Origin: Chamaesiphon sp.
Lineage (GTDB): Bacteria > Cyanobacteriota > Cyanobacteriia > Cyanobacteriales > Chamaesiphonaceae
Direction: 5' to 3'
Length of the DNA stretch: 64,000 nt
Assembly (NCBI GenBank): GCA_965246715.1
Contig: CBDFFH010000002.1
Coordinates: forward strand, 192,001-256,000
In this document: positions 1 to 64,000 of the stretch, one piece after another
Layout of the letters: each line of letters starts with the position of its first letter
Numbering within the stretch: the stretch's first letter is position 1
The notes under the pieces: model-generated
Told to the model about the DNA's origin: nothing
What the model saw: the letters and a program-made list of their open reading frames with translations, nothing else
The model's database searches: none
Program-made: the position numbers and the translations under genes

Positions 1-1098
1 GACGATCAACCAGGCAAAGGCAAAAACCGAGAGTAAGTCAGCAAACCAGTTTTTGACAGCTTCGGCACTTTGACGATAGAAGCTTCGTTTAATTTCTTCG
101 GCTTTTTCGACGAGCTTTTCTTCGATTTGCTCGGCGTTGAGTTTGGGTGCCAGTCCAACCATCTGTTTGAATTTGAGATTCTTTTCAAACCGTTCCATCT
201 CTGCCATTGCCTCTGATTCGAGGTTGACATTGAGGAAGACATCAGCATGACGATAGCTGCGATACAGATCGATCGCTGGGCCGATCGCGACTATTTTGGA
301 GACATACTGAACTAACAGTGGCACCAAAATCAGTAGCAAGATATATCTTAGTGCCGTTCTGGTCTTACCCTGACTGTAGCGATAATTTTCGAGGACTTGA
401 GCTTCGGCTTTGGGATTGAGATCTTGCTGAATTCGCTGAAAAGTTTTGATCAGCGACGGATCGATGATGGCTTTTTTGCTGATATTGTCATTGGCTCGAT
501 CGGCTCGATCGGTCATTGGCTTAGCAGGGCGACGGTCTGATGTGGCAGCTGAATTATTATTGAGGAGATTGGTTGGCGCTCGCTGTCCGAGTGTGAGGGA
601 GCTACGATCGCTCGACGGTAAGCCATTGCTAGGTTGTTGTCCGAAGATATCTTCGATATATGCATCTGTTTCGGTACTGTCGGCATACCGAGTTAAGATT
701 TCATCGATAAAACTGAGTTTCTCTAAAATCCGCGCTTCCTGCTCGATATCCTGAGTATAGGGATTGAGGGAGTTAAAGCCAGGGTCGAACTGTTGACTGT
801 CTACCGATCGAGGATAATTACTACCAGTTACCGTTCGACTGGTTTGAAATTCAGCAAGTCGGATGCGAGCGATATTTAGGTACTTGTTGAGGTCGTTCTG
901 AAAATAAGTAGCAACTTGATTGCCACTATATTCACTGGCAATCTCGATTTTATCGCCACCAAAATGTTCGTCTTCGATCGCTTTAATTTTCAGAGCGGCT
1001 TTATATGCTTCATCCAATGCCCGATCGGCGGTACGATAAAACCATTGATTTGCTTTGCGCCAGTATTGACCGAATCTGTTGATGAGAAAGCTTTCCAT
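1..1098 (-). CDS. pxcA: Proton extrusion protein PxcA/CemA family (3' end beyond the window)
   Basis: Manual translation from ATG at 1098 gives RALDEAYKAALKIKAIEDEHF, YLNIARIRLAEF, ILEKLSFIDEIL and TALRYILLLILVPLL. The frame is open to the window edge, so it is absent from the ORF track. Confidence 0.85.
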   Translation of the reverse strand, partial: MESFLINRFGQYWRKANQWFYRTADRALDEAYKAALKIKAIEDEHFGGDKIEIASEYSGNQVATYFQNDLNKYLNIARIRLAEFQTSRTVTGSNYPRSVDSQQFDPGFNSLNPYTQDIEQEARILEKLSFIDEILTRYADSTETDAYIEDIFGQQPSNGLPSSDRSSLTLGQRAPTNLLNNNSAATSDRRPAKPMTDRADRANDNISKKAIIDPSLIKTFQRIQQDLNPKAEAQVLENYRYSQGKTRTALRYILLLILVPLLVQYVSKIVAIGPAIDLYRSYRHADVFLNVNLESEAMAEMERFEKNLKFKQMVGLAPKLNAEQIEEKLVEKAEEIKRSFYRQSAEAVKNWFADLLSVFAFAWLIV

Positions 1099-1200
1099 GT
1101 GCGCGAGTAGGCGAGGGGTAAGGGGATGAGGGGGAAGTAAGCCACCATACACTAGTCACTAGCTACTAGCTACTTACTCAATAACAACTAGCTTTAAACT

Positions 1201-3315
1201 ATGTTAAACAAAACAATTTGGATTGAGGGGGGGACGCGCAGTGGGAAAACGGGTGCGCTGGTCGATCGATTTTGTCAGTGGGTGGACGAACGAGTGGCTG
1301 ATGGCAAACAATCCCAACGGGATGCCAAAATATTAATCTTGGCTGGCAACGATGATAGCAAGCGAGTGTTGGGAGATACGATCTCGGAAAAGTTGGCAAA
1401 TTTAGCTCACTATCCAATTGTGGCGAAAACGACGATCGGATTTATTCAGGATGAAGTGTTGTTATTTTATCCTCTCCTGATTCAAAAATTAAATATACCT
1501 GCCCATTTTCCGCTGAGATTGCGGCCAGAGACCGAGCAGGAGTTGGCTACAAAGTTGTGGCAACCAGCGCTAGAACGGCTCGATTGGCGAGCAGTCGCTC
1601 CTTCAGAGTACCGATTCGTGCGGCGAACTTTGGACTTAATTCAATTAGCGGCTTATGCTGCTACTCCGTTGGAATCTATGCCTAGATTACTCGCAAGCGG
1701 GTTTGGCGTGGAGTTAGCTGCGACACCAATTTATAGTTGTTTGGAGTCATTAGCCACCGAGTGGCGGGATTGGTGTTTGGAGCGGGGATTGCTGACGTAT
1801 GGCATCATGACGGAATTGTACTGGCGGCATTTATTTCCGCAGCCTGAGTATCAGCAACATTTACGCGATCGCTATTGGGCGCTACTAGCCGATGATGTGG
1901 ATGATTATCCCGCGATCGGGCGACAGCTTTGTGAATGCTTGTTAGCTGCTGGGGTTTGGGGGGCATTTACTTATAATCCCGATGGCATGGTGCGGTTGGG
2001 GTTGAGTGCCGATCCGGATTACTTGTGGGGTTTAAAGTCTCAATGTGCGAGTAAGATCTATCTCGAATCGATCGCGACACCATTATTCAGCCAGCGTTCC
2101 ACCAATTCGCCGACAGTCGATCTCATCGTGCGAACAGCGCTCGATCCGGGAAATTTTCTCCTACTGCCGAGTGGGGTCAGTGCGATCGAAACGCGCACTC
2201 GGGGCGAAATGCTCAAAACTGCCGCCGAAACTGCGATCGAGCTAATCGCTCGCGGGAAAGTGCGAGCGGGAGAGATTGCCATAATCGCCCCTGGCTTGGA
2301 TGCAATTTCTCGATATACGATTGTCGATACCTTCGAGCGAGCGGGTATTCCGCTCGAATCGCTCAACGCCCAACGCCCACTCAATAGCGATGCTGGCGTT
2401 CGCGCTCTATTAACACTGATGGCATTAACCTATCCAAACTTGGGGCAACTAGTCAGCCGCGATGAAATTGCCGATCTGCTGGTTACGTTGAGTTTAGAGG
2501 AGATCCCCCCAACCCTAGATCGAGGAGGCTTTAAGATCGATCCAGTTCGGGCTGGTTTGTTAGCTGATTATTGTTATGCACCAGCTCAATCCCAGCCTCG
2601 CCTGTTACCCTATCCAAATTTTCCACGCTGGGATCGCCTCGGTGCGAGCGTTACTCAGGCTTACGATCGCATTCTGGCCTGGGTAGAACGCTTACAACAG
2701 CAACAGCCCACACCCCTAAATTTATTAACCGACACGATCGCCTATTTTTTCGATCGAGGTAGTTATCTCCCATTCGATCGACTTTCCGCCTTGCGCGAGC
2801 TGATGGAAACCGCCCAACATTATTGGCAAGTTGCCGAGCGGACGCATAGCCCCGCCGAGTATCTAGAGTCGGCGCATCAAATTACCGCTCGATTTATCCT
2901 GCTGCTCCGGCAAGGAACCGTTAGCGCCAATCCATATCCGAGCGGACAACTCAAGCCTCAAAACCAGGCAGTAACGCTCTCGAACATTTTCCAATATCGC
3001 GCCAGCAAGCGATCGCACCCGTATCATTTCTGGTTGGATGTCGGTTCGCCGCTGTGGGCAGAAGGTGGGGCGGCAACGCTATATGGTGCTAATCTCTTTC
3101 TCCAGGAGCGAATGCGATCGGGGCAGCATTGGACGGAAACCGACACTGAAACTAGCAACGAACATCGCCTAGAGCGAATCTTGCGCGATCTATTTTATCG
3201 GGTCACCGATCGACTCTATCTCTGTAATAGCGATCTCGCGATCGACGGACGCGAACAAACCGGACAACTTTTGACGCTGGTGCATAGTGTTGAGAAAACA
3301 GCGATCTTAGCGTAA
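1201..3315 (+). CDS. Conserved cyanobacterial protein with a degenerate UvrD/SF1 helicase-like fold
   Basis: 704 aa ORF with an N-terminal P-loop-like GGTRSGKT and an LADDVDDY Walker-B-like motif. Confidence 0.6.
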   Translation: MLNKTIWIEGGTRSGKTGALVDRFCQWVDERVADGKQSQRDAKILILAGNDDSKRVLGDTISEKLANLAHYPIVAKTTIGFIQDEVLLFYPLLIQKLNIPAHFPLRLRPETEQELATKLWQPALERLDWRAVAPSEYRFVRRTLDLIQLAAYAATPLESMPRLLASGFGVELAATPIYSCLESLATEWRDWCLERGLLTYGIMTELYWRHLFPQPEYQQHLRDRYWALLADDVDDYPAIGRQLCECLLAAGVWGAFTYNPDGMVRLGLSADPDYLWGLKSQCASKIYLESIATPLFSQRSTNSPTVDLIVRTALDPGNFLLLPSGVSAIETRTRGEMLKTAAETAIELIARGKVRAGEIAIIAPGLDAISRYTIVDTFERAGIPLESLNAQRPLNSDAGVRALLTLMALTYPNLGQLVSRDEIADLLVTLSLEEIPPTLDRGGFKIDPVRAGLLADYCYAPAQSQPRLLPYPNFPRWDRLGASVTQAYDRILAWVERLQQQQPTPLNLLTDTIAYFFDRGSYLPFDRLSALRELMETAQHYWQVAERTHSPAEYLESAHQITARFILLLRQGTVSANPYPSGQLKPQNQAVTLSNIFQYRASKRSHPYHFWLDVGSPLWAEGGAATLYGANLFLQERMRSGQHWTETDTETSNEHRLERILRDLFYRVTDRLYLCNSDLAIDGREQTGQLLTLVHSVEKTAILA

Positions 3316-3611
3316 CGTGTGTTCGGGTTAAGAGAAGAGATCTTTACTGCAAAAATTACTGGTGTTGTAGAACCCGGATCTGGGGGAGGCTTCCCCCAGA
3401 CCCCCCGTTGAGGGGCGGCACTCCGCTCCTCAAACTCCCCTGCACAAGGGTTGGTTTGTTGGCAGCGGAGCGCGCTCCGCATTAGCTTCGCAATGGGAAT
3501 CGATCTGTGGGTGGGGTTCGTGAATTGGGGGCGGTTCCGAAACGAAGCTAGGAGTCGTCGATTACCGTTGGTACGCTACGCGAACGGAAATCCTTATCCC
3601 GAACTGACGTT
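3314..3611. mobile_element. MITE-like element (AACGTCAGTTCGGGATAAGGA-type ends)
   Basis: Imperfect terminal inverted repeats match the elements at 10313 and 56673. The interior is hairpin-rich and no clear TSD is seen. Confidence 0.6.
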
Positions 3612-3861
3612 AGATTAGCGTAGATTCAGATCGATGTTTTGCACTAAAAATAGACCAAACTACTAATCGGCATTGCTGGATTAGAGTATGAAGAAGTTAT
3701 ACCAATTTAAAAAACGAGCCTGACAGATGGATCGATCGACTCCAGAGACAGCCTGACTTCCCCAATCCCCAATCCAAAATCCAAAATGGTATCGGTTAAG
3801 GAGAAGACCTAACGTCGATCGCATAGCTGCAAATCAGCCCTTAACGCTCATCGATCGAGTA

Positions 3862-5175
3862 TTATTTCGCCACTTGGGGAATTTTGCCTGCTAATCCAGT
3901 CATCAGCCGGAGTGCTAGATACTTGCAGCCAGGAATCCGATCGAGTAAAAATAAACCCACCCGCCGGATCATCACGATCGGGAGTAAGCGGGTAGAGAAC
4001 ATGCGATCGAGAAAATCTGTAAAAGCTAAAATCGCCCAATTCTCCGGCTTGCGCCAGCGAGTATATCTTTTCAGGACTGCATCGCTACCGATATCTTCCC
4101 CAGCACGCTCTGCGGCAAGTAGAATCTCGGCTAGCGCCGCTGCATCCCGAATGCCTAAATTCATCCCCTGCCCAGCTACTGGATGACAACAATGCGCCGC
4201 ATCGCCGATTAATGCCAGTCTGTGGGCGGTATATTGTTGACTCTGCATCAACTTCACTGGAAATAACCACCGCTGACTGTCTAGTGCCAATTTACCCAAC
4301 AACCCACCCGTGCAGCGTTCCAATTCTTGCAGAAACTCAGATTCCGGTAAATCGCGCAACTCCTCAGCCTGTTGGTGTGGAGCTGTCCAGACGACCTGAC
4401 AACGCCCATCGGCTAATGGTAACACTCCTATCGGCCCAGCATACCAAAACCGCTCGTAAGCAACGCTTTGATGCGGCTTTTCAGGGACGATCGTTGCTGT
4501 CACGCAAGATTGCCAATAATTCCAACCCGCCGTTTGAATTCCTGCCTCAGTGCGTAATGTCGATTTGGCACCATCGGCGGCAATTACTAACCTAGTCCGA
4601 ATCGTCTGGGGTAGGTCATTCTCTGGGGTTTGAATAGTGATTTCTGCACCTGTAGCGGTATAGTCTACGCCAACTACCTGTGCGGGACACATGACGGTAA
4701 TATTCGTGGCTGCTTGCAACTTCTCTTGCAATGCCGTCAATAACACTTCATGACTAGCTGCGTAGCCCAATGTCTCGGTGCCTAAATCCTGGGGATACAG
4801 CTTCACCACTCCCGCATAGTCAGCATCAGAGATTTGAATTTGGCTAAATTGGGTAACTTGTGGTAAAACTTGTTGCCAGATGCCCAAGCCCTCAAAAATC
4901 TGCCCTGAAAGCATCGACATCACATAGGCTCGCCCCTTAGCCACCGAAATCGACGCTGCTTGAGACTCGATCGAGACTACACTCAATCCCGAGTTTTGCA
5001 GCGCAACTGCCAAAGTATTCCCAATAATGCCACCACCGACGATCGCAATATCGTAATCTAACTCGATTGCTGTTGTGGCGGCGCGATCGACACTAGGATT
5101 CAGATTATATTGGTGACGTTGGCGATCGTTTCCCTTGAATGACAACTTCTCTGTCAGAGCATCGAGGCGGAGCAT
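3862..5175 (-). CDS. FAD-dependent hydroxylase, UbiH/COQ6 family
   Basis: GGGIIG FAD motif, IAADGAKS, and IGDAAHCCHPVAGQGMNLGIRD. Confidence 0.9.
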   Translation of the reverse strand: MLRLDALTEKLSFKGNDRQRHQYNLNPSVDRAATTAIELDYDIAIVGGGIIGNTLAVALQNSGLSVVSIESQAASISVAKGRAYVMSMLSGQIFEGLGIWQQVLPQVTQFSQIQISDADYAGVVKLYPQDLGTETLGYAASHEVLLTALQEKLQAATNITVMCPAQVVGVDYTATGAEITIQTPENDLPQTIRTRLVIAADGAKSTLRTEAGIQTAGWNYWQSCVTATIVPEKPHQSVAYERFWYAGPIGVLPLADGRCQVVWTAPHQQAEELRDLPESEFLQELERCTGGLLGKLALDSQRWLFPVKLMQSQQYTAHRLALIGDAAHCCHPVAGQGMNLGIRDAAALAEILLAAERAGEDIGSDAVLKRYTRWRKPENWAILAFTDFLDRMFSTRLLPIVMIRRVGLFLLDRIPGCKYLALRLMTGLAGKIPQVAK

Positions 5176-5410
5176 AGTTACTAATTACAATAATTGGTTT
5201 AACTTCAGAATTAATTAATATTATCTCGGACTAAAATTGCCGAAAATTTGGTAAGTAAGCTACCCTGCTTCTAACCCGCGTAGGCGGGTTTTGACTGTCT
5301 AGGCGCGAATTTATTCGCCAGCCTCACTCGAACTGAATGTAGTTACAAATTGTTTTTATATGGAAGAATGTAATTGTTACTCGATCGTAACATCTTTCTT
5401 TTGAAAATGC

Positions 5411-5543
5411 GGCGTTGCTGAATATGGGTATGATTTTTTGTAGGGGTGCTCCTTGTGGGTACCCTGAATCGATGCGGGGTAAGCACGAGGCATTACCCCT
5501 ACAAAAATTGTTTGTGCGTTTCATACATTAATTCAGCAACGCC
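5411..5543. mobile_element. MITE with IS1-type ends
   Basis: Ends GGCGTTGCTGAAT...ATTCAGCAACGCC resemble those of the IS1 at 16860. 8-bp TSD GAAAATGC at 5403-5410 and 5544-5551. Internal inverted GTAGGGG..CCCCTAC REP-like pair. Confidence 0.85.
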
Positions 5544-5669
5544 GAAAATGCTTTTACCCCAAATTCTGTAGCTTGAAACTGCCAGGCCAGATATCTAGAT
5601 GAGCGCCACAGCCACAGCCGAATAGGGTAATATTTGCTTGGTGTTATCGATCGAGTGGACTTAGCAGCA

Positions 5670-7220
5670 ATGAATCAGCAAAAAGCTTTATCAACATGGG
5701 CGTGGTTGTGGATCGGGAGTGGTTTGACATTGAGTGCGATCTCGATCCAGTCTGAGTCAGCACTGGCGCTCTCGGCTGTCGAAGTCGGGAAGATTGCCAA
5801 GTCAGTCACGGTATCGATCGATAGTGAAAATTCTGTCGGTTCGGGTATCGTCATCAAAAAAGAAGGTAGTACCTATACCGTGCTTACTGCCGCACATGTA
5901 ATTCGCAACCGCCAGCAGACTTATAAAATTACGACTCCTGACGGCAATAGTTATCCGCTAGTAGCCGCAAATATTAAATCTGCGACATCCGATGTCGATT
6001 TAGCAGTTGTTAAGTTTCAAAGTAGCGCCAATTATCCGATCGCCAAATTGGGGAATGTCGAAACAGTTAGTGAAGGCTCTCCCGTCTATGTCGCGGGTTT
6101 TCCGCTGGCAACTGCGGCGATTACTCAGTCAGTTTACAATTTTACCGAAGGCAAGGTAACTGCCAATGCTAACCGTCCCCTAGCTGGCGGCTATTCGTTG
6201 GTTTATAGCAATAATACACTCCCAGGGATGAGCGGTGGCCCTGTATTTAATGAAGCTGGCGAAACAATTGCGGTACATGGCAGAGCTGATATCAAGGAAA
6301 CGACTCAAGCCTCGGAGATTAATTCCAGCGTTCAGACGATCAAGACTGGATTTAATTTAGGCATTCCTACGAATACTTTCATGCGGTTGGCAAGTAAGTT
6401 GGGTGTTAATTTTGGCACGAACCCACCGGTAGTTGTAGCTGCGGCTACAACCAAAGCACCACAAGCAGCGGACTATTTCTTGATTGGAGTAGATCGCTTC
6501 AATCGCGGTAATCTCGGCGGTGCGATCGAGTCGATGAACGCTGCTATTAAACTCAATCCTCGTTATACCAGAGCTTATATTGCCAGAGCTGCGGCTAATT
6601 ACATGAATAAACGTATCGGTGCGGCAATCGGCGATAGCGATCTCGCGATCTCGAGCGATCCAAATTCAGCGATCGCGTATACTGGCAAATGCTTCTTTAC
6701 CAGTGAATTTGGTAATAATGGTGCGGCGCTCGGAGCTTGCGATCGCGCCGTCGAATTAAACCCAAAACTGGCGATGGCATACAATGTGCGGGGACTAGTA
6801 CGCACAAAACTCGGAAATTACGCACCTGCGATCGCCGATCTTCAACAAGCGATCGAACTCGATCCCAAACTATATTATTCATACACGAATCTGGCAATAG
6901 CCCAATTCTCTCAACGCAATACTCTTGGAGCGCTAAATTCGGCACGTACCGCCACCCAACTTAACCCCCAATCATCGAACGCACACGGACTACTCGGTCA
7001 ATTATTGGTGGTAAATAAAGATTATCAGCAAGCATTGTTCGAACTCAATCGCGCACTCGGCTTAAATCCGCGTAATAGTAGTGCTTACGAAGCGCGAGCT
7101 GCGGCTAATCTAGCATTGGGAAATAGCGCCCAAGCAAGAAGTGATGCTCAGCTAGCCAAACAATTTGCCCTCAGCAGCCCCACTGGGTTTATTGAGGATA
7201 TCAGTTTCTTAAATCAATAG
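5670..7220 (+). CDS. Trypsin-like serine protease with C-terminal TPR repeats
   Basis: LTAAH, DLAVV and PGMSGGP catalytic-triad motifs; signal/TM segment; TPR repeats. Confidence 0.9.
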   Translation: MNQQKALSTWAWLWIGSGLTLSAISIQSESALALSAVEVGKIAKSVTVSIDSENSVGSGIVIKKEGSTYTVLTAAHVIRNRQQTYKITTPDGNSYPLVAANIKSATSDVDLAVVKFQSSANYPIAKLGNVETVSEGSPVYVAGFPLATAAITQSVYNFTEGKVTANANRPLAGGYSLVYSNNTLPGMSGGPVFNEAGETIAVHGRADIKETTQASEINSSVQTIKTGFNLGIPTNTFMRLASKLGVNFGTNPPVVVAAATTKAPQAADYFLIGVDRFNRGNLGGAIESMNAAIKLNPRYTRAYIARAAANYMNKRIGAAIGDSDLAISSDPNSAIAYTGKCFFTSEFGNNGAALGACDRAVELNPKLAMAYNVRGLVRTKLGNYAPAIADLQQAIELDPKLYYSYTNLAIAQFSQRNTLGALNSARTATQLNPQSSNAHGLLGQLLVVNKDYQQALFELNRALGLNPRNSSAYEARAAANLALGNSAQARSDAQLAKQFALSSPTGFIEDISFLNQ

Positions 7221-7274
7221 TTTAGGAGCAAGAGATCGAGCCTCAAGGATATTTCACGATCCAATTTTAGGGTC

Positions 7275-7527
7275 TATAGAATCCCGTTGAGATCTTTTTA
7301 GCGATCGTCTAATAGATATTGGTGGGACGGGCGGGTTCGTTTGGAGTTGGTAGTGATTGGCGGGAATTTTTAGCATAAACCCGCCCCTCCAGATCCATAC
7401 ATATACAACATCACACATTTGATAGAGCGACCGTAGGGGCGGGTTTATGCTAGCTGATATCGAGCTTAACAATCGATATCGAACAAACCCGCCCTCCTCC
7501 TCTAGAAGATCTCAAACGGGTTCCATA
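7275..7527. mobile_element. MITE-like element containing REP-like GGGCGGGTTT/AAACCCGCCC hairpins
   Basis: Imperfect terminal IR TATAGAATCCCGTTGAGATCT / AGATCTCAAACGGGTTCCATA, located between convergent genes. Confidence 0.55.
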
Positions 7528-7546
7528 AAGATATTCCCGATCGCAC

Positions 7547-8746
7547 TTAACTCAATAATTTACTTATTCTCAAACCAGTCCGCTTATTTTCGGCTGGAGT
7601 GCCGAGCGTAATTCGCAAGCCGCCACCAGTATGTCGGATCGAAGTCCCCATATTTTTCAATTGTGTAACTAATTCTGCCATCGCCAGATCTGGATTATCT
7701 ACCCCTGTTATTCGAGCATAGATAAAGTTAGCATCGCTGCGCCAAACTTGGAGCTGAGGCAGAGCGGTTAATATCTGAAATAATCGATCGCGTTCCTCGA
7801 TCGTTTCTGGAATTGTTGCTAATAGAAGTTGACGATGTTGTAATGATAATTGCGCCGCCGCGAGGGAAATACTCGGTAAATTATAAGGCAATCTTACCTG
7901 TTCCAACGTAGCAATCAGTTGGGGGTGAGCCACTGCATAGCCGACGCGATGTGCTGCCAACCGAAAGGCTTTAGAAAATGTCCGCAAGACGATCCAATTT
8001 GGATGTGCGGCTAATTCAGTTACTACCGTCTGCTGGCTGAATTCAAAATAAGCCTCATCGATAACTACCAGAATATCTGGCGGTAAACTCCGCAGCCACT
8101 CTAACTCTGCATCAGTCAGCGCATTTCCCGTCGGCGAATTTGGATGTACCACGAACACCACCCGAATCGGCAGATCTTCAATCGCTTTCTGTGCCGCAAC
8201 TAAATTCATCTCAAAATTTACAGGCGATCGATCGACTGTTACCACAGGTATCCCTAGCGTTTGCGCCAAGATGCCATACATGCTAAATGTCGGCGCAGCT
8301 ACCAAAATACTCCCCGCTCCACCCACACAAGTCGCAATCAGGATCGATCGCAATAATTCATCCGAACCATTCCCCACGCTAATCTGGCTGAGAAGGACTG
8401 CGGGACGACCCACCGCTGATTCACTCACATAACTAGCGATCGCGGCTTTGAGCTGATCGTGTCCCCCATCTGGATAACGATTGCTCTCGACAGACTCCAC
8501 CCACAGCTGCGCCAATTCCTGCTTGAGCGCCAATGGCAAATCGTAGGGACTCTCATTCGTTTCCAATCGATCGATCTGCGCTTCAGCTGTCTCCACTGTA
8601 CCGCCAGGATGCGGCGTGTATGCTTGCAAACTAGTGAGATCGCGGCGGAGGAAGGGTAATGCGGCTGCGGCGGTAGGAAGGCTGGCTCGATCGCTAGTAG
8701 TCATGGTGCGTAGTGAAGTCTGAATTTCCATCATAGATCGATCCAT
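7547..8746 (-). CDS. hisC: Histidinol-phosphate aminotransferase (true start may be 8704)
   Basis: NESPYD, RYPD, GNGSDE, HPNSPTG, DEAYFEF and RTFSKAF...RVGY motifs. Confidence 0.93.
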
Positions 8747-8806
8747 CGAGAGAATCCCGCAGGCAGCCTAAATATTCGGCGCTCAAAAAAATATTTCATT
8801 TTGCTA

Positions 8807-8835
8807 TTGACAGGAATAAAAATATGCCTTACATT
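8807..8835 (+). promoter_or_regulatory. Sigma70-type promoter of the tRNA
   Basis: TTGACA (8807-8812), 17-bp spacer, TACATT (8830-8835), directly upstream of the tRNA. Confidence 0.75.
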
Positions 8836-8853
8836 GATAAATGTCTGAAACGC

Positions 8854-8926
8854 GCCCCCATCGTCTAGAGGCCTAGGACACCTCCCTTTCACGGAGGCGA
8901 CAGGGATTCGATTTCCCTTGGGGGTA
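8854..8926 (+). tRNA. trnE: tRNA-Glu (anticodon TTC)
   Basis: 73-nt cloverleaf GCCCCCATCGTCTAGAGGCCTAGGACACCTCCCTTTCACGGAGGCGACAGGGATTCGATTTCCCTTGGGGGTA; CCA is not encoded. Confidence 0.97.
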
Positions 8927-8944
8927 CTTCAGAAAAATATCTTA

Positions 8945-8983
8945 CAAAAAGAGGTGAGGCAATTATTGTCTGACCTCTTTTTG
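8945..8983 (+). terminator. Intrinsic terminator after the tRNA
   Basis: CAAAAAGAGGT...ACCTCTTTTTG hairpin with a T-tract. Confidence 0.75.
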
Positions 8984-9063
8984 CATCGGTAGGACGATCT
9001 TAGTAATAGTACTAAGATTGCTATTGCTTGCACTCATGCCCAGATAGACTTACACCCAATTCT

Positions 9064-9933
9064 ATGGATGGTGATTTTCTACATATTCCAGTTCTCAGCC
9101 AGGAAATAATTTCGGGTTTGAGTGTAGTTCCTAGCGGCTGGTATTTAGATGCAACTACTGGTGGTGGCGGACATAGCGAACTAATTTTGCAGGCTGCGCC
9201 CGATGTTAATTTAGTTGCACTCGATCGAGATACACAGGCTCTCGATGCAGCGAAGACAAGACTTCAGCCATATGGAGATCGCGTAAAATTTTGGCATGGT
9301 AATTACGCCGACTATCAGCCGTTAGCACAGCGATTTGATGGGATTATTGCCGATTTGGGAGTGAGTTCGGTGCAGTTAGATTTAGCCGAACGCGGATTTA
9401 GTTTTCGGAATGAGGCACCGCTGGATATGCGGATGGATCGATCGCAACCAACGACTGCGGCGGATCTAGTGAATCAGACATCAGAAGTCGAGTTAGCAAG
9501 AATTATCTTTACTTATGGGGAAGAGAGAATGTCGCGGCAAATTGCCCGCGATATCGTCGCCCAACGTCCATTTACGACAACCACACAACTGGCTTATACG
9601 ATCGGTGGTGCGGTACCTAAATCTTATCGTTACGGCAGAATTCATCCGGCTACGCGAACATTTCAAGCACTGAGAATTGCCGTAAATCAAGAGCTAAGTT
9701 CGCTAGAAAAATTTTTGGCAGTGGCACCTACTTGGCTCAAACATGAAGGTAAGATCGGGTTGATTAGCTTTCATAGTTTAGAAGATCGGATCGTCAAACA
9801 TACCCTCCGTGAAAATGAGGATTTAAAAGTTTTAACTAAAAAACCAATTATTGCCACCGATGCAGAAATAGCATCCAATCCGCGCGCTCGCTCGGCGAAA
9901 CTCAGATGGGCGATAAAACTGGTTAATAATTAA
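9064..9933 (+). CDS. rsmH: 16S rRNA m4C1402 methyltransferase
   Basis: [55 protein letters not shown] and [10 protein letters not shown]. Confidence 0.96.
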
Positions 9934-10640
9934 TGTAAATCAATTCCAAATCATAAACAGTAACAGCTAGATCCAGACAACACAATCGATCGATAATCAT
10001 CGGCTCTACCAGCTCCCATTTACCGCCAGCCAAACCACAACCGATGCGGGGCATATGAATTGAAGCTGATAATTCGATCGCTTTATCTGCAACTGTAATT
10101 AAACCTGATTCGATCGCTTCATAACGGACGGGAATATGCGGATCGCCTTTAACAGCTATTTTATGCTGTCCGATAACATTGGCGACCCAAGTATCTGGAG
10201 TGATTTGCACGAATTGAGCCGCACTCAATCCATAGTTATTCGTCTCGCGCTCAGCATACCACTGATGAAAAGCTTGTTCTGGTAGCTTGGATCTTTTGGA
10301 TAATGCGAAGACAACGTCAGTTCGGGATAAGGAAAATTGATTTGCTCCGCTTAAGCACCGCCCTGAACTGGAAGTTCGGGCTAATAACTCAAGTTCTCTT
10401 CAGAGAACTGCCGAATTGATTAGTTCGTTAAAACGAACTTTTGCTATGAGCAACTAATTCATTTGAGGGCGGTCTGGAAACGAAGCTATGAGTCATCGAT
10501 CGGCAATCCTTATCCCGAACTGACGTTAAGACAAAGCCTTTCCCCCATCTACCGATATCGTTGCAAATATGGACGATGATTTTAGTTCCGACTCCTGTTG
10601 GATTGATGGCATCGCCTTTTAAATATGTAATCGATTTCAT
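9923..10640 (-). pseudogene. Macro-domain (ADP-ribose-1''-phosphate processing) protein split by a MITE
   Basis: Halves KGDA..IVHICNDIGRWGKGFV and IHMPRIGCGLAGGKW rejoin in frame when 10313-10527 plus one TSD copy is removed. Confidence 0.85.
10313..10527. mobile_element. MITE, 215 bp
   Basis: Perfect 21-bp IR AACGTCAGTTCGGGATAAGGA / TCCTTATCCCGAACTGACGTT with 5-bp TSD AAGAC. Confidence 0.9.
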
Positions 10641-10731
10641 CTTATAAATAAATGCTGGCGGTTTTAACCGCAGCTAGGTAAACAAAATCCGCATACTCGG
10701 ATTAACTTAGCCGATCGGATTAAAACGATCT

Positions 10732-12123
10732 TTAAGTATTCGCACTAAATATTGCCATTTGTGTAGGTGCGCCAACTTCTGGATCGATCGATCCGATCGA
10801 GTCAAACTTCACTTGATAATTAAACTTGCTGGCAACTCCCTCCGCCCAAGCTTGAAACTCAGCGCGAGTCCATTCAAAACGATGGTCTTTATGGCGTAAT
10901 TTACCTGCCGCGAGATTGGAAAAATTGACATTGTATTCAACATTTGGCGTAGTTACGATCGCGGTGTGCGGGCGGGCAAATTCAAATAATACTCGCTCGA
11001 ACGCTGGCAGTCGATAAGGATCGAGATGTTCGATAACTTCGATCGCAGTAGCTGCATCATAACCCTCGATCCGACGATCTCGATAAGTCAAACCACCTTG
11101 CAATAATTTCACGCGATCGCGTTGCTTGGGCGAACTAAACTTGTATTCTAAGCGCTCTCTGGCAATCTCCAAGGCACGATATGACACATCGATACCCAAA
11201 ATCTCCTCGAAGTAAGGATCTTGCACCAACAGGCGAATGAGCTTACCTTCACCGCAACCGAGATCGACTACTTTTTGGGCATTGGCAGCTTTGAGGGTTT
11301 GAGCGATGGTTTCTAGACGTTGTTGATTGAGACTGAGCGGCTTTTCGAGGATGGCTTCGTCGGTATCTCGATCTATTTCAGTGGTGTCAGGATCGATATC
11401 TTCCGCACTCGTCAGTTGCGCTAGAGCACTTCTCGTTAATTTAGCCTGACGTTTAAGATAGCGATGGGTGATTTCATTTTTTTCAGGATGAGTTGCCAAC
11501 CAGCCTCCACCATGCCGCAGCAGTTTGTCAACTTCCTCTGTGTCTACCCAATAATGTTTGTCATTATCCAGTACCGGAATCAGCACGTAGAGATGGCTGA
11601 GTAAATCGGCAAGTTTCACCGTCGCACTGACAGTTAGAGTGTAGTAATAGCTTTGACCCCAGTCAGGAAACTCCTCATCGAGTGGATAACCCTCGATCGT
11701 GAGGGTATAACCAAATGGCTCGAACAGCCGATGCAATAAGCTAGTACCGCCCCGACAGGGTACAGCGGAAATCGTTGCCGACAGCGGAATCGGGGTATCG
11801 ACAAGCTCGGGACGGTTGGGGCAGCGGCCATTTAATGCCGTACCGTAAATCTGTGAAATCGCAACACTGAGAAAGGATGAAGCGACATACGGCCGATCGT
11901 TCACATATTGGTCTAAGGTATGTGCTTGCTTACCACGTACCAATTCTACCGGATCGATATCGATGATTAATGCTGCTGTACACCGATCGACCGTCGCTTC
12001 AGGATAAAATACCTGTGCCTTACCCCAAGACAACGGAAAAGTTTGCGATCGATCGGGGTGTTTGTGCAGTAAATAGCCGAGATCGGTAGCTGGATTGTGA
12101 GTCGTGGTAATCGTCAATAACAT
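10732..12123 (-). CDS. hen1: 3'-terminal RNA ribose 2'-O-methyltransferase Hen1
   Basis: MLLTITTTH.PATDLGYLLHKHP N-terminus, YVNDRPYVASS, VDLGCGEG, EVIEH, TTPN and RHKDHRFEWTRAEF. Confidence 0.93.
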   Translation of the reverse strand: MLLTITTTHNPATDLGYLLHKHPDRSQTFPLSWGKAQVFYPEATVDRCTAALIIDIDPVELVRGKQAHTLDQYVNDRPYVASSFLSVAISQIYGTALNGRCPNRPELVDTPIPLSATISAVPCRGGTSLLHRLFEPFGYTLTIEGYPLDEEFPDWGQSYYYTLTVSATVKLADLLSHLYVLIPVLDNDKHYWVDTEEVDKLLRHGGGWLATHPEKNEITHRYLKRQAKLTRSALAQLTSAEDIDPDTTEIDRDTDEAILEKPLSLNQQRLETIAQTLKAANAQKVVDLGCGEGKLIRLLVQDPYFEEILGIDVSYRALEIARERLEYKFSSPKQRDRVKLLQGGLTYRDRRIEGYDAATAIEVIEHLDPYRLPAFERVLFEFARPHTAIVTTPNVEYNVNFSNLAAGKLRHKDHRFEWTRAEFQAWAEGVASKFNYQVKFDSIGSIDPEVGAPTQMAIFSANT

Positions 12124-12200
12124 TTAATTCGTACTCGATCTTCGTTAGAACCCATCTCCCAACTATACCAAAGCTTCCAAATCCAAAATCCAAAATTAAT

Positions 12201-12932
12201 TTACTCGCCCTGCGGACATTCCTCCCACAGGCTGGTTGTCTGGCGCAAACTACTCCAGTTACCTCCAGCTAAAATCAGATGATCTAATAGCGGAATGCCG
12301 AGTAACTTGGCTCCAGCTAGCAATTGACGGGTAAGTTCGATATCTGCTTGACTGGCTTGAGTACTACCCGAGGGATGGTTGTGGGCGACAATCGTTTTAG
12401 TCGCACCTTGTTTGAGCACTTCGCGGAAGATTTCGCGCGGTGGAGCAAGGGTTTCCGTCGCCGTACCGATCGTAATTAATTGCGTACCAAGCAATCGATT
12501 TTTGACATCTAATAACAAAATTGCCAATCGCTCTTGTTGCGACCACATCAACTCCTGACTCAGTGCCGCAACCGCAGCTTCTGGACTATCGATAATCGCT
12601 CGATCGGGCGGACGCAAGATACAAGCTCTTTGTCCTAATTCTACTGCGGCGAGAATCGCTGTGGCTTTAGCTGGCCCGACACCAGGAATATTCATTAATT
12701 CTTGCGGTGCAACATCCCGCAACCGCTCTAACGGATCGCGTTGATGCTGTCCTAATTGATTGAGAATATATTCGCCCAATCCGATCGCGGATAGTTTACC
12801 AGCCCCCTGTCCCGTACCCAGCAAAATCGCAATCAATTCGGCATTTTTTAAGTGTTTGACTCCATGTGCGAGGAGACGTTCGCGTGGACGTTCGGTACTA
12901 GGTAAGTCGATAATGCGGAGGCTGTAAGTCAT
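12201..12932 (-). CDS. radC: RadC/JAB-domain DNA repair protein
   Basis: ERPRERL, HhH motif GVGPAKA, AHNHPSG and LLDHLI. Confidence 0.93.
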
Positions 12933-13070
12933 TACGCGAACGATCGGGAGAACATGTAGTTAAAATTACTTGTCACTTTACGATCGATTGTCGTGCCAGC
13001 GAATCACTGGAATGGCTGATTTTTGCTGTGTTCGCTAAATAAACTGTGGTGCTGTGTCGGAATGAGTAGA

Positions 13071-13207
13071 CTCGCATCTTGCCTCAAAACAAAGTTACTA
13101 GTGTTTTAGTGGCTAGTTTTGGTAGTTGTGAGTAAGTTTTATGACTATTCGACCGCCTTGGTGGCGCGCTTCGCGATCGGTTTTTATATACTGGTGCAAG
13201 ATATGAG
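13071..13207. mobile_element. MITE with ends of the IS701-like element
   Basis: CTCGCATCTTGC...CTGGTGCAAGATATGAG matches the IRs at 46534/47763; 4-bp TSD TAGA. Confidence 0.75.
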
Positions 13208-13560
13208 TAGATTTGCACCTGACAAAGCTGATAATGCTCGCTTGAGTAATTAGAATCTTTAATGCGATCGATAAGTAGTGTAAATTAGTAATTTAGCGAT
13301 GGTTTTCGGGATTAATAGTGTGAGTGGATCTGGGGAAAATGCAACTGCGACAATTGCTGTCATCAAGCGGCAGCGATGCTCGTTAAACCCGACGATCGGT
13401 AGCTTCAGACACTTGTATTTTTGTAAATATCTATTAAGCTAGATTAAATATCCGCGATCGATCTTGCCGTTACCGTTGGCGAAGCCTGCGACCGATCGCA
13501 AGCGAGTAAGTTCGTGGCAAGACGAGATCTTCATCGGAATGAATTAAGGGAATTGAAATT

Positions 13561-14925
13561 ATGACAAATGCAGTCTATAACCAGACACCCCATCATGTTG
13601 TTATCGTTGGTGGTGGATTTGGTGGACTCTATGCAGCTCAGTCACTGGGTAAATCACCCAATGTAAAAGTGACACTGATCGATAAACGCAATTTTCATCT
13701 GTTTCAACCACTCTTGTATCAAGTAGCGACTGGTGGATTATCTCCTGCCGAAATATCTTCACCATTGCGATCGATCCTCAACAAACAGCAGAATACGACC
13801 GTGTTGATGGGTCAAGTCGATAACATCGATCCAGTGGAGCAGAGAGTATTTTTAAATCACGGTCAGATCGATTACGACACATTGATTGTCGCTACTGGTG
13901 TCAGCCATCATTATTTTGGTAACGACCAATGGGCACCAACCGCTCCAGGCTTAAAAACAGTTGAAGATGCGCTAGAAATGCGGCGACGGATTTTTGTCGC
14001 ATTTGAAGCAGCCGAAAAAGAAACCGACCCAGAAAAACGACGGGCTTGGCTGACGTTCGTAGTCATCGGCGGCGGCCCTACCGGCGTAGAATTAGCTGGT
14101 GCGATCGCCGAACTCGCCTATAGTACGCTCAAAAAAGATTTTCGGAATATCGATACCGCCGAAACCCAAGTACTGCTGCTTGAAGGGATGGATCGGGTGT
14201 TGCCCCCATACCCGCCCGAATTGTCTGCAAAAGCCGAAGTATCGCTAGTAAATTTGGGCGTGAAAGTGCAGACGAAAACGCTCGTTACCAATATTGAAAA
14301 CCATACAGTTACTACCCGCCAAGGCGAAAATATCGACACGATTCAAGCGCGAACCATTCTCTGGGCGGCGGGAGTTAAAGCTTCAGCGATGGGTAAAATT
14401 GTCGCCGAACATACAGGTGCCGAACTCGATCGTGTCGGTCGCGTGATGGTCGAATCCGACTTGAGTGTCAAAGGACATCCGAATATTTTCGTAATCGGTG
14501 ACTTAGCAAACTTCACGACCGAAGAAGGTAAGCCCTTGCCTGGAGTCGCCCCAGTCGCTACCCAAGAAGGTAAATATGTCGCGCAACTGATTCGTAAGCG
14601 GTTGGCGGGTAAGACGTTGCCAGCATTTAAGTACTTTAATGGTGGTAGCTTGTCAGTCATCGGCAGACATTCGGCAGTAGCGGATATTGGTTCGATGAAG
14701 TTTTCAGGATTCTTTGCTTGGTTGATCTGGGTATTCGTCCATATTTATTATTTAATTGAGTTCGATAATAAATTGGTGGTGTTCATTCAGTGGACTTGGA
14801 GTTATTTCACTCGCAAACGCGGTGCGCGGTTGATTACGGGCGATGAATCGCTGGGACAAGTAGGCGTTGACGATCGCGGGGATTATTTTGTATCCTCCGA
14901 AACCAAAGCGGCGGTAAAAGTCTAG
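13561..14925 (+). CDS. Type II NAD(P)H dehydrogenase (NDH-2)
   Basis: VVIVGGGFGG, FQPLLYQVATG, GGGPTGVELAG and FVIGD motifs. Confidence 0.92.
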   Translation: MTNAVYNQTPHHVVIVGGGFGGLYAAQSLGKSPNVKVTLIDKRNFHLFQPLLYQVATGGLSPAEISSPLRSILNKQQNTTVLMGQVDNIDPVEQRVFLNHGQIDYDTLIVATGVSHHYFGNDQWAPTAPGLKTVEDALEMRRRIFVAFEAAEKETDPEKRRAWLTFVVIGGGPTGVELAGAIAELAYSTLKKDFRNIDTAETQVLLLEGMDRVLPPYPPELSAKAEVSLVNLGVKVQTKTLVTNIENHTVTTRQGENIDTIQARTILWAAGVKASAMGKIVAEHTGAELDRVGRVMVESDLSVKGHPNIFVIGDLANFTTEEGKPLPGVAPVATQEGKYVAQLIRKRLAGKTLPAFKYFNGGSLSVIGRHSAVADIGSMKFSGFFAWLIWVFVHIYYLIEFDNKLVVFIQWTWSYFTRKRGARLITGDESLGQVGVDDRGDYFVSSETKAAVKV

Positions 14926-14950
14926 CAATCCCAAACTACCACGATCTTTA

Positions 14951-14983
14951 CTAGAGCGGCATCCATAATCGATACCGCTCTAG
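14951..14983 (+). terminator. Stem-loop after the NDH-2 gene
   Basis: CTAGAGCGG...CCGCTCTAG inverted repeat; weak T-tract. Confidence 0.5.
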
Positions 14984-15334
14984 CTCGCCTAATTTTCCAT
15001 TCACCAGCACAGTAGCGGTAAAATTATCTCACTCGATCGTTAAAAGTAGTGCTGGAGATCGAGCCATGCAAATAACATAACTCAACATCGGGCATGCGAT
15101 CGATCGGCAGCCCCAAATAGTCGTTCCACGGATCTAAGACAAAACCCTCAACCATTCGATCGGATCGAGATTAAAGTCGATCGATATCAGATCGATCTAA
15201 AGCACCATCTACAGTTGCTAAAGTCATTCAATCCAAAATCACAATTAGCTTACTTTTGCTAAAGTGCGAACTGCTAAAATTTCGTCAGAGCGTAAGATTT
15301 AGATCGCAGAAATAGGCACCGCAATCTCTGTCAA

Positions 15335-16822
15335 CAGGGTGAACGCACTTAAATTTCCTACTATTTAAAATCCTCGCAAATCAGTTGCAGATTTGAATTA
15401 CGAAAAGTATGAAAGCTTTAATGGTAAACAAGTATAGCCAGTTAATTATGTTATATTTATTGGAAATTCAGATCGCGTCAAATGAAGCTAAAGCCAAGGC
15501 ATAGTATCGCAGAACACTTTGGTGACATAAAAGACATTAGAATTGAACGGGGGAAAAAACACAAACTAATCGATATTATCACGATCTCGATTTGTGCAGT
15601 AGTATGTGGAGCAGATGGATGGGAAGACATAGAGCTGTATGGCATCACCAGAAAAAAATGGCTGGAGGAATTTCTAGAATTACCGAATGGGATACCATCT
15701 CACGATACATTTGCACGGGTATTTTCACAAATTAATCCTGAAGAATTCAATAAATCTTTCCTGCATTGGATTAAAGGAATAAGTAAAATAACAGCAGGAG
15801 AGATAATCGCATTTGATGGAAAACAATCTCGAAATTCAAGAGACGAAAAAAATGGTAAAGGAGTAATTAATACGGTCAGTGCTTGGGCAGCAAGTAATAG
15901 ATTAGTATTAGGACAAACAAAAGTCGAGAGTAAATCAAATGAAATTACTGCATTGCCTGAGTTGATTAATGCCTTAGATCTAGCTGGATGTATAGTGACA
16001 ATTGATGCAATGGGATGTCAGCGAGAAATAGTCAAGAAAATTGTCAAAAAAGAAGCAGATTATGTAATTGCTGTCAAAAAGAATCAACCAAGTTTATATG
16101 AAAGGGTAGAACAGCTATTCAAACAGGCGATTAAAACTCGTGGTGAAAGTCTGAAAACGCATAGCTTCAGCAGTAGAGAGATGAATAGAGGTAGAGAGGA
16201 AACTCGTAATTACCTAATGATATCAGACATTGCAACATCAATAGATCCATTGCTAAAATGGCAAAATCTGACTAGTATTTGCATGGTAGAATCAGTTCGA
16301 GTTGTCAATGAAAAAACCAGCGTAGAAGCTCGTTATTTCATCAGTAGCTTAGAAGATAATGTTGAAAAACTAGCAGAAGCAATCAGAGGTCATTGGTCGA
16401 TAGAAAATTCACTCCATTGGGTACTTGATGTTATTTTCAAAGAAGACATTAGTCGAATTAGAAAAGATAATGCTCCAGCTAATTTTGCTGTTTTAAGACA
16501 TATAGCAGTTAATATAATGAGTCAGAACAAGAGTCGAAAACTAAGTGTTAGGAAGAAGCGATTTCTTGCGAGCCTTGATGAAGAATATTCGCGCGAACTT
16601 CTAGAGGCTATTTTAGCCTAAATTTAACTAACCCCAGAGTATGAATTTGGCTAAATATCTTTAGCCGCACTTTTGCCGGACTAAATTGAGTTAATTTAAC
16701 CTCGTCTTTGGTTTCGATTTTATTGATATTGTCGTAATTGTAGTTAAGCAATCGAATATCATTAATCGCCTATTTTAGTGGCTCTCGATCGAAATAAATC
16801 CTGTTTTGATGCGTTCACCCTG
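15335..16822 (+). mobile_element. ISAs1-family IS, copy 1 (1488 bp)
   Basis: IR CAGGGTGAACGCA / TGCGTTCACCCTG; 10-bp TSD TCTCTGTCAA. Confidence 0.95.
15482..16621 (+). CDS. ISAs1-family transposase
   Basis: GIPSHDTF, FDGK, KSNEITA, TIDAMGCQ and RGHWSIENSLHWVLDV. Confidence 0.95.
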   Translation: MKLKPRHSIAEHFGDIKDIRIERGKKHKLIDIITISICAVVCGADGWEDIELYGITRKKWLEEFLELPNGIPSHDTFARVFSQINPEEFNKSFLHWIKGISKITAGEIIAFDGKQSRNSRDEKNGKGVINTVSAWAASNRLVLGQTKVESKSNEITALPELINALDLAGCIVTIDAMGCQREIVKKIVKKEADYVIAVKKNQPSLYERVEQLFKQAIKTRGESLKTHSFSSREMNRGREETRNYLMISDIATSIDPLLKWQNLTSICMVESVRVVNEKTSVEARYFISSLEDNVEKLAEAIRGHWSIENSLHWVLDVIFKEDISRIRKDNAPANFAVLRHIAVNIMSQNKSRKLSVRKKRFLASLDEEYSRELLEAILA

Positions 16823-16859
16823 TCTCTGTCAAAGATTCACCAATCGCATTAAAAATTTC

Positions 16860-17686
16860 GGCGTTGCTGGATTAAGATATGATTTGGCGATCGAGAGGTA
16901 ATCTGTGCCGTCGATCGCCAGAACTAACTGAATTAGGAGTTGGTACTTCACCAAATTTAAGATAATGAATTAACAATCTAATAGAATGCTTTAGCATTTG
17001 TTCGCACTTAGAATAACATAATGTTTTTCTTTTTAATCGAGCTAAGTAATGTCTGAGCCTAGTGTTTTCACCCTCAACTCTTGTCATATAAGTTTTACTC
17101 ACGATTTGGTCACCATCTGGAATAAATATTGGATAGACCCTCCACCCATCCGTCACATAAAAATAACATTTCCATGTACTTACCAAATTCTCCCATAGCG
17201 GTCTAAATGTCTTAGCACTGTGGTCGCCTAATACCCATCCTAAAATACCCATCTGAAAGTGATTTACTGCCGTCCAGAGCCAGATCTTGTTTTTTTTGAG
17301 CCAACAAACGTCTCTAACTCATCCAACTCACCAACTTCTGGTATTTGGTCTGAATTATAGTAATCTGGGAGATTTGCCCCTACTTGCTTCACCCAATCCA
17401 TGACAGTTGTATTATGCACACCCATTACTCTTTCTATTGCTCGAAATCCCATCCCATTAACATACATTGACAAACATTTCTGCTTGATTTGTGGTGAATA
17501 TCCTCTGTGTGCTTCATAACAATCTATAAATTGCCGTCCGCAGTCTTTACAAATATGGTTCTGCTTTCCCTTTATTCGCCCATTTTTATTGATATTGGAC
17601 GATCTACATTCAGGACATTCCATTTAGATATTTGCTCTTGTTACTTCTCTCGATCGCCTTAGATCATATCCTAATCCAGCAACGCC
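16860..17686 (-). mobile_element. IS1-family element (InsA 17264-17623, InsB 16872-~17300, probable programmed -1 frameshift)
   Basis: IR GGCGTTGCTGGATTA; 8-bp TSD AAAATTTC; CPEC..CKDC zinc ribbon; an A-run at GSKK; TDGW and RHYLARL motifs. Confidence 0.93.
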
Positions 17687-17865
17687 AAAATTTCTAGTAT
17701 GCAACCTTCTTCACCGTTATTTGGATGAGGGACAAAATCGACTAACGTTGCAATATCTCCGGCTCTGAGTCCATACTCTGGTAAGTCGCGAGTTAATGAG
17801 ACTTCTTGATATAATTCCATTGTCATATGAAAATTCCCAAATCATCAGAATGGATTGGTATAATC

Positions 17866-18210
17866 TTAATCCTCATCCTCTTCATCAAAATCTGAATCTT
17901 TAAATCCTAACCAGAATAGAATTATTTCTTCTACTTCACCTAATTGATCTGGTGTGAGATTTCCTAATTTACGGATCAGTTTTGCATGAGGAATTGTAAT
18001 GATATTTTGCACATCAAAGGCACCAGGTCGAAGAAATCTTACTGCGATATCGACTTCAAATCTCGAACCTCGCGAACTTGTTGTGTGTGGAATGAGTGTT
18101 GTTAACGCCCGATCTCGATCTAATGCCGGAATACTGACAACTAAACATGGTCTGACTTTTGCCACCGAACCCAAATCGACCAACCAAACGTCACCTCGAC
18201 TAGGATTCAT
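17866..18210 (-). CDS. PemK/MazF-family toxin
   Basis: RGDVWLVDLG..KVRPCLVVS, IPHTT, KLGNL. Confidence 0.88.
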   Translation of the reverse strand: MNPSRGDVWLVDLGSVAKVRPCLVVSIPALDRDRALTTLIPHTTSSRGSRFEVDIAVRFLRPGAFDVQNIITIPHAKLIRKLGNLTPDQLGEVEEIILFWLGFKDSDFDEEDED

Positions 18211-18394
18211 ACGCAGCTTCGTCTTGGTCTAACTGTAGAAAAATTTCCTCGGCATTTAGAACCAAGTCATCATCGGATAATGGTGGAAAGTCTAAATAAG
18301 CTGTCCGTTTGAAAATCTCTGATGCTAAATCTAGTCGCTCTGAGTCTGTCAGGCGATCGAATGTAGTTAAGAAATCTTGTACAACAGGAGTCAT
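18200..18394 (-). CDS. Putative antitoxin of the adjacent MazF
   Basis: Small acidic ORF overlapping the toxin start. Confidence 0.7.
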   Translation of the reverse strand: MTPVVQDFLTTFDRLTDSERLDLASEIFKRTAYLDFPPLSDDDLVLNAEEIFLQLDQDEAAYES

Positions 18395-18461
18395 CGTTTC
18401 TCTCCTCTTCAATATATTCACAGCATAACACCACTTAATCTTTTTGAGCTAGTAGATTGGC

Positions 18462-18540
18462 TCGATCGAATCCTCCCACCATCAGCATCGATCGATAACC
18501 CAAAGCCCGATCGAACACCATCACGATCGAATCCCCCACC
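18462..18540. repeat. CGATCG-rich repeat unit related to 19200-19475
   Basis: CGATCGAATC..CCCACCATCAG and CCCAAA.CCCGATCGAACA..ATCACGATCGA motifs are shared with the longer tract. Confidence 0.7.
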
Positions 18541-18541
18541 A

Positions 18542-18790
18542 CTAGCTTACTTTTGCTAGAGTGCGAACTGCTAAAATTTCGTCAGAGCGTAAGGTTTCGA
18601 TCGCAGAAATAGGCACCGCAATCTCTGTCAAAGATTCACCGATCGCATTAAAAATTTCTAGTACGCAGCCTTCTTCACCATTATTTGGATGAGGAACAAA
18701 ATCGACTAACGTTACAATATCTCCAGCTCTGAGTCCATGCTCTGGTAAGTCACGAGTTAATGAGACTTCTTGATATAATTCCATTGTCAT
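18542..18790 (-). CDS. DUF4926-like small protein
   Basis: ELYQEVSLTRDLPEHGLRAGDIVTLVD..EEGCVLEIFNAIG; family assigned from recall. Confidence 0.75.
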   Translation of the reverse strand: MTMELYQEVSLTRDLPEHGLRAGDIVTLVDFVPHPNNGEEGCVLEIFNAIGESLTEIAVPISAIETLRSDEILAVRTLAKVS

Positions 18791-18791
18791 A

Positions 18792-19121
18792 TTAAGTCTT
18801 CTTACTAGGTTTAAGTGTCACGAATTGAAATTTGTCATCGATCTGTCTTTCTAGCCAAACGGTAATAACTGATAGAATTGTACCATTTACACCGATGAGA
18901 TCTGCTTCAACTTGGTAAAAGGTACCATACTCGTTGATTTTCTCTTCAACTGCGTCTGTGGATAGTGCCTGTGTCTGAATGGCTAGTTTTAATGCTTCTG
19001 AGTTTTCCTGTGTGAACCCAGCCTGAGCTAAAAACTTCGATTTATCATTCCGTGGTTTTGGCTCCAGTAGATAGCGGGTGATTTTAGCATCTGCAATAAC
19101 TAAATCTTCGGGAATCCTCAT
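18792..19121 (-). CDS. DUF6883-like protein (putative toxin partner of DUF4926)
   Basis: IADAKITRYLL..DKSKFLAQAGFT..YGTFY..TVW..FVTLKP; family assigned from recall. Confidence 0.65.
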   Translation of the reverse strand: MRIPEDLVIADAKITRYLLEPKPRNDKSKFLAQAGFTQENSEALKLAIQTQALSTDAVEEKINEYGTFYQVEADLIGVNGTILSVITVWLERQIDDKFQFVTLKPSKKT

Positions 19122-19199
19122 GATTAGACCTATTTTACTAACTATCTGACACAAGGATATAGTTTCGATCGATTCTTTAATTTTAACTGATCGAGTGAG

Positions 19200-19475
19200 A
19201 TCGATAGCCAAAAGCCCGATCAAACATCATCACGATCGAATCATCCCACCATCAGAGATCGACAAAACATCAACATCGATCGATACCCCAAAACCCGATC
19301 GAACATCCTCACGATCGATTCCCCACACCATCAGCGATCGACAAAACATCAACATCGATCGACAACCTAAAGCACGATCGAATCCTCTCACCATCATCGA
19401 TTGACAAAACATCAACATCGACACACCACCAGCGATTGACAAAACAGCCATAAAATTATCAACATCGATCGACTA
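19200..19475. repeat. Degenerate tandem CGATCG-rich repeat
   Basis: About 3-4 imperfect units containing CACGATCGAATC, CACCATCAG and GACAAAACATCAACATCGA. Confidence 0.75.
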
Positions 19476-19769
19476 AAGTTTGATCGACTATCCTAACTTC
19501 ACCACATTTAATTTGATTGGATACTGTAATGGTATAAAATTTCTAATTTCAATAAACATATCTCTCGATTAAGTACTAAGTTCAATTCAAAGTGTCGATT
19601 TATACTCTTGCAATTAACCTTTAAGGATTTTTTTGTGAACCGTGATAATTTGGGAAATATTAATGTAATATTGAAAATGAATATTTAGTAATCTTGATTG
19701 ATTCAGAGTGCTGCAATATCCAGATGAATAAGCTCAAAGTCAATTTACATCAATCCTTCTCAGATAAAA

Positions 19770-20663
19770 ATGAAACAGAATCCTAATTTAATACAAAAAA
19801 TTTTCTCTCGGGTTTCTATTCTCAACAACAAAACATTATTGATTCTTGGCGTACCAGTAGCTTTATTTGGAATAATATCTGGCTGGATAGTTTTCCATGA
19901 ACATATTGAAAAAAATGCCGCAGGTGTCAAAGAGCAAAATAGACTAAAGGAAGAATCGATAGATAAGAACTTTAAAGATGCTTCAAAACAAATAGGGAGT
20001 AAAAATCTAAAAATCAGAGAATCTGGAGTTGAAGCTATGGGAAGAATCGATGCAAGTTTTTCTGACAAAACTCGATGGGATATCATGGAGAAACTAGCAA
20101 GTGTTATTCGAGCTGATTCTCCAGCCACAAAGAGGAATAAAAATAGGATAAAGCCTGCTCCTATTCCAGTGACAGCGAAGAAAGCTCTAGAGATTATTAA
20201 ATTTCATAATTATAATAAACCAATTAAATATGAATTCTTGGACTTAAAGAAAGTTAATTTGTATCATGGCGATTTGCAGGCAGCAAAGTTCTCTAGAGTG
20301 GATCTTCGTGATAGCCAATTATACATGACAGGTCTGAAGGAAGCAGAGTTGAGAGAATCTAATTTGAGTCGAGCTTATTTAAGGGCATCAGATCTAAGCA
20401 ATACTCATTTAAACAATGCAGATCTTACTGAAGCAGATCTTATGGGAGCTGACCTTATAAAAGCAGATCTTAGTGGAGCGAAACTAAATGGAGCTAACTT
20501 AAGAGAAGCTAACTTAAGTGGAGCTATTTTTGATGATAAACAAATAAAAAAAGCCTGTAATTGGAAAATGGCAACAGATGATGAAGGAAGAATACAGAGA
20601 TTAAAGGAAGACAATTCTTCGGAGCCAGAAACAGAACCTGATTGCGAAAAATTTGATTTTTAG
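19770..20663 (+). CDS. Membrane-anchored pentapeptide-repeat protein
   Basis: N-terminal TM segment followed by A(D/N)LxxA repeats. Confidence 0.85.
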   Translation: MKQNPNLIQKIFSRVSILNNKTLLILGVPVALFGIISGWIVFHEHIEKNAAGVKEQNRLKEESIDKNFKDASKQIGSKNLKIRESGVEAMGRIDASFSDKTRWDIMEKLASVIRADSPATKRNKNRIKPAPIPVTAKKALEIIKFHNYNKPIKYEFLDLKKVNLYHGDLQAAKFSRVDLRDSQLYMTGLKEAELRESNLSRAYLRASDLSNTHLNNADLTEADLMGADLIKADLSGAKLNGANLREANLSGAIFDDKQIKKACNWKMATDDEGRIQRLKEDNSSEPETEPDCEKFDF

Positions 20664-20715
20664 AGAGTCGTTAGCTAGAGTTAGTGAGAGTAATGGCTAC
20701 CACGCAGTTGATCGA

Positions 20716-20916
20716 TTATTTCTCAGACAATATTCGTTGAAATTGCTGAAGTTGTTGCTCTTCCTCTTCTTTAGTTTCAGGCAATCTGTACCAAACTGCT
20801 TCTGCATCTGGGGTACGACGGCAGTAGATTTCTCTAAGGGGTTCGACTTCATCTCGATGAGCTAGCGCGTAAGCTTTTAACTCAGCGATTGTCATTGTTT
20901 CAAATTTCAGGTGCAT
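20716..20916 (-). CDS. DUF6887-like small protein
   Basis: FETMTIAELKAYALAHRDE motif. Confidence 0.6.
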   Translation of the reverse strand: MHLKFETMTIAELKAYALAHRDEVEPLREIYCRRTPDAEAVWYRLPETKEEEEQQLQQFQRILSEK

Positions 20917-21126
20917 TTAAGTCGCCTTTAATTGTTCTAGTTTTTGTTGAATTAAAATTTCAACTTGCTTAAACTCATCACTTGAATTGGGAAGATCGAA
21001 TGTCTCTGGAGACGCATCCGCAGTGAATCGATCTACAAACGCATGAAATGCAGATAAATCGTCGGGGTGAGAGATAACATAGGCTCTCAACTCACCTTTT
21101 GTCATGGCATTAAAATCAGGGTTCAT
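20917..21126 (-). CDS. DUF6887-like small protein
   Basis: PDFNAMTKGELRAYVISHPDD motif; paralog of the previous ORF. Confidence 0.65.
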   Translation of the reverse strand: MNPDFNAMTKGELRAYVISHPDDLSAFHAFVDRFTADASPETFDLPNSSDEFKQVEILIQQKLEQLKAT

Positions 21127-21299
21127 TGTAAGAATCTCCAGCGACCATTACGGTAGATTTCTATCTGTATATTTTCACCAGCCAACATAAATATGTTGCC
21201 CGTTCGTTCGTCAATGCGAACAATGAAAATAGGAGTAAAGGTATTGGTTAAAAACTGGCACAGGATAACACACCTAATGCCTTGCTCGGCGGTTGGCAA
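21123..21299 (-). CDS. DUF6888-like 58-aa protein (not in the ORF track)
   Basis: Manual translation from a TTG start: LPTAEQGIRCVILCQFLTNTFTPIFIVRIDERTGNIFMLAGENIQIEIYRNGRWRFLQ*. ATGA overlap with the next gene. Confidence 0.6.
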   Translation of the reverse strand: MPTAEQGIRCVILCQFLTNTFTPIFIVRIDERTGNIFMLAGENIQIEIYRNGRWRFLQ

Positions 21300-21434
21300 A
21301 ATTTGGATACCTCACAATTACGATTATAGAATACCTCACTAGATAGCGATCGACCCACGCAGACCAGGAAGTTAGTCTGCGTAGGCAGACTTTGCACCAC
21401 TAGCAGCGGTTTCAACCGCTGTTGTAACAGGTTC

Positions 21435-22391
21435 CTAACTCCCCCCAATTCGCGCCACATCGCGAGAATTCTCCTCAAACGCAGCATTGAGCGCATCATC
21501 ACCACTCAAGCCCGAAGCCAGCGCATTCTGAATCGCCTGCAACACCCGCTTATAGTCACGCGGCATCACCTTCACGAACTTCGGCACCATCTCATCCCAG
21601 TTGGCTAGCACTTCCGATGCTTTCTTACTCTTGGTATATCGGGCGTGCTTATCGATCGAGTCCTTCAACTTCCCAATCTCTTCAGCATCCGTCACCTTCT
21701 CTAACCCCACCATCTGCGTATTGCAGCGCGTCGGGAAATCGCCCTGCTCGTCGAGGATGTAGGCAACACCGCCACTCATCCCCGCTGCGAAATTGCGTCC
21801 GGTTTTACCTAATACGATCGCTTGTCCGCCTGTCATGTATTCACAACCATGATCGCCGATCGATTCTACAATTGCACTCACACCAGAATTACGCACACAG
21901 AACCGTTCGCCAGCCATGCCGTTGATGTAGATTTCGCCGCTGGTGGCTCCGTAGAGGGCGACGTTGCCGACGATGACGTTTTCGGCGGCGATGAAGGTGG
22001 ATTTGGGCGAGGGGTAAAGGATGATTTTACCGCCGCTGAGTCCTTTGCCGATGTAGTCGTTGGCATCGCCTTCGAGTTCGAGAGTGACTCCTTTGGGGAT
22101 GAATGCGCCGAAGCTTTGTCCGGCACTACCTTGGAATTTGAGGTGGACGGTATCGGCGGGGAGTCCGTGCCAGTGGTTTTTGGTGATTTCGTTACCGAGG
22201 ATGGTGCCTACGGCGCGGTTGACGTTGCAGATCGGGAGGGTGGCTTTAGTTGGTTTGCCGTGTTCAATTGAGTCTTTGCACAGGTCTAATAAAGTAGTAA
22301 TGTCGAGGGATTTGTCAAGTCCATGATCTTGGGCGATCTGGTGATAGCGTCCGACTTCTGCGCCTGCTTCTGGCTGGTAGAGCAGATTAGA
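21435..22391 (-). pseudogene. gltB: gltB 3'-end copy A (~957 bp, frame open, no 5' part)
   Basis: Colinear with 37245-38201, [10 protein letters not shown]...ARIGGS*, with many synonymous differences. Confidence 0.95.
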
Positions 22392-22422
22392 TGCGAGGGC
22401 GGCATTTGGCTCGATCGAAAGC

Positions 22423-22743
22423 TTGTCACCCGATCGAAGAGAGAAAAATGATATGATTAGTGCATGTATTAAGTATTGCGTTTATCTCAAGGATATACCT
22501 ACTGCGCTTTTAACTCCAGAGGAGCAAGATTTTATGAAGACGATGGCACAAATCGATGCTTGGTATGAAACTGAAATTAATAAGGCTAAACTTGAGGGTG
22601 AGCTTGAAGGTGAGCAACGTCAAAAACAGTCGATCGCACTTAAAATGATTCAAGAAAATATCCCCTTTGAGGTAATATCTCGGATTACTGGACTTAAAAT
22701 CGATCAATTACAACAACTTCAATCTTCACCAAACAATGGTTGA
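22423..22743 (+). pseudogene. C-terminal fragment of an Rpn/PD-(D/E)XK-like protein
   Basis: KAKLEGELEGEQRQKQSIALKM..ISRITGL tail is typical of these proteins; no nuclease domain. Confidence 0.55.
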
Positions 22744-22770
22744 TTGACCGTAATCGATCGAGCTTAATAT

Positions 22771-23166
22771 TTACCAAATTGTTTTCACATGAGGGTATTT
22801 TAGAATATTGTTGTCGCAGGTAATTAGTGGGACATCAGATCTTCTTGCCATCGCTACAATAATTCTGTCAGCAGGATCTTTATGGAAATCGCCTGGTAGT
22901 TGGGTACTGGCGATCGCGTCTTCAGGATTCAGTGCTTCGATTACTATTCCTGAGTGACTTTTGGCTAGGGCATACCAATCATCAATCGGTAAGGGTAATG
23001 CTAATTTACCCAGACTAGATTTTACGGCTATCTCCCACACTGAAATAGCTGAAACTAAGATGCCATTTTGGTCTTCTTCAATCTCGATCTGTGCTCGTGC
23101 AGCATTCGATAGTTGACTCGGATCGTGCAAGAGCCATAACCAAATATGGGTATCAATAACAATCAT
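22771..23166 (-). CDS. VapC/PIN toxin
   Basis: IDTHIWLW, SAISVWEI, HKDPADRIIVA and LITCD. Confidence 0.92.
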   Translation of the reverse strand: MIVIDTHIWLWLLHDPSQLSNAARAQIEIEEDQNGILVSAISVWEIAVKSSLGKLALPLPIDDWYALAKSHSGIVIEALNPEDAIASTQLPGDFHKDPADRIIVAMARRSDVPLITCDNNILKYPHVKTIW

Positions 23167-23396
23167 TCACCCAAAGCCATCCACAGATCGGTCATTGGGG
23201 CATCAAAATCAGGTTCGATCTGAATTGGCGTTCCGCGCAAGGGATAATGTTTTTGGTCGTTTAACTTAGTCTCGTTCTGGGTTGTGGCTGTTACTGGGTA
23301 GTTACTACCGAGGGAGCGGATAAAGTCTAAAAGGCTTAGTTGCATTGGTTCGGGGATTTTCTCTAGTTCCCGGACTATCGATTCTATCGTACTCAT
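23163..23396 (-). CDS. Antitoxin (DUF2281-like)
   Basis: ELEKIPE..LLDFIRSL..PDFDAP; ATGA overlap with vapC. Confidence 0.75.
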   Translation of the reverse strand: MSTIESIVRELEKIPEPMQLSLLDFIRSLGSNYPVTATTQNETKLNDQKHYPLRGTPIQIEPDFDAPMTDLWMALGE

Positions 23397-23924
23397 GATG
23401 TAATGGGGTAAATTGAATATGATTCAATTTTACCATTCTCACATTTAGGCAACAAGGATCGATCAAATTGTCAGAGACTACCTCCGGTAGGCTACGCCAA
23501 TGAGTCATAGTAACAGCATCGAATCCCCAACTCTCACAATCAAAAACACTAAAATTATCAATATCAAGTTAACTATAAACTTTTGTTTAATGCATGTCGT
23601 AAAATAGTCTCTGTATATTGTGCATGTTCGTTGGTATGTCCTGTTGTTTCAACTGAGACAGCCATTCTAGTATCTTGGCTATCATATAGATGAATATAGA
23701 AAATATGTTGCCCATCTTGCGTTCTGCGATTAGATCTTTGTAAATCATTCACGGGCGCAGCAAAGGCCGCATCATTGTATCTGACAAGATCGATCCATTC
23801 TAAATCTTCTAGCCGATGCCTTAGTGTGTCCCAACTTCTGGGGCGATGATGAGCAAATCCCTCCTGGACATTAACAACTTGATTTCTATCTCTATGAGAG
23901 ACAGGAGGTGCGTTAACCCTCTGT

Positions 23925-24040
23925 TCTAATTCATTGTTTTCATTGCGTAGATTATCAACGCTTTGCTGTAGGTTATTATTTTCATTGCGTAGATTGTTAA
24001 CGCTTTGCTGTAAATTATTATTTTCATTGCGTAGATTTTC
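23925..24040. repeat. 42-bp coding tandem repeat (NLRNENNNLQQSVx), about 3 units
   Basis: TTTTCATTGCGTAGATT recurs at 42-bp spacing. Confidence 0.85.
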
Positions 24041-24091
24041 AATTGTTTGATTGTTATCATCATCGATCATTCCGATTATATCCTGTCGCTC

Positions 24092-25506
24092 GGCTCTACC
24101 GAACTTGCTATGCTAAGTAGTGGATAAGAATCAAGTTTAATTGACAAAATTGATAATTTTGAGTTATGGAAGCTTGGTGCAGCATAAATGACAGATTTTA
24201 TTATAGAATAGTAAGATCTTGATTTCTGGCAACAAATAAGCTTGAATTGCATTATGTCATCCAAATCGCAACTAAAAACCATTAATGAAATTCTTAATAT
24301 CGACGGAATGACCGTCACTGCTTATAAGATCTTAGATGAAATCGGTTATTTTATTTATCTAGAAAATCAGCAATTAAAAGCAGTGTGTCCTCATTGTGGA
24401 ACTGAAAGTAATAAACTTCATGAGAATCACCAATTAACAGTGAGAGATCTACCATTCGGTGAACATGATGTTTACCTTAAAATTAATCGTCGTCAATTCA
24501 AGTGTATGAGTTGTGGTCGAAAATTCAGTGAGGAATTAAATTTCATCAAAAAGAGAAGTCATTTCACCGAGCGAATGAAGCAGAAGATTGTCGAAGAGAG
24601 TCTAGCTAGTGATATTAAAAGTGTTGCCAAAAGAAATGGATTAAGTGAGCAAGAAGTGGAGACAATAATCAAAAAAGCTGGGGTAAATCTAGTGCAAAAA
24701 AAGCCAGAGAATTTAACCAGACTAGGAATTGATGAAATTGCCTTTGTTAAAGGGCAAAAAAACTATTGTGCGGTGTTAGTAGATCTAGAAAAAAGAGAGT
24801 TAATAGCCATCTTACCAAAAAGGACTCAAGAATGTATTGGTGAGTGCTTGAAGTCTTGGGGTTCGGAGGTTTTGAACCAAATTACAGAAGTAAGTATCGA
24901 TCTATTTTCATCATACAAAAGTCTGGTAAATGAATTGATACCAAATGCTGAAGTGGTTGGAGACAGATTTCATGTAATGAAACAGATAAATGAAGAGTTA
25001 GATCGAGAGAGAATTAAAATCAAAAGAGAGGCTGAGAGGGTGAAGAACAAAGATGAAAAGAACAAGAAATTAGCAGCATTAACTCACAGTAAATATGCAA
25101 TACTCAAAAACGAAGCGGATTTGAATGAATTGCAAAAAGAGAAGTTGAAAGAGATTGGAGACGTTTTTCCAGAATTAGCAGCAATGCACAAAACAAAAGA
25201 GTTATTTAGAGATATATTTGAATCAAAAACAGATTGGGGAAATGGGCTAATAAGCTTGTGTGACTGGCTCAAGAATGCTTGTGGGAAATTCCCCAAGAGT
25301 TGTGGAACTATTAAAAGATGGATTGGTGAAATAATTGCCTATTTTGATAATAGAACAACTCAAGGAGTCGTCGAAGGAATTAACAATAAACTCAAGCTAA
25401 TAAAAAGAATGGGATATGGGTTTAGAAATTTTGAGAATTTTCAGATCAGAAGTTTGCTAGCATGGCATTTCAATCCTTGATTTAGCATAGTAAGTTCGGT
25501 AGAACC
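24092..25506 (+). mobile_element. ISL3-family IS
   Basis: IR GGCTCTACCGAACTT..CTATGCTAA / TTAGCATAG..AAGTTCGGTAGAACC; 8-bp TSD TGTCGCTC. Confidence 0.93.
24242..25480 (+). CDS. ISL3-family transposase
   Basis: CPHC/CMSC zinc finger, LGIDE, SIDL, DRFHV and EGINNKLKLIKR. Confidence 0.95.
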   Translation: MNCIMSSKSQLKTINEILNIDGMTVTAYKILDEIGYFIYLENQQLKAVCPHCGTESNKLHENHQLTVRDLPFGEHDVYLKINRRQFKCMSCGRKFSEELNFIKKRSHFTERMKQKIVEESLASDIKSVAKRNGLSEQEVETIIKKAGVNLVQKKPENLTRLGIDEIAFVKGQKNYCAVLVDLEKRELIAILPKRTQECIGECLKSWGSEVLNQITEVSIDLFSSYKSLVNELIPNAEVVGDRFHVMKQINEELDRERIKIKREAERVKNKDEKNKKLAALTHSKYAILKNEADLNELQKEKLKEIGDVFPELAAMHKTKELFRDIFESKTDWGNGLISLCDWLKNACGKFPKSCGTIKRWIGEIIAYFDNRTTQGVVEGINNKLKLIKRMGYGFRNFENFQIRSLLAWHFNP

Positions 25507-26527
25507 TGTCGCTCTAGATCGAGCTGTTCTCTCTCTTGTTCGAGTTGTTGCGCGTTTTGCTCAGATTCAATCGCTCTTTGTTCAGCATCAATTGCCCTTT
25601 GTTCGGCTTCCAGCTTCTCTGCCTGAGTTCTAGATTCTGATTTTTGAATAGATTCAGCAATTTCTCGATATTCACGAGCACTATCACGAGCTTCAATAGT
25701 AGCTTGATTTGCAGAAAGAACTTGGTCTGTAGCCTGCCGAATTTTTCTCTCACTCTCTAGTTTTACCTCAGTAGCTTGACGAATTTTCTGCTCTGCTTCT
25801 AGCTCTTGGCGATCGGCCCTAACTTTTATATAAGATGCTAATTCTGTTAATAGCCAAACAAGAACACCTGTCAGTATTGCAGAACCAGTAATTGCATTAT
25901 AAACTTTTTGCCACTGTTGTTCCAAGGATTTTGCCACCATGATAGCAGTTCAGATTGAAAGGATGGTGGATTTCCTCTTAATAGATAAACTCTGCCGATA
26001 ACATTTCCGCGATTTTGTTTACCAGTTGAAACTTTTTGAATAGAACGAGGACTATCGAACTTCCATTCTTGTTCGATCGGAGCTGGATCGCGTAATATGA
26101 GAAAATCTCCATTTAGCTTCTGCGCCGGATAATCTGTATCGTTAAATCTTTCAGCCCAGGTTGGCGAATATTGATATTTTTGTATCTCTAATTTCTGTTT
26201 GCCATCCGGTGCTGTTTTTACGATTGCTTTTGAGGCATAGATGATTTTTTGCTGCCGACAGTCTAATTTATCAGACTTGCAATCAGTTACAATAATACCA
26301 AATAGTCCATAGTTGCTATCTAAGGTTTCTTGTAAGCCTTTTGGGTCATTATTCAATAGTTGCGTTGATAGTTTAGTGGGCAGTGTATTAGCTAAAATAT
26401 TAAAATCAACTGTCTGAACTCTTTTGACAGTAACATTCCAATAGTTTTCATTATTGTAATAAATAGTACATACGCTGGTTAGTGTCGAAAACCCTAAAGC
26501 ACCAATCAGTCGGATTGCCGAGCTTTT

Positions 26528-26665
26528 AGCGCATTCCCAATCGCTTGCAACACCCGCTTATAGTCACGCGGCATCACCTTCACAAACTTCGGCACCATCT
26601 CATCCTAATTCGCCAGCACGGACATCGCTTTCTGACTCTTGGTATATTGGGCGTGTTTCTCGATC
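26528..26665 (-). pseudogene. gltB: gltB 3'-end copy B (short, internal stop, truncated at both ends)
   Basis: [41 protein letters not shown]. Confidence 0.9.
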
Positions 26666-26675
26666 TCAAATTGAG

Positions 26676-27014
26676 TTATTCCTCTGTTAGATCGGGTTCC
26701 AAATCCAATGCAAATAAGATCGCTTGTTTAATTTTCAGCATCACATCATCGGGTAGCTGCCCTAATTTTCTTTCCAATCTGACTGTTGGTATCGAAGCGA
26801 TCCCTTGAACATTGGCGATCGAATCTCGATCTAGAAACCGAAGTCTTGGCAAGACAACTTCGTATGAACTATCTCGATACTGAGTTGTCAATGGCACATA
26901 GATTGCCAGTGCCCTTGGGGGATCTAGATCGTGGCGGGAGACAATTACAACTGGACGAGTTTTCGCAGCTATCCCCAGATCCGCTAGCCACACTTCACCA
27001 GGATTAAGGTTCAT
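26676..27014 (-). CDS. PemK/MazF-family toxin
   Basis: PGEVWLADLG..KTRPVVIVS, VPLTT, RKLGQL. Confidence 0.88.
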   Translation of the reverse strand: MNLNPGEVWLADLGIAAKTRPVVIVSRHDLDPPRALAIYVPLTTQYRDSSYEVVLPRLRFLDRDSIANVQGIASIPTVRLERKLGQLPDDVMLKIKQAILFALDLEPDLTEE

Positions 27015-27192
27015 CGATTAAATCCAGCACATCTTGTTCGACAGTTCGCGATGGCAGTAAATCGAGAATATCGCGATCTGCCAAATCAATAATTTCTGAG
27101 ATATATTGACGGACTCGATCGGATATTTCTGGCTTCCACTCTTGCAATTTAATTCCTAGTCTTTCAGTCAAGGCATCCATCAGTATCTCCAT
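27004..27192 (-). CDS. Putative antitoxin
   Basis: Small ORF overlapping the toxin start; its N-terminal ~60 aa are nearly identical to 36849-37130. Confidence 0.75.
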   Translation of the reverse strand: MEILMDALTERLGIKLQEWKPEISDRVRQYISEIIDLADRDILDLLPSRTVEQDVLDLIDEP

Positions 27193-27329
27193 TGCAAATG
27201 ATGGGACATTTCTATTTTGCCAAGTTTATGACAGCATAACAAGTAAACAGAGCAATGCTTTTAGACCATTCTACTAGCATTGCCTCACTCGTGCGCCCCT
27301 GGCGGAGCTTTGCTCATCGATCTAACGTC

Positions 27330-28001
27330 TTAACTCCCCCCAATTCGCGCCACATCGCGAGAATTTTCCTCAAACGCAGCATCTAGAGCATCATCGCCAC
27401 TCAACCCCGAAGCCAGCGCATTCTGAATCGCTTGCAACACCCGTTTATAGTCACGCGGCATTACCTTCACAAACTTCGGCACCATTTCATCCCAATTAGC
27501 CAGCACTTCTGTTGCTTTCTGACTCTTGGTATATTGAGCGTGTTGCTCGATCGAACCCTTTAACTTCTCAATCTCCTCAGCATCCGTCAGCGTTTCCAAT
27601 CCCACCATCTGGGTATTGCAGCGTGTCGGGAAATCACCCTGCTCGTCGAGGATGTAGTGGCAACTCCGGCGGCGATCGTGCCGACTCCGACTTCGGATAC
27701 TAGTTTGACGTTGATTCGGGCTTCCCGATTGGCATTTTTGAGATCGTGGATCAGTTCGGCGAGATCTTCGATCGAGTAGATGTCATGGTGCGGTGGGGGT
27801 GAAATCAGCCCTAAGCCTGGGGTGGAGTGACGAACTTTGGCAATCCAGGGATAGACTTTTTTGCCTGGGAGTTGTCCGCCTTCGCCTGGTTTGGCTCCCT
27901 GTGCCATTTTGATCTGGATTTCTTTGGCTTGGGAGAGGTAGAGGCTGGTAACGCCAAATCGTCCTGATGCGACTTGTTTGATGCCGCTATTTTTCGAGTC
28001 G
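27330..28001 (-). pseudogene. gltB: gltB 3'-end copy C with an internal ~1.14 kb deletion
   Basis: [18 protein letters not shown] is joined at ~27657 to YILDEQ..ARIGGS*. Confidence 0.93.
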
Positions 28002-28055
28002 ATCGAGATGTTAATATGTCTCTATTCCGACCGTTAGTAGGCTCCACCACCGAGC

Positions 28056-28994
28056 ATGAGTAAAAGCATCGACCATGACCAGTTGTTCAAGCAACTATTA
28101 ACGACTTTCTTTCTGGAGTTTCTAGAATTATTTACACCAGAATTCTTCGCCGCGATCGATCCTCAGAGTCTTGAAATTCTCCCGCTCGAATACTTTACCG
28201 ACATCGAAGCTGGCGAACGCAAGGCGATGGATGTCATTGTCAGAGTTAATCTTCTCGGTCGTCCCAATGCTCCACCTAGCAGTCGAGTGTCGGTAGTCGT
28301 CAATTGCGAACACCAATCCACTACCCAAGCTAATTTTCATCGGCGGATGTTCTTTTACTTCGCGCAACTGCATCGGAAGTACTTACAGCCAGTCTACCCG
28401 ATCGCGTTATTCTCCTTTGATGAGCCATATCGACCGGAACGAGATTCTTATCAGGTTCGAGTGCCTGGTTTGCAGGTGATGGATTTCAATTTCCTGACGA
28501 TCCAACTCAATCGATTGGACTGGAGAGAGTTTGTGGCTCAACCCAATCCAGTCGCAGCGGCGTTAATGGCTAAGATGGAAATCGATCCAGCAGATCGCCC
28601 ACGGGTTAAGGTGGAGTGTTTGCGGATGATTGCGAACCTCAAGTTAGATAAGGCGAGAACTTTTCTGATATCGGGATTCATCGATAATTATCTGCGGCTG
28701 AATCCGATTGAAGAGCAGCAGTTTCAGGTTGAAGTTGATAAAATTAAATTACCTACAGAACGGGAGAACGTGATGGAACTTACTACTAGTTGGATGGAGA
28801 AAGGAATAATACAAGGTCGGGAGTCAGAAGGAAGGGGATTAGTAGTCAAGCTTCTAACTCGGAAACTCGGCAACCTCTCGCCAGAACTTTTATCGCGGGT
28901 AAATGGTTTGAATCTCGATCGAGTGGAAGTCTTGGCAGAAGATTTGTTAGATTTTACCAATGTGGGAGATTTAGAGCGGTGGCTGGCGGTTTGA
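28056..28994 (+). CDS. Rpn-like PD-(D/E)XK protein with a DUF4351-type C-terminus
   Basis: DHDQLFKQLL, CEHQS, RRMFFYF, TSWMEKG and LAEDLLDF motifs. Confidence 0.82.
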   Translation: MSKSIDHDQLFKQLLTTFFLEFLELFTPEFFAAIDPQSLEILPLEYFTDIEAGERKAMDVIVRVNLLGRPNAPPSSRVSVVVNCEHQSTTQANFHRRMFFYFAQLHRKYLQPVYPIALFSFDEPYRPERDSYQVRVPGLQVMDFNFLTIQLNRLDWREFVAQPNPVAAALMAKMEIDPADRPRVKVECLRMIANLKLDKARTFLISGFIDNYLRLNPIEEQQFQVEVDKIKLPTERENVMELTTSWMEKGIIQGRESEGRGLVVKLLTRKLGNLSPELLSRVNGLNLDRVEVLAEDLLDFTNVGDLERWLAV

Positions 28995-29271
28995 CTTTGT
29001 TAATACCGTTCTTACTCGATTGGATCGATCGTTAGATCGAGTCATTGGCATCTATGTTGCTATTGGAATGGTCGAAACTTTGAGAAATGATAAATTTTTA
29101 TGACAGATACTACTAAAATTAATAAATTTATCTCTGGAAATGATTAGAATGAACATGTTTCAGTTCTGAAACAAAAAATATTTAGAAGAAATTAGATTAG
29201 ATAGTAAGTGCCTTAATTTAGATGAACAGTGACTCTTGAAAATCCGCTTGTAATTAAGTAGGGAAGATAAA

Positions 29272-31011
29272 ATGAGTGCATGTCAAACAGTTAATGTATG
29301 GACAACAGAAAAAGTTCTAGTTCCAATTGTCTCCTTCATAACGCGAGCGCGAGAAGTATGCCAAGAGTTAAGACAACAAATTGAGGAACAGGTCAGTCAG
29401 CCTGTTGAGAATTGGATTTCTCAACAAGAAAGAAGATGTCGTGATCTTCCTTGGTGGAATCCTGTAAGATGGTTTTGCGAAATTGTTAGTGTTGTAGTTA
29501 AGGTAGTTACTTGGGTTGTAATTACGGTTGTTAAGTGGGTTATCACGATAGTTTGTCAAATTGTTACCGAAGTTATCGGTGCAATTGTGACTTTTGTTCT
29601 TCGAGTTATAGCTTGGTTAGTTTCTTTCGCCGTCTGCCTTTTTACCGATCCGCTTGATGCTCTTAAATCATTTCGGGATCTTTGGGGAATTATCCTCGAT
29701 CTAGTAGATGATATTTTTGATATTGTTAAAGTTCTGATAAATGATATCGCTGGTATTTTGGATGATATAGACAATCTACTTGGTTCTTTAGCTGACTCAC
29801 TAGGAATTGTAGGCGCAGTAATCTTTGGTATATTCCGTGGAGCGGTTCAAATTGCGAGAGATGTCGTGAATATTGTTCGCGATTTTATCGAAGGAATACA
29901 AAATTTAGTAGGAGGTATCTTAGGTCTAAATCTTTGTCGTATTTTATCAGGACTATCTGATATTGGAATCGGAGCTGTTATGGCTATCATTCGTACTGGT
30001 GGAGGATTTATACCTCTTATTATTGTACGTGCGGCTGGAAACATCGTTGCAGGCGTTCGTGATTCAGCTAATCTTAACCGGATTGAAGATATAATTACGG
30101 ATGCTCTCAATAATGCTTTTCCTGAAGATCCAGAGCGAAAGGAACGTGCAATCAAGCGAATTGGTTTGGGAAATCGTCCAATGGGACTCCCTTTTACCTC
30201 CCAGCCCCGACGATATTTTCTCTCTTCTCGATCGAGTGACATCGATTTACGAGTGCTTCACAAAGAAGAAATCATAAATTTATATGAGCTTGCAGGTTAT
30301 TTTTCTGGGTGCAAAGATGCTCTAAACCGTCCTCGCGGAGAGGTCGTTTATGCAGGAACAGATTTGAAAGTTTCGTATGCTGATTTAAGCCGCTTCTTAG
30401 ATGAAGGAGTAGAGGCAGCACCAGCCTTTAATGTTTATCCAATTACCAAAGCAGTATTTACGAGATATCTATATATAGCTCGTCGTAAGTCACAGCAACT
30501 TGGGATCAAGCTATATTGGAATTCTATTGATGAATTACCCATCGAAAAACCTGACCAAGTTCAATTTATGATTGCTAACGGAGGTTCTGGTGTCCAATCA
30601 TTACTTGAGCAGCAACTTGCTCGTTTTGGTCGCACAGGCAACAACGATGACTTATCTCAAATTCCTAATTTGGCTGTATTTAACTTCAGCCCAAATAATT
30701 TCAATGGAATTACTTCATGGTTTAGACCACCATTAACTGATGCTAAGACTGGGATTGCTTTCAAAGATCGTTTTCCTGAATTTGCCTTTCGTTGGGTGCT
30801 TATTCACGAACTAGGTCATTACTGGGGGTTGAATCATCACGGTGGACTTGAATCCATTATGTTTACTCCAAACGATAGTCCCACCCCTGTTACGCCAGAA
30901 ACAGTTTTGGAGTATCTATTACTGTCAGGTGAACCCAATTTTAATCTTCAGGATGCGAGAGATACATGGTCATGGATTACGAAAACTGCTAGTAAATCTT
31001 TACTTCCTTAA
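29272..31011 (+). CDS. Hypothetical membrane protein with a C-terminal metzincin-like zinc-protease motif
   Basis: Cys/Trp/Val-rich hydrophobic N-terminus; HELGHYWGLNH followed by a SIM Met-turn. Confidence 0.7.
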   Translation: MSACQTVNVWTTEKVLVPIVSFITRAREVCQELRQQIEEQVSQPVENWISQQERRCRDLPWWNPVRWFCEIVSVVVKVVTWVVITVVKWVITIVCQIVTEVIGAIVTFVLRVIAWLVSFAVCLFTDPLDALKSFRDLWGIILDLVDDIFDIVKVLINDIAGILDDIDNLLGSLADSLGIVGAVIFGIFRGAVQIARDVVNIVRDFIEGIQNLVGGILGLNLCRILSGLSDIGIGAVMAIIRTGGGFIPLIIVRAAGNIVAGVRDSANLNRIEDIITDALNNAFPEDPERKERAIKRIGLGNRPMGLPFTSQPRRYFLSSRSSDIDLRVLHKEEIINLYELAGYFSGCKDALNRPRGEVVYAGTDLKVSYADLSRFLDEGVEAAPAFNVYPITKAVFTRYLYIARRKSQQLGIKLYWNSIDELPIEKPDQVQFMIANGGSGVQSLLEQQLARFGRTGNNDDLSQIPNLAVFNFSPNNFNGITSWFRPPLTDAKTGIAFKDRFPEFAFRWVLIHELGHYWGLNHHGGLESIMFTPNDSPTPVTPETVLEYLLLSGEPNFNLQDARDTWSWITKTASKSLLP

Positions 31012-31025
31012 ATGGAGAGACTGAA

Positions 31026-31406
31026 ATGATATATACGATTAGTGATACTTTGTCAGTGAGCGAATTAAAGTTAGCAGCTACAAGACGGATGGTGACTCGA
31101 ATTGAAATAAAAATCCCTGATACTGACGAATCAATTCAAAAACAATTAGCCTATAAACTCACTCGTTCCATTCGTGCTTGTGGATGCGAAATAGGAGCAA
31201 TTTTTTTTACTGCAACGTTGATTTTATTTACAGTCTTAGCCTTCGGAGCAGACAGACCTGTGTTAGAGGTAATTCGTAACAATGCTGTAATAGAAGTATT
31301 CGCATTACTATGTAGCACTATAGCGGGTAAGGCTATAGGTTTAGCCTATGCACAAATTGAGCTTTGGCAAACTCTGAATAAAGTTCAAGTTTTACTACAG
31401 AAATGA
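31026..31406 (+). CDS. Hypothetical two-TM protein
   Basis: ACGC motif followed by two hydrophobic helices; operonic spacing. Confidence 0.65.
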   Translation: MIYTISDTLSVSELKLAATRRMVTRIEIKIPDTDESIQKQLAYKLTRSIRACGCEIGAIFFTATLILFTVLAFGADRPVLEVIRNNAVIEVFALLCSTIAGKAIGLAYAQIELWQTLNKVQVLLQK

Positions 31407-31469
31407 TGATCTAACCGAAATGATTCATTATTTTCCTCGATTGACTGCCCAGTAATCAGGTTAAGTATC

Positions 31470-32459
31470 ATGCAACTTTTTCCAGCTTTGATTCGCGATT
31501 TATTTGTGAATTCTTGGTCAGCATTATACCAAGTGTTTACCATTTTTGTTGATTATGTGCGCCGACTCTGCATAGAGAAGCGCGTGCCAGAAAGGATTCG
31601 ACGACTCTCAACAGATCCGTGTGTTGCAATCCAAAGACCAGAATTCAAGCGACCAGATCCACTCATCTATTCACAGTCATATTTGATGGAACAGGGGTTG
31701 GCTGTCACTTGGGATAATCCTGACATTGAGCTTCGCCGTAATGGTGTAGTAGTTCCTTCTGAAAAATTGGAACTCGATACTGAGTATGAAATTGTTGCAA
31801 CTGTATGGAATAATTCTACCGATGCTCCCGTAATACAGTTGCCAGTCTCATTTTCCTTTTTGAGTTTTGGTGCTGGCACACTAGAGCAAACCATTGGTAT
31901 TAATAAGGTCGATCTAGGGGTAAAAGGTGGCTTAAATCACCCAGCATTCGCCACTATATTTTGGCGGACACCAAATATTCCTGGACACTATTGTATTCAA
32001 ACAGAACTTCAATGGAAAGATGACTTAAATCAGAAAAACAACCTTGGTCAAGAGAACACGCTGGTTGGGGTAATTAGTTCTCCAGCTAAATTTCAATTTT
32101 CACTTCGCAACAGTGATTCAGTCGCCCGCCAGTTTAGATTTGAAATTGATACCTATACTTTACCAAAACTGATTACCTGTCCTCAACGTGAAGATTCCAA
32201 ACAATCACCACAAAACACTGGTTCTCTGCGATTACAAACAATACGCGAACGTCACAATCGACAGAATTTTCCACTTCCGGAAGGTTGGAATGTCTCATTT
32301 AACACTTCACAACCACTCTTACAACCAGGAGAAGAGATTGCAATCGATGTGTCTGCCGAAGCTCCCACTGGATTTCGTGGACGGCAGCCAATCAACTTAA
32401 ACGTGTTTCATGAGGAAGGATTCTTCGGTGGAGTTACTCTTTATGCTGTAAGCCAATGA
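31470..32459 (+). CDS. Hypothetical protein with predicted Ig/CARDB-like beta domains
   Basis: PDPLIYSQ, WDNPDI, GHYCI and NNLGQEN; beta-rich. Confidence 0.65.
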   Translation: MQLFPALIRDLFVNSWSALYQVFTIFVDYVRRLCIEKRVPERIRRLSTDPCVAIQRPEFKRPDPLIYSQSYLMEQGLAVTWDNPDIELRRNGVVVPSEKLELDTEYEIVATVWNNSTDAPVIQLPVSFSFLSFGAGTLEQTIGINKVDLGVKGGLNHPAFATIFWRTPNIPGHYCIQTELQWKDDLNQKNNLGQENTLVGVISSPAKFQFSLRNSDSVARQFRFEIDTYTLPKLITCPQREDSKQSPQNTGSLRLQTIRERHNRQNFPLPEGWNVSFNTSQPLLQPGEEIAIDVSAEAPTGFRGRQPINLNVFHEEGFFGGVTLYAVSQ

Positions 32460-32468
32460 GGTAATGAC

Positions 32469-33632
32469 ATGCAATGGACACAATGTGTATCACGTGACAA
32501 GAAACAGTTTGATGGTGCTTTCTTGTCAGTACTAGCAGGGCTAGGAATATATGGAGGTATCGCTGCTTTTGCATCGCTCTTGCTCTCCCTTGCCGGAGGA
32601 TTTGCAATTGCCTTTGCGGTTATTGGTGGAGTTTTAGGCTACTGTCGTTGGTGGCTTTACGATCGCCTCGTCTGCCTTGGTGGTGAAAAAACAGTTGTTG
32701 GCTTTCTACTCAGTGTTTCTACTCCACAGGAAAAAACCGGATTAGATAGTTTTGACACAGACTATAGTTTGAACATCGTTTTGCAACCACATCAAGAACA
32801 CTGGATTGGACATATTAAAGAAAAGGATGATGACAAAAATGCTAAATGGGTTCCAACTAAAGACGCTCCACAAGACATATTTTTGAAGAAACAGTCATCT
32901 CTCAAAGATAAAGACCAATTTCAAGGTGAGTTTTCTGTCCGACCATCTACGGCAAAAGAGCGGAAACGATTAGAAGAAGAATTGAGTAATCTGCGAAATA
33001 GTGTTTCATCAGGTGTTGGAACTGTTGATGTGGATATTGCCAATCGTATAAAGGCAATCGAAGCACGAATTACTGAATTAGATCGAACAAAAACAGAAGT
33101 AATGCACTGTGAATTTGAAGGAGCTGGGGTTTATGAACTCTACCAATATCTAAAAGCAGCATCCGTCGTCGCGGCGATTGGGGCAGTTGGATGTTCCATC
33201 CCAATTATTGGTTGGATTGTTTGTGCGATCGCTGCGGTAGTTTTGGCAATTTTGGTAATAGTTGGTATTGTAACTGGACTCAATGCCACCGCTAAACCCA
33301 TTGTAGATAAACTTCCAACTGGAGAATTAATGCCGTTTGACGGGCAAACTGCCGACCTATTACTTGTTCGTGGTGAATGGGTTTATGACAGCGCACATGA
33401 GGGCTGGAATGAAATCCACCCAATTCGAGAATGTCGATGGATCGGTAAGTGGTCAACAACAGATAACGGTGGTGAACCAATACCTACAGACAAGTGGACG
33501 GATGGCATTAATAATGCAAATGATCCAACAACGCGGAGTAACCAAGAACAACCTCAAAATCAGTGGCTGATTCACCCTAAGATCGATGGTTGCATTTTGA
33601 GTGATGAACCGGAAGGACCGATCATCCGTTGA
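32469..33632 (+). CDS. Hypothetical multi-TM protein
   Basis: Two hydrophobic blocks; HCEFEG and GEWVYDSAHEGWNEIHP motifs; GAGG RBS overlapping the upstream stop. Confidence 0.7.
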   Translation: MQWTQCVSRDKKQFDGAFLSVLAGLGIYGGIAAFASLLLSLAGGFAIAFAVIGGVLGYCRWWLYDRLVCLGGEKTVVGFLLSVSTPQEKTGLDSFDTDYSLNIVLQPHQEHWIGHIKEKDDDKNAKWVPTKDAPQDIFLKKQSSLKDKDQFQGEFSVRPSTAKERKRLEEELSNLRNSVSSGVGTVDVDIANRIKAIEARITELDRTKTEVMHCEFEGAGVYELYQYLKAASVVAAIGAVGCSIPIIGWIVCAIAAVVLAILVIVGIVTGLNATAKPIVDKLPTGELMPFDGQTADLLLVRGEWVYDSAHEGWNEIHPIRECRWIGKWSTTDNGGEPIPTDKWTDGINNANDPTTRSNQEQPQNQWLIHPKIDGCILSDEPEGPIIR

Positions 33633-33689
33633 CCAATTACTTTTCAACCTTTTTCTAAATAGTTTTAGACTTACAAATAGGAGATTTTA

Positions 33690-33911
33690 ATGTACACACT
33701 CATTCGTTCACTGCCATTAAATCGCTTGGTTTCAGAACAACTACCCACATTTGTAGTTTCATTTGCAATAGCAGAAACGTTCTACAAATTTCACAGTTTT
33801 ACTTTGGAATGTGGAGCCTTTTTGCTAACTTGGTTTGTCTTCGATGGTTTAATCCAGATTGGATTAAGACTACTTCGAGCTAATCGAACTCACCAGGGTG
33901 AACGCACTTAA
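33690..33911 (+). CDS. Small membrane protein whose last codons were replaced by ISAs1
   Basis: AGGAG RBS; the original end ..ANRTHR* is recoverable across the TSD. Confidence 0.65.
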   Translation: MYTLIRSLPLNRLVSEQLPTFVVSFAIAETFYKFHSFTLECGAFLLTWFVFDGLIQIGLRLLRANRTHQGERT

Positions 33912-35381
33912 ATTTCCTACTATTTAAAATCCTCGCAAATCAGTTGCAGATTTGAATTACGAAAAGTATGAAAGCTTTAATGGTAAACAAGTATAGCCAG
34001 TTAATTATGTTATATTTATTGGAAATTCAGATCGCGTCAAATGAAGCTAAAGCCAAGGCATAGTATCGCAGAACACTTTGGTGACATAAAAGACATTAGA
34101 ATTGAACGGGGGAAAAAACACAAACTAATCGATATTATCACGATCTCGATTTGTGCAGTAGTATGTGGAGCAGATGGATGGGAAGACATAGAGCTGTATG
34201 GCATCACCAGAAAAAAATGGCTGGAGGAATTTCTAGAATTACCGAATGGGATACCATCTCACGATACATTTGCACGGGTATTTTCACAAATTAATCCTGA
34301 AGAATTCAATAAATCTTTCCTGCATTGGATTAAAGGAATAAGTAAAATAACAGCAGGAGAGATAATCGCATTTGATGGAAAACAATCTCGAAATTCAAGA
34401 GACGAAAAAAATGGTAAAGGAGTAATTAATACGGTCAGTGCTTGGGCAGCAAGTAATAGATTAGTATTAGGACAAACAAAAGTCGAGAGTAAATCAAATG
34501 AAATTACTGCATTGCCTGAGTTGATTAATGCCTTAGATCTAGCTGGATGTATAGTGACAATTGATGCAATGGGATGTCAGCGAGAAATAGTCAAGAAAAT
34601 TGTCAAAAAAGAAGCAGATTATGTAATTGCTGTCAAAAAGAATCAACCAAGTTTATATGAAAGGGTAGAACAGCTATTCAAACAGGCGATTAAAACTCGT
34701 GGTGAAAGTCTGAAAACGCATAGCTTCAGCAGTAGAGAGATGAATAGAGGTAGAGAGGAAACTCGTAATTACCTAATGATATCAGACATTGCAACATCAA
34801 TAGATCCATTGCTAAAATGGCAAAATCTGACTAGTATTTGCATGGTAGAATCAGTTCGAGTTGTCAATGAAAAAACCAGCGTAGAAGCTCGTTATTTCAT
34901 CAGTAGCTTAGAAGATAATGTTGAAAAACTAGCAGAAGCAATCAGAGGTCATTGGTCGATAGAAAATTCACTCCATTGGGTACTTGATGTTATTTTCAAA
35001 GAAGACATTAGTCGAATTAGAAAAGATAATGCTCCAGCTAATTTTGCTGTTTTAAGACATATAGCAGTTAATATAATGAGTCAGAACAAGAGTCGAAAAC
35101 TAAGTGTTAGGAAGAAGCGATTTCTTGCGAGCCTTGATGAAGAATATTCGCGCGAACTTCTAGAGGCTATTTTAGCCTAAATTTAACTAACCCCAGAGTA
35201 TGAATTTGGCTAAATATCTTTAGCCGCACTTTTGCCGGACTAAATTGAGTTAATTTAACCTCGTCTTTGGTTTCGATTTTATTGATATTGTCGTAATTGT
35301 AGTTAAGCAATCGAATATCATTAATCGCCTATTTTAGTGGCTCTCGATCGAAATAAATCCTGTTTTGATGCGTTCACCCTG
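33894..35381 (+). mobile_element. ISAs1-family IS, copy 2 (1488 bp)
   Basis: Same IRs and length as copy 1; 10-bp TSD TCGAACTCAC. Confidence 0.95.
34041..35180 (+). CDS. ISAs1-family transposase
   Basis: Protein identical to 15482-16621. Confidence 0.95.
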   Translation: MKLKPRHSIAEHFGDIKDIRIERGKKHKLIDIITISICAVVCGADGWEDIELYGITRKKWLEEFLELPNGIPSHDTFARVFSQINPEEFNKSFLHWIKGISKITAGEIIAFDGKQSRNSRDEKNGKGVINTVSAWAASNRLVLGQTKVESKSNEITALPELINALDLAGCIVTIDAMGCQREIVKKIVKKEADYVIAVKKNQPSLYERVEQLFKQAIKTRGESLKTHSFSSREMNRGREETRNYLMISDIATSIDPLLKWQNLTSICMVESVRVVNEKTSVEARYFISSLEDNVEKLAEAIRGHWSIENSLHWVLDVIFKEDISRIRKDNAPANFAVLRHIAVNIMSQNKSRKLSVRKKRFLASLDEEYSRELLEAILA

Positions 35382-35484
35382 TCGAACTCACCGATAATTG
35401 GCATAACACAACCATTAAAAATAGATTGACTCATTAAAAATCGAGATGAGATCGAATTAATTTGGGACTTTCACGAAAAACAAG

Positions 35485-35520
35485 TTTTTGGACTGAGGCT
35501 TAACACCCCAGTCCAAAAAA
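35485..35520. terminator. Bidirectional terminator-like hairpin just 3' of gltB copy D
   Basis: TTTTTGGACTG.GG..CC.CAGTCCAAAAAA. Confidence 0.65.
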
Positions 35521-35530
35521 TTCAACCAAT

Positions 35531-35753
35531 CTAACTCCCGCCAATTCGAGCAACATCGCGAGAATTCTCCTCAAAAGCAGCATCGAGCGCATCATCGCCA
35601 CTCAACCCCGAAGCCAGCGCATTCTGGATCGCTTGCAACACCCGTTTATAGTCACGCGGCATCACCTTCACAAACTTGGGTACCATCTCATCCCAGTTGG
35701 CTAGCACCTCTGTTGCTTTCTGACTCTTGGTATATTGAGCGTGTTGCTCGATC
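35531..35753 (-). pseudogene. gltB: gltB 3'-end copy D (223 bp)
   Basis: [23 protein letters not shown]...ARIGGS*. Confidence 0.93.
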
Positions 35754-35757
35754 TCAT

Positions 35758-36165
35758 TTAGCTAACAAAAACTTGAGGTGTAACAATTGGGATACCCCTG
35801 AAAGGATGAAGCACAAGCAAATCAGCATCATCACTGACAATACATCCAGCACCACCACTCACAGCCAATTCGAGAAACTTGTTGTCCTTCGAGTCACGGC
35901 AATCAGTAACAACTTCCGTAACTTCAACAATCATTGCATCATTTACAAATTTAGATAGAAATTGTAACCGCTCATCCTCTGAAATATAACGATTGAACTT
36001 GGGACGGCGCAACACATTATCAAGTTCAACTAGAATAGCATCAGACACTAAAACAGTGCCGAGAAAGAAGGCTAGATCGAATGCTTACCGAGGCACAGAA
36101 CATGGTGATAATACAGCACTGACAATCACATTGGTATCCAAGACAAATGTCTTACTACTCGTCAC
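35758..36165 (-). pseudogene. PIN-family toxin with a premature stop at 36085-36087
   Basis: FVLDTNVIVSAVL..PR*AF..CRDSKDNKFLELA..IVSDDADLL. Confidence 0.85.
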
Positions 36166-36385
36166 CAAGCAAAGTCTCCAAAATTTGAGGTGTTAGCCCC
36201 CGCGCTTCCGCCTTTGCCCCAATATCATCCATGATTTGTTGCAATGAAACGTCAGATGGAGCGAATAGTTCGCGAACATGCAACGATAGAAGCAACTGGA
36301 TCTTCTGTTGTTGCTCTGCTGATGCTTGGCTATATGCAAGAGCCGTAGGGACATCGACAGGAATAGAAATCGTAGTATTTGTCAT
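36155..36385 (-). CDS. Putative antitoxin
   Basis: AEARGLTPQILETLL C-terminus; overlaps the PIN start. Confidence 0.72.
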   Translation of the reverse strand: MTNTTISIPVDVPTALAYSQASAEQQQKIQLLLSLHVRELFAPSDVSLQQIMDDIGAKAEARGLTPQILETLLGDE

Positions 36386-36532
36386 CACTGCTCTCCTTAA
36401 TTTCAAATGAATGGAAATTGCTAACAGAAGAGCAATATTACCCATCAACCTGCTCTTATCTCACTCTATGTCTTGATTATAGCTTTAGACTGTTAGGCTC
36501 GGATTAACGGCTCTATCTCGATCTAGATTCGT

Positions 36533-36862
36533 TTAAAAATTTGGTTTGACGTGCTTAGTCCAGACTTCCATCAAAGCTCTAGCATCACTCGATGATAATT
36601 CCCCTAATTTTCTAATCAATAACGATCGCTCTAGACAATCGAGACGGGACAATCGCACAGTCGAAGCAACCCGCAATCCACAGATCTCCCAGTCAATTAA
36701 CACCACATCTGTTTGAGTCCTTGGTTTAGATGAAGTTACCGCTGCTACCACAACATCATCTCCATCAATCCAGAGGATTAAAACAGGTCTTTTTTTAGAT
36801 GCTGAACCATCGGTGAAAGTTATTTCAGCTATCCATAATTCACCTGCTTTAACAGTCATCAT
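36533..36862 (-). CDS. PemK/MazF-family toxin
   Basis: FTDGSASKKRPVLIL, AAVTS, GLRVASTVRL and KLGEL. Confidence 0.88.
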   Translation of the reverse strand: MMTVKAGELWIAEITFTDGSASKKRPVLILWIDGDDVVVAAVTSSKPRTQTDVVLIDWEICGLRVASTVRLSRLDCLERSLLIRKLGELSSSDARALMEVWTKHVKPNF

Positions 36863-37130
36863 AGAGCTTATCATCTTCTGAACTGTAGCTATTTAGAAAG
36901 GCATCATGAGTACGAATGGAACCTGTCGAATTCGGTTGAATGGCAATCCGATCGATTAAATCCAGCACATCTTGTTCTACAGTGCGCGAGGGTAGGGAGT
37001 TGAGAACATCGCGATCTGCCAAGTCAATAATTTCTGAGATATATCGACGGACTCGATCGGATATTTCTGGTTTCCACTCTTGCAATTTAATTCCTAATCT
37101 CTCAGCCAGGGCATCCATCGGTATCTCCAT
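36849..37130 (-). CDS. Chimeric putative antitoxin
   Basis: N-terminus matches the 27004-27192 protein; unrelated C-terminus HDAFLNSYSSEDDKLYDDC. Confidence 0.72.
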   Translation of the reverse strand: MEIPMDALAERLGIKLQEWKPEISDRVRRYISEIIDLADRDVLNSLPSRTVEQDVLDLIDRIAIQPNSTGSIRTHDAFLNSYSSEDDKLYDDC

Positions 37131-37244
37131 TGCAGATGATGAAACATCTCTATTTTGCCAAGTTTGTGACAACATCACAAGTAATAGGAGCAATACTCTT
37201 GGACTATTCTATTGGCATTGCTCCACTCGATCCCCCATATTTAT

Positions 37245-40200
37245 CTAACTCCCCCCAATTCGAGCCACATCGCGGGAATTCTCTTCAAAAGCAGCATCGA
37301 GCGCATCATCACCACTCAAACCCGAAGCCAGCGCATTCTGAATCGCTTGCAACACCCGTTTATAGTCACGCGGCATCACCTTCACAAACTTCGGCACCAT
37401 TTCATCCCAATTCGCTAGAACTGCGATCGCTTTCTGACTCTTGGTATATTGAGCGTGTTTGGAGATCGAATCCTTCAACTTACCAATCTCTTCAGCATCA
37501 CTCAGAGTTTCCAAACCCACCATCTGAGTATTGCAGCGTGTCGGGAAATCACCCTGCTCGTCGAGGATATAAGCAACACCGCCACTCATCCCCGCCGCGA
37601 AATTGCGTCCGGTTTTACCCAAGACGATGACTTGTCCGCCTGTCATGTATTCACAACCATGATCGCCGATTGATTCTACAATCGCACTCACCCCAGAGTT
37701 ACGGACACAGAAACGTTCGCCAGCCATGCCGTTGATGTAGATTTCGCCGCTGGTGGCTCCGTAGAGGGCGACGTTGCCGACGATGACGTTTTCGGCGGCG
37801 ATGAAGGTGGATTTGGGCGAGGGATAGAGGATGATTTTACCGCCGCTGAGTCCTTTGCCGATGTAGTCGTTGGCATCACCTTCGAGTTCGAGGGTGACTC
37901 CTTGGGGAATAAATGCACCGAAGCTTTGTCCAGCACTACCTTGGAATTTGAGGTGGACGGTATCGGCGGGGAGTCCGTGCCAGTGGTTTTTGGTGATTTC
38001 GTTACCGAGAATGGTGCCGACGGCGCGGTTGACGTTGCAGATGGGGAGGGTGGCTTTGGTTGGTGTGCCATCAAGAATCGAGTCTTGGCACAGGTCTAAT
38101 AAAGTAGTAATATCGAGCGATTTGTCAAGTCCATGATCTTGGGAAATCTGTTGATAGCGTCCGACTTCTGCTCCAGCTTCCGGCTGGTAGAGGAGGTTGG
38201 AGAGGTCGATATTTTTGGCTTTCCAATGGGCGATCGCTTGTTTGGATTCCAGGATATCGGTGCGCCCGACCATTTCGTTGAGGGTACGGAAGCCGAGGGT
38301 TGCCATGATTTCCCGTAAGTCTTGGGCGATAAACCGCATGAAATTGACGGTGTGGGCGGGATCTCCGGTATAGGTGGCGCGGAGTTCGGGGTTTTGGGTG
38401 GCGATTCCGGCGGGACAGGTATTCAGATGGCAGACGCGCATCATAATACAGCCGAGGGTGACTAGCGGGGCGGTGGAGAAGCCGAATTCTTCGGCACCTA
38501 GCAGGGCGGCGATGGCGATGTCCCGTCCGGTTTTGAGTTGTCCGTCGGTTTCGACGACGATCCGGCTGCGGAGGTTATTCAGGACGAGGGTTTGGTGGGT
38601 TTCGGCGAGTCCGAGTTCCCAGGGGAGTCCGGCGTGTTTGATTGAGGTTTGGGGCGATGCTCCGGTACCGCCGTCGAAGCCGGAGATTAGTACTACATCG
38701 GCGTGGGCTTTGGCGACTCCGGCGGCGATCGTGCCGACTCCGACTTCGGATACTAGTTTGACGTTGATTCGGGCTTCCCGATTGGCGTTTTTGAGATCGT
38801 GGATTAGTTCGGCGAGATCTTCGATCGAGTAGATATCGTGGTGCGGTGGTGGTGAAATTAGCCCTACACCTGGGGTAGAGTGACGGACTTTGGCAATCCA
38901 GGGATAAACTTTTTTACCTGGGAGTTGTCCGCCTTCACCTGGTTTGGCTCCCTGTGCCATTTTGATTTGGATTTCTTTGGCTTGGGAGAGGTAGAGGCTG
39001 GTGACACCGAATCGTCCCGATGCGACTTGTTTGATGCCGCTATTTTTGGAGTCGCCGAGTTCGTTCGTCCAGGTGTAGCGTTCGGGATCTTCGCCGCCTT
39101 CGCCTGTGTTGGATTTACCGCCGATTCGGTTCATGGCGATCGCCAGTCCTTCATGTGCTTCACTAGAGATCGAGCCGTAGCTCATCGCGCCTGTTTTAAA
39201 GCGTTTGAGGATATTCTCGATCGGTTCTACTTCTTCAATGGGGATGGCTGTTTGCGGTTTAAAATCTAACAATCCGCGCAGGGTGAAGTGTTTTTTATCC
39301 TGCTCGTTAATCAGCTTGGCGTATTTTTGATAGATGTCGTATTTACCCGTCCGCGCCGCCTGTTGAAGCAAGTGAATACTTTCGGGGCTGAATAGATGCT
39401 CTTCACCATCTTTGCGCCACTGATAATCACCACCGACATCTAGTGTCGCACCTTTGGCTGGTCGATCGGGGAAAGCGTGAGTATGACGGGTAATCGTTTC
39501 TTGGGTAATTATGCCGACATCAGCACCTTCAATTCGCGAGGCGGTGCGGGTAAAGTATTTATCGATCGTGGCTTGATTTAAACCAACAGCTTCAAAAATC
39601 TGGGCACCACGATAACTCTGAATTGTCGAAATCCCAATCTTCGAGGCAACTTTAGTTACGCCTTTAGTGGCGGCTTTGATATAGTTTTTGACAGCAGTAG
39701 GATAGTCAACATCAAGCAACATTTTCTGAGCGATTAAATCCTCGATCGTCTCGAATGCCAAGTAAGGATTAATCGCTCCACAACCATAACCAATCAACGT
39801 CGCAAAGTGATGAACTTCACGGGGTTCGCCAGATTCTAATACCAATCCGACGCGGGTGCGGGTACCAGTGCGAATTAGATGGTGATGTAAGCCAGCAACC
39901 GCTAATAGTGCAGGGATGGGCGCAGTTTCAGGATTAACACCGCGATCGCTCAAAATTAGGATACTAATACCGGACTCGATCGCTTTATCTGCCGCTGCAA
40001 AAATGACATCTAAGGCTGCTTCCAGACCTTTCACCCCATCGTTAGGGTTGAATAGCATGGGGATAGTAACAGAACTAAATCCACCTTCATTCAGGTGCTT
40101 TAACTTCGCAAGTTCAGCATCACTTAAAATTGGCGATTTAAGGGCGATTAAATGACAACTTTCGGGTTCTGGTTTGAGTAAATTCCGCTCAGATCCGATC

Positions 40201-41888
40201 GTTGTTTGGGCAGAAGTGATAATTTCTTCGCGAATTGAATCGATCGGGGGATTGGTAACTTGAGCAAATAACTGTTGGAAATAATCGTAGAGTAATTTTG
40301 GTCGATCGGACAACACCGCCAACGGTGTATCAGTCCCCATCGAACCCGTTGCTTCCACACCATCCCGCGCCATCGGCGTAATCAGCATCCGCAACTCTTC
40401 AAAGGTATAGCCGAAAGCCATCTGACGTTGGAGAATCCCCCCTAGCCCCCCTTGGGAAGGGGGGGACAAGAGAGACTCTGCTCCGGCTCCCCCCTTATTA
40501 AGGGGGGTTGGGGGGGATTCAGGATCTGCGATGTCCTCCAGCCTGACTAAATGCTCGTCCAACCACGCCTGATAAGGATGTGCGCTAGTAATCTCATGCT
40601 TGATTTCCGCATCGCTCACAATCCGCCCAGCGACAGTATCCACCATGAACATCTTCCCTGGCTCCAACCGTCCCTTCGCCACCACCTGCTCCGGCGGAAT
40701 CGTCAGCACACCCGCTTCCGATGCCATAATCACCAGATCGTCAGTCGTCACATAGTATCGCCCTGGACGCAAACCATTCCGATCGAGTACCGCCCCGATC
40801 GAGCTACCATCAGTAAAGGCGATCGAAGCTGGGCCATCCCACGGCTCCATCAAGCAAGAATGGTACTCATAAAACGCCTTCTTCGCCGCGCTCATCGACT
40901 CATGCGCCGTCCACGGTTCGGGCACCATCATCATCATCGCATGGGGCAAACTGCGACCGGAAAGCGTCAATAATTCCAGGGCATTATCAAAAATTGTTGA
41001 GTCACTACCATCGACATTAATTGCAGGTTTAATCTTCTGAATATCGTCGCCGAATAAATCCGACGCAAACAGCGACTGCCGCGCCGTCATCCAGTTAATA
41101 TTGCCGCGCATGGTATTGATTTCACCATTGTGGGCGATGTAGCGATAGGGATGCGCCCGCTCCCAACTAGGGAAAGTATTGGTACTAAACCGCGAATGCA
41201 CCAACGCCAACGCGCTCTCCATGTCTGGATCTTGGAGTTCGGGGAAATATTGCCCCACCTGCACGGGCATCAACATCCCCTTATACACAATCGTCCGTGC
41301 CGATATACTCGCTACATACCAATGCACATCGACATTCGCCGCCCTAATTGCCGTATGCGCCAGCTTGCGAATCACAAATAACTTCCGCTCGAATGCTAAT
41401 TCATCCGCTAATTCCGGCGATTTGGCAATAAATACCTGCTGCATAAACGGTTCACTCGATTTCGCCGTCTCACCCAAGGAACCATTATCCGTCGGCACAT
41501 CCCGCCAACCCAATACCTTCAAGCCTTCCGCCGCCACAACTTCCGCGAAAATCTGACGACTTTTCGATCGAATCGCTGGATCTGGCGAACCATACACCGC
41601 CCCAACTCCATACTGTCCCGCTGCGGGTAATTCAATCCCTTCAGCAGTCGCCACCTTCTGCATAAACTTGTGAGGCACCTGCATCAAAATCCCCGCCCCA
41701 TCACCTGTATTTGTCTCGCATCCGCACGCGCCACGATGGTCGAGATTAACCAATATCGTCAGTGCTTGCGCCACAATCTGATGCGACTTCGCCCCTTTCA
41801 TCTGCGCGATCAAACCGATACCGCAAGCATCGTGCTCAAACTGCGGATCGTATAAACCTTGTTTGCTGGGTGGTTGAATGGTATTCAT
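37245..41888 (-). CDS. gltB: Glutamate synthase large subunit
   Basis: 1547 aa; EHDACG amidotransferase start, [36 protein letters not shown] (3Fe-4S) and the GXGXG domain. Confidence 0.97.
40435..40519. repeat. In-frame inverted pair of short dispersed repeats inside gltB
   Basis: CCCCCCTT..AAGGGGGG doublet encoding [10 protein letters not shown]...PPSQGGLGG. Confidence 0.8.
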
Positions 41889-42134
41889 TTAGGATCGGCT
41901 TAGAAATTGTGATGTAAGGTATCCCAGGATTTGACACGAGATGGGTACTCTACCTAGCCTTATATTTTCTAACCTATTCCCGCGATCGGGTGTCCCCCGA
42001 TACAAAAGTTTGCCCTCTGATACAAATATTTAAGGATGCGGGATGTTGACCTGGGAGACTCGTTTGAGTTATGTTTGTAACAATAATTAAAACTCACTTG
42101 TAAAATTAAATATCTTTTAAATCTGGATGAAAAT

Positions 42135-42434
42135 ATGAATATATTTATCAGCATTATTGCAACTGGGTTTGTGATATCGGTAATTTTGTTCGGATTAATG
42201 AGTTGGGCAAATGTTAGAAAGTGGCGTTCGTGGCTGACACTTGAAATGTATTGGGATCGTTATCCTAATTGTCACACTGATAATGGAACGAAGTGTTTCA
42301 ATTGCGGATCTCGCAACATTCATATGTTGGGCTGGAACCCAAAAGCTAAATCCCAAAACCAAAACCAAAAAATTCATCGATGTATGCAGTGCAACACTTT
42401 CCTTTACCGTACCGGAACTCATGATTTTTGGTAG
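42135..42434 (+). CDS. Hypothetical TM protein with a CxxC..CxxC zinc ribbon
   Basis: N-terminal TM; CFNC and CMQC motifs. Confidence 0.55.
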   Translation: MNIFISIIATGFVISVILFGLMSWANVRKWRSWLTLEMYWDRYPNCHTDNGTKCFNCGSRNIHMLGWNPKAKSQNQNQKIHRCMQCNTFLYRTGTHDFW

Positions 42435-42598
42435 CTCGGTTAGTGAAAATGATCGAGATGTAAAATTATAAGTTAAATTGTTCATTCGGTCATTTTCCGA
42501 TCCAACTTCTGCCGCATATCCCGTTCGCATAGAGTCGGCTTTGCCAAAAAGAACTCTCACCATGTAATTTATTCTAAGCTGCCTAATATTTTATCGTC

Positions 42599-43135
42599 AT
42601 GAATGTAATGTCTGTTTCTCAATACACTAATGTTTTTTATATTCTGATTTTGATTAGTTTATTTGCTCATATTAAACCAGCTCTATCTCAACAGCGAACC
42701 TGTGTCATTAATGATGATGGAGCCACCATATGTGGCAAGCCAACAACTGTAAAAAAAGAAACCAAGAAACCTCAAAGTACAGGATACCGAAAAGAGATTA
42801 ATAATTTTGTCTTGTTATTAAAAAAATGTAAAAGATCGGACACAAATGTAAAATGCGATCTGGTAGTTACAAATAAAGGGGCAGAAAGAGAATTGTCTCT
42901 AAATCCGGCATTTATTAAGATTATTGATTCTGCGGGGAAATCTCATCAATGTCAAACAGTAGAATTTGGAAGCGGTGATGTAACTGCAAAAATAACTCCA
43001 GGTGTCGAGTATGCTGCAACTCTTAATTTTGGGAACATACCCGATCAAATATCACAGGCTCAAATTTTAGAGATAGATACAGGCGTTACTGGTGTTGGCG
43101 TTTTTCAGTTCCGCAAGGTTTATTTCACAAATTAA
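42599..43135 (+). CDS. Hypothetical secreted protein
   Basis: Signal peptide (PALSQ) followed by a beta-rich domain. Confidence 0.65.
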   Translation: MNVMSVSQYTNVFYILILISLFAHIKPALSQQRTCVINDDGATICGKPTTVKKETKKPQSTGYRKEINNFVLLLKKCKRSDTNVKCDLVVTNKGAERELSLNPAFIKIIDSAGKSHQCQTVEFGSGDVTAKITPGVEYAATLNFGNIPDQISQAQILEIDTGVTGVGVFQFRKVYFTN

Positions 43136-43552
43136 AAATGTCGATCGTGCCAAAGTGGGATTTCTCCCTGTAATAGGTTTGAGGCTCGATCGATCGGTAT
43201 TGAGGAGCATCTTTATATCCTGTTGACATTATCGATCGATTAGCTTGGGTTTAGTCGATCGTGTCGTGGTTAATTCGATCGTTACAATATTTTTGGTGAC
43301 ATTAATACGCGATCGATTTTGCTTATATCACTCTACAACTGTTAATTTGAAGCCATAGGGTTTCGTCCCAATTCTTCGCGTAACACTCGTCTCAAAGTTG
43401 ATTCTAGTAGAATTTCTCCCTGTAGGTTGGGTTGAAGCCCGCGAAACCCAACAATCCCAGTGTTTGAGGCTCGATCGATTGCTATTGAGGAGCATCTTTG
43501 TACCCTGTAGGAATGATCGATCGACATTAATAACGTTTAGTTTCGCTTGATT

Positions 43553-43972
43553 TTACTCGATCGTCCAATTTTCAACCAGCAGATTGGGTATTCGATCGAA
43601 ATCTCGTGCATTTCTCGATAGTAAGATACCTTGGTTTGCTAAAACGATCGAGGCAATACGTAAATCTTGAGTACCAACTCGAATTCGTTGTGACTTTAGC
43701 TCTCGATAGATAGATTGAGCTTCTACTGTAAACTGCAAGACTTCAAATTCAGACAATAACTTTACTGTTTCCGACAGCCATCGATAAGCATTAGCCAGTA
43801 CATCCCCATCTTTAGCCTCAGATATTTGGGCGAGTCTACCGCGCACTTGTTCCTCAACATTAATTGCGGTAGTCGTCAAAACGATCGACTGTTGTTGCAA
43901 TCTATCTATCAATACCGGATGATTCCTGCCATAGAGACTGAGATGGTCGGTATCGAAAACATAAAGTGTCAT
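43553..43972 (-). CDS. VapC/PIN toxin
   Basis: FDTDHLS, INVEEQ..G, GTQDLRIASI and SRNARDF. Confidence 0.9.
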   Translation of the reverse strand: MTLYVFDTDHLSLYGRNHPVLIDRLQQQSIVLTTTAINVEEQVRGRLAQISEAKDGDVLANAYRWLSETVKLLSEFEVLQFTVEAQSIYRELKSQRIRVGTQDLRIASIVLANQGILLSRNARDFDRIPNLLVENWTIE

Positions 43973-44268
43973 ATTTCATCTTCGCACTCATTGGCAACTT
44001 GACGAATATGAACGAGTTTTTCGATTAGATCGTCGAAGGTTGGATCGTTCTCTAAAATACCCGCATACTGCATTGGCGTAGAATTAATCTTAGGTTCGAT
44101 CGAAATTGTCACAATCTTACCTGTTGACAATTGCGACTCTAACTCGGTTTTGGCATTAGCGATCGCTTCACCTTCTGTATTCCCATCAGCAGCGATAGAG
44201 GGGATTTCAAGTACGGAAGCAGTAAAACCCCGATCCGAACGACTTTTAACAAAAACTTGATACTGCAT
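43969..44268 (-). CDS. HicB-fold putative antitoxin
   Basis: FTASVLEIP..ADGNTEGEAIANAK; ATGA overlap with vapC. Confidence 0.75.
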   Translation of the reverse strand: MQYQVFVKSRSDRGFTASVLEIPSIAADGNTEGEAIANAKTELESQLSTGKIVTISIEPKINSTPMQYAGILENDPTFDDLIEKLVHIRQVANECEDEI

Positions 44269-44539
44269 TTTTTAGCCTAAGTCTCAGTTATTACTAGTAT
44301 TGCATATTCATCCTGTAAATAGTCCGATTACCGACCGTACCTACGCGAACGAGTCAGGAGCGTTAGTAGCTAGATCTCTCTCCGTAGCTTGGATTGAGCC
44401 TTGAAGCCCGACAATTCCTGTGATTGAGGCTCAATCGCTGTTGAGGAGCATCTTTATCCTCTGTCGGAATGATCGATCGATTAGTTTGGGTTTGGTCGTT
44501 GGCGAAGCCTACCGGAGGTAATCGTTGTTGAGTCGATCG

Positions 44540-44954
44540 TTAGCAGCGAGTAATTTCGATCGTGTTTTGCGATCGCCCAAAACAGACATCAAATTCTCGA
44601 AAGAAGTTAGTTTGCCCAAGAATCAAAGGCACCTCAGAGGATTGTACCCAAGCAAATGCTAGACGAACTGATTCCAGATCCCCTATTTGAATATGCAGAA
44701 ATAAACCTCGTGCTTCAACCTTTGCAAGATTTCCAGCCAATGGTAAACGAACAGTTTGTCTCTCCCAAATTGCACCCAATTGTAACCCGATATCATAAGG
44801 CAATAGATTGACCGTAGAACCACTATCTAACAATGCATTCGCCGAGACAGCAAAGTTTGCATAATTCAGCTCGATCGGAATCATCGGTAATGCTTCATCG
44901 TCAGCAAAGGGAAACTCGTTCGCGTAGCGTACCGGAGGTAATCTTCCTAGACAT
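44540..44954 (-). pseudogene. Retropepsin-like (LLDSGS) protein frameshifted by a 22-nt insertion
   Basis: Removing 44919-44940 restores MSRKIEFPFADDEALPMIPIEL.. from an ATG overlapping the upstream gene; ILGQTNFF motif. Confidence 0.8.
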
Positions 44955-45165
44955 GAGTAGATGCCTCTTGGTCATCCCGAATCATCTGCATCAGAACATT
45001 TGCAGCTTCTGTTGCATCGTAAGGCGACCAAACCGGATACTCTGATGCAGAAAAGATAACTTGTAACTCAGCATCTGGAACTTGCGCGGCTAGAAGTTTG
45101 AAAAGTGATAATTTGTCTGGCTGACTTAGATTGTTTACCAAAGGAATTACTTCAGCTAGAGACAT
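44947..45165 (-). CDS. Small antitoxin-like partner
   Basis: LSQPDKLSL..EYPVWSPYDATEAA; overlaps the downstream gene. Confidence 0.65.
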   Translation of the reverse strand: MSLAEVIPLVNNLSQPDKLSLFKLLAAQVPDAELQVIFSASEYPVWSPYDATEAANVLMQMIRDDQEASTHV

Positions 45166-45388
45166 AGTTTAAACTCCCAGACCTACGACAATGCATCTAT
45201 CATAAGCGATCTGTGAGGTGTTGTCTAACAAACCCGTTGCACATCAACCGTGTCAAGTTTGGCTGCCTAAATCGGAGAAGTCATTAGTGAGATTTTCTCC
45301 CCGTATAAACCCAACACTTCCAGTGTTTGAGGGTCGATTAATTGCCATTGAGGAGCACTTTATATTCTGTCGAAATTATCGATCGATT

Positions 45389-45793
45389 TTATGCCAAAAA
45401 TAGTTTTGAGGGCAGGTTAAAACGATCGCTTAATTTTTCCGCTTGAGTAATATCGATCGATCTCTTGCCATCGATAACTTCAAGTACTCGATCGCTAGAG
45501 CCAAATATACCAACTAAATCTGCTGGCTGAACATCGTTCGCATCCATTAAATGTAGCAGTCGGCTGTGGGGAGTCGATAGATTTTGAGATGGATAATGTT
45601 CTGATTCAAATTTTTCAACTAAGATGACAAACAGATCGATTAACCGTTCTTCTTCACCGCTAACTGTCTCCTTACTCATTGATGTTTCGATGATTCCCAG
45701 TACCCGTTCGTATTCTGCTTGCGATCGAATTGGCTGCGGTAATACATCCGCTAAGAGATTGGCATAGGCTTGACGATTAAAAGTAAGGGTCAT
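45389..45793 (-). CDS. higA: HigA-family antitoxin (HTH)
   Basis: PQPIRSQAEYE..LVEKFE..LLHLM..EVIDGKRSI. Confidence 0.85.
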   Translation of the reverse strand: MTLTFNRQAYANLLADVLPQPIRSQAEYERVLGIIETSMSKETVSGEEERLIDLFVILVEKFESEHYPSQNLSTPHSRLLHLMDANDVQPADLVGIFGSSDRVLEVIDGKRSIDITQAEKLSDRFNLPSKLFLA

Positions 45794-46076
45794 TTTTCCA
45801 GTTATCCTTATCGTATTCGGCGTGAGTGAGAAAGTATTTAAAGTAGACTAGCTGCCTAGAATAGTTGATGGAAACAATCAGTCGATAGCGATTGCCTTTA
45901 ATGTTAAATACCGTAAAGTTTCCTACAGCTTCTGCGGAAGCATAGGTTTGTTGAACCTCTGTCAGGTTTTGCCAGGTTACAACTTTAACGATTTCATTCC
46001 AATCTTCAATTTGGGTAGCAATGTCGGAAAATTTAGCAGCAGCTTCCCACAACCTACTAATTGCAATGAGGTGCAT
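45777..46076 (-). CDS. higB: HigB-family toxin
   Basis: VFNIKGNRYRLI..FLTHAEYDK. Confidence 0.9.
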   Translation of the reverse strand: MHLIAISRLWEAAAKFSDIATQIEDWNEIVKVVTWQNLTEVQQTYASAEAVGNFTVFNIKGNRYRLIVSINYSRQLVYFKYFLTHAEYDKDNWKNDPYF

Positions 46077-46533
46077 ATTATCTGCGGAATTCTGGTCTAG
46101 TAAATAGTTTAACGCTAAATCGCACCTTTTTATGAGCGTTGGCGTTGGCGTAGCCTCTGCCTGAGCAGAAGCCGCGCCGAGATGTAATCGCTATTAATTC
46201 GGTTGAGCCTTGAAACCCAATAATCTCAGTGTTTGAGGCTCGATCGATCTCTATTGAGGAGTATCTTTATATCCTGTCGGAATTATCGAGCGATTATTTT
46301 GGGTTTGGTCGATCGTGGTTAATTCGATTGAGCCTTGAAACCCAATAATCTCAGTGTTTGAGGCTCGATCGTTGGCGAAGCCTACCGGAGGTAATCGGTA
46401 TTGAGGAGTATCTTTATATTCTGTCGAAATTATCGATCGATTATCTATTTCGAGGAACCCAACAATTTTAGTGTTTGAGGTTCGTTCGCATAGCGTACCG
46501 GAGGTAATCGATCGCTATTGAGGAGTATCTTTA

Positions 46534-47763
46534 CTCACATCTTGCACCAGAATATAAGTACTAGATTTAGATCGAGACTAATTCCAAGGCAAGACCCTGC
46601 GAGAGCAGAAAGTCTCGCTTCCGATCGATTTCTACTAAAAGTAAACTCACTGCGATCTGTGGCATTAACTGTTGAAGTGCCAGCTCAGATTCCTGTCTCC
46701 ACTCAGGCGGAAGGCTTACGTTTGAGGATAAATAGACCCAGTGGGTGAGTACAAAACTAATAAAGCTCAGAAGCAGCCAACGGTATACACCTAAAAGTGT
46801 TTGTTGACCGAAGCTAGCCAGCCCAAATCGATATTTAGCAGTCTTGAAAAATCCTTCAATTGCCCATCGACGACTGCCCCACCAAGCAATCGTACTGCCT
46901 TTAAGAGCGCGGGTCGAAATCACAAATCTTTTCTCCAACTTACCATCCCGTTTTAAGTAGAACCAGGAAGCCGTAACCACGCCCTCTAAACCTGATAGCT
47001 TAACTTGTTGACCCTTCTTGCCTAGCATCTTCATCTGTCTCCCATCTGCCAGTTTCCGGTTATTCGGTATACCAACAATTGCTTGATGACGAAGTTTTTT
47101 GACCCCGTTGAGGAATTCGACACTACTAAATCCAGTATCGGCTAATACTTGGACTCGAAAGCGGTAAGTGAGTTTCTTGGGCAAGGTGCGGAGCAATTTT
47201 AGCCCCAATTGAGCAGGAGTAGTTGTGCCTTTACCACGCCAGGAACGGAACGCCCAAGGTATTCTCCACTGTCCAACGACTAAGTACAGTACAACCAAAT
47301 GCAGTCCTCGCTTACCGTTGAGAATATGTATCAACGTTGCAAATGCTTTGAATTTCCCCCTTTTCTCCAATGTAGTCAGATCGATAATTACCTGCAAGTA
47401 AGGTCTTTGTCCTTTGGCTGTGTAATTACTCAACTGTTTCAAAATATGTTGGCGAGTCGTACGAATCACGGCTCTGGTTGGCCACCCATATTCATTGAAA
47501 AATCTGCTCAAAGCCGCAGGTGATTTAATCACCCCATGTTCTGGTAACATTTGACCATTCTTAGGTTCCATAAATAGAGCGAAACTAGCTTGGAGACTAA
47601 GTTTCTGATAGGGACTGGGCATCAGCTCTAACAACGTGTAGAGTATTAATTGGGCGTACGGGAGAATGGTATTCACTGTTCTCATCAATGTTTTTACACG
47701 CCCTTTTTCTCATATTTTGACTCCTGCGAAAATCAGTTGTTATGTACTGGTGCAAGATGTGAG
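46534..47763 (-). mobile_element. IS701-like element inserted inside one repeat copy
   Basis: 17-bp IR CTCACATCTTGCACCAG; 4-bp TSD TTTA; the flanks rejoin to GAGTATCTTTATATCCTG. Confidence 0.88.
46567..47688 (-). CDS. DDE transposase (IS701/IS4-like)
   Basis: IIDLT, LADTGF and RWAIEGFFKTAK. Confidence 0.88.
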   Translation of the reverse strand: MMRTVNTILPYAQLILYTLLELMPSPYQKLSLQASFALFMEPKNGQMLPEHGVIKSPAALSRFFNEYGWPTRAVIRTTRQHILKQLSNYTAKGQRPYLQVIIDLTTLEKRGKFKAFATLIHILNGKRGLHLVVLYLVVGQWRIPWAFRSWRGKGTTTPAQLGLKLLRTLPKKLTYRFRVQVLADTGFSSVEFLNGVKKLRHQAIVGIPNNRKLADGRQMKMLGKKGQQVKLSGLEGVVTASWFYLKRDGKLEKRFVISTRALKGSTIAWWGSRRWAIEGFFKTAKYRFGLASFGQQTLLGVYRWLLLSFISFVLTHWVYLSSNVSLPPEWRQESELALQQLMPQIAVSLLLVEIDRKRDFLLSQGLALELVSI

Positions 47764-47935
47764 TTTATATCCTGTTGGAATTATCGATCGATTAGCTTTG
47801 GATTTTGTCGATCGCTTTGCCGACGTTTTTAGTCAGGGCTTGTAAGAGCGATCGATTTAAAAGCTTCTTAAATCGATCGCCATACCCCAACAACCAGTGA
47901 GTTATAATCGACATACGAGACTCAGAAACAACCGT

Positions 47936-48295
47936 ATGACTAGCAGCGAAATTAGCTATACCGAAGCACAGAGTAATTTAAGCGTTCTGCTCGATCGCGT
48001 AGCAGATAGCAAAGATATTATTATAGTCAAACGAGACGGCACCGATAAAAACGTCGCTCTCATTGCCGAAACAGATCTCAGCAGCCTCTTAGAAACGGTC
48101 TATCTACTGAGATCTTCCGCCAACGCAACTAGACTGCATCGGGCAATCGATCGAGCCAAACAAAGAGATCTCCAAGGCTACAGCCATACAGAACCAGAGA
48201 ACCCATCACAATCGATCGCTGCATTATGTGAGGAGTTAGGAATTGTGGCTCTTCACTACTTAGTATGCTCGATCGATAGCAAATGTGGCAAATAG
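47936..48295 (+). CDS. yefM: Phd/YefM antitoxin (C-terminus extended into ISL3)
   Basis: SYTEAQSNL..SLLETVYLLRSSANATRL. Confidence 0.85.
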   Translation: MTSSEISYTEAQSNLSVLLDRVADSKDIIIVKRDGTDKNVALIAETDLSSLLETVYLLRSSANATRLHRAIDRAKQRDLQGYSHTEPENPSQSIAALCEELGIVALHYLVCSIDSKCGK

Positions 48296-49682
48296 AAATT
48301 AATCAATATGTGAAATTGCCATAAAAGTGGAGTGATAATTGACATTGGGGGCATTTTGTTATTAAGTATAATCTAATTGAAAGCGATCTTGAGACAAACC
48401 AGAAGAAAATGCTCACCAAAAAGGAAATACAACTACTAACAGAAGTACTAAATCTAGCGGGAGTAAAAGTAAATGCCAAGCACCAACATGAAGGAATTGG
48501 AATAATTTTAGGAGTTGAGTCGAGCGAAAAAATAAGTGTTTGCCAACGCTGTGGTTTGAAAAGCGACAAGTTACACCAAAACCATCGGCAAATAATCAAA
48601 GATTTGGATTGGGGAGGGCAAGCGGTATTTTTAGAAATAAATAGAAGACAATTCAACTGCGAAAAATGCCAGAAACCATTTAGCGAAGAATTAGAATTTG
48701 TCAAGTCAAGAAGAAGATACACGAAAAGATTAGCAGATCGGATAATAGAAGAAGTATTAGCAGATGACATTAGGAGTGTAGCGAAGAAGGGGAAGGTAAC
48801 AGAGAAAGAAATAGAAAGAATGCTAAAGGATGCATCAGGAGATTTATCAAAAATAAAACCAATAGGATTAAAAAGATTAGGGATAGACGAAATAGCATTG
48901 ATTAAAGGGCAGGGAAAATATTGTGCAGTATTAATAGACATAGATCGTTCTAAATTATTGGCAATTATCGAGGGAAGAACCAAAGAAGAAATTAAGAAAG
49001 TCCTGAGAGAGTGGGGGTCAGAGGTATTAGAAGGAATCGAAGAAGTAAGCATAGACTTATGGCAGGGATATAAAAGTCTAGCAATAGAAATGATGCCAAA
49101 AGCTCAGATAGTAGCAGATCGATTCCATATAATGGTACAAATAAATCAAGAATTAGATGGAGAAAGAAAGAAGGAGAAGCGAAAAATCGAAGCAGAAATA
49201 AAGCAAGCAAAAACCCCAGAAGAAAAAGCGGAGAAAGCGGCTATATTAGCAGGAATAACTAATAGTAAGTATCCAATATTGAAAAACGAAGAAGACTTAA
49301 ATGAAGAACAGAAAGACAAGCTAGCTCAGGTAAAAAATGTATCAAGTCAGCTCGGAAAAATGCATCAATTGAAAGAGGATTTTCGAGAAATATTTGAGAA
49401 AAAGGAAAACTGGAATGAGGGATTACTAGGCTTAGGGGAATGGCTGTCAAAAGCTCAAAAATATTTTGTCAAAAGTCAAGGGACAATTTATCGATGGTTT
49501 GATGAAATACTGGCTTATTTTGACAATGGAACAACTAGTGGAGTAGTGGAGGGAATTAATAACAAGCTAAAACTAATCAAACGTTCAGCATATGGATTTA
49601 CTAATTTTGAGAATTTCCGAAATAGATGCTTGCTTAATTGGCACTTCAATCATTAATTTGGCATACTAACTAGTGAAGAGCC
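48247..49682 (+). mobile_element. ISL3-family IS (distinct from the 24092 element)
   Basis: IR GGCTCTTCACTA.TTAGTATGC; 8-bp TSD GGAATTGT. Confidence 0.93.
48409..49656 (+). CDS. ISL3-family transposase
   Basis: LGIDE, ADRFH and EGINNKLKLIKR. Confidence 0.95.
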   Translation: MLTKKEIQLLTEVLNLAGVKVNAKHQHEGIGIILGVESSEKISVCQRCGLKSDKLHQNHRQIIKDLDWGGQAVFLEINRRQFNCEKCQKPFSEELEFVKSRRRYTKRLADRIIEEVLADDIRSVAKKGKVTEKEIERMLKDASGDLSKIKPIGLKRLGIDEIALIKGQGKYCAVLIDIDRSKLLAIIEGRTKEEIKKVLREWGSEVLEGIEEVSIDLWQGYKSLAIEMMPKAQIVADRFHIMVQINQELDGERKKEKRKIEAEIKQAKTPEEKAEKAAILAGITNSKYPILKNEEDLNEEQKDKLAQVKNVSSQLGKMHQLKEDFREIFEKKENWNEGLLGLGEWLSKAQKYFVKSQGTIYRWFDEILAYFDNGTTSGVVEGINNKLKLIKRSAYGFTNFENFRNRCLLNWHFNH

Positions 49683-49686
49683 GGAA

Positions 49687-50010
49687 TTGTCCGCTAAAAA
49701 GAAAGATAAAAATCGCTCTGAAAATTCTCAACCAGAAATAATTATCGTTCAAAGGCAGATTATTTTTGATGAAGATTTCCGAGAAGATTTGCAATGGTGG
49801 TATCGGCAAGGCGTTCAAAAAGCCAACAAAATACTCGATCTAGTAGAATCCATTTGTATAGATCCATTTTTAGGAATTGGTAAACCAGAACCACTAAAAT
49901 TCATGGAAGCAAATACATGGTCGAGAAGGATAGATTTAGAGCATCGACTAATTTATCGAGTTCAAAATGAATCTATTCAATTCTTACAAGCTCGTTACCA
50001 TTATGAGTGA
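49687..50010 (+). CDS. yoeB: Txe/YoeB toxin
   Basis: FREDLQWW..PFLGIGKPEPLK..WSRRIDLEHRLIY..QARYHY. Confidence 0.93.
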   Translation: MSAKKKDKNRSENSQPEIIIVQRQIIFDEDFREDLQWWYRQGVQKANKILDLVESICIDPFLGIGKPEPLKFMEANTWSRRIDLEHRLIYRVQNESIQFLQARYHYE

Positions 50011-50275
50011 GATTTTTTCCCGTAGGTTGGATTTAAGCCTGCGAAGCCCAACAATCCCAGTGTTTGAGGCTCGCTCGTTGGCGAAGCCTACCGGAGGTAA
50101 TCGCTATTGAGGAGCATCTTTAATATCCTGTTAAGATTATTGCTCGATCGATTAGCTGGGGTTTGGTCGATCGTTGTTGATTCAATCGATTGCCTCGATA
50201 CTTTACTCGTTGGCGGAGCCTCTCATGAGAGAATCGGGTAAAATTAGGAGGCTGTAGTAAATTGCGGTGTAAACT

Positions 50276-50518
50276 ATGACAGAACTGCTTCAACAGGTAA
50301 TCGCCCAAATCGAACAACTGCCAATCGATCGACAAGAGGCGATCGCGGCTCGGTTTCTGGCAGAATTGGCGGAAGAACAACAAGCTGAGAACGTATGGGT
50401 TGAAGATGTCCGATCGAAAATTGATGCTGCCATTTCAGCCTCAGAGCAAACGCCACCGATCGATGGCGAAACCTTCGTTAACCAAATTTTAGAGCGGTTT
50501 CAGCGCGATCGGGTGTAA
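50276..50518 (+). CDS. Putative antitoxin (ParD-like C-terminus)
   Basis: Small ORF directly upstream of a ParE-like gene. Confidence 0.68.
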   Translation: MTELLQQVIAQIEQLPIDRQEAIAARFLAELAEEQQAENVWVEDVRSKIDAAISASEQTPPIDGETFVNQILERFQRDRV

Positions 50519-50524
50519 ACATAC

Positions 50525-50824
50525 ATGAGTCTCTATGTTATTAACGTTCTTGCCAGTCGAGATCTGATTGAAATCGCTGACTACTTTGCTGAAACCAATG
50601 TAGAAGTAGGCGAACGATTTTTTAAAGAATTTAATAGCAAGTGTCAACAACTAGTTTCCTTTCCCAGCAGTGGTAAAAGCTATGGAGCAATTCGCCCAGA
50701 TCTCAGAGGACTATCTCTCGAAGGTTATATTATTTTCTACCGTATTCTCGATGATGGCATCGAAATCCTCAGAGTTGTTAGTGGTCGTCGTAATCTTCCA
50801 GCACTTTTTAGCGACCCAGACTGA
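50525..50824 (+). CDS. RelE/ParE toxin
   Basis: ASRDLIEIADY..FPSSG..YIIFYR..IEILRVVSGRR. Confidence 0.9.
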   Translation: MSLYVINVLASRDLIEIADYFAETNVEVGERFFKEFNSKCQQLVSFPSSGKSYGAIRPDLRGLSLEGYIIFYRILDDGIEILRVVSGRRNLPALFSDPD

Positions 50825-51088
50825 TTAACTGAGTGGGTTTTCTTTCCGTAAGTTGGGTTGAAGCCCTCGGAACTCATCAATCTCAGTTTTGAGGCTCGTT
50901 CGCATAGCGTACCGAAGGTAATCGTTGGCGAAGCCTACCGGAGGTAATCGCTATTGATGAGTATCTTTACATTCTGTTGAAATTATGGCTCGATCGATTG
51001 GCTTTGGTTTAGTCGATCGTGGTTGATTCGATCGATCTTTGGTGTGATGGTTTTGGGATCGATCGATACGAATGACGGTCGAACGAGA

Positions 51089-51448
51089 TTATTGGAGTAA
51101 GATATCTGCCGGAATATCCAACTGACCGTGAAGTGCGCGAATCATTTCTAGCGTTAAAGTTTGACGTTTAGACATTACTTCTGACACTAAATATTCGCTA
51201 CCAATAATTGGAATTAGATCGGCCTTCAATCGATCTGACTGTTCTAGTCGAAACTCGATCGCGGCGATCGGATCTGGTAATCCGATTGGAAAATATTTAT
51301 CTTCATATAACTCAATCAGAGTTGCCAGTACTTCTAATTCATCAGCTTCAGGTGTATTCGGCTAAGATGACATCAAAGCTCCCGCTCGTTCCAATGCATC
51401 CTGATAATCAGTTTCAGTTTTAATCGGTCTAATTAAAGCAGTATTCAT
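51089..51448 (-). pseudogene. HigA-like antitoxin with an internal TAG at 51362-51364
   Basis: Manual translation: MNTALIRPIKTETDYQDAL..SS*PNTPEADELEVLATLIELYE..PDPIAAIEFR..LTLEMIRALH. Confidence 0.82.
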
Positions 51449-51572
51449 ATTAACTCTACATCAATGGTATCGTAATCTTGATGAGTTCCAACAAATCGGA
51501 TAAAAATAATCTGTGTGGATCGCGTTGAATTAGCCACAGAAATACATGAGTATCCAGCAAAAACCGACCCAT
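51445..51572 (-). pseudogene. Fused remnants: vapC 5' end plus higB 3' end
   Basis: MGRFLLDTHVFLWLIQRD joined at CGATC (51518-51522) to QIIFIRFVGTHQDYDTID. Confidence 0.8.
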
Positions 51573-51784
51573 TACATATATTCCTGTAAATCATCTAAAG
51601 GCGCATTAAAATCATCAGACATCCACACCTCTTCCTTCCAGATGCCGAAAGCATTTTTTCGATCTAGTGGGGGTGTTTGCACCGACTGATTATGCTTTGC
51701 AACCAAACCCTCAATATATTGCAGGGCTTCCTGTTGCACCGACTCTGGTAGTCGCTGAATTTGTTCGAGGAGTGTTTGCTCCAT
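51572..51784 (-). CDS. DUF2281-like antitoxin (orphaned)
   Basis: IQRLPESVQQE..FGIWKEEVWMSDDFNAPL. Confidence 0.8.
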   Translation of the reverse strand: MEQTLLEQIQRLPESVQQEALQYIEGLVAKHNQSVQTPPLDRKNAFGIWKEEVWMSDDFNAPLDDLQEYM

Positions 51785-52157
51785 ACGATTATCAAGGGCA
51801 ATAAATATGTACCCGTATTTTAGCTCAAACCTATGGAAGCGCACTCATAAGTATCAAAGTGAAATAATTTAGCTAGGGATATTTCTCCCTCTAGGCTGAA
51901 TTGAAGCCTGCTAAACTCAACAATCCCAGTGTTTGATGCTCGATCGTTGGCGAAGCCTACCGGAGGTAATCGCTATTGAGGAGCATCTTTATACCCTGTC
52001 GAAATTATCGATCGATTAGCTTGGGTTTGGTCGTTGGCGAAGCCTACCGGAGGTAATCGTCGTTAATTCGATCGCGAAGCGTGGGCTTTGCCCAATCGTT
52101 GCAACATTTGTGGTAACATTGAGAAGATATCGATCCTCTATCTAGCCAAAAATACTT

Positions 52158-52379
52158 ATGCTGCTAAATATCAAAAAACGCGGTAACTCACTGAGTATCA
52201 TTGTCCCCAAAGAAATGGCAACGAGTATGAGTGTTGAAGATGGCGATACCCTCTTCGCCACCAAAACACCATCGGGATATGAGATTTCCGCATACGAGCC
52301 TAGTTTCGCAGCTAAAATGGAAGCGGCTCGACAAGGAATGAAAAAATATCGCAATGCCTTAATCGAGTTAGCAAAATGA
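52158..52379 (+). CDS. AbrB/MazE-type antitoxin
   Basis: KRGNSLSIIVPKE..KYRNALIELAK. Confidence 0.87.
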   Translation: MLLNIKKRGNSLSIIVPKEMATSMSVEDGDTLFATKTPSGYEISAYEPSFAAKMEAARQGMKKYRNALIELAK

Positions 52380-52783
52380 GCGAACCTTGTTGGCTAGATA
52401 CTCGTGATGTTTGTGCCATTCACAATGAAATCATTGTTCAATCTGGTGGTGATGCTGGCATCCTCAATGAAGGTGCTTTGGAATCAACCTTAAATAAACC
52501 CAAAAATCTGTATTGCTATGCTGATGAAATAACTTTATTCCCATTAGCAGCCGCTTATGGCTATGGGCTTGTCAAGAATCATTGTTTTATCGATGGTAAC
52601 AAAAGGATCGCGCTGATTGCTGTGTACACATTTCTATCGATTAATGGAATCGAACTGACAGCATCAGAAATTGATGCTGCAAATTTTTTCTTGGAGCTAG
52701 CAGCAAGTCAGGAAAATCAAGAAGAAGGAATGAGTAGATTGGTAAACTGGCTGCAAATCAATAGTGAGATTTCTCCACTGTAG
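52376..52783 (+). CDS. doc: Doc (death-on-curing) Fic-family toxin
   Basis: HCFIDGNKR motif; ATGA overlap with the antitoxin. Confidence 0.9.
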   Translation: MSEPCWLDTRDVCAIHNEIIVQSGGDAGILNEGALESTLNKPKNLYCYADEITLFPLAAAYGYGLVKNHCFIDGNKRIALIAVYTFLSINGIELTASEIDAANFFLELAASQENQEEGMSRLVNWLQINSEISPL

Positions 52784-53271
52784 GCTGGGTTAAGCCTCGA
52801 AAACCAACAATTCCAGTGTTTGAGGTTCGCTCGTTGGCGCAGCCTACCGTTAGGTAATCGCCGTTGAGTAGCATCTTTTATACCCTGTCGAAATTATCGA
52901 TCGATTACCTATTTCGAGAAACCCAACGATTCCAGTGTTTGAGGTTCGTTCGCATAGCGTACCGGAGGTAATCGATTGCCATTGAGAAGCATCCTTATAT
53001 CCTGTCAAAATTATCGATCGATTAGCTTGGGTTTGGTCGTTGGCGAAGCCTACCGGAGGTAATCGTCGTTAATTCGTTGGCGTAGCCTCCGCTTTGCGGA
53101 ATCGATCTTTGGTGCGATGGTTTTGGGATCGATCGCCTATGGCACCCTACGCGATCGATGTTGATGACGATCGAGCTAAATTCACAATCGCTCATGATAT
53201 AATTATACTAGCCAATTGTAGACAATCGATGTTGGATATTTTGGCTCAACTACTTAACTTCAGGACAGAAT

Positions 53272-53514
53272 ATGAGCGATCGAGTAGTTACCGGAACGAT
53301 CGACAAAGATGGTGTTGTTACTTTTGACGAGGAAGTAACGATCTCCGAGCCTCAAGCCGTTACCATAATTTTCAATGCTGGTATTGAAGCTAGTAAACCT
53401 GAACTCAAAACGCAACAAGAGCTAACAGATAAAATCATTCAAGGCTTACACGAAGCAATTACAGGGAAAACAGTACCTCTGTCAGCATTATGGGACGAAG
53501 TAGATGCAGACTGA
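53272..53514 (+). CDS. Orphan antitoxin-like protein
   Basis: IQGLHEAITGKTVPLSALWD C-terminus; an overlapping downstream ATG runs into a repeat copy after ~11 codons. Confidence 0.55.
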   Translation: MSDRVVTGTIDKDGVVTFDEEVTISEPQAVTIIFNAGIEASKPELKTQQELTDKIIQGLHEAITGKTVPLSALWDEVDAD

Positions 53515-53586
53515 TGAGACGCAACCTCCTGTTAGGTAATCGCCATTGAGGAGCTTCTTTATACCCTGTCGAAATTATCCTCGATT

Positions 53587-53878
53587 TCATGCCAAAAGTA
53601 GTTTTGAGGGCAGATTGAAGCGATTACTTAATTTCTCAGCCTGATTGAGATCGATCGAGCGTTTACCATCGATAACTTCCAATACTCGATCGCTAGAGCC
53701 AAATACATCAATTAAATCTGCTAGTTGAACGTCATTCGCATCCATTAAATGCAGCAGTCGGCTGTGGGGAGTCGATCGATTTTGAGATGGGTAATGTTCT
53801 GATTCAAACTTTTCAGCTAAGATGACAAACAGATCGATTAGCTGTTCTTCTTCACTGCTAACTGTCTCTTTATTCATT
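53587..53878 (-). pseudogene. 5'-truncated second higA copy
   Basis: Close paralog of 45389-45793 from MNKETVS onward. Confidence 0.82.
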
Positions 53879-54255
53879 TGCCTGGGCGCATCAATACACA
53901 TTCTATGAGTCCAAGAGTTCAAAAAATTCAAGCACGAATCGAAGAATATTTAGTGGATGAAGTCAAGAAAATTCCCGCAAAACTAATTCTACTCGGAACT
54001 TCTGATGTAATTGAGTCATTATTCGGTAAATATAAAATTTTTGCCCAAAGACGACCAATAAAAGAGCTTGGGGCTAGGATCTTACTCATTCCTTTAGCCA
54101 CGATAGAAATTACACTCGATTTAGTCAAAGAAGCAATGGAATCCATCAGCTTTATCGATGTTGTTAACTGGGCTAAATCCATTTTTGGTTCTTCGATGCT
54201 CTCACGCCGAAGAAGCCTGAATTCAGCCGCAAATTCTGACGCAAAACCTGCATGA
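53879..54255 (+). pseudogene. Transposase C-terminal fragment (family uncertain)
   Basis: LGTSDVIESLFGKYK resembles a DDE third-residue helix; abuts and truncates higA. Confidence 0.6.
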
Positions 54256-54586
54256 AGTCTTGTCCTGTCTGGGAGGACAAAATTAACATGCTAGGCACTG
54301 CCCACCCAGCCCTTTCAATGTGACAAAAACAACATGCATGTAACGGCGGAAATCCGTCTTCGGATCGATCGAGACTAGTGGTTGAGTGCCCCTCCTCGAT
54401 CGAATTATGAGCAGTTTTTCGACCGCCGAAGACGGTGCGCAAGCTTCGAGGAGGGGCACGCCATAATTGAAAAAGATTCAAAACCGCATTCTATTATCGA
54501 TCGAAAAACAGTAGTAAAACAGTAACTTCTGTCACATTGAAAGGGATGGCACTGCCCACCCTACATAATAGATATTTAAGTGTATT

Positions 54587-56578
54587 CTAGCGTTCGGTTA
54601 GCTTAGTTAACACTTGATTCGATCGCTCGACAAAAGCATTCATATTCTCGGCATTAATGCCCTTTTGAGCCATCAATGCTAGGTCGTAAACATGCTGACA
54701 AACGAGATTGACTAGCTGTTGATTTGGCGAATCTCCATCGGTGCCGACGAGCGAACCTTTGTTGATATTTGCCAAGTTTTGAATCAGCGGATGTGCGGTG
54801 TTGACAACGAGAATATGATCTTCTGGAAACTCTGCGGTTTGTTGCTGCATCATTGCCGTCATATCGCGCATCCGGCGCATAAATTCAGGTAATAATACCA
54901 TCGCTGGCGGTGTCGATTGGGCATTATCGCCTTTGAGTGATTCGGTACGGATCGTAACTTTGGGTTTACCGATCGCCGCAGTAAAGATATCCTTAATCTG
55001 TTCGCTCCGAGTTTTATTAGTATTCGGATCGATGATTTCGGGAGTCTCATCCGATTGAATCAGGCTGCTATCGAGTTCGGCATCTACCCGTGCAAATTTT
55101 ACATTGCTGTGTTCGCGTTCGAGGAAGCTCACAAAGTGGGTATCGATGAACGAATCGAGAAATAGCACTTCTAAACCCTGACTCTTATGCAGTTGGATAT
55201 AGGGTGATTGACTGGCTTCATCGGTAGCGTAGAAGACGCGATTTTCGTAAGTGGGTTCGCCCTCTTCTGTCGGAGCTGCTGACTTACTATGACGCTCTTG
55301 ATTCCGTTCTAAATACTCGGCTAAGGTGGTGTAGGGTAGGCTCGGGAGATTGTCTTCAGATTTCCACGCATCATCTTCACCATCAGTCGTTGCCGCTGTT
55401 ACTACTGGAGGCGCGACGAAGGTAGTCCGATAGATAACGATATCTTCGATTTGCTTTTTGAATTTATCGTCGTTGAGACAGCCAAATTTGATAAAGGTAC
55501 TAAGATCTTCCCAACCTTTAGCATACGCCGCCCGATCGTCATGAAAGAGTTCTTTAAGTCGGTCGCCAACTTTTTTGGCAATATAATCGGCAATCCGGCG
55601 GACGGTGCGATCGTTAGTTAAGGCACTCCGCGATACGTTGAGTGGAATATCGGTGCTATCGATGACTCCCCGCAATGGTAACAGAAATTTGGGAATCACT
55701 TCATCACAGCGATCGCTAACAAATACCTGATTGCAAAAGAGTTTCGCCTGTCCTTTGGTCAGATCTAAATCTGGTTGTAATTTCGGGAAGTAAAGAATCC
55801 CATTGAGGGCAAATGGGTAATCTGTATTCAGGTGTACCCACAATAATGGCTCTTCTTGGTAAGGATAGAGATAGCGATAAAATTCGAGATAATCTTCTTT
55901 AGTTAAATTCTGTGGTGACTCTTTCCACAATGCTTTTTGTTTGTTTAGGACTTCACCATCGAGGGAGATGGGTACGGGCATGAAGTCGCAATAGGTTTTG
56001 ACTAGATTCTTAATCCGTGCTGGTTCGAGATATTCAGCTTCCTCATCTTGAAGGGTAAGCGTAATCGTCGTTCCGCGTTCGGTGCGAGTGGATTCGCTGA
56101 TTTGGAAGCTCGGCGAACCATCACAAGACCAGTGGACGGCGGTGGCACCATCGCGGTAGGAGAGGGTATCGATTTCGACGAGACTCGCCACCATGAAGGA
56201 CGAGTAGAAGCCTAACCCAAAGTGTCCGATGATTTGTTGGTCGCTATTTTTCTGATACTTCTCGATGAATTCTTCGGCGCTAGAGAAGGCGACTTGATTG
56301 ATATATTTTTTGACTTCATCCAGACTCATGCCGATGCCATTATCGGAGATCGAGAGCGTCTTTTTATCCTTATCGATCGACAGATTAATCGCGGGTTCGC
56401 CGATTTCGCCGCTAAAGTCACCTGCGAAGGAGACCATTTTGACTTTGGCAATGGCATCGACGGCGTTGGAGATTAGCTCGCGGAGGAAGATTTCATGGTC
56501 GGTATACAGAGATTTCTTAATGATCGGAAAGATATTCTCGGTATGGATGGTGATGTTACCTTGTTCTATCACTGTCAT
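54587..56578 (-). CDS. htpG: Hsp90 chaperone HtpG
   Basis: IFLRELISNAVDA, DNGIGM, IGHFGLGFYSSF and IPLNVSRS. Confidence 0.96.
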   Translation of the reverse strand: MTVIEQGNITIHTENIFPIIKKSLYTDHEIFLRELISNAVDAIAKVKMVSFAGDFSGEIGEPAINLSIDKDKKTLSISDNGIGMSLDEVKKYINQVAFSSAEEFIEKYQKNSDQQIIGHFGLGFYSSFMVASLVEIDTLSYRDGATAVHWSCDGSPSFQISESTRTERGTTITLTLQDEEAEYLEPARIKNLVKTYCDFMPVPISLDGEVLNKQKALWKESPQNLTKEDYLEFYRYLYPYQEEPLLWVHLNTDYPFALNGILYFPKLQPDLDLTKGQAKLFCNQVFVSDRCDEVIPKFLLPLRGVIDSTDIPLNVSRSALTNDRTVRRIADYIAKKVGDRLKELFHDDRAAYAKGWEDLSTFIKFGCLNDDKFKKQIEDIVIYRTTFVAPPVVTAATTDGEDDAWKSEDNLPSLPYTTLAEYLERNQERHSKSAAPTEEGEPTYENRVFYATDEASQSPYIQLHKSQGLEVLFLDSFIDTHFVSFLEREHSNVKFARVDAELDSSLIQSDETPEIIDPNTNKTRSEQIKDIFTAAIGKPKVTIRTESLKGDNAQSTPPAMVLLPEFMRRMRDMTAMMQQQTAEFPEDHILVVNTAHPLIQNLANINKGSLVGTDGDSPNQQLVNLVCQHVYDLALMAQKGINAENMNAFVERSNQVLTKLTER

Positions 56579-56672
56579 GTGGCTATCTGGTTGCGATTGT
56601 GTTTATTTACCAGCATTGTAGGTCGTCTGGTGGTGTGGCGCGTTTCGGGATTTCCGTACCTGGGCTAAATAT

Positions 56673-56905
56673 AACGTCAGTTCGGGATAAGGATATCTGC
56701 TCCACTCCCGCACCGCCAACGATTGAAATCGTGGCTCGTGTTGCAAAGTCCGGTTGTTGCCGCGAGCGGCAAAGCCTGCCTACGCGGACTAACTAACTAG
56801 TCCGCGTAGGCGGACTTCGTCTTATTAGCCCCGATTTCAATCGGCGGCGGCGCAAGAACAAATCTAGAAGCCATTAAGCCTAAATCCTTATCCCAAACTC
56901 AAGTT
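56673..56905. mobile_element. MITE-like element (AACGTCAGTTCGGGATAAGGA family)
   Basis: Left IR identical to that at 10313, right IR degenerate; interior CCTACGCGGACTA..TAGTCCGCGTAGG hairpin. Confidence 0.7.
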
Positions 56906-56974
56906 AAAATAGTAGTGCGTAATGACAATTAGTATTATCGATCGCGCTGTTATCTAAATAGCAGAGGATTTTAC

Positions 56975-57670
56975 CTACAAGTAAATAAACTTCGCTGCGG
57001 TACCAACTGGATTGCCAGCTTTGATTAATCTTACCGACGGTTGAGCTTGATGGATCCCTTCAGTGATGAGAAAAGAACCATCGGCATAGACTTTTTCGAC
57101 AAATGCAACGTGTCCGGCGACAGGATCGCTCGTCCAAGTATAGATAGTATTACCTTCCTGCCAACTAAAAGTTCGATCGGCATCCCAAACGACCAGACTA
57201 TTTGCTCTAGGCTTGTTTTTCAATCGATCGCGATAATTACTATTGGCAATTTTGCCGCTCCAAGTATCCGCATTACCGACGAGCACGGTCGCAATCCCTC
57301 GGTTATTCTCGATTAAACCACGTTCGATCGCTCTACCATAGACAAATTCAACACATTCAAACGGGTGAGCGCCGCCGAGAATTTGTTCGTTCCAAGCAAT
57401 TAATTGATTGCCGCTAGCTTGATAATAAGCTCGATCGAGCTTGATGCCTAATTTCGCGATCGACGGTAAGGAATCGGCATGAGGGACGGTATCGGCTGAT
57501 GCTCTAATTTTACGATGCGGAGATTTTGCGATGTTGGTTGACGAACCAGCGATCGAGGAAATTGAGTTAACAGCACTCGCGATTGGCGTACTGGAAACAT
57601 TCAGCAATCCTAAACTTATGGCAAGCAGGAATAGCTGATGAGATTTATTTAACATGATGAATTTACCCAA
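56975..57670 (-). CDS. Secreted CHAP-domain amidase
   Basis: ECVEFVYGR, GNADTW and GHVAFVE motifs; signal peptide. Confidence 0.82.
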   Translation of the reverse strand: MGKFIMLNKSHQLFLLAISLGLLNVSSTPIASAVNSISSIAGSSTNIAKSPHRKIRASADTVPHADSLPSIAKLGIKLDRAYYQASGNQLIAWNEQILGGAHPFECVEFVYGRAIERGLIENNRGIATVLVGNADTWSGKIANSNYRDRLKNKPRANSLVVWDADRTFSWQEGNTIYTWTSDPVAGHVAFVEKVYADGSFLITEGIHQAQPSVRLIKAGNPVGTAAKFIYL

Positions 57671-57704
57671 TAATCGAGATTGATAGTGCCGCGATCGGAT
57701 CGAT

Positions 57705-60059
57705 TTAGAGAATATCTTTTCTTTTTTGTAACAAGGCCGTGATACTTAGATAGACAATAATATGCACTACCAATATCGACCAACTCGTAATTAAGTTGTT
57801 CCAGGTTTGTTCGTAAGCTGCACCAGTAGGGAATGGTAGATCGGCGATCGCGGCAGTTTTGAGCTGTGCTGGTAATAAGTTATTGACATTGACGATCGTG
57901 CCATAAGCACCGACCGACCACCGACATAACATCAAATATGAAATAATAATTCCTGCGCCTTTGAGCTTAAATAAGATACCTGAAAAAATGATTTGAGGCA
58001 GTAGAATCAGCGGTAACGTACCATTTGCTTGACTGCTATTTTTGACGATCGCCGAAACTAATAATCCCAAACTAGAACTAGCTGTCAGTGTCAGACAAGT
58101 AGTGATAAATAGTCCTAATTGCCAGGGAATTAAGGTTGTAATGGGTGCTTTGAATTCAAGGCCGACCGTGATGACGATTAGTAGCGTTTGCAAGACCGCT
58201 AGTACAGCAAGAACGGTAAATTTAGAGCCTAAATAAGCTGGAATATTGAGATTTATCAATCGTTCGCGGAGATAGATCGCACTCTCCTTGACGATTTCTT
58301 GTAACGAACTAGACAAACCCACCCATAACGAGGCACAAGTAAAGACGAATAATACTTGCAATGCTAAGGCTGGTAAAGCGTTATCTGGAGAACTTCCCAA
58401 GATAAAAGGATCTTTATCTTGCAAGGCAAAATCTAAGAAACTAATCCCGACGGGTGCCGTGAGTAAAGCCAATCCTAAATTTAATCGATCGCGACTCTGC
58501 AGCGCGAGTTGACGTTGGGTAAAAATCAACCATTGGGCGATCGGATTTACTTGTTTGGCGGTTGGTGGCAGTTGCGAATTCGGGGCAGCTTGGGGGTTGA
58601 GGCTATTGGTGACGTAGGTTTGGAAATAGTGAGACTGACGATAGGTATTTACATAGCGATCGATTTCATTGACATCTTCGAGCTTGATATAAATATCGGC
58701 AAAATCATTCACCCCAAAAAATTTCAAGGCTTCTGCTGGCGAACCAAAATAACAAAATTTACCATCGCGACCCAAAAAGACAATTCGATCGCACGCCGTA
58801 ATATTTGCAGTAGCATGTGTGACTAACACGATCGTCCGTCCCCCATCATGGGCGAGATCGCGCAACAATTCCATCATCTGTTTGTCTAGTCCCGGATCGA
58901 GTCCAGATGTCGGTTCGTCTAAAAAGAACAGCTTGGGATTCGCCAGTAATTCCACCCCGATACTTACCCGCTTGCGCTGTCCGCCACTGAGATTGACGAT
59001 CGCGGCTTTGCGTCGATGTGTCATTTTGATATCATCCAACGCCCGATCGACCACCGATTTTAGCTCGATATCTGGTGGCAATCGGAGCCTAGCCGCATAG
59101 CGCAGCACTTCTTCAACACTCAGATCCATGTGGATGATATCGTCTTGTGGCACATAGCCGATTTGCGTCCGATAGATATTAAAATTCTGGCGCAAGTCCG
59201 TACCGTTGAGATAGACCGCGCCTTGAGTCGGAGCCTCAACACCCAATAATGTCCGCATCAGCGTCGATTTACCCGCGCCGCTCCCCCCCACTAATGCGAC
59301 AAATTGACCGGGTTCTAGTGCGAATGAAAGGTCATCCAACCGCCGTTTGCCATTAGTTTCGAGAATCAGATTGTGAACGTCTAAGCGGATCCGATCGCCA
59401 CGATCGAGCATCTGTAGCTTGTCACCCCTGATAACCAACGTAAACGGCCCGATTTTAATCGTCGCGCCATCACCAACAAGTGCAGATTGGCTGACGCGCT
59501 GACCGTTGACGAAGACACCATTGGTACTGCGATCGCGCAACAGATATCTACCACTACCATCACGATCGATCGTGGCATGGACGCGGGAAATCGTTGGTGC
59601 TTCGAGTGGCAGCGTGGAACTAGGATCGCGACCGAGCGTGACGGTGCCACAATCGAGTGGTGTCGATTTATTCTCTATATTGGAATTAATAACAACATTG
59701 ATATTCGGATCGATATATTCGATCTGAATCAGTGTTTTGGGGTCGAGACCGATATTAATTCGTACTCCATTGGTCAAGCGACAACCTTGTGCTGGCGTAA
59801 TTAGTGCTTGGTTGAGATATAAGCGATTGCTACTCGGAGTTTGGCGATCTCCATCATAAATATAGCAATCTTCACCATTTTGACAAATGGTAGCTTGTCT
59901 GCGCGAGACAACATTCCAACTATCGGGTAGCGACAGATCCGCAACACTCGGATCTCGGCCTAAAACATGTTTCGATTTGGTCAGTTCAAATTTAACTAGT
60001 TGCCCCTGGTTGTCGATGAGCAGATATGGATATTTATAAACCAGGGTTTTCACGTTCAT
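57705..60059 (-). CDS. ABC transporter with two FHA domains, ATPase and ABC-2 permease
   Basis: LGRDP..SRxHA FHA motifs, GGSGAGKS, LSGGQ, DEPTSGLD and TM helices. Confidence 0.92.
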   Translation of the reverse strand: MNVKTLVYKYPYLLIDNQGQLVKFELTKSKHVLGRDPSVADLSLPDSWNVVSRRQATICQNGEDCYIYDGDRQTPSSNRLYLNQALITPAQGCRLTNGVRINIGLDPKTLIQIEYIDPNINVVINSNIENKSTPLDCGTVTLGRDPSSTLPLEAPTISRVHATIDRDGSGRYLLRDRSTNGVFVNGQRVSQSALVGDGATIKIGPFTLVIRGDKLQMLDRGDRIRLDVHNLILETNGKRRLDDLSFALEPGQFVALVGGSGAGKSTLMRTLLGVEAPTQGAVYLNGTDLRQNFNIYRTQIGYVPQDDIIHMDLSVEEVLRYAARLRLPPDIELKSVVDRALDDIKMTHRRKAAIVNLSGGQRKRVSIGVELLANPKLFFLDEPTSGLDPGLDKQMMELLRDLAHDGGRTIVLVTHATANITACDRIVFLGRDGKFCYFGSPAEALKFFGVNDFADIYIKLEDVNEIDRYVNTYRQSHYFQTYVTNSLNPQAAPNSQLPPTAKQVNPIAQWLIFTQRQLALQSRDRLNLGLALLTAPVGISFLDFALQDKDPFILGSSPDNALPALALQVLFVFTCASLWVGLSSSLQEIVKESAIYLRERLINLNIPAYLGSKFTVLAVLAVLQTLLIVITVGLEFKAPITTLIPWQLGLFITTCLTLTASSSLGLLVSAIVKNSSQANGTLPLILLPQIIFSGILFKLKGAGIIISYLMLCRWSVGAYGTIVNVNNLLPAQLKTAAIADLPFPTGAAYEQTWNNLITSWSILVVHIIVYLSITALLQKRKDIL

Positions 60060-60251
60060 CTTGAGAACTTATTGTGGATGTTTAGGGATACTTTAGGATA
60101 AGCCAAAATAGATTATCGTTCGGTAACTATAACTTTTTATGTCATTCAGTATAACTTCACCTATAATACTCGGCGATCGCAATTCTGAGATGATTTGCGA
60201 CAACCATTAAGATCGATCTCCTTGACATCATTAGGCTCTCATCGATCGATC

Positions 60252-61178
60252 TCAATCTTGATGGCTATTGCCGACAGCTAGCTGTTCGACTTCCATTTTC
60301 TTGAGTAAATGTGGAATTTGACTGATTTTTTTGGCGACGGGAATTTTTGCGCGTTTATAAGTTTTCATCCGTTGTTGGATCGTATCAGCATTGTGAATCG
60401 GTTTTGAGAGTGTATGACTCAAGACGATCGCGGCATCTGTCAGCGGGTGCGGTGTATTAGCATGAATTCCCGCTAGATAGGCAACGACAGGTTTACCTTG
60501 TTTGGCGAGGAAATAAGCCGCCGTCGCACCTTCGGAATCCCAGCAAATATCGCCGACAAGCACGATCGCTTCCGTCAGCGGATCTGTTTGTAGCCACTCT
60601 AGCCACAGGCGACAGGAGGAGCCAACCAGCGGATCGCTACCGATATGAATGACGATCGATTGACCTAAATTAGCGTGATTTAATTCGCTGGCAATTTCGG
60701 CCATCAGACTTTGATTGCGACCGATCACAGCTACTTTACCAGGACTAAATAGTTGGGGCTGATAAATACCCAATAACAATCGATCGGGAATAATCACCCC
60801 CGCACTCCCAGAACCCAAAATTAAGGTATTGCTGATACTTGCCTGCCGCAAGAGCCGAATCGTATCCAGTGGTGGCACACCGCGTGTCACAATCACAATC
60901 TGCGGAATACCTGCGGCGATCGCTTCTAACGCTGCGTCTAGTACATCATAGGCGGGTACAAAAATTAAACTAGTTTCAATCTGACCCAAGGCACCTTGTG
61001 CCTGTTCTACCAAGTCAAAAATCGGCAGGTTAGCAAATTCTTGACCCCCACGCCCCGCACTGACAATGCCGACGATATTCGTACCATAAACTTGCATTCT
61101 GCTAATCGCTGCGGCTGCTAGGGAATTGTCTAGTCCCTGAATGAGGACGCGGCTGTCGAGCTGGAGATCGATCGTCAT
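60252..61178 (-). CDS. sucD: Succinyl-CoA ligase alpha-like subunit (divergent)
   Basis: VLIQG, SLIFVP, ALEAIAAGI and GQSIVIHIGSD; the phospho-His GHAG motif is not seen. Confidence 0.78.
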   Translation of the reverse strand: MTIDLQLDSRVLIQGLDNSLAAAAISRMQVYGTNIVGIVSAGRGGQEFANLPIFDLVEQAQGALGQIETSLIFVPAYDVLDAALEAIAAGIPQIVIVTRGVPPLDTIRLLRQASISNTLILGSGSAGVIIPDRLLLGIYQPQLFSPGKVAVIGRNQSLMAEIASELNHANLGQSIVIHIGSDPLVGSSCRLWLEWLQTDPLTEAIVLVGDICWDSEGATAAYFLAKQGKPVVAYLAGIHANTPHPLTDAAIVLSHTLSKPIHNADTIQQRMKTYKRAKIPVAKKISQIPHLLKKMEVEQLAVGNSHQD

Positions 61179-61225
61179 ACGGTGGTGAGGGGATAGGGGA
61201 TAGATGATAAATAACTAATAACCAA

Positions 61226-62302
61226 TTACTGTTTTGCCAGACTCAATGTCTGGGCGATCGCGCGATCGAGATTGGTGACGAGTTCGATCGATAATGGGAG
61301 CAAACCAGCCACTTTATCTAAATCTTGCTCCAAAACTCGCCAGACAATCTTCGGCTGGCGATCGCTGGCTAAATACTGCATTACCTGTTGACAACAGGCG
61401 ATCTCACTCCCGACTAGATTTACGAGCAAAACATCGATACCAGCCCGATCGACTCGATCGAGTGCGATTTGGATTTCTTCACTATTAGCCGGATCGACGA
61501 CGATACATTGAGCGACTTGTCCGCCACCTTGCGCGATCCCATCTAACATCGCCAGCGCCAACCCATTGCCGCTACAAATAATGCTGATATTTCCCACAGC
61601 AGTAAATAGCGGCGATAGCGAACCCAATCGATTGCGGGCAACGTCCACTACTTGCCACGGTTTGAGATTGGGATGTCGGCTCACGGCATAAGGATTGACG
61701 CTAATCTTGCCATCTAATGCCATCACTGCCCCCTGACTATCGACTCCCAAAGGATTGATCTCGACTAAATCTAGATCCTGAGACTGCATCAACACATACA
61801 TTTTTTCGATAATATCGCTGACAGCTAGCATCAAGTCACCCTGAAGTCCCATTTTTAATGCCAGCCGCCGCGCGTAAAAAGGCGAGAATTCATCATAGAC
61901 CACCACCTGCTGAATTTGATTCAGTACGGCATGAATATTCATTCCCCCATCGCTCGATCCCAACAATAACGGACGACAAGCTACTCTGTCGATCGCGATC
62001 GCCAAGTAAAACTCCTGACTGGTATTATATTTAGCCTCAGCTAATAATACTTCCGGATATTCACCCATAATCGGCAAGTTAAAGATCGTCCGCGCCGCCG
62101 CGATCGCATCGATGGTATTCTCGACAAATCTAATCCCGCCAGCCTTCCCGCGATTGCCAACACTAACTTGTGACTTTAAGACTACCGGATAGGGAATCCG
62201 CAAGGCTTTCAAATCTGTGGGTCGATCGATCCGCTGTGATGGCAATACCGGAATTCCCACCTGTCTGAATAATTCTTTAGCTTGATACTCTAGTAAATCC
62301 AT
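61226..62302 (-). CDS. sucC: Succinyl-CoA ligase beta-like subunit
   Basis: MDLLEYQAKELF, VLKSQV..RGKAGGI, EINPL and ALDGK. Confidence 0.85.
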   Translation of the reverse strand: MDLLEYQAKELFRQVGIPVLPSQRIDRPTDLKALRIPYPVVLKSQVSVGNRGKAGGIRFVENTIDAIAAARTIFNLPIMGEYPEVLLAEAKYNTSQEFYLAIAIDRVACRPLLLGSSDGGMNIHAVLNQIQQVVVYDEFSPFYARRLALKMGLQGDLMLAVSDIIEKMYVLMQSQDLDLVEINPLGVDSQGAVMALDGKISVNPYAVSRHPNLKPWQVVDVARNRLGSLSPLFTAVGNISIICSGNGLALAMLDGIAQGGGQVAQCIVVDPANSEEIQIALDRVDRAGIDVLLVNLVGSEIACCQQVMQYLASDRQPKIVWRVLEQDLDKVAGLLPLSIELVTNLDRAIAQTLSLAKQ

Positions 62303-62315
62303 GTAGCGAGAGAGG

Positions 62316-62350
62316 GAGGAAAGGGGAAAGGGGAAAGGGGAAAGGGGAAA
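62316..62350. repeat. STRR heptamer tandem repeat (GGGGAAA)n
   Basis: Direct reading; similar heptamer runs near 1151, 3760, 12176 and 62412. Confidence 0.8.
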
Positions 62351-62441
62351 GGAGAAAGGAAGGAAGTGCAATGGATGCGAGGAATGTAGGGAATGTTGAA
62401 GAATAATTGTTCACTATTCACTGTTCACTGTTCACTGCTTA

Positions 62442-63269
62442 CTAATCCTTCGCTGGAGCTTCGACCTTCAATTCCCCAGTGGGACTAGTTGTAACCTTAC
62501 CACCAAGGGCTATGATTTCCGCGATCGCACGATCGACAACTGGTTTATCGATGGCATTACCTAGTACCATATTCCAAGCATCAAATTGAGCTTGCTTGCT
62601 ATTAGGGTTATGCGCTAGATATTTGACGGTACGTTCGGAGACGCGAACGGCATTTTTACTCTCAGGATCGGAGTATTGCTTAGCCCATTCAACCGCAGTT
62701 TGCATCGATCGAAGCGCATCGGGTACCTTCCCTAAAAATAGTAACTCATCTGTGGATTTGAGTCGCCAAATATAGTAGCCGCGATTGGGGATTTTTGGGG
62801 TCAGCGACTGAAGACCTTTTGCCATCAAACCAACCGATCTTTCTGGTTGTCCGGCATAGAGGGAGCCAGTATTGGACAAATAATAATAGGCATACAGAAA
62901 CCGAGGATCGCGATCGAGGATCAGCTCGAAATAATCGATCGCGGCCCCATACCCAGCTTGTTGACGAACTTCCGCATCTCCAAAATATTGGAGGAAATTC
63001 ATAAAATACCAGTCAGCAATAATATTTTTGAATCCAAATGATGGGAGCGCTTGCAGGAGCGAAAGTTGCATTTTTGTTTTCGTTTCTTCTTGTCCGAGTG
63101 CTACCTTACTCAAACCTTGGCGCGATTGCTTGAGTGCGGCTAGCTGAGTGTTCTGAAGACAAATCACCACTGCGAACGACCCGAGAATCGCCGCGAGCTG
63201 TCCGCATAGCGTTAGCGATTGTTTTGCTTTAGATTCAGCCCAAACCGGAGTTGTAATCGATACTGACAT
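62442..63269 (-). CDS. Conserved cyanobacterial membrane-anchored hypothetical protein
   Basis: N-terminal TM; PSFGFKNIIADW..FLQYFGD; helical. Confidence 0.7.
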   Translation of the reverse strand: MSVSITTPVWAESKAKQSLTLCGQLAAILGSFAVVICLQNTQLAALKQSRQGLSKVALGQEETKTKMQLSLLQALPSFGFKNIIADWYFMNFLQYFGDAEVRQQAGYGAAIDYFELILDRDPRFLYAYYYLSNTGSLYAGQPERSVGLMAKGLQSLTPKIPNRGYYIWRLKSTDELLFLGKVPDALRSMQTAVEWAKQYSDPESKNAVRVSERTVKYLAHNPNSKQAQFDAWNMVLGNAIDKPVVDRAIAEIIALGGKVTTSPTGELKVEAPAKD

Positions 63270-63391
63270 AAATAAACTAAATTCGATCCAAAATGATAGT
63301 TAACAGCCGAAAATTGGTAACTTAAAGAAATAGCTCTTACCTTACTAAGACAAGAGATAACCACACACGATCGCGAGGAGTAGAACAGACT

Positions 63392-63808
63392 ATGGAAAAT
63401 AACAAATTAACAAAAGTTCTTGTTGTTGTTGCGGGAATTGCCTTCCTTGGTTCGAGCGTGGCTGGATTGAGCGGACTGATTGCCAGTTCCATCAACGAAC
63501 CCGCCGCTAGCGAAAAATCCTCCCAACCTCAGAATGCCCAACTTGAAGCCGAAGAGAAAGGTTTCCTCGGAGTTTTACAACGAGAACCAAATAATCAAAC
63601 CGCACTGAAGGGATTGGTACAGATTCGGCTGCAACGCGGTGATGTCCCTGGCACTAAAACGATCCTCGAACGACTCGTCAAAACCAATCCCGGCAACAAA
63701 CAGTACCAAGAATTTCTCGACGCTGTGAATAAACAGATCGCAGATCCTAAAAAAGTGGGTACTCTAAACACAACTGAGCCAAAGCAACCGACTAAACCGT
63801 CTAAGTAG
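63392..63808 (+). CDS. TPR-containing exported protein
   Basis: AGGAG RBS, signal peptide and VLQREPNNQTALKGL. Confidence 0.75.
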   Translation: MENNKLTKVLVVVAGIAFLGSSVAGLSGLIASSINEPAASEKSSQPQNAQLEAEEKGFLGVLQREPNNQTALKGLVQIRLQRGDVPGTKTILERLVKTNPGNKQYQEFLDAVNKQIADPKKVGTLNTTEPKQPTKPSK

Positions 63809-63849
63809 GTGCTGGTGAGGGGTTTAGTCGTTACCCATCAACTCGATCT

Positions 63850-64000
63850 ATGAAAGTCATTCTCCTCGCAGGTGGTTTAGGCACGCGCCTCACCGAAGAA
63901 ACTGAAATTCGCCCCAAACCCATGGTCGAAATCGGCGGTCGGCCGATCCTGTGGCATATCATGAAACATTATGCCCATTATGGCTTTCAAGAATTTCTAG
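63850..64000 (+). CDS. rfbF: Glucose-1-phosphate cytidylyltransferase (5' part)
   Basis: MKVILLAGGLGTRLTEETEIRPKPMVEIGGRPILWHIMKHY. Confidence 0.88.
   Translation, partial: MKVILLAGGLGTRLTEETEIRPKPMVEIGGRPILWHIMKHYAHYGFQEFL

Follow-up and report, generated by a model that had tools for sequence, protein, structure and literature searches.

The question raised by this locus is how an intact gene came to be followed by several truncated copies of its own 3' end, each leading into different cargo. The gene is gltB (37245..41888, minus strand, 1547 aa), identified by Pfam as the large subunit of NAD(P)H-dependent glutamate synthase, with the NADPH large chain 7mfm as best PDB match, ranked above Fd-GltS. 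It lies in a 64,000-nt stretch (the window) of a Chamaesiphon sp. genome designated G000, other G-numbers denoting the compared genomes. A BLAST of the stretch against itself and an HMM built from gltB alleles recovered exactly four gltB 3' copies (E <= 1e-45), all lacking the 5' part and all on the minus strand like gltB itself, just as the initial annotation had described them. Tail D (35531..35753) covers gltB nt 4422-4644 and begins at the GATC of a CGATCG site; the terminator claimed for it is indeed a strong intrinsic-terminator-like hairpin of 15 pairs with a T-run (35485..35519, minus strand) and the sole strong one, terminator-like sites overall being not above shuffles (6 vs 13.4). 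Tail C (27330..28002), which starts at a cargo-side CGAT|CG, had been located correctly but is not a single piece: gltB nt 2835-3178 and about 4308-4643 meet at a microhomology of about 10 nt, marking an internal deletion, and homology to the resident locus runs about 290 nt beyond the stop. Tail B (26528..26665, gltB nt 4422-4559) shares its GATC start with D and is the most damaged of the four, with a nonsense codon (W->TAG) and a missing 3' end. Tail A (21435..22391, gltB nt 3688-4644, 91.5% identity; by HMM it reaches about 22425, i.e., nt 3649) has a frame open to the stop over 318 codons at 8.5% divergence, and a CGATCG about 26 nt upstream of it is possibly the conserved nt-3653 site. 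The authentic stop is kept in A, C and D, the codon in C reading TAA rather than TAG. The variable protein patches had also been quoted correctly; the patch was dropped as a selected feature, since ordinary resident alleles vary there too.

Cassette 1 (36533..37193, minus), an antitoxin-like ORF with a PemK/MazF toxin, also follows gltB directly in G042 and takes the second place behind it in G016 and G021. Cassette 2 (35758..36448, minus), an antitoxin-like ORF and a PIN toxin gene interrupted by a stop, is fused by its end to tail D. The ISAs1-type IS at 33890..35383 (plus) is a later, independent insertion, not present in a contig of metagenome run X3 that is colinear in all other respects; a composite transposon made of two identical ISAs1 copies was rejected, each having its own 10-bp target duplication. 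The five-gene operon (29272..33911, plus) encodes a first protein with a HExxH motif and a weak metalloprotease match, a 387-aa protein giving the only, weak PADLOC match (LeoB, 4.6e-5), and a 579-aa protein whose 108 homologues are nearly all unnamed or hypothetical; in Atlas the operon fell into unnamed clusters with metalloprotease leads below 0.9. An Rpn-like (DUF4351) gene (28056..28994, plus) abuts the start of tail C in a back-to-back fusion. A region homologous to the antitoxin region downstream of the resident gltB (26676..27290, minus) meets a different MazF gene at ATCGAT, and the end of this MazF gene is fused to tail B. Between B and A (22771..26356) are unknown ORFs, an ISL3 transposase (24242-25480) and a DUF2281/PIN pair (22771-23396), and after A (15331..21434) come a DUF6887 pair, a pentapeptide protein, DUF6883/DUF4926, a MazF pair, IS1 and the second ISAs1. 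Upstream of gltB, toxin-antitoxin (TA) cassettes (43170..53600, minus) are split by a locus-specific, family-restricted non-coding repeat of about 95 bp carrying two TCGATCGA palindromes; an Rfam search over 15-55 kb gave a single chance-level match only. The upstream array of congeners also contains gltB 5' heads, ending at nt 39 (G004), 325 (G010) and about 1020 (G013/G015/G042). Since the stacks of relatives hold known defence systems (Wadjet-type, DndB+HNH, GmrSD+HEPN, AIPR), cargo of unknown function, the five-gene operon included, is a candidate source of new defence functions.

Such a structure might be a chimeric assembly of several strains, the more so as run X1, possibly the source sample, is mixed and none of its listed contigs spans the whole stretch. 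This is extremely improbable, since independently assembled genomes repeat the junctions of B, C, D and the 3' side of A (the 5' junction of A was found in G000 only): the PIN|tail junction of cassette 2 and D is common to G000, G010 and G018, the MazF|tail junction of B to G000 and G024, and the Rpn|tail junction of C occurs in G000 and twice in G006. Furthermore, one X1 contig runs from the resident 3' end to the start of D with 4 differences, and in the independent run X3 a gltB 3' end is linked with the five-gene operon on one contig. Comparison of cargo order among congeners, as had been proposed, gave identical cargo|tail-start junctions in several species with different DNA beyond the tail each time. 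Tails of about 80 to about 1800 nt with several start points recur in the genus, and the DUF6887 cassette standing after tail A directly follows intact or long gltB in G010, G015, G004 and G124. One location holds cassettes that vary in number and kind and are near-identical between species.

Direct repeats, ISs, decay and the nonsense codon in B are all present, as local tandem duplication of the resident gltB end with neutral decay, or an IS-driven duplication, would have it. However, dN/dS between tails and resident gltB was 0.015-0.15 (0.027 for D, 0.015 and 0.094 for C), far below the value near 1 named for such decay in the initial annotation; dS was 0.27-0.45, compared with 0.19-0.58 for most congeneric gltB alleles. 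The open frame of A, at its degree of divergence, and the separate target duplications of the ISAs1 copies also speak against local copying, as does the affinity of A, C and D, each closest to the allele of another genome (nt 4432-4641). A clade of resident, A, C and D was rejected (p-AU 0.04, 210 nt), so that the suspected in-genome clade fell as a whole, while resident plus A stood in the same test (p-AU 0.29), the trees being star-like and poorly resolved. Taken together, the dN/dS values and the shared junctions refute local duplication, to which we give hardly any credence. In their sequence the four tails differ from the resident as alleles of other Chamaesiphon species would, which upholds the earlier suggestion of functional alleles from other lineages. 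Along gltB itself the nearest allele switches, and the gltB tree is star-like.

The region 18508-21611 is 99.5% identical in G011, while longer core-gene flank blocks of G011 are 95-97% identical. Differences between tail A and G011 number about 23 in nt 4304-4467, 3 in nt 4468-4486 and 1 in nt 4487-4644, i.e., the tail is chimeric, its part from nt ~4487 to 4644 being near-identical to G011 and its 5' part not. Because the differences drop along the tail and the cargo behind it is 99.5% identical, the crossover falls within the tail, at about 65 nt downstream of CGATCG; the clean breakpoint comes from this one recent pair (G000/G011). In most species the core genes beyond the cargo are not the same, although those of G000 and G011 agree; gltB is therefore often the sole shared anchor, and the resident gltB is likely the homology anchor of the array.

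The reading we consider probable is that an illegitimate join makes a cargo-plus-tail module, which RecA-type crossovers then insert from a circle or from linear DNA. In a rare first step, a cargo end would be fused to an internal point of gltB, often at or beside the HIP1-core palindrome CGATCG. DNA of another Chamaesiphon would then enter, likely by natural transformation (comEC and dprA are present), and a RecA-type crossover would occur inside the tail, singly if the donor is a circle, or as one of a pair if it is a linear gltB-cargo-tail molecule. This would leave gltB intact but mosaic, followed by the new cargo and then by the displaced tail, the 5' part of which would come from the donor and the 3' part, with the downstream DNA, from the old resident. 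Deletions at microhomologies, nonsense changes and inserted ISs, seen as end products, may represent the subsequent decay of the tails; TA pairs may oppose looping-out between the direct repeats, and a mirror process upstream would leave the gltB 5' heads. Of the Campbell integration proposed initially, the homology-anchored insertion with a crossover in the tail is retained, but a circle is unnecessary, because a linear gltB-cargo-tail donor gives an identical product; the two routes are indistinguishable from these data. The stack had also been read as a chronological record. Tail A, the farthest, is followed by the DUF6887 cassette, as oldest-is-farthest predicts, but decay is non-monotonic: B is the most damaged, whereas A is intact, with a 3' end and cargo 99.5% identical to another species, so that strict chronological decay was ruled out.

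Other core genes of G000 proved to be trailed by 3' fragments as well; a scan of cyanobacterial genomes for such cases had been proposed. A second array, at acnB, comprises three tails with dN/dS of 0.03-0.09, its junctions at nt 1291 and nt 1438 being shared with G006 and G014, respectively, and metH has one tail at 99.6% identity with 5 synonymous changes.

The joins themselves show a partial preference. B, D and the tails of five congeners begin at one CGATCG site (gltB nt 4421), B and D at the identical nucleotide, nt 4422, and five different cargoes join within about 10 nt (nt 4412-4423). Among 24 junctions, hand-chosen after the pattern had been seen so that the motif test is post hoc, CGATCG occurred at 5 against a 4.8% background (p 0.005) and GATCG/CGATC at 7 against 8.1% (p 0.002); p rose to 0.04 and 0.21 when the five nt-4421 joins were counted as one and the background was doubled. 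The remaining 19 of the 24 are more than 3 nt from a CGATCG, a motif found every 216 bp, and the four acnB junctions and that of metH all lie farther than this from it. CGATCG thus appears enriched among these junctions yet not the rule, and some joins likely started at this cyanobacterial HIP1-core palindrome. Inserts at CGAT^CG in the G011 tail and in the upstream array are presumably SDR5 elements. Natural CGAT^CG junctions were found in Chamaesiphon and, at GGCGATCGC, in one other family (G189). SDR5 is described as entering HIP1 in PMC4390886, where HIP1-linked site-specific recombination in Synechococcus is also cited.

A recombinase encoded elsewhere might integrate cassette circles at the nt-4421 CGATCG, with homologous recombination only reshuffling alleles later. 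The common start of B and D, the five cargo types joined there, the SDR5-like inserts at CGAT^CG and 23 tyrosine-recombinase matches elsewhere in G000 (besides 6 resolvase matches) would suit it. Yet the start base varies (the tails of G008, G015 and G018 begin 2-9 nt earlier). Six genomes have an nt-4421 tail on one contig with an upstream resident or long gltB copy, and in three of them (G000, G008, G018) this copy misses CGATCG at nt 4421, contrary to what a conserved att core predicts; the other tail starts, the upstream heads and the acnB and metH tails likewise have no common core. We therefore regard such a recombinase as unlikely.

Another source could be integrative elements, with ICE/IME to CIME tandem accretion at the gltB 3' end and subsequent loss of the integrases. 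The layout fits the accretion of ICEs, IMEs and CIMEs at the 3' ends of tRNA or housekeeping genes outlined in PMC5704250, and N-terminal integrase fragments lie beside two remnants, an acnB tail in G000 and the gltB remnant in G011. The acnB fragment, however, is the N-terminus of an integron integrase cut at the junction and thus looks like cargo; tail starts vary by about 1.8 kb, heads occur upstream, and modules measure 1-6 kb. No integrase or resolvase was found within the window, in agreement with the initial annotation, and neither a catalytic integrase domain nor an integrase-bearing element was found behind gltB among 118 hand-picked ORFs near gltB of relatives (many on short contigs); in these two sets, ISs were the only mobility genes. 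An integrative-element residue is hence quite improbable, and the stack likely grows by homologous recombination with gltB as anchor rather than by a dedicated integrase.

Like the accretion in PMC5704250, the locus has an intact target gene and then modules bounded by gene-end direct repeats, a gltB-end repeat flanking each module; unlike it, the stack lacks an integrase and a fixed att core, its tails measure 80-1800 nt and start at several points, heads mirror them upstream, and a crossover maps inside a tail. The additive flexible islands of Alteromonas (PMC4898812) mostly use tRNA/tmRNA anchors and are described as site-directed; they share varying cassette number and order, a left-over anchor-gene repeat and near-identical sharing across species, whereas here the anchors are protein-coding (gltB, acnB, metH) and the foreign-allele tails long. 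In the model of hotspots free of mobile elements (PMC5635113), housekeeping recombination suffices and competence is favourable, as here, and the flanking core gene becomes mosaic, as gltB may be; that model uses two conserved flanking genes, which were not found, downstream core genes differing among most species, while at gltB one gene and its displaced copy give both arms, so that an insertion adds DNA and can proceed even where no synteny remains past the gene. A gltB-gltD flanking pair was ruled out, gltD lying about 80 kb from gltB on the same contig in G000, about 80 kb in G011 and 1.6 Mb in G020. Nor did the designation of gltB as a housekeeping gene hold: G011, 99% complete in 3 contigs, possesses gltD yet no intact gltB 3' end, so this NAD(P)H-GOGAT subunit is dispensable.

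Homology-facilitated illegitimate recombination and Campbell insertion-duplication are known as laboratory events, mostly with deletions; they share the homologous anchor, its duplication and a microhomology join, whereas the gltB tails are repeated natural products spread between species, some with HIP1-core joins. In e14/icd of E. coli, a displaced icdC fragment, a 3' gene end of about 220 nt from a different allele, resembles the tails, but is integrase-driven and of a single fixed length. Integrons and CALINs share TA-rich cassette arrays, and attC follows the hairpin consensus RYYYAAC...GTTRRRY. By contrast, separators at gltB are gene tails, which are coding DNA, or the 95-bp repeat, in which inspection by eye and folding found asymmetric arms, no attC boxes and no conserved AAC opposite GTT. 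Of 27 genus genomes, 7 carry an intact intI (G000 has fragments only), and neither gene tails nor the 95-bp repeat were present in the 8 intI loci examined. The literature searched, which left most subscription journals and supplements outside, gave no description of gltB-tail arrays in cyanobacteria, and we regard the stack as a new variant of the known accretion hotspots.

The locus shows how hotspots without mobile elements could add genes and not only replace them; with one core gene and its displaced copy as arms, cassettes can cross species of differing gene order. The function of HIP1-type palindromes becomes testable through the natural CGAT^CG junctions. We hold it doubtful, if conceivable, that Chamaesiphon has an integrase-free, integron-like capture of defence and TA cassettes between species, with the HIP1 core for break-and-join, a gene tail or head as arm and the 95-bp repeat as swap site; if true, this would give HIP sequences a natural role in genome building. 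For mining genomes, a core gene trailed by a foreign-allele copy of its own tail offers a simple signature. In a scan of G000, paralogues included, 3' gene fragments numbered 19 downstream vs 10 upstream and 5' fragments 30 upstream vs 11 downstream; candidates C47, C14, C9 and C5 were dropped as full paralogues or repeat proteins.

All four gltB 3' copies of the initial annotation were recovered by self-search and with an HMM of gltB alleles, at 21435-22391 (A), 26528-26665 (B), 27330-28002 (C) and 35531-35753 (D), all on the minus strand downstream of the intact resident gene (37245-41888, minus strand); the HMM found no fifth copy. Tails B and D share their first base (nt 4422 of the gene), tail C consists of nt 2835-3178 joined to about 4308-4643 at a microhomology, and tail A forms a 318-codon open frame. 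The reported absence of an integrase from the window held, no resolvase was found there either, and the two ISAs1 copies present are independent insertions. The cargo includes a predicted five-gene operon at 29272-33911, a candidate defence system whose first protein carries HExxH, with homologues in many phyla; metagenome run X3 contains a copy of it at 95% identity. Microhomology deletions also join the four gltB pieces making up a tail in a congener (G006, L035:2044-2600), and the long tails of G006, G011, G014 and G017 decay likewise.

The low dN/dS against the resident (A 0.088, C 0.094 and 0.015 for its two parts, D 0.027, B 0.15) excluded simple duplication and decay of the resident gltB end. 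The dS values (0.27-0.45) lay within the range of congeneric alleles (0.19-0.58, excepting the more distant G010 resident); as proposed, the tails are foreign alleles. A clade of the resident with A, C and D was rejected in the 210-nt tree of 29 rows (p-AU 0.04), while a resident plus A clade was not rejected in the star-like 781-nt tree of 17 rows (p 0.29). Chimeric assembly was ruled out for B, C, D and the 3' side of A by recurrence of their junctions in other genomes; no single listed record covers the whole array, and the 5' junction of A was witnessed only in the studied genome. Furthermore, a contig of run X1 bridged the resident gltB end and D, and on one from the independent run X3 the five-gene operon is linked with a gltB 3' end, with the IS absent. 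Elsewhere in the same genome, contig C18 contains a ~22.5-kb direct duplication of near 100% identity, possibly a plasmid overlap or an assembly artefact.

Each travelling module consists of cargo and the adjoining tail start. Of the junctions, PIN/tail (D) was also present in G010 and G018, MazF/tail (B) in G024 and Rpn/tail (C) twice more, both in G006; where the tail end was preserved, the DNA following it differed between genomes. The window MazF was 85-88% identical to that in two Chamaesiphon sp. records, adjoining there a gltB 3' end 91% identical to that of the window, which places the studied genome in Chamaesiphon. The DUF6887 cassette behind tail A stands directly behind intact or long gltB in G010, G015, G004 and G124; likewise, gltB in the studied genome and in G042 is followed by the antitoxin found behind tail C. 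The single recent pair giving a breakpoint was the studied genome and G011, which are 99.5% identical over 18508-21611, the longer core-flank blocks of G011 reaching 95-97%. The differences between tail A and G011 fell from about 23 (nt 4304-4467) to 3 (4468-4486) and 1 (4487-4644), and therefore the exchange point lies inside the tail, away from its start, as homologous crossover predicts. Thus, of the proposed Campbell integration the homologous crossover stood, but the circle was not singled out: a linear gltB-cargo-tail donor with two crossovers fits equally well as a circle with one. Such donor DNA might be acquired by transformation (comEC and dprA are present), the crossover would be RecA-dependent, and the TA pairs may stabilise the resulting stack. 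Two segments, the promoter and start of a DUF2281 antitoxin (23311-23464) and a short palindrome-rich end segment (15163-15228), occur beside gltB cargo in many congeners and in 1-3 copies in the studied genome; they may be further swap points.

The tail layout is genus-wide. The last 236 nt of gltB matched in 18 of the 27 genus genomes, with at least two matches in 11 of these 18; downstream tails on the same contig were found in the studied genome, G006, G008, G010, G013, G015, G018 and G021, only 3' fragments in G011 and G024, and no tail in the complete genome G020. The relatives' cargo included TA pairs, a Wadjet-type operon, DndB+HNH, GmrSD+HEPN, AIPR and a zeta-toxin-like ORF, and the core genes past it were different in most species. 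None of 118 hand-picked ORFs from these loci had an integrase catalytic domain; one integrase N-terminal fragment lay near the G011 gltB remnant. Of the 138 matching genomes beyond the genus, only 4 (G039, G124, G189, G223) had a second match, and stacks are therefore rare there. In other families, a 914-nt tail (94%) follows four ORFs of no assigned function (G223, L095), and a 147-nt tail starting at GGCGATCGC follows an ATPase/DUF4276 pair (G189, L096).

The resident gene encodes the large subunit of NAD(P)H-GOGAT, with gltD ~80 kb away; a ~70-74% identical paralogue on contig C15 would be the ferredoxin-dependent enzyme. The NAD(P)H-GOGAT gltB is dispensable, because G011 kept gltD with gltB 3' fragments only and the C-terminus query used found no match in 110 of 251 genomes from the order. 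A palindromic insert within its frame (40433-40520, nt ~1369-1456) is variable or absent in congeners.

In congeners, 5' gltB heads followed by cargo were found upstream, ending at nt 39 (G004), at nt 325 on CGATCGA (G010), or at ~1016-1025 nt with one common junction (G013, G015, G042). A TA cassette array upstream of gltB (43170-53600, also at loci L180-L189) is separated by a ~95-bp non-coding repeat, in places tandem at a 95-bp period, which holds two TCGATCGA-type palindromes. The repeat matched in 18 of 27 genus genomes, weakly in the sister genus, and beyond the family by a single short match, located over an inserted element, among 200 order genomes; an Rfam search gave no match, and inspection by eye no attC likeness. 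A ~22-nt element resembling SDR5 occupies CGAT^CG sites at 44433-53135, L038:19242-19550 and L036:727-779, decayed gltB tails included.

The octamer TCGATCGA is the most frequent in the 6.1-Mb genome, where CGATCG occurs once per 216 bp, and is the dominant HIP1 derivative in Chamaesiphon according to PMC4390886, which also cites HIP1-linked site-specific and illegitimate recombination. HIP1 is reported to increase transformation efficiency (bioRxiv 10.1101/2024.09.10.611283), and a role for it in HGT has been proposed (PMC13756078). Most genus alleles carry CGATCG at nt 4421, the studied resident being without it, and five different cargoes (D-type, B-type, G021, G008, G015) join within ~10 nt of this site; tail C starts at a cargo-side CGAT|CG, and CGATCG lies just ahead of tail A. 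In a post hoc test on 24 junction classes listed by hand, CGATCG lay within 3 nt in 5 (4.8% expected, p 0.005) and GATCG/CGATC within the same distance in 7 (8.1% expected, p 0.002), D and B scoring on the 5-mer only because their boundaries were drawn against the motif-less resident. With the five nt-4421 joins counted as one and the background doubled, the p values became 0.04 and 0.21. The HIP core, which may direct the birth of junctions, is likely to contribute at gltB, but not as a rule, since the test was post hoc and none of the acnB and metH junctions had the motif.

HFIR and icd/icdC are further systems for comparison, and no account of this locus was found in the literature searched. 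The array works like tandem accretion (PMC5704250) and additive islands (PMC4898812), but has neither the integrase nor the fixed att; it also resembles recombination-driven hotspots (PMC5635113), yet here one core gene suffices.

Other core genes trailed by 3' fragments were found in the same genome at acnB and metH. The acnB array (C51:1-18997, L101) has three tails, from nt 1540, 1291 and 1438 (dN/dS 0.03-0.09), with TA, HNH, ATPase/DUF4276, methyltransferase and truncated integron integrase cargo; two of its junctions are also present in G006 and G014, and of the 15 genus genomes that matched acnB, 6 had at least two matches. The third tail is fused to the integron-integrase N-terminus, with divergently oriented small genes upstream, possibly a decayed integron. 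The metH tail (C2:155626-164984, L108; 1371 nt, 99.6% identity, five synonymous differences) lies ~4.4 kb after metH behind an NB-ARC/NACHT-type gene and was probably a recent within-species event. Genome-wide, paralogues included, 3' fragments were downstream in 19 cases vs 10 upstream, and 5' fragments upstream in 30 vs 11 downstream; one att-specific integrase does not account for this polarity together with the spread of heads and acnB/metH tails. Shorter fragments were a 66-nt 3' piece of a nitrite/sulfite reductase gene after a ParE TA pair (C15:369326-372393, L099) and a 115-nt zinc dehydrogenase tail starting at TCGATCGA (C27:136171-139437, L098).

Follow-up and report, generated by a model that had tools for sequence, protein, structure and literature searches.

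Toxin-antitoxin cassettes in a 64,000-nucleotide window of a Chamaesiphon sp. genome (the window being the whole stretch of DNA analysed) form an array whose spacers are partial copies of the 3'-end of gltB. With a probability of roughly 0.6, homologous recombination at the gene tail and one non-homologous joint together assembled and rearranged this array. This joint falls at CGATC(G), the core of HIP1, two to three times as often as expected by chance, likely through the abundance of the motif. Assembly would begin with a duplication or a circle that joins the far end of a cassette to a point inside gltB at a microhomology of 0-10 bases. The resulting tail-cassette-tail unit could enter another chromosome by ordinary crossovers during natural transformation, and later joints would swap the upstream cassette, again favoring the best short match of the arm, i.e., the TCGATCGA site. 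The ComEC and DprA families are represented in the genome.

Gene tails as spacers of cassette arrays

The array is anchored by an intact gltB gene, and the window holds a second array:

37245-41888, minus strand: intact gltB (glutamate synthase large subunit, 1547 aa; Pfam GATase_2, Glu_syn_central, Glu_synthase and GXGXG), the array anchor
35758-37193, minus strand: antitoxin/mazF and antitoxin/PIN cassettes, between gltB and tail copy D
28056-28994, plus strand: DUF4351-containing gene, adjoining the start of tail copy C
26676-27192, minus strand: antitoxin and mazF cassette, between tail copies C and B
43177-53586, plus strand: second toxin-antitoxin array, with a CGATCG-rich spacer repeat of 100-200 bases in at least nine copies on a single strand

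The gltB tails are 85-94% alike and end at the stop codon, which provides a homologous anchor on one side; all full tails diverge directly past this codon (GTTAG or GTTAA). Spacers of such arrays are gene fragments of 130-1800 bases with variable starts, those of the left array coming from gltB; relatives have tail arrays of like architecture at xfp, metH and acnB. For the right-hand array, no parent gene was found, and the reading of its spacer repeat as a gene tail was rejected. A literature search found no earlier description of gene-tail cassette arrays. A metagenome scan for gltB tails returned 80 loci (best amino-acid identity 75%), all too distant and left unused, and indel mapping against G020, where the aligned part (a fifth to a third) is about 84% alike, gave too few clean indels.

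Start points of the gltB tail copies

The original prediction placed rearrangement junctions at five occurrences of the core. All five motifs exist (CGATC at 26661-26665 and 35749-35753, CGATCG at 28000-28005 and 36949-36954, GATCG at 51518-51522), but as five joints they are not borne out: only the break of copies B and D is confirmed at the gltB site.

37464-37468: core GATCG of the intact gltB, some 224 bases ahead of the stop codon; the landing site that is reused
35529-35753, minus strand: tail copy D, which lies behind a PIN-domain gene and starts inside the site; G018 and G010 have the same cassette and arm
26528-26665, minus strand: tail copy B, starting inside the site behind mazF, 3'-end truncated; same joint in G024
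27328-28001, minus strand: tail copy C, whose two pieces flank an internal deletion near 27658-27668; G006 (twice) and G007 share its start
28000-28005: hybrid CGATCG at the start of copy C
21435-22391, minus strand: tail copy A, starting off-site

Copies B and D start alike, as predicted, their gltB homology ending at an identical position (C^GATCG read in gene sense), and copies A and C carry an intact CGATCG, at 27548 in C and 21653 in A. The window's intact gltB has only the five-base core at its site, with the full hexamer present in most relatives. The cassettes behind B and D differ, each being present in further genomes, and in the cassette parents of both, divergence sets in before the joint. 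Copy C does start at a CGATCG (CGAT|CG), but gltB itself has no site there: every full-length allele aligned reads GG|CGAC at this point, so the motif is a hybrid or arose by later mutation. No partner parent was found among 27 genomes for copy C or for the joint at L001. The edge of copy A lies about 20 bp from the nearest site (CGATCG at 22412), as already recognized, and two further joints that had been passed over, the internal deletion of C and the truncated 3'-end of B (26528), also miss it. A random point between 21 and 54 kb would fall within 0, 2 or 5 bp of the core with a chance of 4.0, 6.4 or 9.8%, respectively.

The two remaining motifs lie in cassette genes:

36949-36954: CGATCG where two antitoxin types diverge, coinciding with the mazF start codon of the other type
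51513-51514: actual vapC/higB deletion joint, 3-4 bases from the GATCG

The supposed antitoxin fusion does carry CGATCG, but what lies there is a divergence of old date at the start codon of mazF, and the case is weak. Homology between the antitoxin genes stops at ATCGAT, where the shorter type enters the mazF ATG; this shorter type is also found in G018 (89%) and G009 (76%), and the full CGATCG is kept in one of five relatives with the longer type. The vapC/higB fusion was misplaced: the parents adjoin in G013, G014 and G007, and mapping with both parents reveals a deletion of 260-310 bp with 0-2 shared bases, whereas the nearby GATCG occurs in the vapC parent only.

Use of the core at joints across the genus

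Enrichment over background, the check that the original prediction had proposed, is present both at gene-tail joints and at unselected breakpoints. In a hand-curated list from 27 genomes of the genus, CGATC/GATCG is found no more than 2 bp away from 16 of 84 gene-tail/cassette joints (5.3 expected), or from 11 of 77 when reused sites are collapsed (5.1 expected, p 0.01); with the strict hexamer, the collapsed count is 7 of 77 (3.7 expected, p 0.07). Edges due to allele divergence in polA and gltB, mini-repeat and IS insertions, and one repeat pair were dropped from these counts. Among 472 unselected breakpoints, each position being counted once, GATC starts just inside the shared edge in 40 (17.7 expected; 2.26 fold), and CGAT and GATC are the top two of the 256 four-mers. 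Before counting, 2445 of 4252 edges (non-abrupt or repeat-adjacent) and 22 of 494 clusters (mini-repeat edges) were removed from this set.

Still, the proposal that the core serves as the non-homologous joint holds only in part. Its use exceeds chance about two- to three-fold, but only a small minority of joints involve it, as it is not used in about 80% of those at gene tails or in about 90% of the unselected breakpoints. Inside reading frames, breakpoints within 2 bp of the core are not enriched (12 of 172 vs. 12.0 expected), although GATC starting 0-3 bases inside the edge is (13 vs. about 5 expected). Internal deletions (1 of 30 ends at the core vs. 1.3 expected, those with long microhomologies included) and tandem duplications (6 of 58 vs. 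6.0, after removal of 48 of 77 candidates as periodic or multi-copy) are likewise unenriched. From another list, about 155 of 210 rows had been removed before counting (mostly a CRISPR array, with intragenic repeats, RHS and paralogue pairs). Two other sources of the excess were rejected: enrichment of the core past stop codons is too small (11 vs. 8.4 per kb), and simulated random joints, which would reveal alignment-edge artefacts from conserved sites, give 0.95-0.98 fold.

A proposed passive microhomology model

CGATCG, the most frequently repeated palindrome of this genome, occurs every 216 bp, and its octamers are strongly over-represented (GCGATCGC at 458 and TCGATCGA at 757 per Mb), close to the values of 448 and 750 per Mb published for Chamaesiphon. 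The excess of the core at joints likely arises because no other short sequence is matched as often between pieces of this genome that are otherwise unrelated. In agreement with this reading, the simulated excess reaches 1.9-2.0 fold when joints must match over 5 bases and 3.1 fold when they must match over 6, with little excess through the site, and a plain microhomology model reproduces the excess, its position profile and the two reused sites. Since the excess matches any microhomology rule of 5-8 bases given this abundance, the core likely serves passively, as a default joint at a minority of junctions; a role of methylation is neither shown here nor required. Where both parents of a site-edge joint are known, the partner has the site in register in 10 of 15, and 12 of 36 joints with matches of 5-20 bases contain GATC (11.1 predicted); as the same spacer occurs repeatedly among these three-way rows (15 and 36), the number of independent events is lower. 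Of all three-way rows, 40 of 147 share at least 5 bases and 96 of 147 share 0-2, and deletions inside tails use other microhomologies in most cases.

In Synechococcus, a HIP1-bounded deletion at smtB and recombination at HIP1 were described (Gupta, 1993; Robinson, 1997; Akiyama, 1998; as cited in PMC13756078 and PMC4390886). According to the title given in these reference lists, excision was promoted at similar frequency in E. coli (Robinson, 1997), which fits a passive role. The present joints share with this system a HIP-type palindrome at an illegitimate joint; in contrast to it, the hexamer and TCGATCGA take the place of GCGATCGC, and natural joints of cassettes and gene tails are counted genus-wide, the majority without the motif. 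Similar to homology-facilitated illegitimate recombination as described in PMC6382021, one homologous anchor would be combined with a joint at a few matching bases in natural transformation, but the outcome here appears to be duplication of the tail of the anchor gene and a multi-cassette array. To the HIP literature this adds a genome-scale count, with a null, of core use at natural non-homologous joints, in which the excess is real but modest and predicted by abundance alone; single cases of HIP at a junction are therefore no proof of site-specific recombination.

Reused landing sites and possible active recognition

At the gltB site, five different upstream cassettes join within 12 bases across the genus, and four cassettes join at the xfp site. 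The passive model ranks the reused gltB site first at match lengths of 5, 7 and 8 and second at 6, and the xfp site first at 5-8. However, use of both hot spots exceeds the passive share of 10-36%, and some site joints appear one-sided, with no site in the partner (the gltB joint in L012, the xfp joint relative to L337, and on C25 a tandem copy of 99% identity). Both points count against the passive reading, as does the lack of enrichment at deletions with long microhomologies and, within 2 bp, at breakpoints inside reading frames. Active recognition of methylated CGATCG in strand exchange, or better spread by transformation of arms edged by the site, would produce joints beyond those expected from matching, and we regard this as a possible but distinctly less probable explanation. 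In its favor, a terminal HIP1 on a 250-bp arm is reported to raise transformation 7-fold, and 83-fold if methylated (10.1101/2024.09.10.611283). Likewise, the hot spots exceed the passive share, short gltB arms (215-230 bp) start at the site, start clusters at sites are tight (4-12 bp, against 27-60 bp at the site-less metH), and the genome carries predicted methylase genes of the C5 and Dam families, candidates for CGATCG/GATC methylation. On the other hand, gene-tail joints show no excess 3-10 bases from the edge (5 vs. 3.3), no arm starts at a site at metH (0 of 9) or acnB (0 of 5), and the overall excess equals the passive prediction. It is a tentative and less probable idea that Chamaesiphon-like cyanobacteria possess an integrase-free system in which transformation spreads toxin-antitoxin cassettes, the tails of housekeeping genes provide their homology arms, and methylated CGATCG at the outer arm edge actively sets or selects the cassette boundary. 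If so, the HIP core would gain a direct, testable role in gene acquisition, for which the 220-bp gltB arm and the 130-bp xfp arm, with and without the site, are substrates at hand.

Chance and shared descent, whereby the start of a single old arm coincided with a site and the arm was then inherited, is an improbable and already disfavored account. In its favor, the collapsed counts are weak and joints B, C and D are each common to several genomes, but the unselected set, with each position counted once, retains its excess and its two leading four-mers.

Inserts of 22 bases at CG^ATCG

A 22-base module is inserted at CG^ATCG in 56 of 70 copies, and filled and empty alleles are found in gltB and vapC. 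Eleven copies lie in the right-hand array, including:

44499-44520, plus strand: SDR5-like insert at CG^ATCG, the first of 11 copies between 44499 and 53061
50078-50099, plus strand: 22-base SDR5-like insert at CG^ATCG
51947-51968, plus strand: 22-base SDR5-like insert at CG^ATCG
53040-53061, plus strand: 22-base SDR5-like insert at CG^ATCG

SDR5, a small dispersed repeat (Elhai, 2008, as described in PMC4390886, PMC5861425 and PMC13756078), is a module of 21-24 bases between the third and fourth base of a HIP octamer position, not found outside Nostocaceae according to PMC5861425. Like SDR5, the present module is small, placed at CG^ATCG and found in filled and empty alleles, and it is called SDR5-like here for its size and placement; an insert of about 21 bases at GCG^ATCGC without duplication, a feature of SDR5, is matched by the 22-base module. 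It differs in that its target is the hexamer with any flanks and in that the octamer counts of its host match Chamaesiphon. Precise mini-inserts at CG^ATCG are thereby extended to a lineage in which a 2018 paper reported none, and together with the integrase-free gene-tail cassette arrays (gltB, metH, acnB and xfp) they are of greater interest than the core excess.

A nuclease or recombinase that cuts CGAT^CG, being the activity that places these inserts, could also create the joints if the cut ends are joined to unrelated DNA, a reading we consider quite unlikely. Besides the inserts themselves, copy C starts on that bond, the joint in L012 falls on it and the antitoxin types diverge there. 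Nevertheless, breaks through the site are not enriched (18 vs. 17.7 expected among the 472 breakpoints), joints in gltB are spread between 8 bases ahead of the site and 4 bases within it rather than using one fixed crossover bond, and the insert-bearing gltB sites of relatives (gene positions 3061, 3652 and 4216) are not seen as cassette joints, the joint hot spot being without an insert. A Sau3AI- or MutH-like cut before GATC was rejected because a peak would be expected at offset 0 and the excess lies at +1 to +3. Thus, there is no sign of a site-specific cutter making these joints.

Comparison with integrons

An integron-like origin, with a distant tyrosine recombinase using the gltB stop region or the site as core, is very improbable: full tails do diverge uniformly just past the stop codon and 23 tyrosine-recombinase matches lie elsewhere in the genome (the nearest on the contig about 68 kb beyond the window), but the window has none, the variable gene-fragment spacers are unlike short attC-like sites, an Rfam scan of 14000-56000 (no attC model included) gave no match, and several unrelated genes carry such arrays. 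In sedentary chromosomal integrons, the arrays contain many type II toxin-antitoxin cassettes, with repeats between the cassettes. The present arrays resemble them in both respects, but have no integrase or attI nearby, and their spacers are gene tails of variable length.

Tail-copy arrays at gltB and other genes

The 3' end of gltB is repeated in part four times downstream of the intact gene (copies A-D, 85-94% alike). Between the copies lie antitoxin/mazF and antitoxin/PIN pairs, IS elements and a gene with DUF4351, a domain typical of Rpn-family nucleases. The gltB tails of relatives likewise stop at the stop codon, beyond which the DNA differs.

37245-41888, minus strand: intact gltB
28056-28994: DUF4351 gene, beside copy C
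43177-53586 (43-54 kb): second toxin-antitoxin array, upstream of gltB, with its own CGATCG-rich spacer
C2:155626-156996, C51:1-19000, C44:113390-114147 and C13:5020-7890 (contigs of the source genome, G000), and locus L364: metH, acnB, xfp and polA copy arrays

The spacer repeat of the second array (100-200 bases, 14 CGATCG per kb, single orientation) hardly occurs outside this locus and the corresponding loci of relatives, and neither a parent gene nor an Rfam family was found for it. Tail-copy arrays also occur at metH, acnB and xfp, with 5' copies instead at polA; in the relative G011, metH is followed by four tail copies. Two metH tail pieces lie far from metH (G011:C3:3618650-3618679 and C3:1865125-1865302), one of them adjoining acnB, which suggests that cassettes move from array to array. 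The acnB array of the source genome also holds a Dam-family methylase gene (C51:6461-7159). No prior description of tail arrays was found in the literature searched, which included few subscription papers.

Proposed joints at the HIP1 core in the window

The original prediction placed five non-homologous junctions on the core of the HIP1 octamer (hexamer CGATCG, or its five bases CGATC/GATCG), and all five motifs are indeed where it put them. The starts of copies B and D break at the identical base of a single gltB site. Their cassettes differ and recur in different genomes: the B joint is also found in G024, and both G018 and G010 have the D cassette with its arm, though the four-base linkers there are different. 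B and D are therefore probably separate events, although D may derive from a joint made onto a B-type arm. Throughout the genus, five distinct upstream sequences are joined within 12 bases of this site. At the D-type joint, the four bases ahead of the site (window 35754-35757; L017; L018) are wholly different in three genomes at equal length, with flanks 85-87% alike on both sides, which looks like short patch conversion beside the site.

The observation as a whole is confirmed in part. The CGATCG at the start of copy C, in a joint common to G006 and G007, is a hybrid or a later mutation, as gltB lacks the site at that point; no parent of the partner was found among 27 genomes of the genus, and the unit of DUF4351 gene plus arm occurs twice in G006 and once in G007. 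The antitoxin fusion likewise has the motif but reflects an old divergence at the mazF start codon, the hexamer being retained in one of five relatives with the longer type. The supposed vapC/higB fusion at a site is actually a deletion joint 3-4 bases away, with both parents adjacent to one another in G013, G014 and G007 and the site in the vapC parent only. Also off site are the internal deletion of copy C, the 3' end of copy B and, as already recognized, the start of copy A.

Abundance of the motif and enrichment at joints

In the window (G+C 43.9%), CGATCG occurs 278 times versus 27 for GCGATCGC, and its average spacing in the 6.12-Mb genome is 216 bp. The top genomic octamer is TCGATCGA (757 per Mb, versus 458 for HIP1), in agreement with the 750 and 448 tabulated for Chamaesiphon in PMC4390886, which makes that the probable genus here. 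The five-base core, both strands, reaches 8.3-8.5 per kb, and 11 per kb directly past stop codons. Earlier studies, as cited in PMC13756078 and PMC4390886, reported HIP1 where an illegitimate deletion had occurred and in recombination of plasmids, and a 250-bp arm with terminal HIP1 is described as raising transformation 7-fold, or 83-fold when methylated (10.1101/2024.09.10.611283). A genome-scale count of HIP1 at natural joints was not found in the same, largely open-access, literature.

Edges of gene-fragment joints within 2 bp of the core. Set 1 comprises partial copies of genes duplicated locally, from G000 and from 1.6 Mb of G020 and G011, with expectation from local shifts; collapsed, reused gltB and xfp sites counted once.
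Sample; observed; expected; p
Set 1; 7/38; 3.4; 0.045
Five genes, 27 genomes; 9/46; 1.9
Five genes, 27 genomes, collapsed; 4/39; 1.7
Pooled; 16/84; 5.3
Pooled, collapsed; 11/77; 5.1; 0.01
Collapsed, strict hexamer; 7/77; 3.7; 0.07
Ends of deletions within tails; 1/30; 1.3
Ends of two-copy tandem duplications; 6/58; 6.0

No core was found at metH (0/9) or acnB (0/5) joints. For unselected breakpoints, every collected locus of the genus was compared pairwise and with G000; 1807 abrupt non-repeat edges formed 494 position clusters, of which 22 at mini-repeat edges were left out. Among the 472 kept, the signal is diluted by some edges of plain divergence, and kin are partly dependent. Outside reading frames, 44/300 lay within 2 bp of the core versus 22.8 expected; within them, 12/172 versus 12.0. 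In 40/472, GATC started within the shared segment at 0-3 bases from its edge, versus 17.7 expected (p 4e-6), CGAT and GATC ranking first and second among the 256 four-mers there, and breaks through the site numbered 18/472 versus 17.7. The proposal that the core serves as the non-homologous joint is supported in part, as a preference enriched about 2-3 fold over expectation, but the core is dispensable: about one joint in five, or fewer, uses it, and most lie elsewhere.

Passive matching or active use

Simulated random joints gave 0.95-0.98 fold, even with better-conserved sites, and joints requiring 5, 6 or 7 matching bases gave an excess of about 2, 3 and 4.5 fold within the edge, with hardly any for breaks through the site. 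Among 147 rows with both parents, GATC stood at the edge in 15, in register in both parents for 10 of these; where 5-20 bases matched, 12/36 rows, several derived from the same spacer repeats, contained GATC versus 11.1 predicted from chance matches of unrelated loci. Most simply, the core is favoured as the commonest short match. The chance-match model also ranks the reused gltB and xfp sites as top landing points (predicted share 10-36%). Their real reuse exceeds this share and three site joints appear one-sided; on this residue rests the less likely alternative, an active role of the site.

That some activity addresses the CG^ATCG bond is shown by the exact placement of small inserts. Of the 70 copies in the genome of a 22-base module that has two small hairpins, 56 are placed at CG^ATCG, with 11 such copies at window 44499-53061, and 22-24-base modules have filled and empty alleles across relatives (L013, L015, L020, L144, L148). 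Their insertion geometry, on which the likeness is judged, is identical to that of SDR5, for which PMC5861425 states that no case was found outside the Nostocaceae; the SDR5-like modules here are in a lineage beyond that family. None of the gltB sites with inserts served as a cassette joint, and the joint hot spot carries no insert.

A possible route for cassettes

In the proposed route, a short match would join a cassette behind gltB to a point within gltB; the unit so formed, tail-cassette-tail, could enter another chromosome via two ordinary crossovers, and subsequent joints would exchange the upstream cassette. This route would work like homology-facilitated illegitimate recombination (PMC6382021), of which it may be a case. 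ComEC and DprA families are found in the genome, and the window holds no tyrosine recombinase.

Anchor genes may be swapped between species together with cassettes. Identity to G020 is 92% for gltB (window 37245-41888 against L030), 90% for polA and 86% for both metH and xfp, with an average of ~84% for aligned DNA. Intact gltB contains an in-frame palindromic repeat (window 40432-40520, gltB positions 1369-1456) that is missing or altered in L008 and L015. Finally, a DDE transposase element occurs twice inside the left array (15331-16824 and 33890-35383; 99.9% identity between the copies), and ISL3 copies lie at 24242-25480 and 48409-49656.

Follow-up and report, generated by a model that had tools for sequence, protein, structure and literature searches.

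A repeat of probable REPIN origin bounds shuffled toxin-antitoxin packets beside gltB in a Chamaesiphon genome

The 64,000-nucleotide stretch of Chamaesiphon sp. DNA that we analysed (the window) contains gltB and, at 43154-53590, a set of toxin-antitoxin (TA) modules separated by 13 co-oriented copies of a repeat, 50-200 bp each. The features from gltB to the end of the array are as follows.

37245..41888, minus strand: gltB (glutamate synthase large subunit), which anchors the variable locus
42135..43135, plus strand: pair of non-TA genes (99 aa; 178 aa, DUF4352-like) filling the gltB-proximal slot
43154..43283, plus strand: repeat 1, head at AG followed by core and tail, the REP being deleted
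43345..43407, minus strand: brnA antitoxin gene, last 21 codons; repeat 2 head joined to an AG inside the gene
43406..43530, plus strand: repeat 2, full head and core with an intact GTAG-REP hairpin
43553..44268, minus strand: cassette of a 99-aa partner without family match and a VapC/PIN toxin
44368..44542, plus strand: repeat 3
44540..45165, minus strand: cassette of a 72-aa protein and an aspartyl-protease-like gene
45219..45257, plus strand: integron attC left arm, a truncated relic within the cassette, 86% over 35 nt to the attC at C27:167374-167408
45286..45392, plus strand: repeat 4, head at AG, REP partly deleted
45389..46076, minus strand: intact cassette of a higB toxin and a higA-type partner
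46190..46533, plus strand: repeats 5 and 6 plus the left part of 7, headless empty copies in tandem
46534..47763, minus strand: IS701-like element in the core of repeat 7, TTTA duplicated
47764..47812, plus strand: repeat 7, right part
47936..50010, plus strand: yefM-yoeB cassette interrupted at 48247-49682 by an ISL3 element, with GGAATTGT duplicated
50006..50191, plus strand: repeat 8, head joined at AG to the yoeB end, providing its stop codon
50276..50824, plus strand: intact cassette of an 80-aa partner and a ParE toxin
50832..51036, plus strand: repeat 9, holding two 26-nt dispersed inserts
51092..51844, minus strand: decayed compound cassette made up of a higA interrupted by one stop, remnants of higB and vapC, and a DUF2281/VapB antitoxin
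51875..52074, plus strand: repeat 10, head joined at AG
52158..52783, plus strand: cassette of an AbrB/MazE-like antidote and a Doc toxin, doc reading into the next head
52763..53110, plus strand: repeats 11 and 12, a tandem pair
53272..53514, plus strand: RelN-type antitoxin without toxin
53538..53590, plus strand: repeat 13, core only
53590..53877, minus strand: further copy of higA (the one at 45389-45793), truncated at its 5' end

Searched with an HMM made from the copies in the window, the 6.1-Mb genome gave 18 matches at E<=0.01. Fifteen of these lie within 43154-53590, all on the plus strand, and represent 13 copies, because one copy is cut by the IS701-like element and another is divided in two by inserts. 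The three partial matches outside the array comprise a core alone (C5:71964), a head alone (C35:43509) and a REP (C36:165937). The sequence-only reading that preceded this analysis had counted about 13 same-strand copies bracketing TA modules with genes pointing both ways, as is the case, and had named genome-wide scatter as the observation that would tell against its view; the core is not scattered. The repeat is laid out as a head starting at AG, a GTAG-REP hairpin, a core of about 48 bp and a tail. The sharp left end and REP hairpin described in that reading exist, as in the intact GTAG-tagged palindrome at 43421-43454, but the sharp left end survives in only 8 of the 13 window copies, and GTAG with an intact stem in only 3. 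It correctly placed two stop codons in the left end: the yoeB TGA (50008-50010) lies inside the head beginning at 50006, and doc runs into the head at 52763, where its stop is the TAG of GTAG (52781-52783). The empty tandem copies are likewise real, at 46190 to about 46534 and at 52763-53110. The 26-nt TTGGCGAAGCC.. pieces present in many copies are a separate dispersed element with 84 blastn matches genome-wide. Rfam gave no matches at 41800-54600. An origin of the repeat as a gene fragment was rejected, tblastx returning just REP look-alikes and short chance matches. Seven of the eight listed pieces of sequencing run X1 are identical to the window.

The TA families represented are PIN/VapC, HigB, YefM, YoeB, ParE, MazE/AbrB-like, Fic/Doc, DUF2281/VapB and a RelN-type antitoxin, some of these assignments scoring below the curated cut-off. 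The TA identities proposed earlier hold at this level, but several modules are broken, and the module called vapC/hicB-like has a PIN/VapC toxin whose 99-aa partner has no family match. Only the last 21 codons of brnA survive, the second higA has a stop and no intact higB, the vapB and relN antitoxins are toxin-less, and yefM and yoeB are parted by ISL3. An unsplit yefM-yoeB form is present in sequencing run X3.

The core motif was found in 18 of 27 genomes of the genus, mostly beside gltB, and the reversed control gave none. In 11 genomes the first repeat follows a gltB start at a distance of 0.6-2.4 kb, and the gltB-proximal slot is occupied by different genes in other genomes. The genus that carries the core is probably Chamaesiphon, the label of 45 of the 48 genome rows; of the other three, one is an uncultured bacterium and one a Cyanobacteriota bin, and the third, a 2.2-kb contig assigned to a Bacteroidota bin, is probably mis-binned. 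The head-plus-REP pattern was found in none of 299 genomes outside the genus, and the core pattern in no viral contig. Across 17 genomes there are 145 repeat copies in 34 loci, with 12 recurring cassette families. Orientation relative to the repeat is the same in all 50 same-family cassette pairs, and the 37 joints whose two neighbours both recur display 34 distinct neighbour combinations. Content and order vary widely among relatives, whose genomes are mostly fragmented assemblies, whereas an invariant order had been named beforehand as speaking against exchange. Contigs of sequencing runs X3 and X4 have further neighbour orders, such as 51065 to 43562 and 51064 to 47900, which were left uncounted because they come from other strains and were placed at 90% likeness across repeats. 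The earlier suggestion, in which the repeat anchors the gain and loss of cassettes through RecA or an enzyme acting in trans, fits both the confinement of the core and the varied order. We infer cassette exchange from the comparison of genomes and not from an observed recombination event.

By homology, the array repeat corresponds in shortened form to the left arm of the REPIN (REP doublet) found ahead of a RAYT gene in relatives. The region preceding that gene aligns with the array HMM over positions 2-141 of 153 (60 bits, locus L171), and a free REPIN aligns over positions 2-127. A full REPIN is located at L172:1910-2130. In five genomes, with differing neighbour genes, an array-type head lies 250-600 nt upstream of the 167-aa RAYT (L171:4393-4896; NF047646, 200 bits). 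The parent REPIN, with two inverted REPs, forms one long hairpin (z -4.95); a second-REP remnant persists in only 6 of 145 array copies, so that this hairpin has mostly been lost in the array. GTAG and stem are kept in 23 of 54 first REPs in arrays. A long-range stem between REP and tail was considered and rejected, its positions pairing at 62-100%, no better than shuffled columns, which leaves a residual stem without covariation. The array repeat is clustered, with 15 of 18 matches at one locus, whereas the parent REPIN family is scattered and of low copy number. The link to RAYTs raised in the sequence-only reading gains from this homology and from the C|T footprint described below, but the genome search it called for did not find the matching enzyme. 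Neither this genome (a 55-contig assembly) nor the three-contig genome G020 yielded a matching RAYT, the best matches being 46-48%, and this genome has an intact, 46%-identical RAYT with a different REP at C36:41084-41584. The matching RAYT is present in 8 of 27 genomes.

TnpA-REP cuts and rejoins DNA at C|T, as set out in the available part of PMC8266576. In the arrays, the head is joined to 50 distinct left flanks with nothing conserved upstream of AG, although the head pattern itself begins with AG, so that AG conservation in heads is partly by construction. A joint is testable where its flank is also found without a head. In 8 of the 10 testable joints, a small sample, the headless flank also continues with AG (background 5.6%), and those eight flanks have just 2-3 letters in common with the head. 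One AG joint lies inside a brnA gene. The yoeB flank also occurs in alleles without AG, and there is no clear enrichment of AG 15-16 nt before GTAG over 127 REPs genome-wide, most of them of the other REP type. The AG joints (CT on the other strand) are consistent with REP-dependent cleavage and strand transfer by a RAYT at C|T.

It is conceivable but unlikely that a RAYT does everything in the manner of an integrase, cutting the bottom-strand C|T of two successive heads and releasing a single-stranded circle of repeat plus cassette that is inserted at another C|T. The exact AG joints to 50 flanks and the strict co-orientation of the repeats would suit such an enzyme, as would the full head in the first repeat of 19 of 34 loci versus 22 of 63 inner repeats and the small arrays at unrelated loci, which often open with a full head; these loci have no synteny with this genome for an empty-site comparison. 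Heads, however, travel with the left cassette and not the right: head length is equal in 57 of 103 pairs sharing the left cassette, 12 of 63 sharing the right and 962 of 3696 sharing neither. Furthermore, several recurring cassettes with little or no head still switch neighbours (the head is dispensable for shuffling), and the mostly lost second REP and the matching RAYT not found in this genome also argue against this route.

Substitutions in the repeat are linked to neither neighbouring cassette, in keeping, like the head-length pattern, with exchange to the right of the head; tail length goes with the right cassette only slightly (45 of 137 pairs versus 952 of 3674). All four gametes occur in 280 of 300 site pairs, a pattern that repeated mutation can also produce. 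A single crossover point was sought and rejected, column-wise linkage along the core having no switch point; the array shares mosaic direct repeats without one crossover point with arrays shuffled by homologous recombination. About 30 of 48 core positions are nearly invariant across 17 genomes, which would also be expected of a protein-binding site. Recognition of the core by a site-specific recombinase encoded elsewhere in the genome could explain why the core is the sole part kept in nearly all copies, and there are 23 tyrosine-recombinase matches in the genome. We nevertheless consider it very unlikely, given the linkage without a switch point, the homology of the core to an ordinary REPIN spacer and the finding of no recombinase other than IS transposases among the 80 array-linked proteins scanned (chosen from 159 clusters).

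The core is bracketed by CGATCG (HIP1-core) sites, which also stud the tail, and the minimal shared unit spans one CGATCG to the next. Exchange could accordingly take place at these sites by a HIP1-specific short-homology route, with the rest of the repeat as passenger. In Synechococcus, integration is more efficient with HIP1 (10.1101/2024.09.10.611283), and a precise deletion was bounded by HIP1 (PMC13756078), in the available parts of those accounts, and 48 of 112 junction calls to the right of the core fall near CGATCG versus 25.5 +/- 4.1 at random positions, although the calls are non-independent and include 26-nt inserts located at CGATCG sites. Other TA-like modules of this locus are set apart by 130-960 bp pieces of the gltB 3' end, and in genome G010 abrB-doc lies between gltB and a gltB 5' piece; these pieces would represent enzyme-free accretion of cassettes and count for the model favoured below. 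Three genomes share one gltB piece boundary at CGATCG, but piece ends in general are not significantly enriched at CGATCG (3 of 18 versus 9%, p 0.22). CGATCG is frequent anyway (4.6 per kb genome-wide, 5.8 in the array), and the AG joints and the conservation between CGATCG sites are left unexplained, all of which makes a purely HIP1-driven process quite unlikely. The dispensable head, the low-copy scatter of the parent REPIN and the gltB pieces delimiting similar cassettes were absent from the sequence-only reading.

The array is not an integron. Integrons carry TA cassettes, the subject of 10.1101/2022.08.03.502626, and the arrays share with them co-oriented sites, fixed cassette orientation and variable order. 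As the sequence-only reading supposed, no integrase lies at the array: this genome has no full IntI, only TIGR02249 fragments below cut-off, none of them in the window, and no IntI was found on any array contig in the genus. True integrons do exist in the genus (IntI above cut-off in 7 of 27 genomes). A contrast with integrons drawn earlier holds in that no complete attC was found in any array, but one cassette here has a genuine attC left arm (45219-45257). One genus attC query, which can miss divergent sites, gave 45 matches, two of them in array stretches (here and in genome G013), both left arms only. An attC-like fold of the core was rejected, there being no signal on either strand (mean z about -0.2 versus shuffles; 60 of 97 full cores). 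Although these relics and the IntI fragments could be read as the decayed remains of an integron (CALIN) in which REPINs overwrote the attC sites, the rarity of attC matches in arrays, the unfolded core and the array contigs free of IntI make this highly improbable. In the parts of PMC4889954 available, chromosomal integrons and CALINs resemble the array in co-oriented sites, one- or two-gene cassettes of fixed orientation, variable order, TA richness, empty units and most variable genes at one end, whereas in the array no complete attC was found and there is no adjacent IntI, folded core or single crossover point.

We favour, as the probable explanation, a model in which the REPIN-derived repeat bounds TA packets, with a RAYT likely making the joints and homologous recombination swapping the packets, and it is likely for this reason that packet order differs between genomes. 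Acting in trans, a RAYT would first cleave at C|T in single-stranded DNA and attach the left end of the repeat to any AG, creating the new cassette ends that are seen even within genes. RecA-type exchange in the 48-bp core and tail would then add, delete, duplicate and reorder packets; the reordering is observed and the route is our proposal. The empty 91-95 bp tandem units may be products of unequal exchange. DNA would probably be supplied by natural transformation (ComEC and DprA are encoded), perhaps helped by CGATCG sites. Finally, TA pairs would accumulate because their loss is costly (TA addiction), while other genes turn over, most of all beside gltB. Several considerations count against this model, including the small sample of testable joints, the loose coupling of tail length and the near-invariance of many core positions described above. 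A matching RAYT was not found here, and full heads are fewer in genomes with a matching RAYT (7 of 32) than in those without (37 of 65). Cleavage at AG would take place on the bottom strand and ought to require the inverted second REP, which is mostly lost. The cores, about 84% alike, are short for efficient RecA exchange.

The array resembles REPIN-RAYT systems or REPtrons in its GTAG-tagged palindrome, its REP-doublet parent beside a RAYT gene and its left end on a C|T site, and tandem clusters with flanking DNA are known there (PMC3116915, PMC5581495, PMC8266576, PMC3733652, as far as available). It differs in mostly lacking the second REP, in being clustered and in bounding shuffled protein-coding cassettes; the available parts of those four accounts describe no gene cassettes between REPINs, and the RAYTs in them are mostly vertical, whereas the neighbour genes of the genus RAYT vary by genome. 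As in the partial accounts of HIP1-associated recombination (10.1101/2024.09.10.611283; PMC13756078), CGATCG brackets the core and marks many tail deletions, but the array involves a specific 48-bp core and a REP head, and HIP1 enrichment at its joints is only partly significant. A literature search found no published description of such a REPIN-jointed TA array.

T4-type phage PeSL cassettes and CDI/Rhs orphan toxin-immunity arrays are repeat-bounded modules shuffled by homologous recombination. They too use short direct repeats as exchange points without a dedicated recombinase, and the array differs from them in its mobile-element repeat, base-exact left joint, type II TA cargo and cyanobacterial chromosome.

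That RAYT cuts and joins at C|T has been established in vitro. In these arrays, many natural joints on the C|T dinucleotide, some within genes, form the ends of swappable packets genus-wide, and the array puts a name to both enzyme and substrate and predicts the cut site. The locus is also one at which the role of HIP1 in short-homology exchange can be measured. An integron-like TA library appears possible without an integrase, and integron-finding tools would miss such arrays. The role of RAYTs and REPINs for the cell is an open question, and the array likely points to a job for a RAYT. More speculatively, and with rather low confidence, the RAYT may be an analogue of the integron integrase that works on a tamed REPIN and takes up foreign genes at C|T, so that the genus keeps a standing, one-directional library of TA cassettes beside gltB which the RAYT can cut out and reinsert as single-stranded circles. 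If true, this would constitute a second cassette system beside integrons and give RAYTs a concrete function.

An HMM made from the window's own repeat copies, with a separate dispersed 26-nt insert cut out beforehand, gave 18 matches across the genome under study (G000, of which the window is C2:192001-256000): 15 lie within 43154-53590, all on the + strand and amounting to 13 copies, and the 3 outside the array are all partial. A full repeat consists of a head starting with AG, a GTAG-tagged REP hairpin, a ~48-bp core flanked by CGATCG sites (4.6 sites per kb in this genome) and a tail of variable length. The head is retained in 8 of the 13 copies, and GTAG with an intact stem in 3. The genes separating the copies are vapC, higBA, yefM-yoeB, parE, abrB-doc and orphan antitoxins, several of them broken; the array is partly in decay, as two IS insertions and a number of orphans show. 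The sequence-only reading had described ~13 same-strand copies bracketing TA modules without an integrase, and this is borne out. The window contains no tyrosine recombinase, and the genome no full IntI. Two variants of a 26-28-nt element, with 84 and 68 matches in the genome, are similar to the small mobile repeats described by Elhai et al. 2008.

Features within the array (window positions)
43406: AG joint inside a brnA gene, by comparison with a headless flank
50006: AG joint at the end of yoeB, by the same comparison
51875: AG joint, by the same comparison
45219-45257: attC left arm, a match to one genus attC query
44499, 46372, 46485, 50078, 50899, 50925, 51947, 52034, 52834, 52949, 53040, 53077: dispersed 26-28-nt elements inserted at ATCG sites

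The core motif is present in 18 of the 27 genomes of the genus (reversed control, 0), and 45 of the 48 rows in the genome collection are titled Chamaesiphon. Outside the genus, none of 299 genomes showed the head-plus-REP pattern, and the core matched no viral contig. At least 145 copies were mapped at 34 loci in 17 genomes, on a map drawn from best-match stretches that leaves out at least one weak opposite-strand match (23 bits, in stretch L046). Recurring cassettes fall into twelve families at about 90% nucleotide identity; eight of these have a toxin-domain match (ParE, PIN, YoeB, Doc, HigB, BrnT, ParE-like and a weak PIN), and the others are two-gene modules, e.g. HNH or protease pairs. 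Orientation relative to the repeat is identical in 50 of 50 same-family pairs. Both neighbours belong to recurring families at 37 of the 97 joints, in 34 distinct combinations, so cassette order is variable among relatives, and with the recurrence of families in fixed orientation this makes the row a cassette array. Empty 91-95 bp units stand five to six in a row in two relatives' stretches (L101:1962-2586, L044:1419-1872), and one cassette (L046:8690-9366) pairs a Tox-ART-HYD1 ADP-ribosyltransferase-like gene with a 90-aa partner. A further hot spot for this repeat and its cassettes, found in three genomes (L023, L036, L051), is directly after a gene whose 3' end, judged by eye, is uvrA-like.

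The array works as integron arrays do but does not belong with them by its sites or its enzyme. A single G000 attC query, which may miss divergent sites, gave 45 matches in the genus, 2 of them in arrays and each a left arm only. IntI scored above the cut-off in 7 of the 27 genomes and never on an array contig, and shuffled sequences fold as well as the core does. CALINs are defined by attC (PMC4889954). Integron cassettes have been taken up occasionally, yet attC does not appear to be the delimiter. True-integron relics, consisting of a handful of attC sites and of IntI fragments from the N-terminal part, lie elsewhere in G000 (C27:167310-169047, C51:439-801, C37:46616).

Used alone as a query, the head turned up in five genomes with differing neighbour genes, 250-600 nt upstream of the gene for a REP-associated tyrosine transposase (RAYT; 167 aa, NF047646), and it also starts free REP doublets (REPINs) sited after unrelated genes. 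Of the 153 positions of the array HMM, 2-141 matched the RAYT flank (60 bits) and 2-127 a free doublet; the aligned homology runs from the head through the REP into the core, of which it covers the first half. The free doublet folds into one long hairpin (z -4.95); a second-REP remnant persists in 6 of 145 mapped array copies, with a spacer shorter than the doublet's. Given this homology, the shortened spacer and the loss of most second REPs, the repeat is a worn-down REPIN arm, multiplied locally. The array descends from a REPIN-RAYT system, from which its structure, its clustering and its cargo set it apart. Neighbour genes of the 167-aa RAYT differ among six stretches from the genus (L171, L174, L175, L176, L177, L189), which suggests that this RAYT is still moving.

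In all the DNA examined, the window included, heads adjoin 50 different flanks, and upstream of AG these flanks have nothing conserved. Ten of the 50 flanks have a headless counterpart in register, and AG follows in 8 of these, with only 2-3 letters common to the head; the background AG frequency is 5.6%. Two joints are without AG, one at a self-duplicated head and one after a 26-nt insert, as are some yoeB alleles at the joint position. TnpA-REP of E. coli and Stenotrophomonas cuts single strands between C and T, 5' or 3' of the REP, and strand transfer needs a 3' C (PMC8266576); the AG of the head is CT on the opposite strand. We infer from these sequences that a RAYT probably made the AG joints.

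Several observations argue against RAYT activity continuing today. The matching RAYT occurs in 8 of the 27 genomes and was found in neither G000 nor a relative, G020. G000 does encode an intact RAYT, which is 46% identical to the matching one and goes with another REP. Full heads are also fewer in genomes with the matching enzyme (7/32) than in those without (37/65), and for cutting of the bottom strand the second REP, mostly lost, should be required. On these grounds RAYT may be active only occasionally, on full-length copies and in whichever genomes it is passing through.

The head travels with the left cassette: its length agrees in 57 of 103 same-left pairs versus 12 of 63 same-right pairs (background 962/3696). 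Some of the recurring cassettes are almost headless. It is unlikely that RAYT is a full integrase analogue in the broad sense. More doubtful still is that it performs all steps: excision at successive heads predicts a head travelling with the right cassette, and nearly headless cassettes recur. Substitutions are linked to neither neighbour, four gametes occur in 280 of 300 site pairs, and core likeness is 0.833 between genomes versus 0.846 within them, a pattern consistent with genomes having repeatedly exchanged DNA all along the core, although recurrent mutation could mimic it. CGATCG stands at 48 of 112 tail junctions versus 25.5 expected, the calls not being independent, and at 3 of 18 gltB piece ends (p 0.22, not a significant enrichment). 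We moderately favour, as the best mechanism, a combination in which RAYT would make the joints, homologous recombination would swap cassettes and TA retention would keep them.

The distance from the first repeat to a whole or truncated gltB start is 0.6-2.4 kb in 11 of 18 genomes, and the slot between holds non-TA genes that differ among genomes. On the opposite side of gltB, copies of the gene's 3' end lie between TA-like modules. The small modules of this second array (17866-37244) include PIN and, judged by eye, MazF/PemK-like ones.

gltB pieces in the window (3'-end copies direct, 130-960 bp, 85-94% identical)
21435: 3'-end copy
26528: 3'-end copy
27013-27668: 3'-end copy
35531: 3'-end copy
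27658: internal piece

Such 3'-piece arrays also occur in two relatives, G010 and G015; a CGATCG site at about gltB nt 4419 is the start of four copies in three genomes. In G010, abrB-doc has gltB on one side and a 5' piece of gltB on the other. Because modules lie between gltB copies in this way, the locus also grows without the REPIN-derived repeat, via gltB pieces. Homology-facilitated illegitimate recombination combines homology at one end with loose joining at the other; incoming DNA handled thus would give the gltB-piece layout. ComEC and DprA are encoded. Truncated gltB 5' ends with upstream region lie in or beside relatives' arrays (L033:12047-13034, L101:3988-4295, L031, L042, L029, L036), once bounding an abrB-doc cassette. 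This gltB paralogue has a patchy distribution across the genus, and a ~43%-identical one is general; G011 (3 contigs) is without this paralogue and without the repeat core. Inside the 3' array, 29272-33911 holds five genes (579, 126, 329, 387 and 73 aa), four of which were scanned without a Pfam match. A Hen1-like RNA-repair methyltransferase gene (10732-12123) lies near the two arrays, rich in RNase toxins. Tandem CGATCG-rich units of 63-79 bp (18480-19420) look like the array-repeat tail reversed; blastn gave no match between them at E 1e-3. In Synechocystis, three TA loci are located at sll1504-ssl2923 (PMC4963859). The adjoining gene sll1502 is gltB.

PeSL and CDI/Rhs arrays are further systems for comparison. 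Among the papers listed in literature searches, largely outside the subscription journals, none has a title or abstract opening that describes such an array. The portions seen of PMC3116915, PMC5581495, PMC3733652, PMC8266576 and 10.1101/2024.07.17.603846 cover REPIN clusters and RAYTs of unknown function and no gene cassettes, and that of PMC4963859 clustered TA loci without repeats. The genus-wide TA cassette array, which stands on a REPIN arm and has no integrase, is real.

Follow-up and report, generated by a model that had tools for sequence, protein, structure and literature searches.

Small dispersed repeat 5 (SDR5) of the Nostocaceae was reportedly described by Elhai et al. in 2008, and SDR1 and SDR4 are said to have been presented in the same work as nested small repeats. 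SDR5 has a conserved secondary structure with compensatory changes, and to our knowledge it has been found exclusively within the full octamer GCGATCGC. How repeats of 21–27 nt move has been an open question since 2008. SDR5 is 21 nt long, and the accessible text of a 2026 paper still terms its function unknown (PMC13756078). It is defined as an insert between bases 3 and 4 of HIP1 (accessible part of PMC4390886), a sequence that is abundant in most cyanobacteria, and no SDR5 was found outside the Nostocaceae according to the accessible portion of PMC5861425. The mostly open-access literature that we searched gave no mechanism and no description of these elements in the genus studied here.

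We analyzed a 64-kb stretch of Chamaesiphon sp. DNA (64,000 nt, hereafter the window) and scanned the whole genome for the structure found in it, CG^TT-stem1-stem2^ATC. As Nostoc genomes hold the same architecture (TT, stem 1, T, stem 2) as a 21-nt insert at GCG^ATCGC, the element is of the SDR5 type; judged from this architecture, it is a variant of the SDR5 repeats of Nostoc, and SDR5-type inserts as such were already known. The 21-mer of the Nostocales is presumably SDR5 itself. At GCG^ATCGC loci with a 21-nt insert, both stems were paired in 30 of 41 cyanobacterial cases versus 4 of 39 others, and some named Nostocales genomes contain 22- and 24-nt forms identical to those of Chamaesiphon sp. 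The element resembles SDR5 in being a very small insert at the same bond (HIP1 bases 3/4, CG^ATCG) and, in its 24-nt class, in having a conserved secondary structure with compensatory changes. It differs in its length of 22–25 nt with a terminal A of its own (190/197), there being 0 copies of 21 nt, and in its abundance, ~200 copies as opposed to 1–12 same-pattern matches in five Nostocales genomes. It also does not require the octamer, the CGATCG core being sufficient (13/197 copies lie in full HIP1), and the original prediction of an SDR5-related family with a relaxed target was supported. The host, moreover, is of the non-heterocystous Chamaesiphon type, in contrast to the Nostocaceae-only statement in the accessible text of PMC5861425. 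The element also enters its own copies, other small hairpin repeats, and MITEs, a likeness to SDR1 and SDR4. With slightly less than even confidence, we regard it as a non-coding, non-autonomous SDR5-type element that inserts precisely at CG^ATCG and is likely moved as folded single-stranded DNA by a putative HUH-like enzyme acting in trans.

Architecture and stem covariation

The pattern search proposed as a check of the original prediction returned 15 matches in the window, where the expectation was 0.00 and none of 100 shuffles gave a match, and 195 copies with a TT lead genome-wide. By comparison, 14 other lead dinucleotides summed to 7 matches and AT gave 10, 7 of which resemble decayed elements. 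The 195 copies comprised 128 distinct sequences and were distributed over four length classes: 24 nt (116), 22 nt (59), 25 nt (11), and 23 nt (9). The length of 22 nt first assigned to the element is therefore correct for 11 of the 12 copies on which it was based, the one at 52834 being 23 nt, and it does not hold genome-wide, where 24 nt is commonest.

Stem 1 is preserved in both sequence and structure. Its loop is GNA in 169/195 copies, with all four bases occurring at the middle position, and its core is the GCGNAGC DNA mini-hairpin. That mini-hairpin withstands heat and nuclease, and its RNA counterpart is reported for an 8-mer to be far less stable (accessible text of PMC13037366). To assess covariation we used 96 distinct sequences of the 24-nt class, chosen without a pairing criterion. 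Five variable stem pairs were Watson-Crick in 83–92 of these, versus column-shuffle means of 37–62 and maxima of 49–71. The stems covary strongly, far above column shuffles, and the concern that they might not do so was dispelled. The accompanying view that structure is conserved above sequence needs qualifying for stem 1, with its conserved sequence. Template switching after insertion, of which a loop inversion at locus L409 is an example, may be the source of part of the covariation. Mismatches in the 24-nt class were G.T in 9 cases and A.C in 10. The 3′ end of the GNA strand is variable, as are the four bases preceding the right junction, which reads A^AT in 190/197.

Neither terminal inverted repeats nor a target-site duplication were found, and empty alleles align to filled ones with zero gap; on these grounds the element was rejected as a MITE. 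No longer autonomous copy was present among 57 matches to stem 1 only or among 23 CACT-flanked copies, the latter being a single MITE site. An Rfam search of the 64-kb window matched a tRNA only, the element giving no RNA-family match.

Copies in the window and mobility of the family

Most copies in the window lie within a toxin-antitoxin gene array (43150..53600; this and all following features are on the + strand unless noted) whose genes are spaced by copies of a ~130-bp repeat, the source of the empty and filled alleles. The twelve copies listed in the original prediction all carry the structure described above and represent four distinct sites, namely three positions in the spacer repeat, with 3, 5, and 3 copies, and a unique site at 44919..44940 (22 nt, CGC-GTA-GCG type, right flank ATCT). 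Spacer site A is occupied by 22-nt elements at 46485..46506 (CGC-ATA-GCG; empty paralogue at 46242^46243), 50899..50920, and 52949..52970. Site B holds 22-nt elements at 46372..46393 (empty paralogue at 46246^46247), 50078..50099, 50925..50946 (4 nt past a site-A element), and 51947..51968, and the 23-nt element at 52834..52856. At site C, 22-nt elements occur at 44499..44520 (GGC-GAA-GCC, TACC-GGA-GGTA), 52034..52055, and 53040..53061; empty paralogues of the first lie at 50169^50170 and at 46311^46312, where the empty form GGTCG^ATCGT cited in the original prediction was confirmed.

Elements were also present near the positions for which variants had been suggested, with corrected coordinates. 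Site D of the spacer repeat contains two different 24-nt elements, one at 52071..52094, whose lead is AT in place of TT, forming a new CGATCG, and one at 53077..53100. A 23-nt element occupies a unique site at 50210..50232. On the − strand, a 22-nt element at 3563..3584 lies within a MITE-like repeat having many empty copies, and a decayed 21-nt element with a broken stem 1 is found at CG^ATCG at 44329..44349. The intact element sequence at 23479..23500 (− strand) is flanked by CA and GTCT rather than CG and ATC, and represents either an off-target insertion or an altered site. The sequence at 53134..53155 (− strand) is probably another decayed element with an AT lead. A nested copy was also observed: a decayed element starting at 46139 has, in its stem-1 loop (GCG^AAGC), a 24-nt element of a sister subfamily, B, at 46145..46168.

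That 11 of the 12 listed copies share three sites of one repeat, and that 23 more share one MITE site, means that passive copying inflates the counts, and few of the copies in the window are independent of one another. This would suit the reading that the element is not mobile, the long form being ancestral and the short forms deletions, or spread having occurred only through duplication of host repeats. Such a reading is almost certainly wrong. It is already refuted for the family and holds only for many copies within the window, as the flanks of the 195 copies form 162 clusters, of which 148 are singletons, inserts occur in unrelated genes that have empty orthologues, and different elements occupy one site (52071 and 53077). 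In addition, 12 long ORFs are broken by frameshifting copies. The exact empty orthologues and paralogues, together with these 12 disrupted reading frames, indicate that the long form is derived; the short form is thus ancestral, and the predicted absence of a target duplication was upheld by zero-gap alleles of both kinds. For 18 of the 93 elements of the related genome G330, the corresponding site in the Chamaesiphon sp. genome is empty and aligns exactly, with zero gap, and 10 of these 18 sites read CG^ATCG. An insert in menD was present in 2 of 26 aligned rows and one in a DUF2254 gene in 1 of 8. The elements are real and mobile. Strain-level differences in insertions are recent. There was little local hopping beyond the window array, no precise excision joint among 15 of 108 joints in four sequencing runs (contigs only), and no excised form was seen.

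SDR5-type insertion also has consequences for host proteins. A total of 46 copies lie in frame in intact ORFs (20 sense, 26 antisense), each adding eight amino acids, so that dozens of proteins are lengthened and others are broken.

Target sites and spread among genomes

The target is CG^ATCG, with CG on the left in 173/184 and ATCG on the right in 168/184 (ATC being imposed by the pattern). The full octamer GCG^ATCGC was found at 13/197 copies and TCG^ATCGA at 45/197. Although palindromic, the target is used asymmetrically: A precedes CG in 4% versus a background of 15%, and G follows ATCG in 8% versus 16%. Of 59 filled/empty pairs, 37 read CG^ATCG, and core mismatches did not exceed flank mismatches; these pairs did not support co-conversion of flanks or a double cut carrying ATCG along. 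Identical elements showed a slight excess of common flank bases, which may stem from unfiltered repeats. The flanks of CG^ATCG sites were no more folded than background, and the target as an extended hairpin was rejected because they showed no excess of complementarity at the four pairs closest to the site (first pair 59/176 versus 31%). Complementarity at the sixth pair was higher (63/176 versus 25%).

The element occurs in each of the 39 host-family genomes, at 8–263 copies, and the expansion is genus-wide, with 22–263 copies per genome in the element-rich genus. Elsewhere in the order, 0 to few copies are the rule in most genomes, and two N. punctiforme plasmids that were searched had none. 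A viral scan with a loose pattern gave one structured match among the matches listed. Element density followed CGATCG density (rho 0.78 overall and 0.42 within the genus, although kin are not independent).

This correlation, and the occurrence of elements in 39/39 family genomes in which the tested mobile enzymes are not universal, raise the possibility that no dedicated transposase is involved. Instead, the folded element could be copied from a filled to an empty site, by template switching or by site-specific exchange, in the course of host nicking or recombination at methylated CGATCG. CGATCG is a methyltransferase site, directed cutting of HIP1 has been proposed for SDR5 (accessible text of PMC4390886), and template switching is visible at L409. 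We consider this explanation possible but doubtful, because subfamily B and nested copies occupy non-HIP sites, co-conversion of flanks is not supported, the palindrome is used asymmetrically, and copies are so scarce in most of the rest of the order despite the abundance of HIP1 (accessible text of PMC5861425).

Candidate routes of movement

If a HUH-like enzyme is responsible, as we tentatively favor, the strand reading TT-stem1-stem2 would fold into two hairpins lying end to end, and CG and ATCG would thereby become neighbors. A putative nicking-joining enzyme would then make one cut at CG^TT and another at the base of stem 2, releasing a small nuclease-resistant strand or circle. This would be joined into a CG^A site, and subsequent replication would fix the new copy. 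That the mobile form is DNA, not RNA, is suggested by the GNA loop in 169/195 copies, the similar numbers of G.T and A.C mismatches (9 and 10), and the 20 sense and 26 antisense orientations. Such an enzyme, if it exists, would place a short oligonucleotide in a 6-bp target, scarless and with no duplication, which would make it attractive as a tool, and it may bear on the purpose of HIP1. A rather unlikely further possibility is that it is the enzyme, long sought in cyanobacteria, that cuts HIP1 sites. The high copy number, recent strain differences, defined bond, and DNA mini-hairpin core make the question testable.

The IS200/IS605 family inserts without target duplication and shares with the element two hairpins, target-specific insertion, and a single-stranded DNA logic. 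The element differs in being an order of magnitude smaller and without a transposase gene, in a target constrained on both flanks (5′ only in IS200/IS605), and in a variable 3′ end as opposed to a fixed end tetranucleotide. Unlike IS608 and ISDra2, it showed no detectable bias of orientation between replichores in G306, a complete genome (123 GGC-type sites, p = 0.81; power is limited without the origin position). The REP/REPIN repeats are likewise small, non-autonomous, and hairpin-forming, and are thought to be processed as ssDNA in trans by RAYT (TnpA-REP). Both IS200/IS605 TnpA and TnpA-REP act on ssDNA hairpins via a 5′-phosphotyrosine (accessible parts of PMC6006769 and PMC8266576). The foot of the element is NNCG-TT, not GTAG or GGAG, and its cut is CG^A, versus C|T or C|A in REPs (accessible part of PMC8266576). 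It also inserts into genes, two RAYT genes themselves being hit, and no RAYT subclass clearly co-occurs with it.

The co-occurrence with HUH or reverse transcriptase genes that had been suggested as a check was examined and gave no specific partner. Close orthologues of the Y1 subclass 1.2 enzyme were equally frequent in element-bearing and element-free genomes (7/40 each), and this enzyme was rejected as the mover. Two RAYT-type queries had matches in 16/39 and 24/39 host-family genomes, and both types were judged unlikely to be the mover. In 92 kb around subclass-2.4-like RAYT genes there were 15 elements (at 12 of 30 loci), and 15 of 39 genomes had no match; these genes have GTAG REPs of their own, and two are disrupted. 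Genome G342, which has 43 elements, gave no match in any of three enzyme searches. Among the mobile enzymes tested, none was universal in the 39 family genomes. Clustering of 1418 neighboring ORFs at 415 sites turned up no nuclease or recombinase as a recurring neighbor in the 28 largest clusters. Folding energies (DNA parameters) did not favor the proposed strand (42/128), and a trend with local GC skew in the Chamaesiphon sp. genome (117 versus 78) was weak and not independent.

Group II introns typically lack a target duplication. The same absence here would fit movement through an RNA copy of the element, with a reverse transcriptase of a group II intron, retron, or similar source carrying out reverse transcription or reverse splicing, and reverse transcriptases are indeed available (22 matches in this genome). 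Their presence in 5/5 relatives checked as well makes them uninformative as a clue. The RNA route is improbable, as GNA triloops are a DNA motif (accessible text of PMC13037366), G.T mismatches do not exceed A.C, genes show no sense bias, and no reverse transcriptase family, as judged by eye, recurs beside the 415 sites. The 128 distinct sequences among 195 copies also argue against a single master template.

The sites called attC follow a G^TT junction rule and are far longer than 22–25 nt. Since the left junction of the element also reads G^TT, a tyrosine recombinase such as an integron integrase might integrate the folded strand; the G^AT geometry and 23 recombinase matches in the genome are consistent with this. 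We regard it as very improbable given the size of the element, far below that of attC, and its right junction A^AT in 190/197. Integron integrase (TIGR02249, E ≤ 1e-40) was not found in this genome or in G306, and occurred in 8/26 other genomes of the element-rich genus versus 11/12 of an element-poor genus; it was rejected as the mover. Identity of the element with an integron cassette was rejected on its 22–25-nt length and the same lack of a TIGR02249 match.

Subfamily B inserts at YG^AR (including CG^AR) in other hairpins, ATCG being present at 0/36 sites, and its target sequence is more folded than background. These sites and seven nested insertions at GCG^NAGC loops suggest that targeting is guided by structure, which we count in favor of the HUH-like enzyme. 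A bolder and rather unlikely extension would make these elements the smallest known transposable units that are active, pairs of mini-hairpins of 22–24 nt moved as ssDNA by an undescribed nicking-joining enzyme, with the element's own stem 2 choosing between CGATCG and a mini-hairpin loop. As patterned, subfamily B is nearly confined to the host family: among 151 genomes from the order it was found in 6, and 5 of these 6 belong to that family.

Copies of the element and their origin by insertion

The micro-elements (22–25 nt, non-coding, inserted at CG^ATCG) are real, and their family, recently active, belongs to a class of element already known but little understood. Every one of the 12 inserts in the original prediction was found in place, and the element pattern gave 15 matches in the window versus none in 100 shuffles. 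These 12 are not independent, as 11 lie at three positions of a ~130-bp local spacer (3, 5, and 3 copies) and one at a unique site. A structural scan of the whole genome revealed 195 copies (22 nt, n = 59; 23 nt, n = 9; 24 nt, n = 116; 25 nt, n = 11). The predicted size of 22 nt applies to most of the listed inserts; genome-wide 24 nt is the commonest length (116/195). In the same scan, 14 other lead dinucleotides together gave 7 matches and an AT lead gave 10. Grouped by flank, the 195 copies fell into 162 clusters, including 148 singletons.

The elements arose by insertion, not deletion. The possibility that the long form is ancestral was raised at the outset, but orthologous sites show it to be derived. 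In menD, a 24-nt insert was present in two of 26 aligned rows, those of the window genome (G000) and its close relative G330, and five other rows read TGCGATCG. A 22-nt insert in a DUF2254 gene was confined to one of eight rows, with TCG^ATCG in the remaining seven, and a transglutaminase-like gene had an insert in one of four. G330 carries 93 elements, of which 53 lacked a counterpart in G000, 18 stood opposite an exact zero-gap empty site (each a gain or a precise loss), 21 opposite a gap of 22–25 nt (20 with an element, one unrelated), and one opposite an element plus extra sequence, with some pairs at 70–88% identity and possibly paralogues. An ungapped empty paralogue was found for 68 of the 195 copies, some pairs being just 71–80% identical. 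The empty core was CG^ATCG in 37 of 59 filled/empty pairs, and across these pairs core mismatch was 6% and 10% versus 12% and 9% in the flanks. Because the core rates are no higher than the flank rates, the flanks do not travel with the element.

Within long open reading frames we observed 48 of the 116 24-mers, 46 of them in frame, and 12 of the 79 copies of other lengths, all frame-breaking. Overall, 60/195 elements lay in long frames versus 255/400 random CGATCG sites. Long perfect terminal inverted repeats bound an abundant MITE-like repeat (window 3500-3620 and ~60 other places), within which elements occupy three sites; at one of these the first base past the insert is unlike that of empty copies.

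Target site and paired stems

The left flank, which was left free in our count, was CG in 173 of 184 copies versus a background of 38%, and the right flank, where ATC was imposed, was ATCG in 168/184. The full octamer context was present at just 13 of 197 copies, so the CGATCG core suffices and the target is relaxed, as predicted. The palindromic site is used asymmetrically, A preceding CG at 4% (background 15%) and G following ATCG at 8% (background 16%). Elements of the CGC type start CG-TT-CG, one change away from CGATCG, and a CG-AT-CG lead (e.g., window 52071) occurred in 8/50 CGC-type versus 0/145 GGC-type elements (p = 1e-5). Here there is a direct sign that near-sites undergo biased conversion to CGATCG, akin to what the ratchet model of PMC4390886 proposes.

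Each unit consists of TT, stem 1 with its loop, T, stem 2, and a terminal A (190/197). Stem 1 was GGC/GCC in 143 and CGC/GCG in 46 of the 195 copies scanned, with a GNA loop in 169/195 and a near-invariant GCGNAGC core; stem 2 has three or four further pairs and a loop of 3–4 nt. Stem covariation, on which the original prediction depended, was present and exceeded shuffled columns in the 24-nt class. Among 96 distinct 24-mers, chosen with no pairing requirement, Watson-Crick pairing held at each of five variable pairs in 83–92 sequences, versus column-shuffle means of 37–62 and maxima of 49–71, a contrast inflated by kinship among the sequences. Only two pairs vary in the 22-nt class; they were paired in 19 and 20 of 20 sequences, versus 10 and 15 on average under the null.

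The menD copies (L252, L263) differ at 3 positions although the surrounding gene is 99% identical between the two genomes; other copies shared with G330 are mostly identical or one position apart. At one shared site (L409 in G330; G000:C15 near 27309) an inversion of the stem-1 loop goes with a longer palindrome. This combination is the signature of a template switch, and hence indicates that the hairpin forms during replication.

Possible means of movement

We favor a model in which the element may move as a folded single DNA strand that a nicking-joining enzyme supplied in trans would cut and join, as PMC6006769 and PMC8266576 describe for TnpA and TnpA-REP. This is because of the GCGNAGC core, the lack of an excess of G.T over A.C mismatches (9 vs 10), and the lack of sense bias within genes (20 sense, 26 antisense). 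As DNA, GCGNAGC is described as a mini-hairpin resistant to heat and nucleases, and the RNA counterpart of the 8-mer is reported to be much less stable (PMC13037366). Some results genuinely count against this model: the proposed strand had no advantage in folding energy (42/128, DNA parameters), and no replichore bias was observed in G306, the complete genome of another relative (p = 0.81).

The main alternative is that a host process acting at CGATCG moves the elements. Element density does follow CGATCG density, and PMC4390886 proposes cutting at HIP1, but such a process leaves a second target unaccounted for, that of nested copies and of a sister subfamily. Seven elements had inserted into the stem-1 loop of a second copy, at GCG^NAGC. 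The sister subfamily (36 sites, several homologous) has CTGC/GCAG as stem 2 and lacks its own terminal A. Its left flanks were CG (31), TG (4), and GG (1), and its right flanks included AAG (19) and AGG (7), with ATCG at none of the 36. Junctions were fixed by empty copies of REP-like repeats and a MITE. With the insert removed, these sites had a fold energy of -8.3 versus -5.4 kcal/mol for background (p = 5e-6), just 8/36 lying under the background 5th percentile. The subfamily's pattern was found in 6/151 genomes of the order. Both families share one rule, cutting at CG^A, and the type of stem 2 tracks that of the target, an association rather than a demonstrated cause.

As for the enzyme of the folded-strand model, the suggested co-occurrence with HUH-type genes yielded no specific partner, none of the candidates examined tracking the elements, which also counts against the model. 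Y1 subclass 1.2 was found in 7/40 element-bearing and 7/40 element-free genomes at E < 1e-50, and in 12 and 14 of 40 each at E <= 1e-25. RAYT types were found in 16/39 and 24/39 genomes of the host family, and integron integrase, absent from the window genome, is more frequent in the element-poor genus. Element density is high around RAYT genes of the subclass-2.4-like type, at 15 in 92 kb versus about 3 per 100 kb in the window genome, but these genes carry GTAG repeats of their own, and two of them are disrupted. Long palindromic repeats whose hairpins have GNAG loops border the Y1 subclass 1.2 gene at L452:1548-1955 (G000:C14) and L454, and these repeats carry sister-subfamily insertions, although this subclass generally lacks terminal structures according to PMC6006769.

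Distribution, kinship with SDR5, and host locus

All 39 genomes of the host family had matches, with 22–263 copies in the genus and 8–73 in its sister genus, and a reversed-pattern control gave none across the 39. In a phylum sample 43/301 genomes matched, those outside the genus with 1–11 copies. A pattern for a 21-nt form at GCG^ATCGC matched at least 80 named loci; among the matches listed 41 were cyanobacterial, mostly Nostocales, with stem 1 paired in 41/41 and both stems in 30/41, versus both stems in 4/39 non-cyanobacterial loci. Five named Nostocales genomes had 1–12 copies in 21-, 22-, and 24-nt forms, two identical to window-genome variants.

SDR5 is known for its structure and nesting. 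According to PMC4390886, PMC13756078, and PMC5861425, it inserts between bases 3 and 4 of HIP1, is 21 nt long, has no known function, and is reported to be restricted to Nostocaceae. Our element works alike and its sequence is continuous with the 21-nt Nostoc form, but it departs from SDR5 in length and octamer. We therefore file it as an SDR5 variant rather than a member; the proposed kinship is supported by the shared insertion point, the 21-nt Nostoc form, and identical forms in Nostocales. Nothing further on sequence or mechanism came from PMC3116915, PMC3733652, PMC2884548, and PMC3184786, and our literature search found no mechanism for such micro-elements. The copy number here is unusually high, and the family provides fresh leads on its target rule and on the chemistry of the strand.

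The host is likely a Chamaesiphon-type, non-Nostocaceae cyanobacterium. The commonest 8-mer of its 6.1-Mb genome (the window being G000:C2:192001-256000) is TCGATCGA (757 per Mb), which exceeds GCGATCGC (458 per Mb), in agreement with the Chamaesiphon figures of 750 and 448 in PMC4390886. The genome has just two PF00148 matches, which we read as the dark protochlorophyllide reductase subunits, and nitrogenase therefore seems absent.

The element cluster sits upstream of gltB (window 37245-41888), within a toxin-antitoxin gene array with copies of the ~130-bp spacer between genes. Such arrays flank gltB on both sides (window 21435-36874 and 43150-54500). The downstream one alternates with partial gltB copies, 85–94% identical (21435-22391, 26528-26658, 27013-28001, 35529-35745), and the upstream one with the spacer, which is nearly confined to this locus. 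G306 has a shorter array at the equivalent position. The arrays look like repeated cassette capture, with a local anchor duplicated at each round. Short stretches starting TCTAACAA adjoin small genes (window 44828-44890 and 45224-45300) and resemble remnants of integron attC sites; an integron integrase was not found in this genome. Elsewhere, G000:C43:22760-42656 has at least five reverse-transcriptase matches in 20 kb, one of them inside a 1326-residue open frame.
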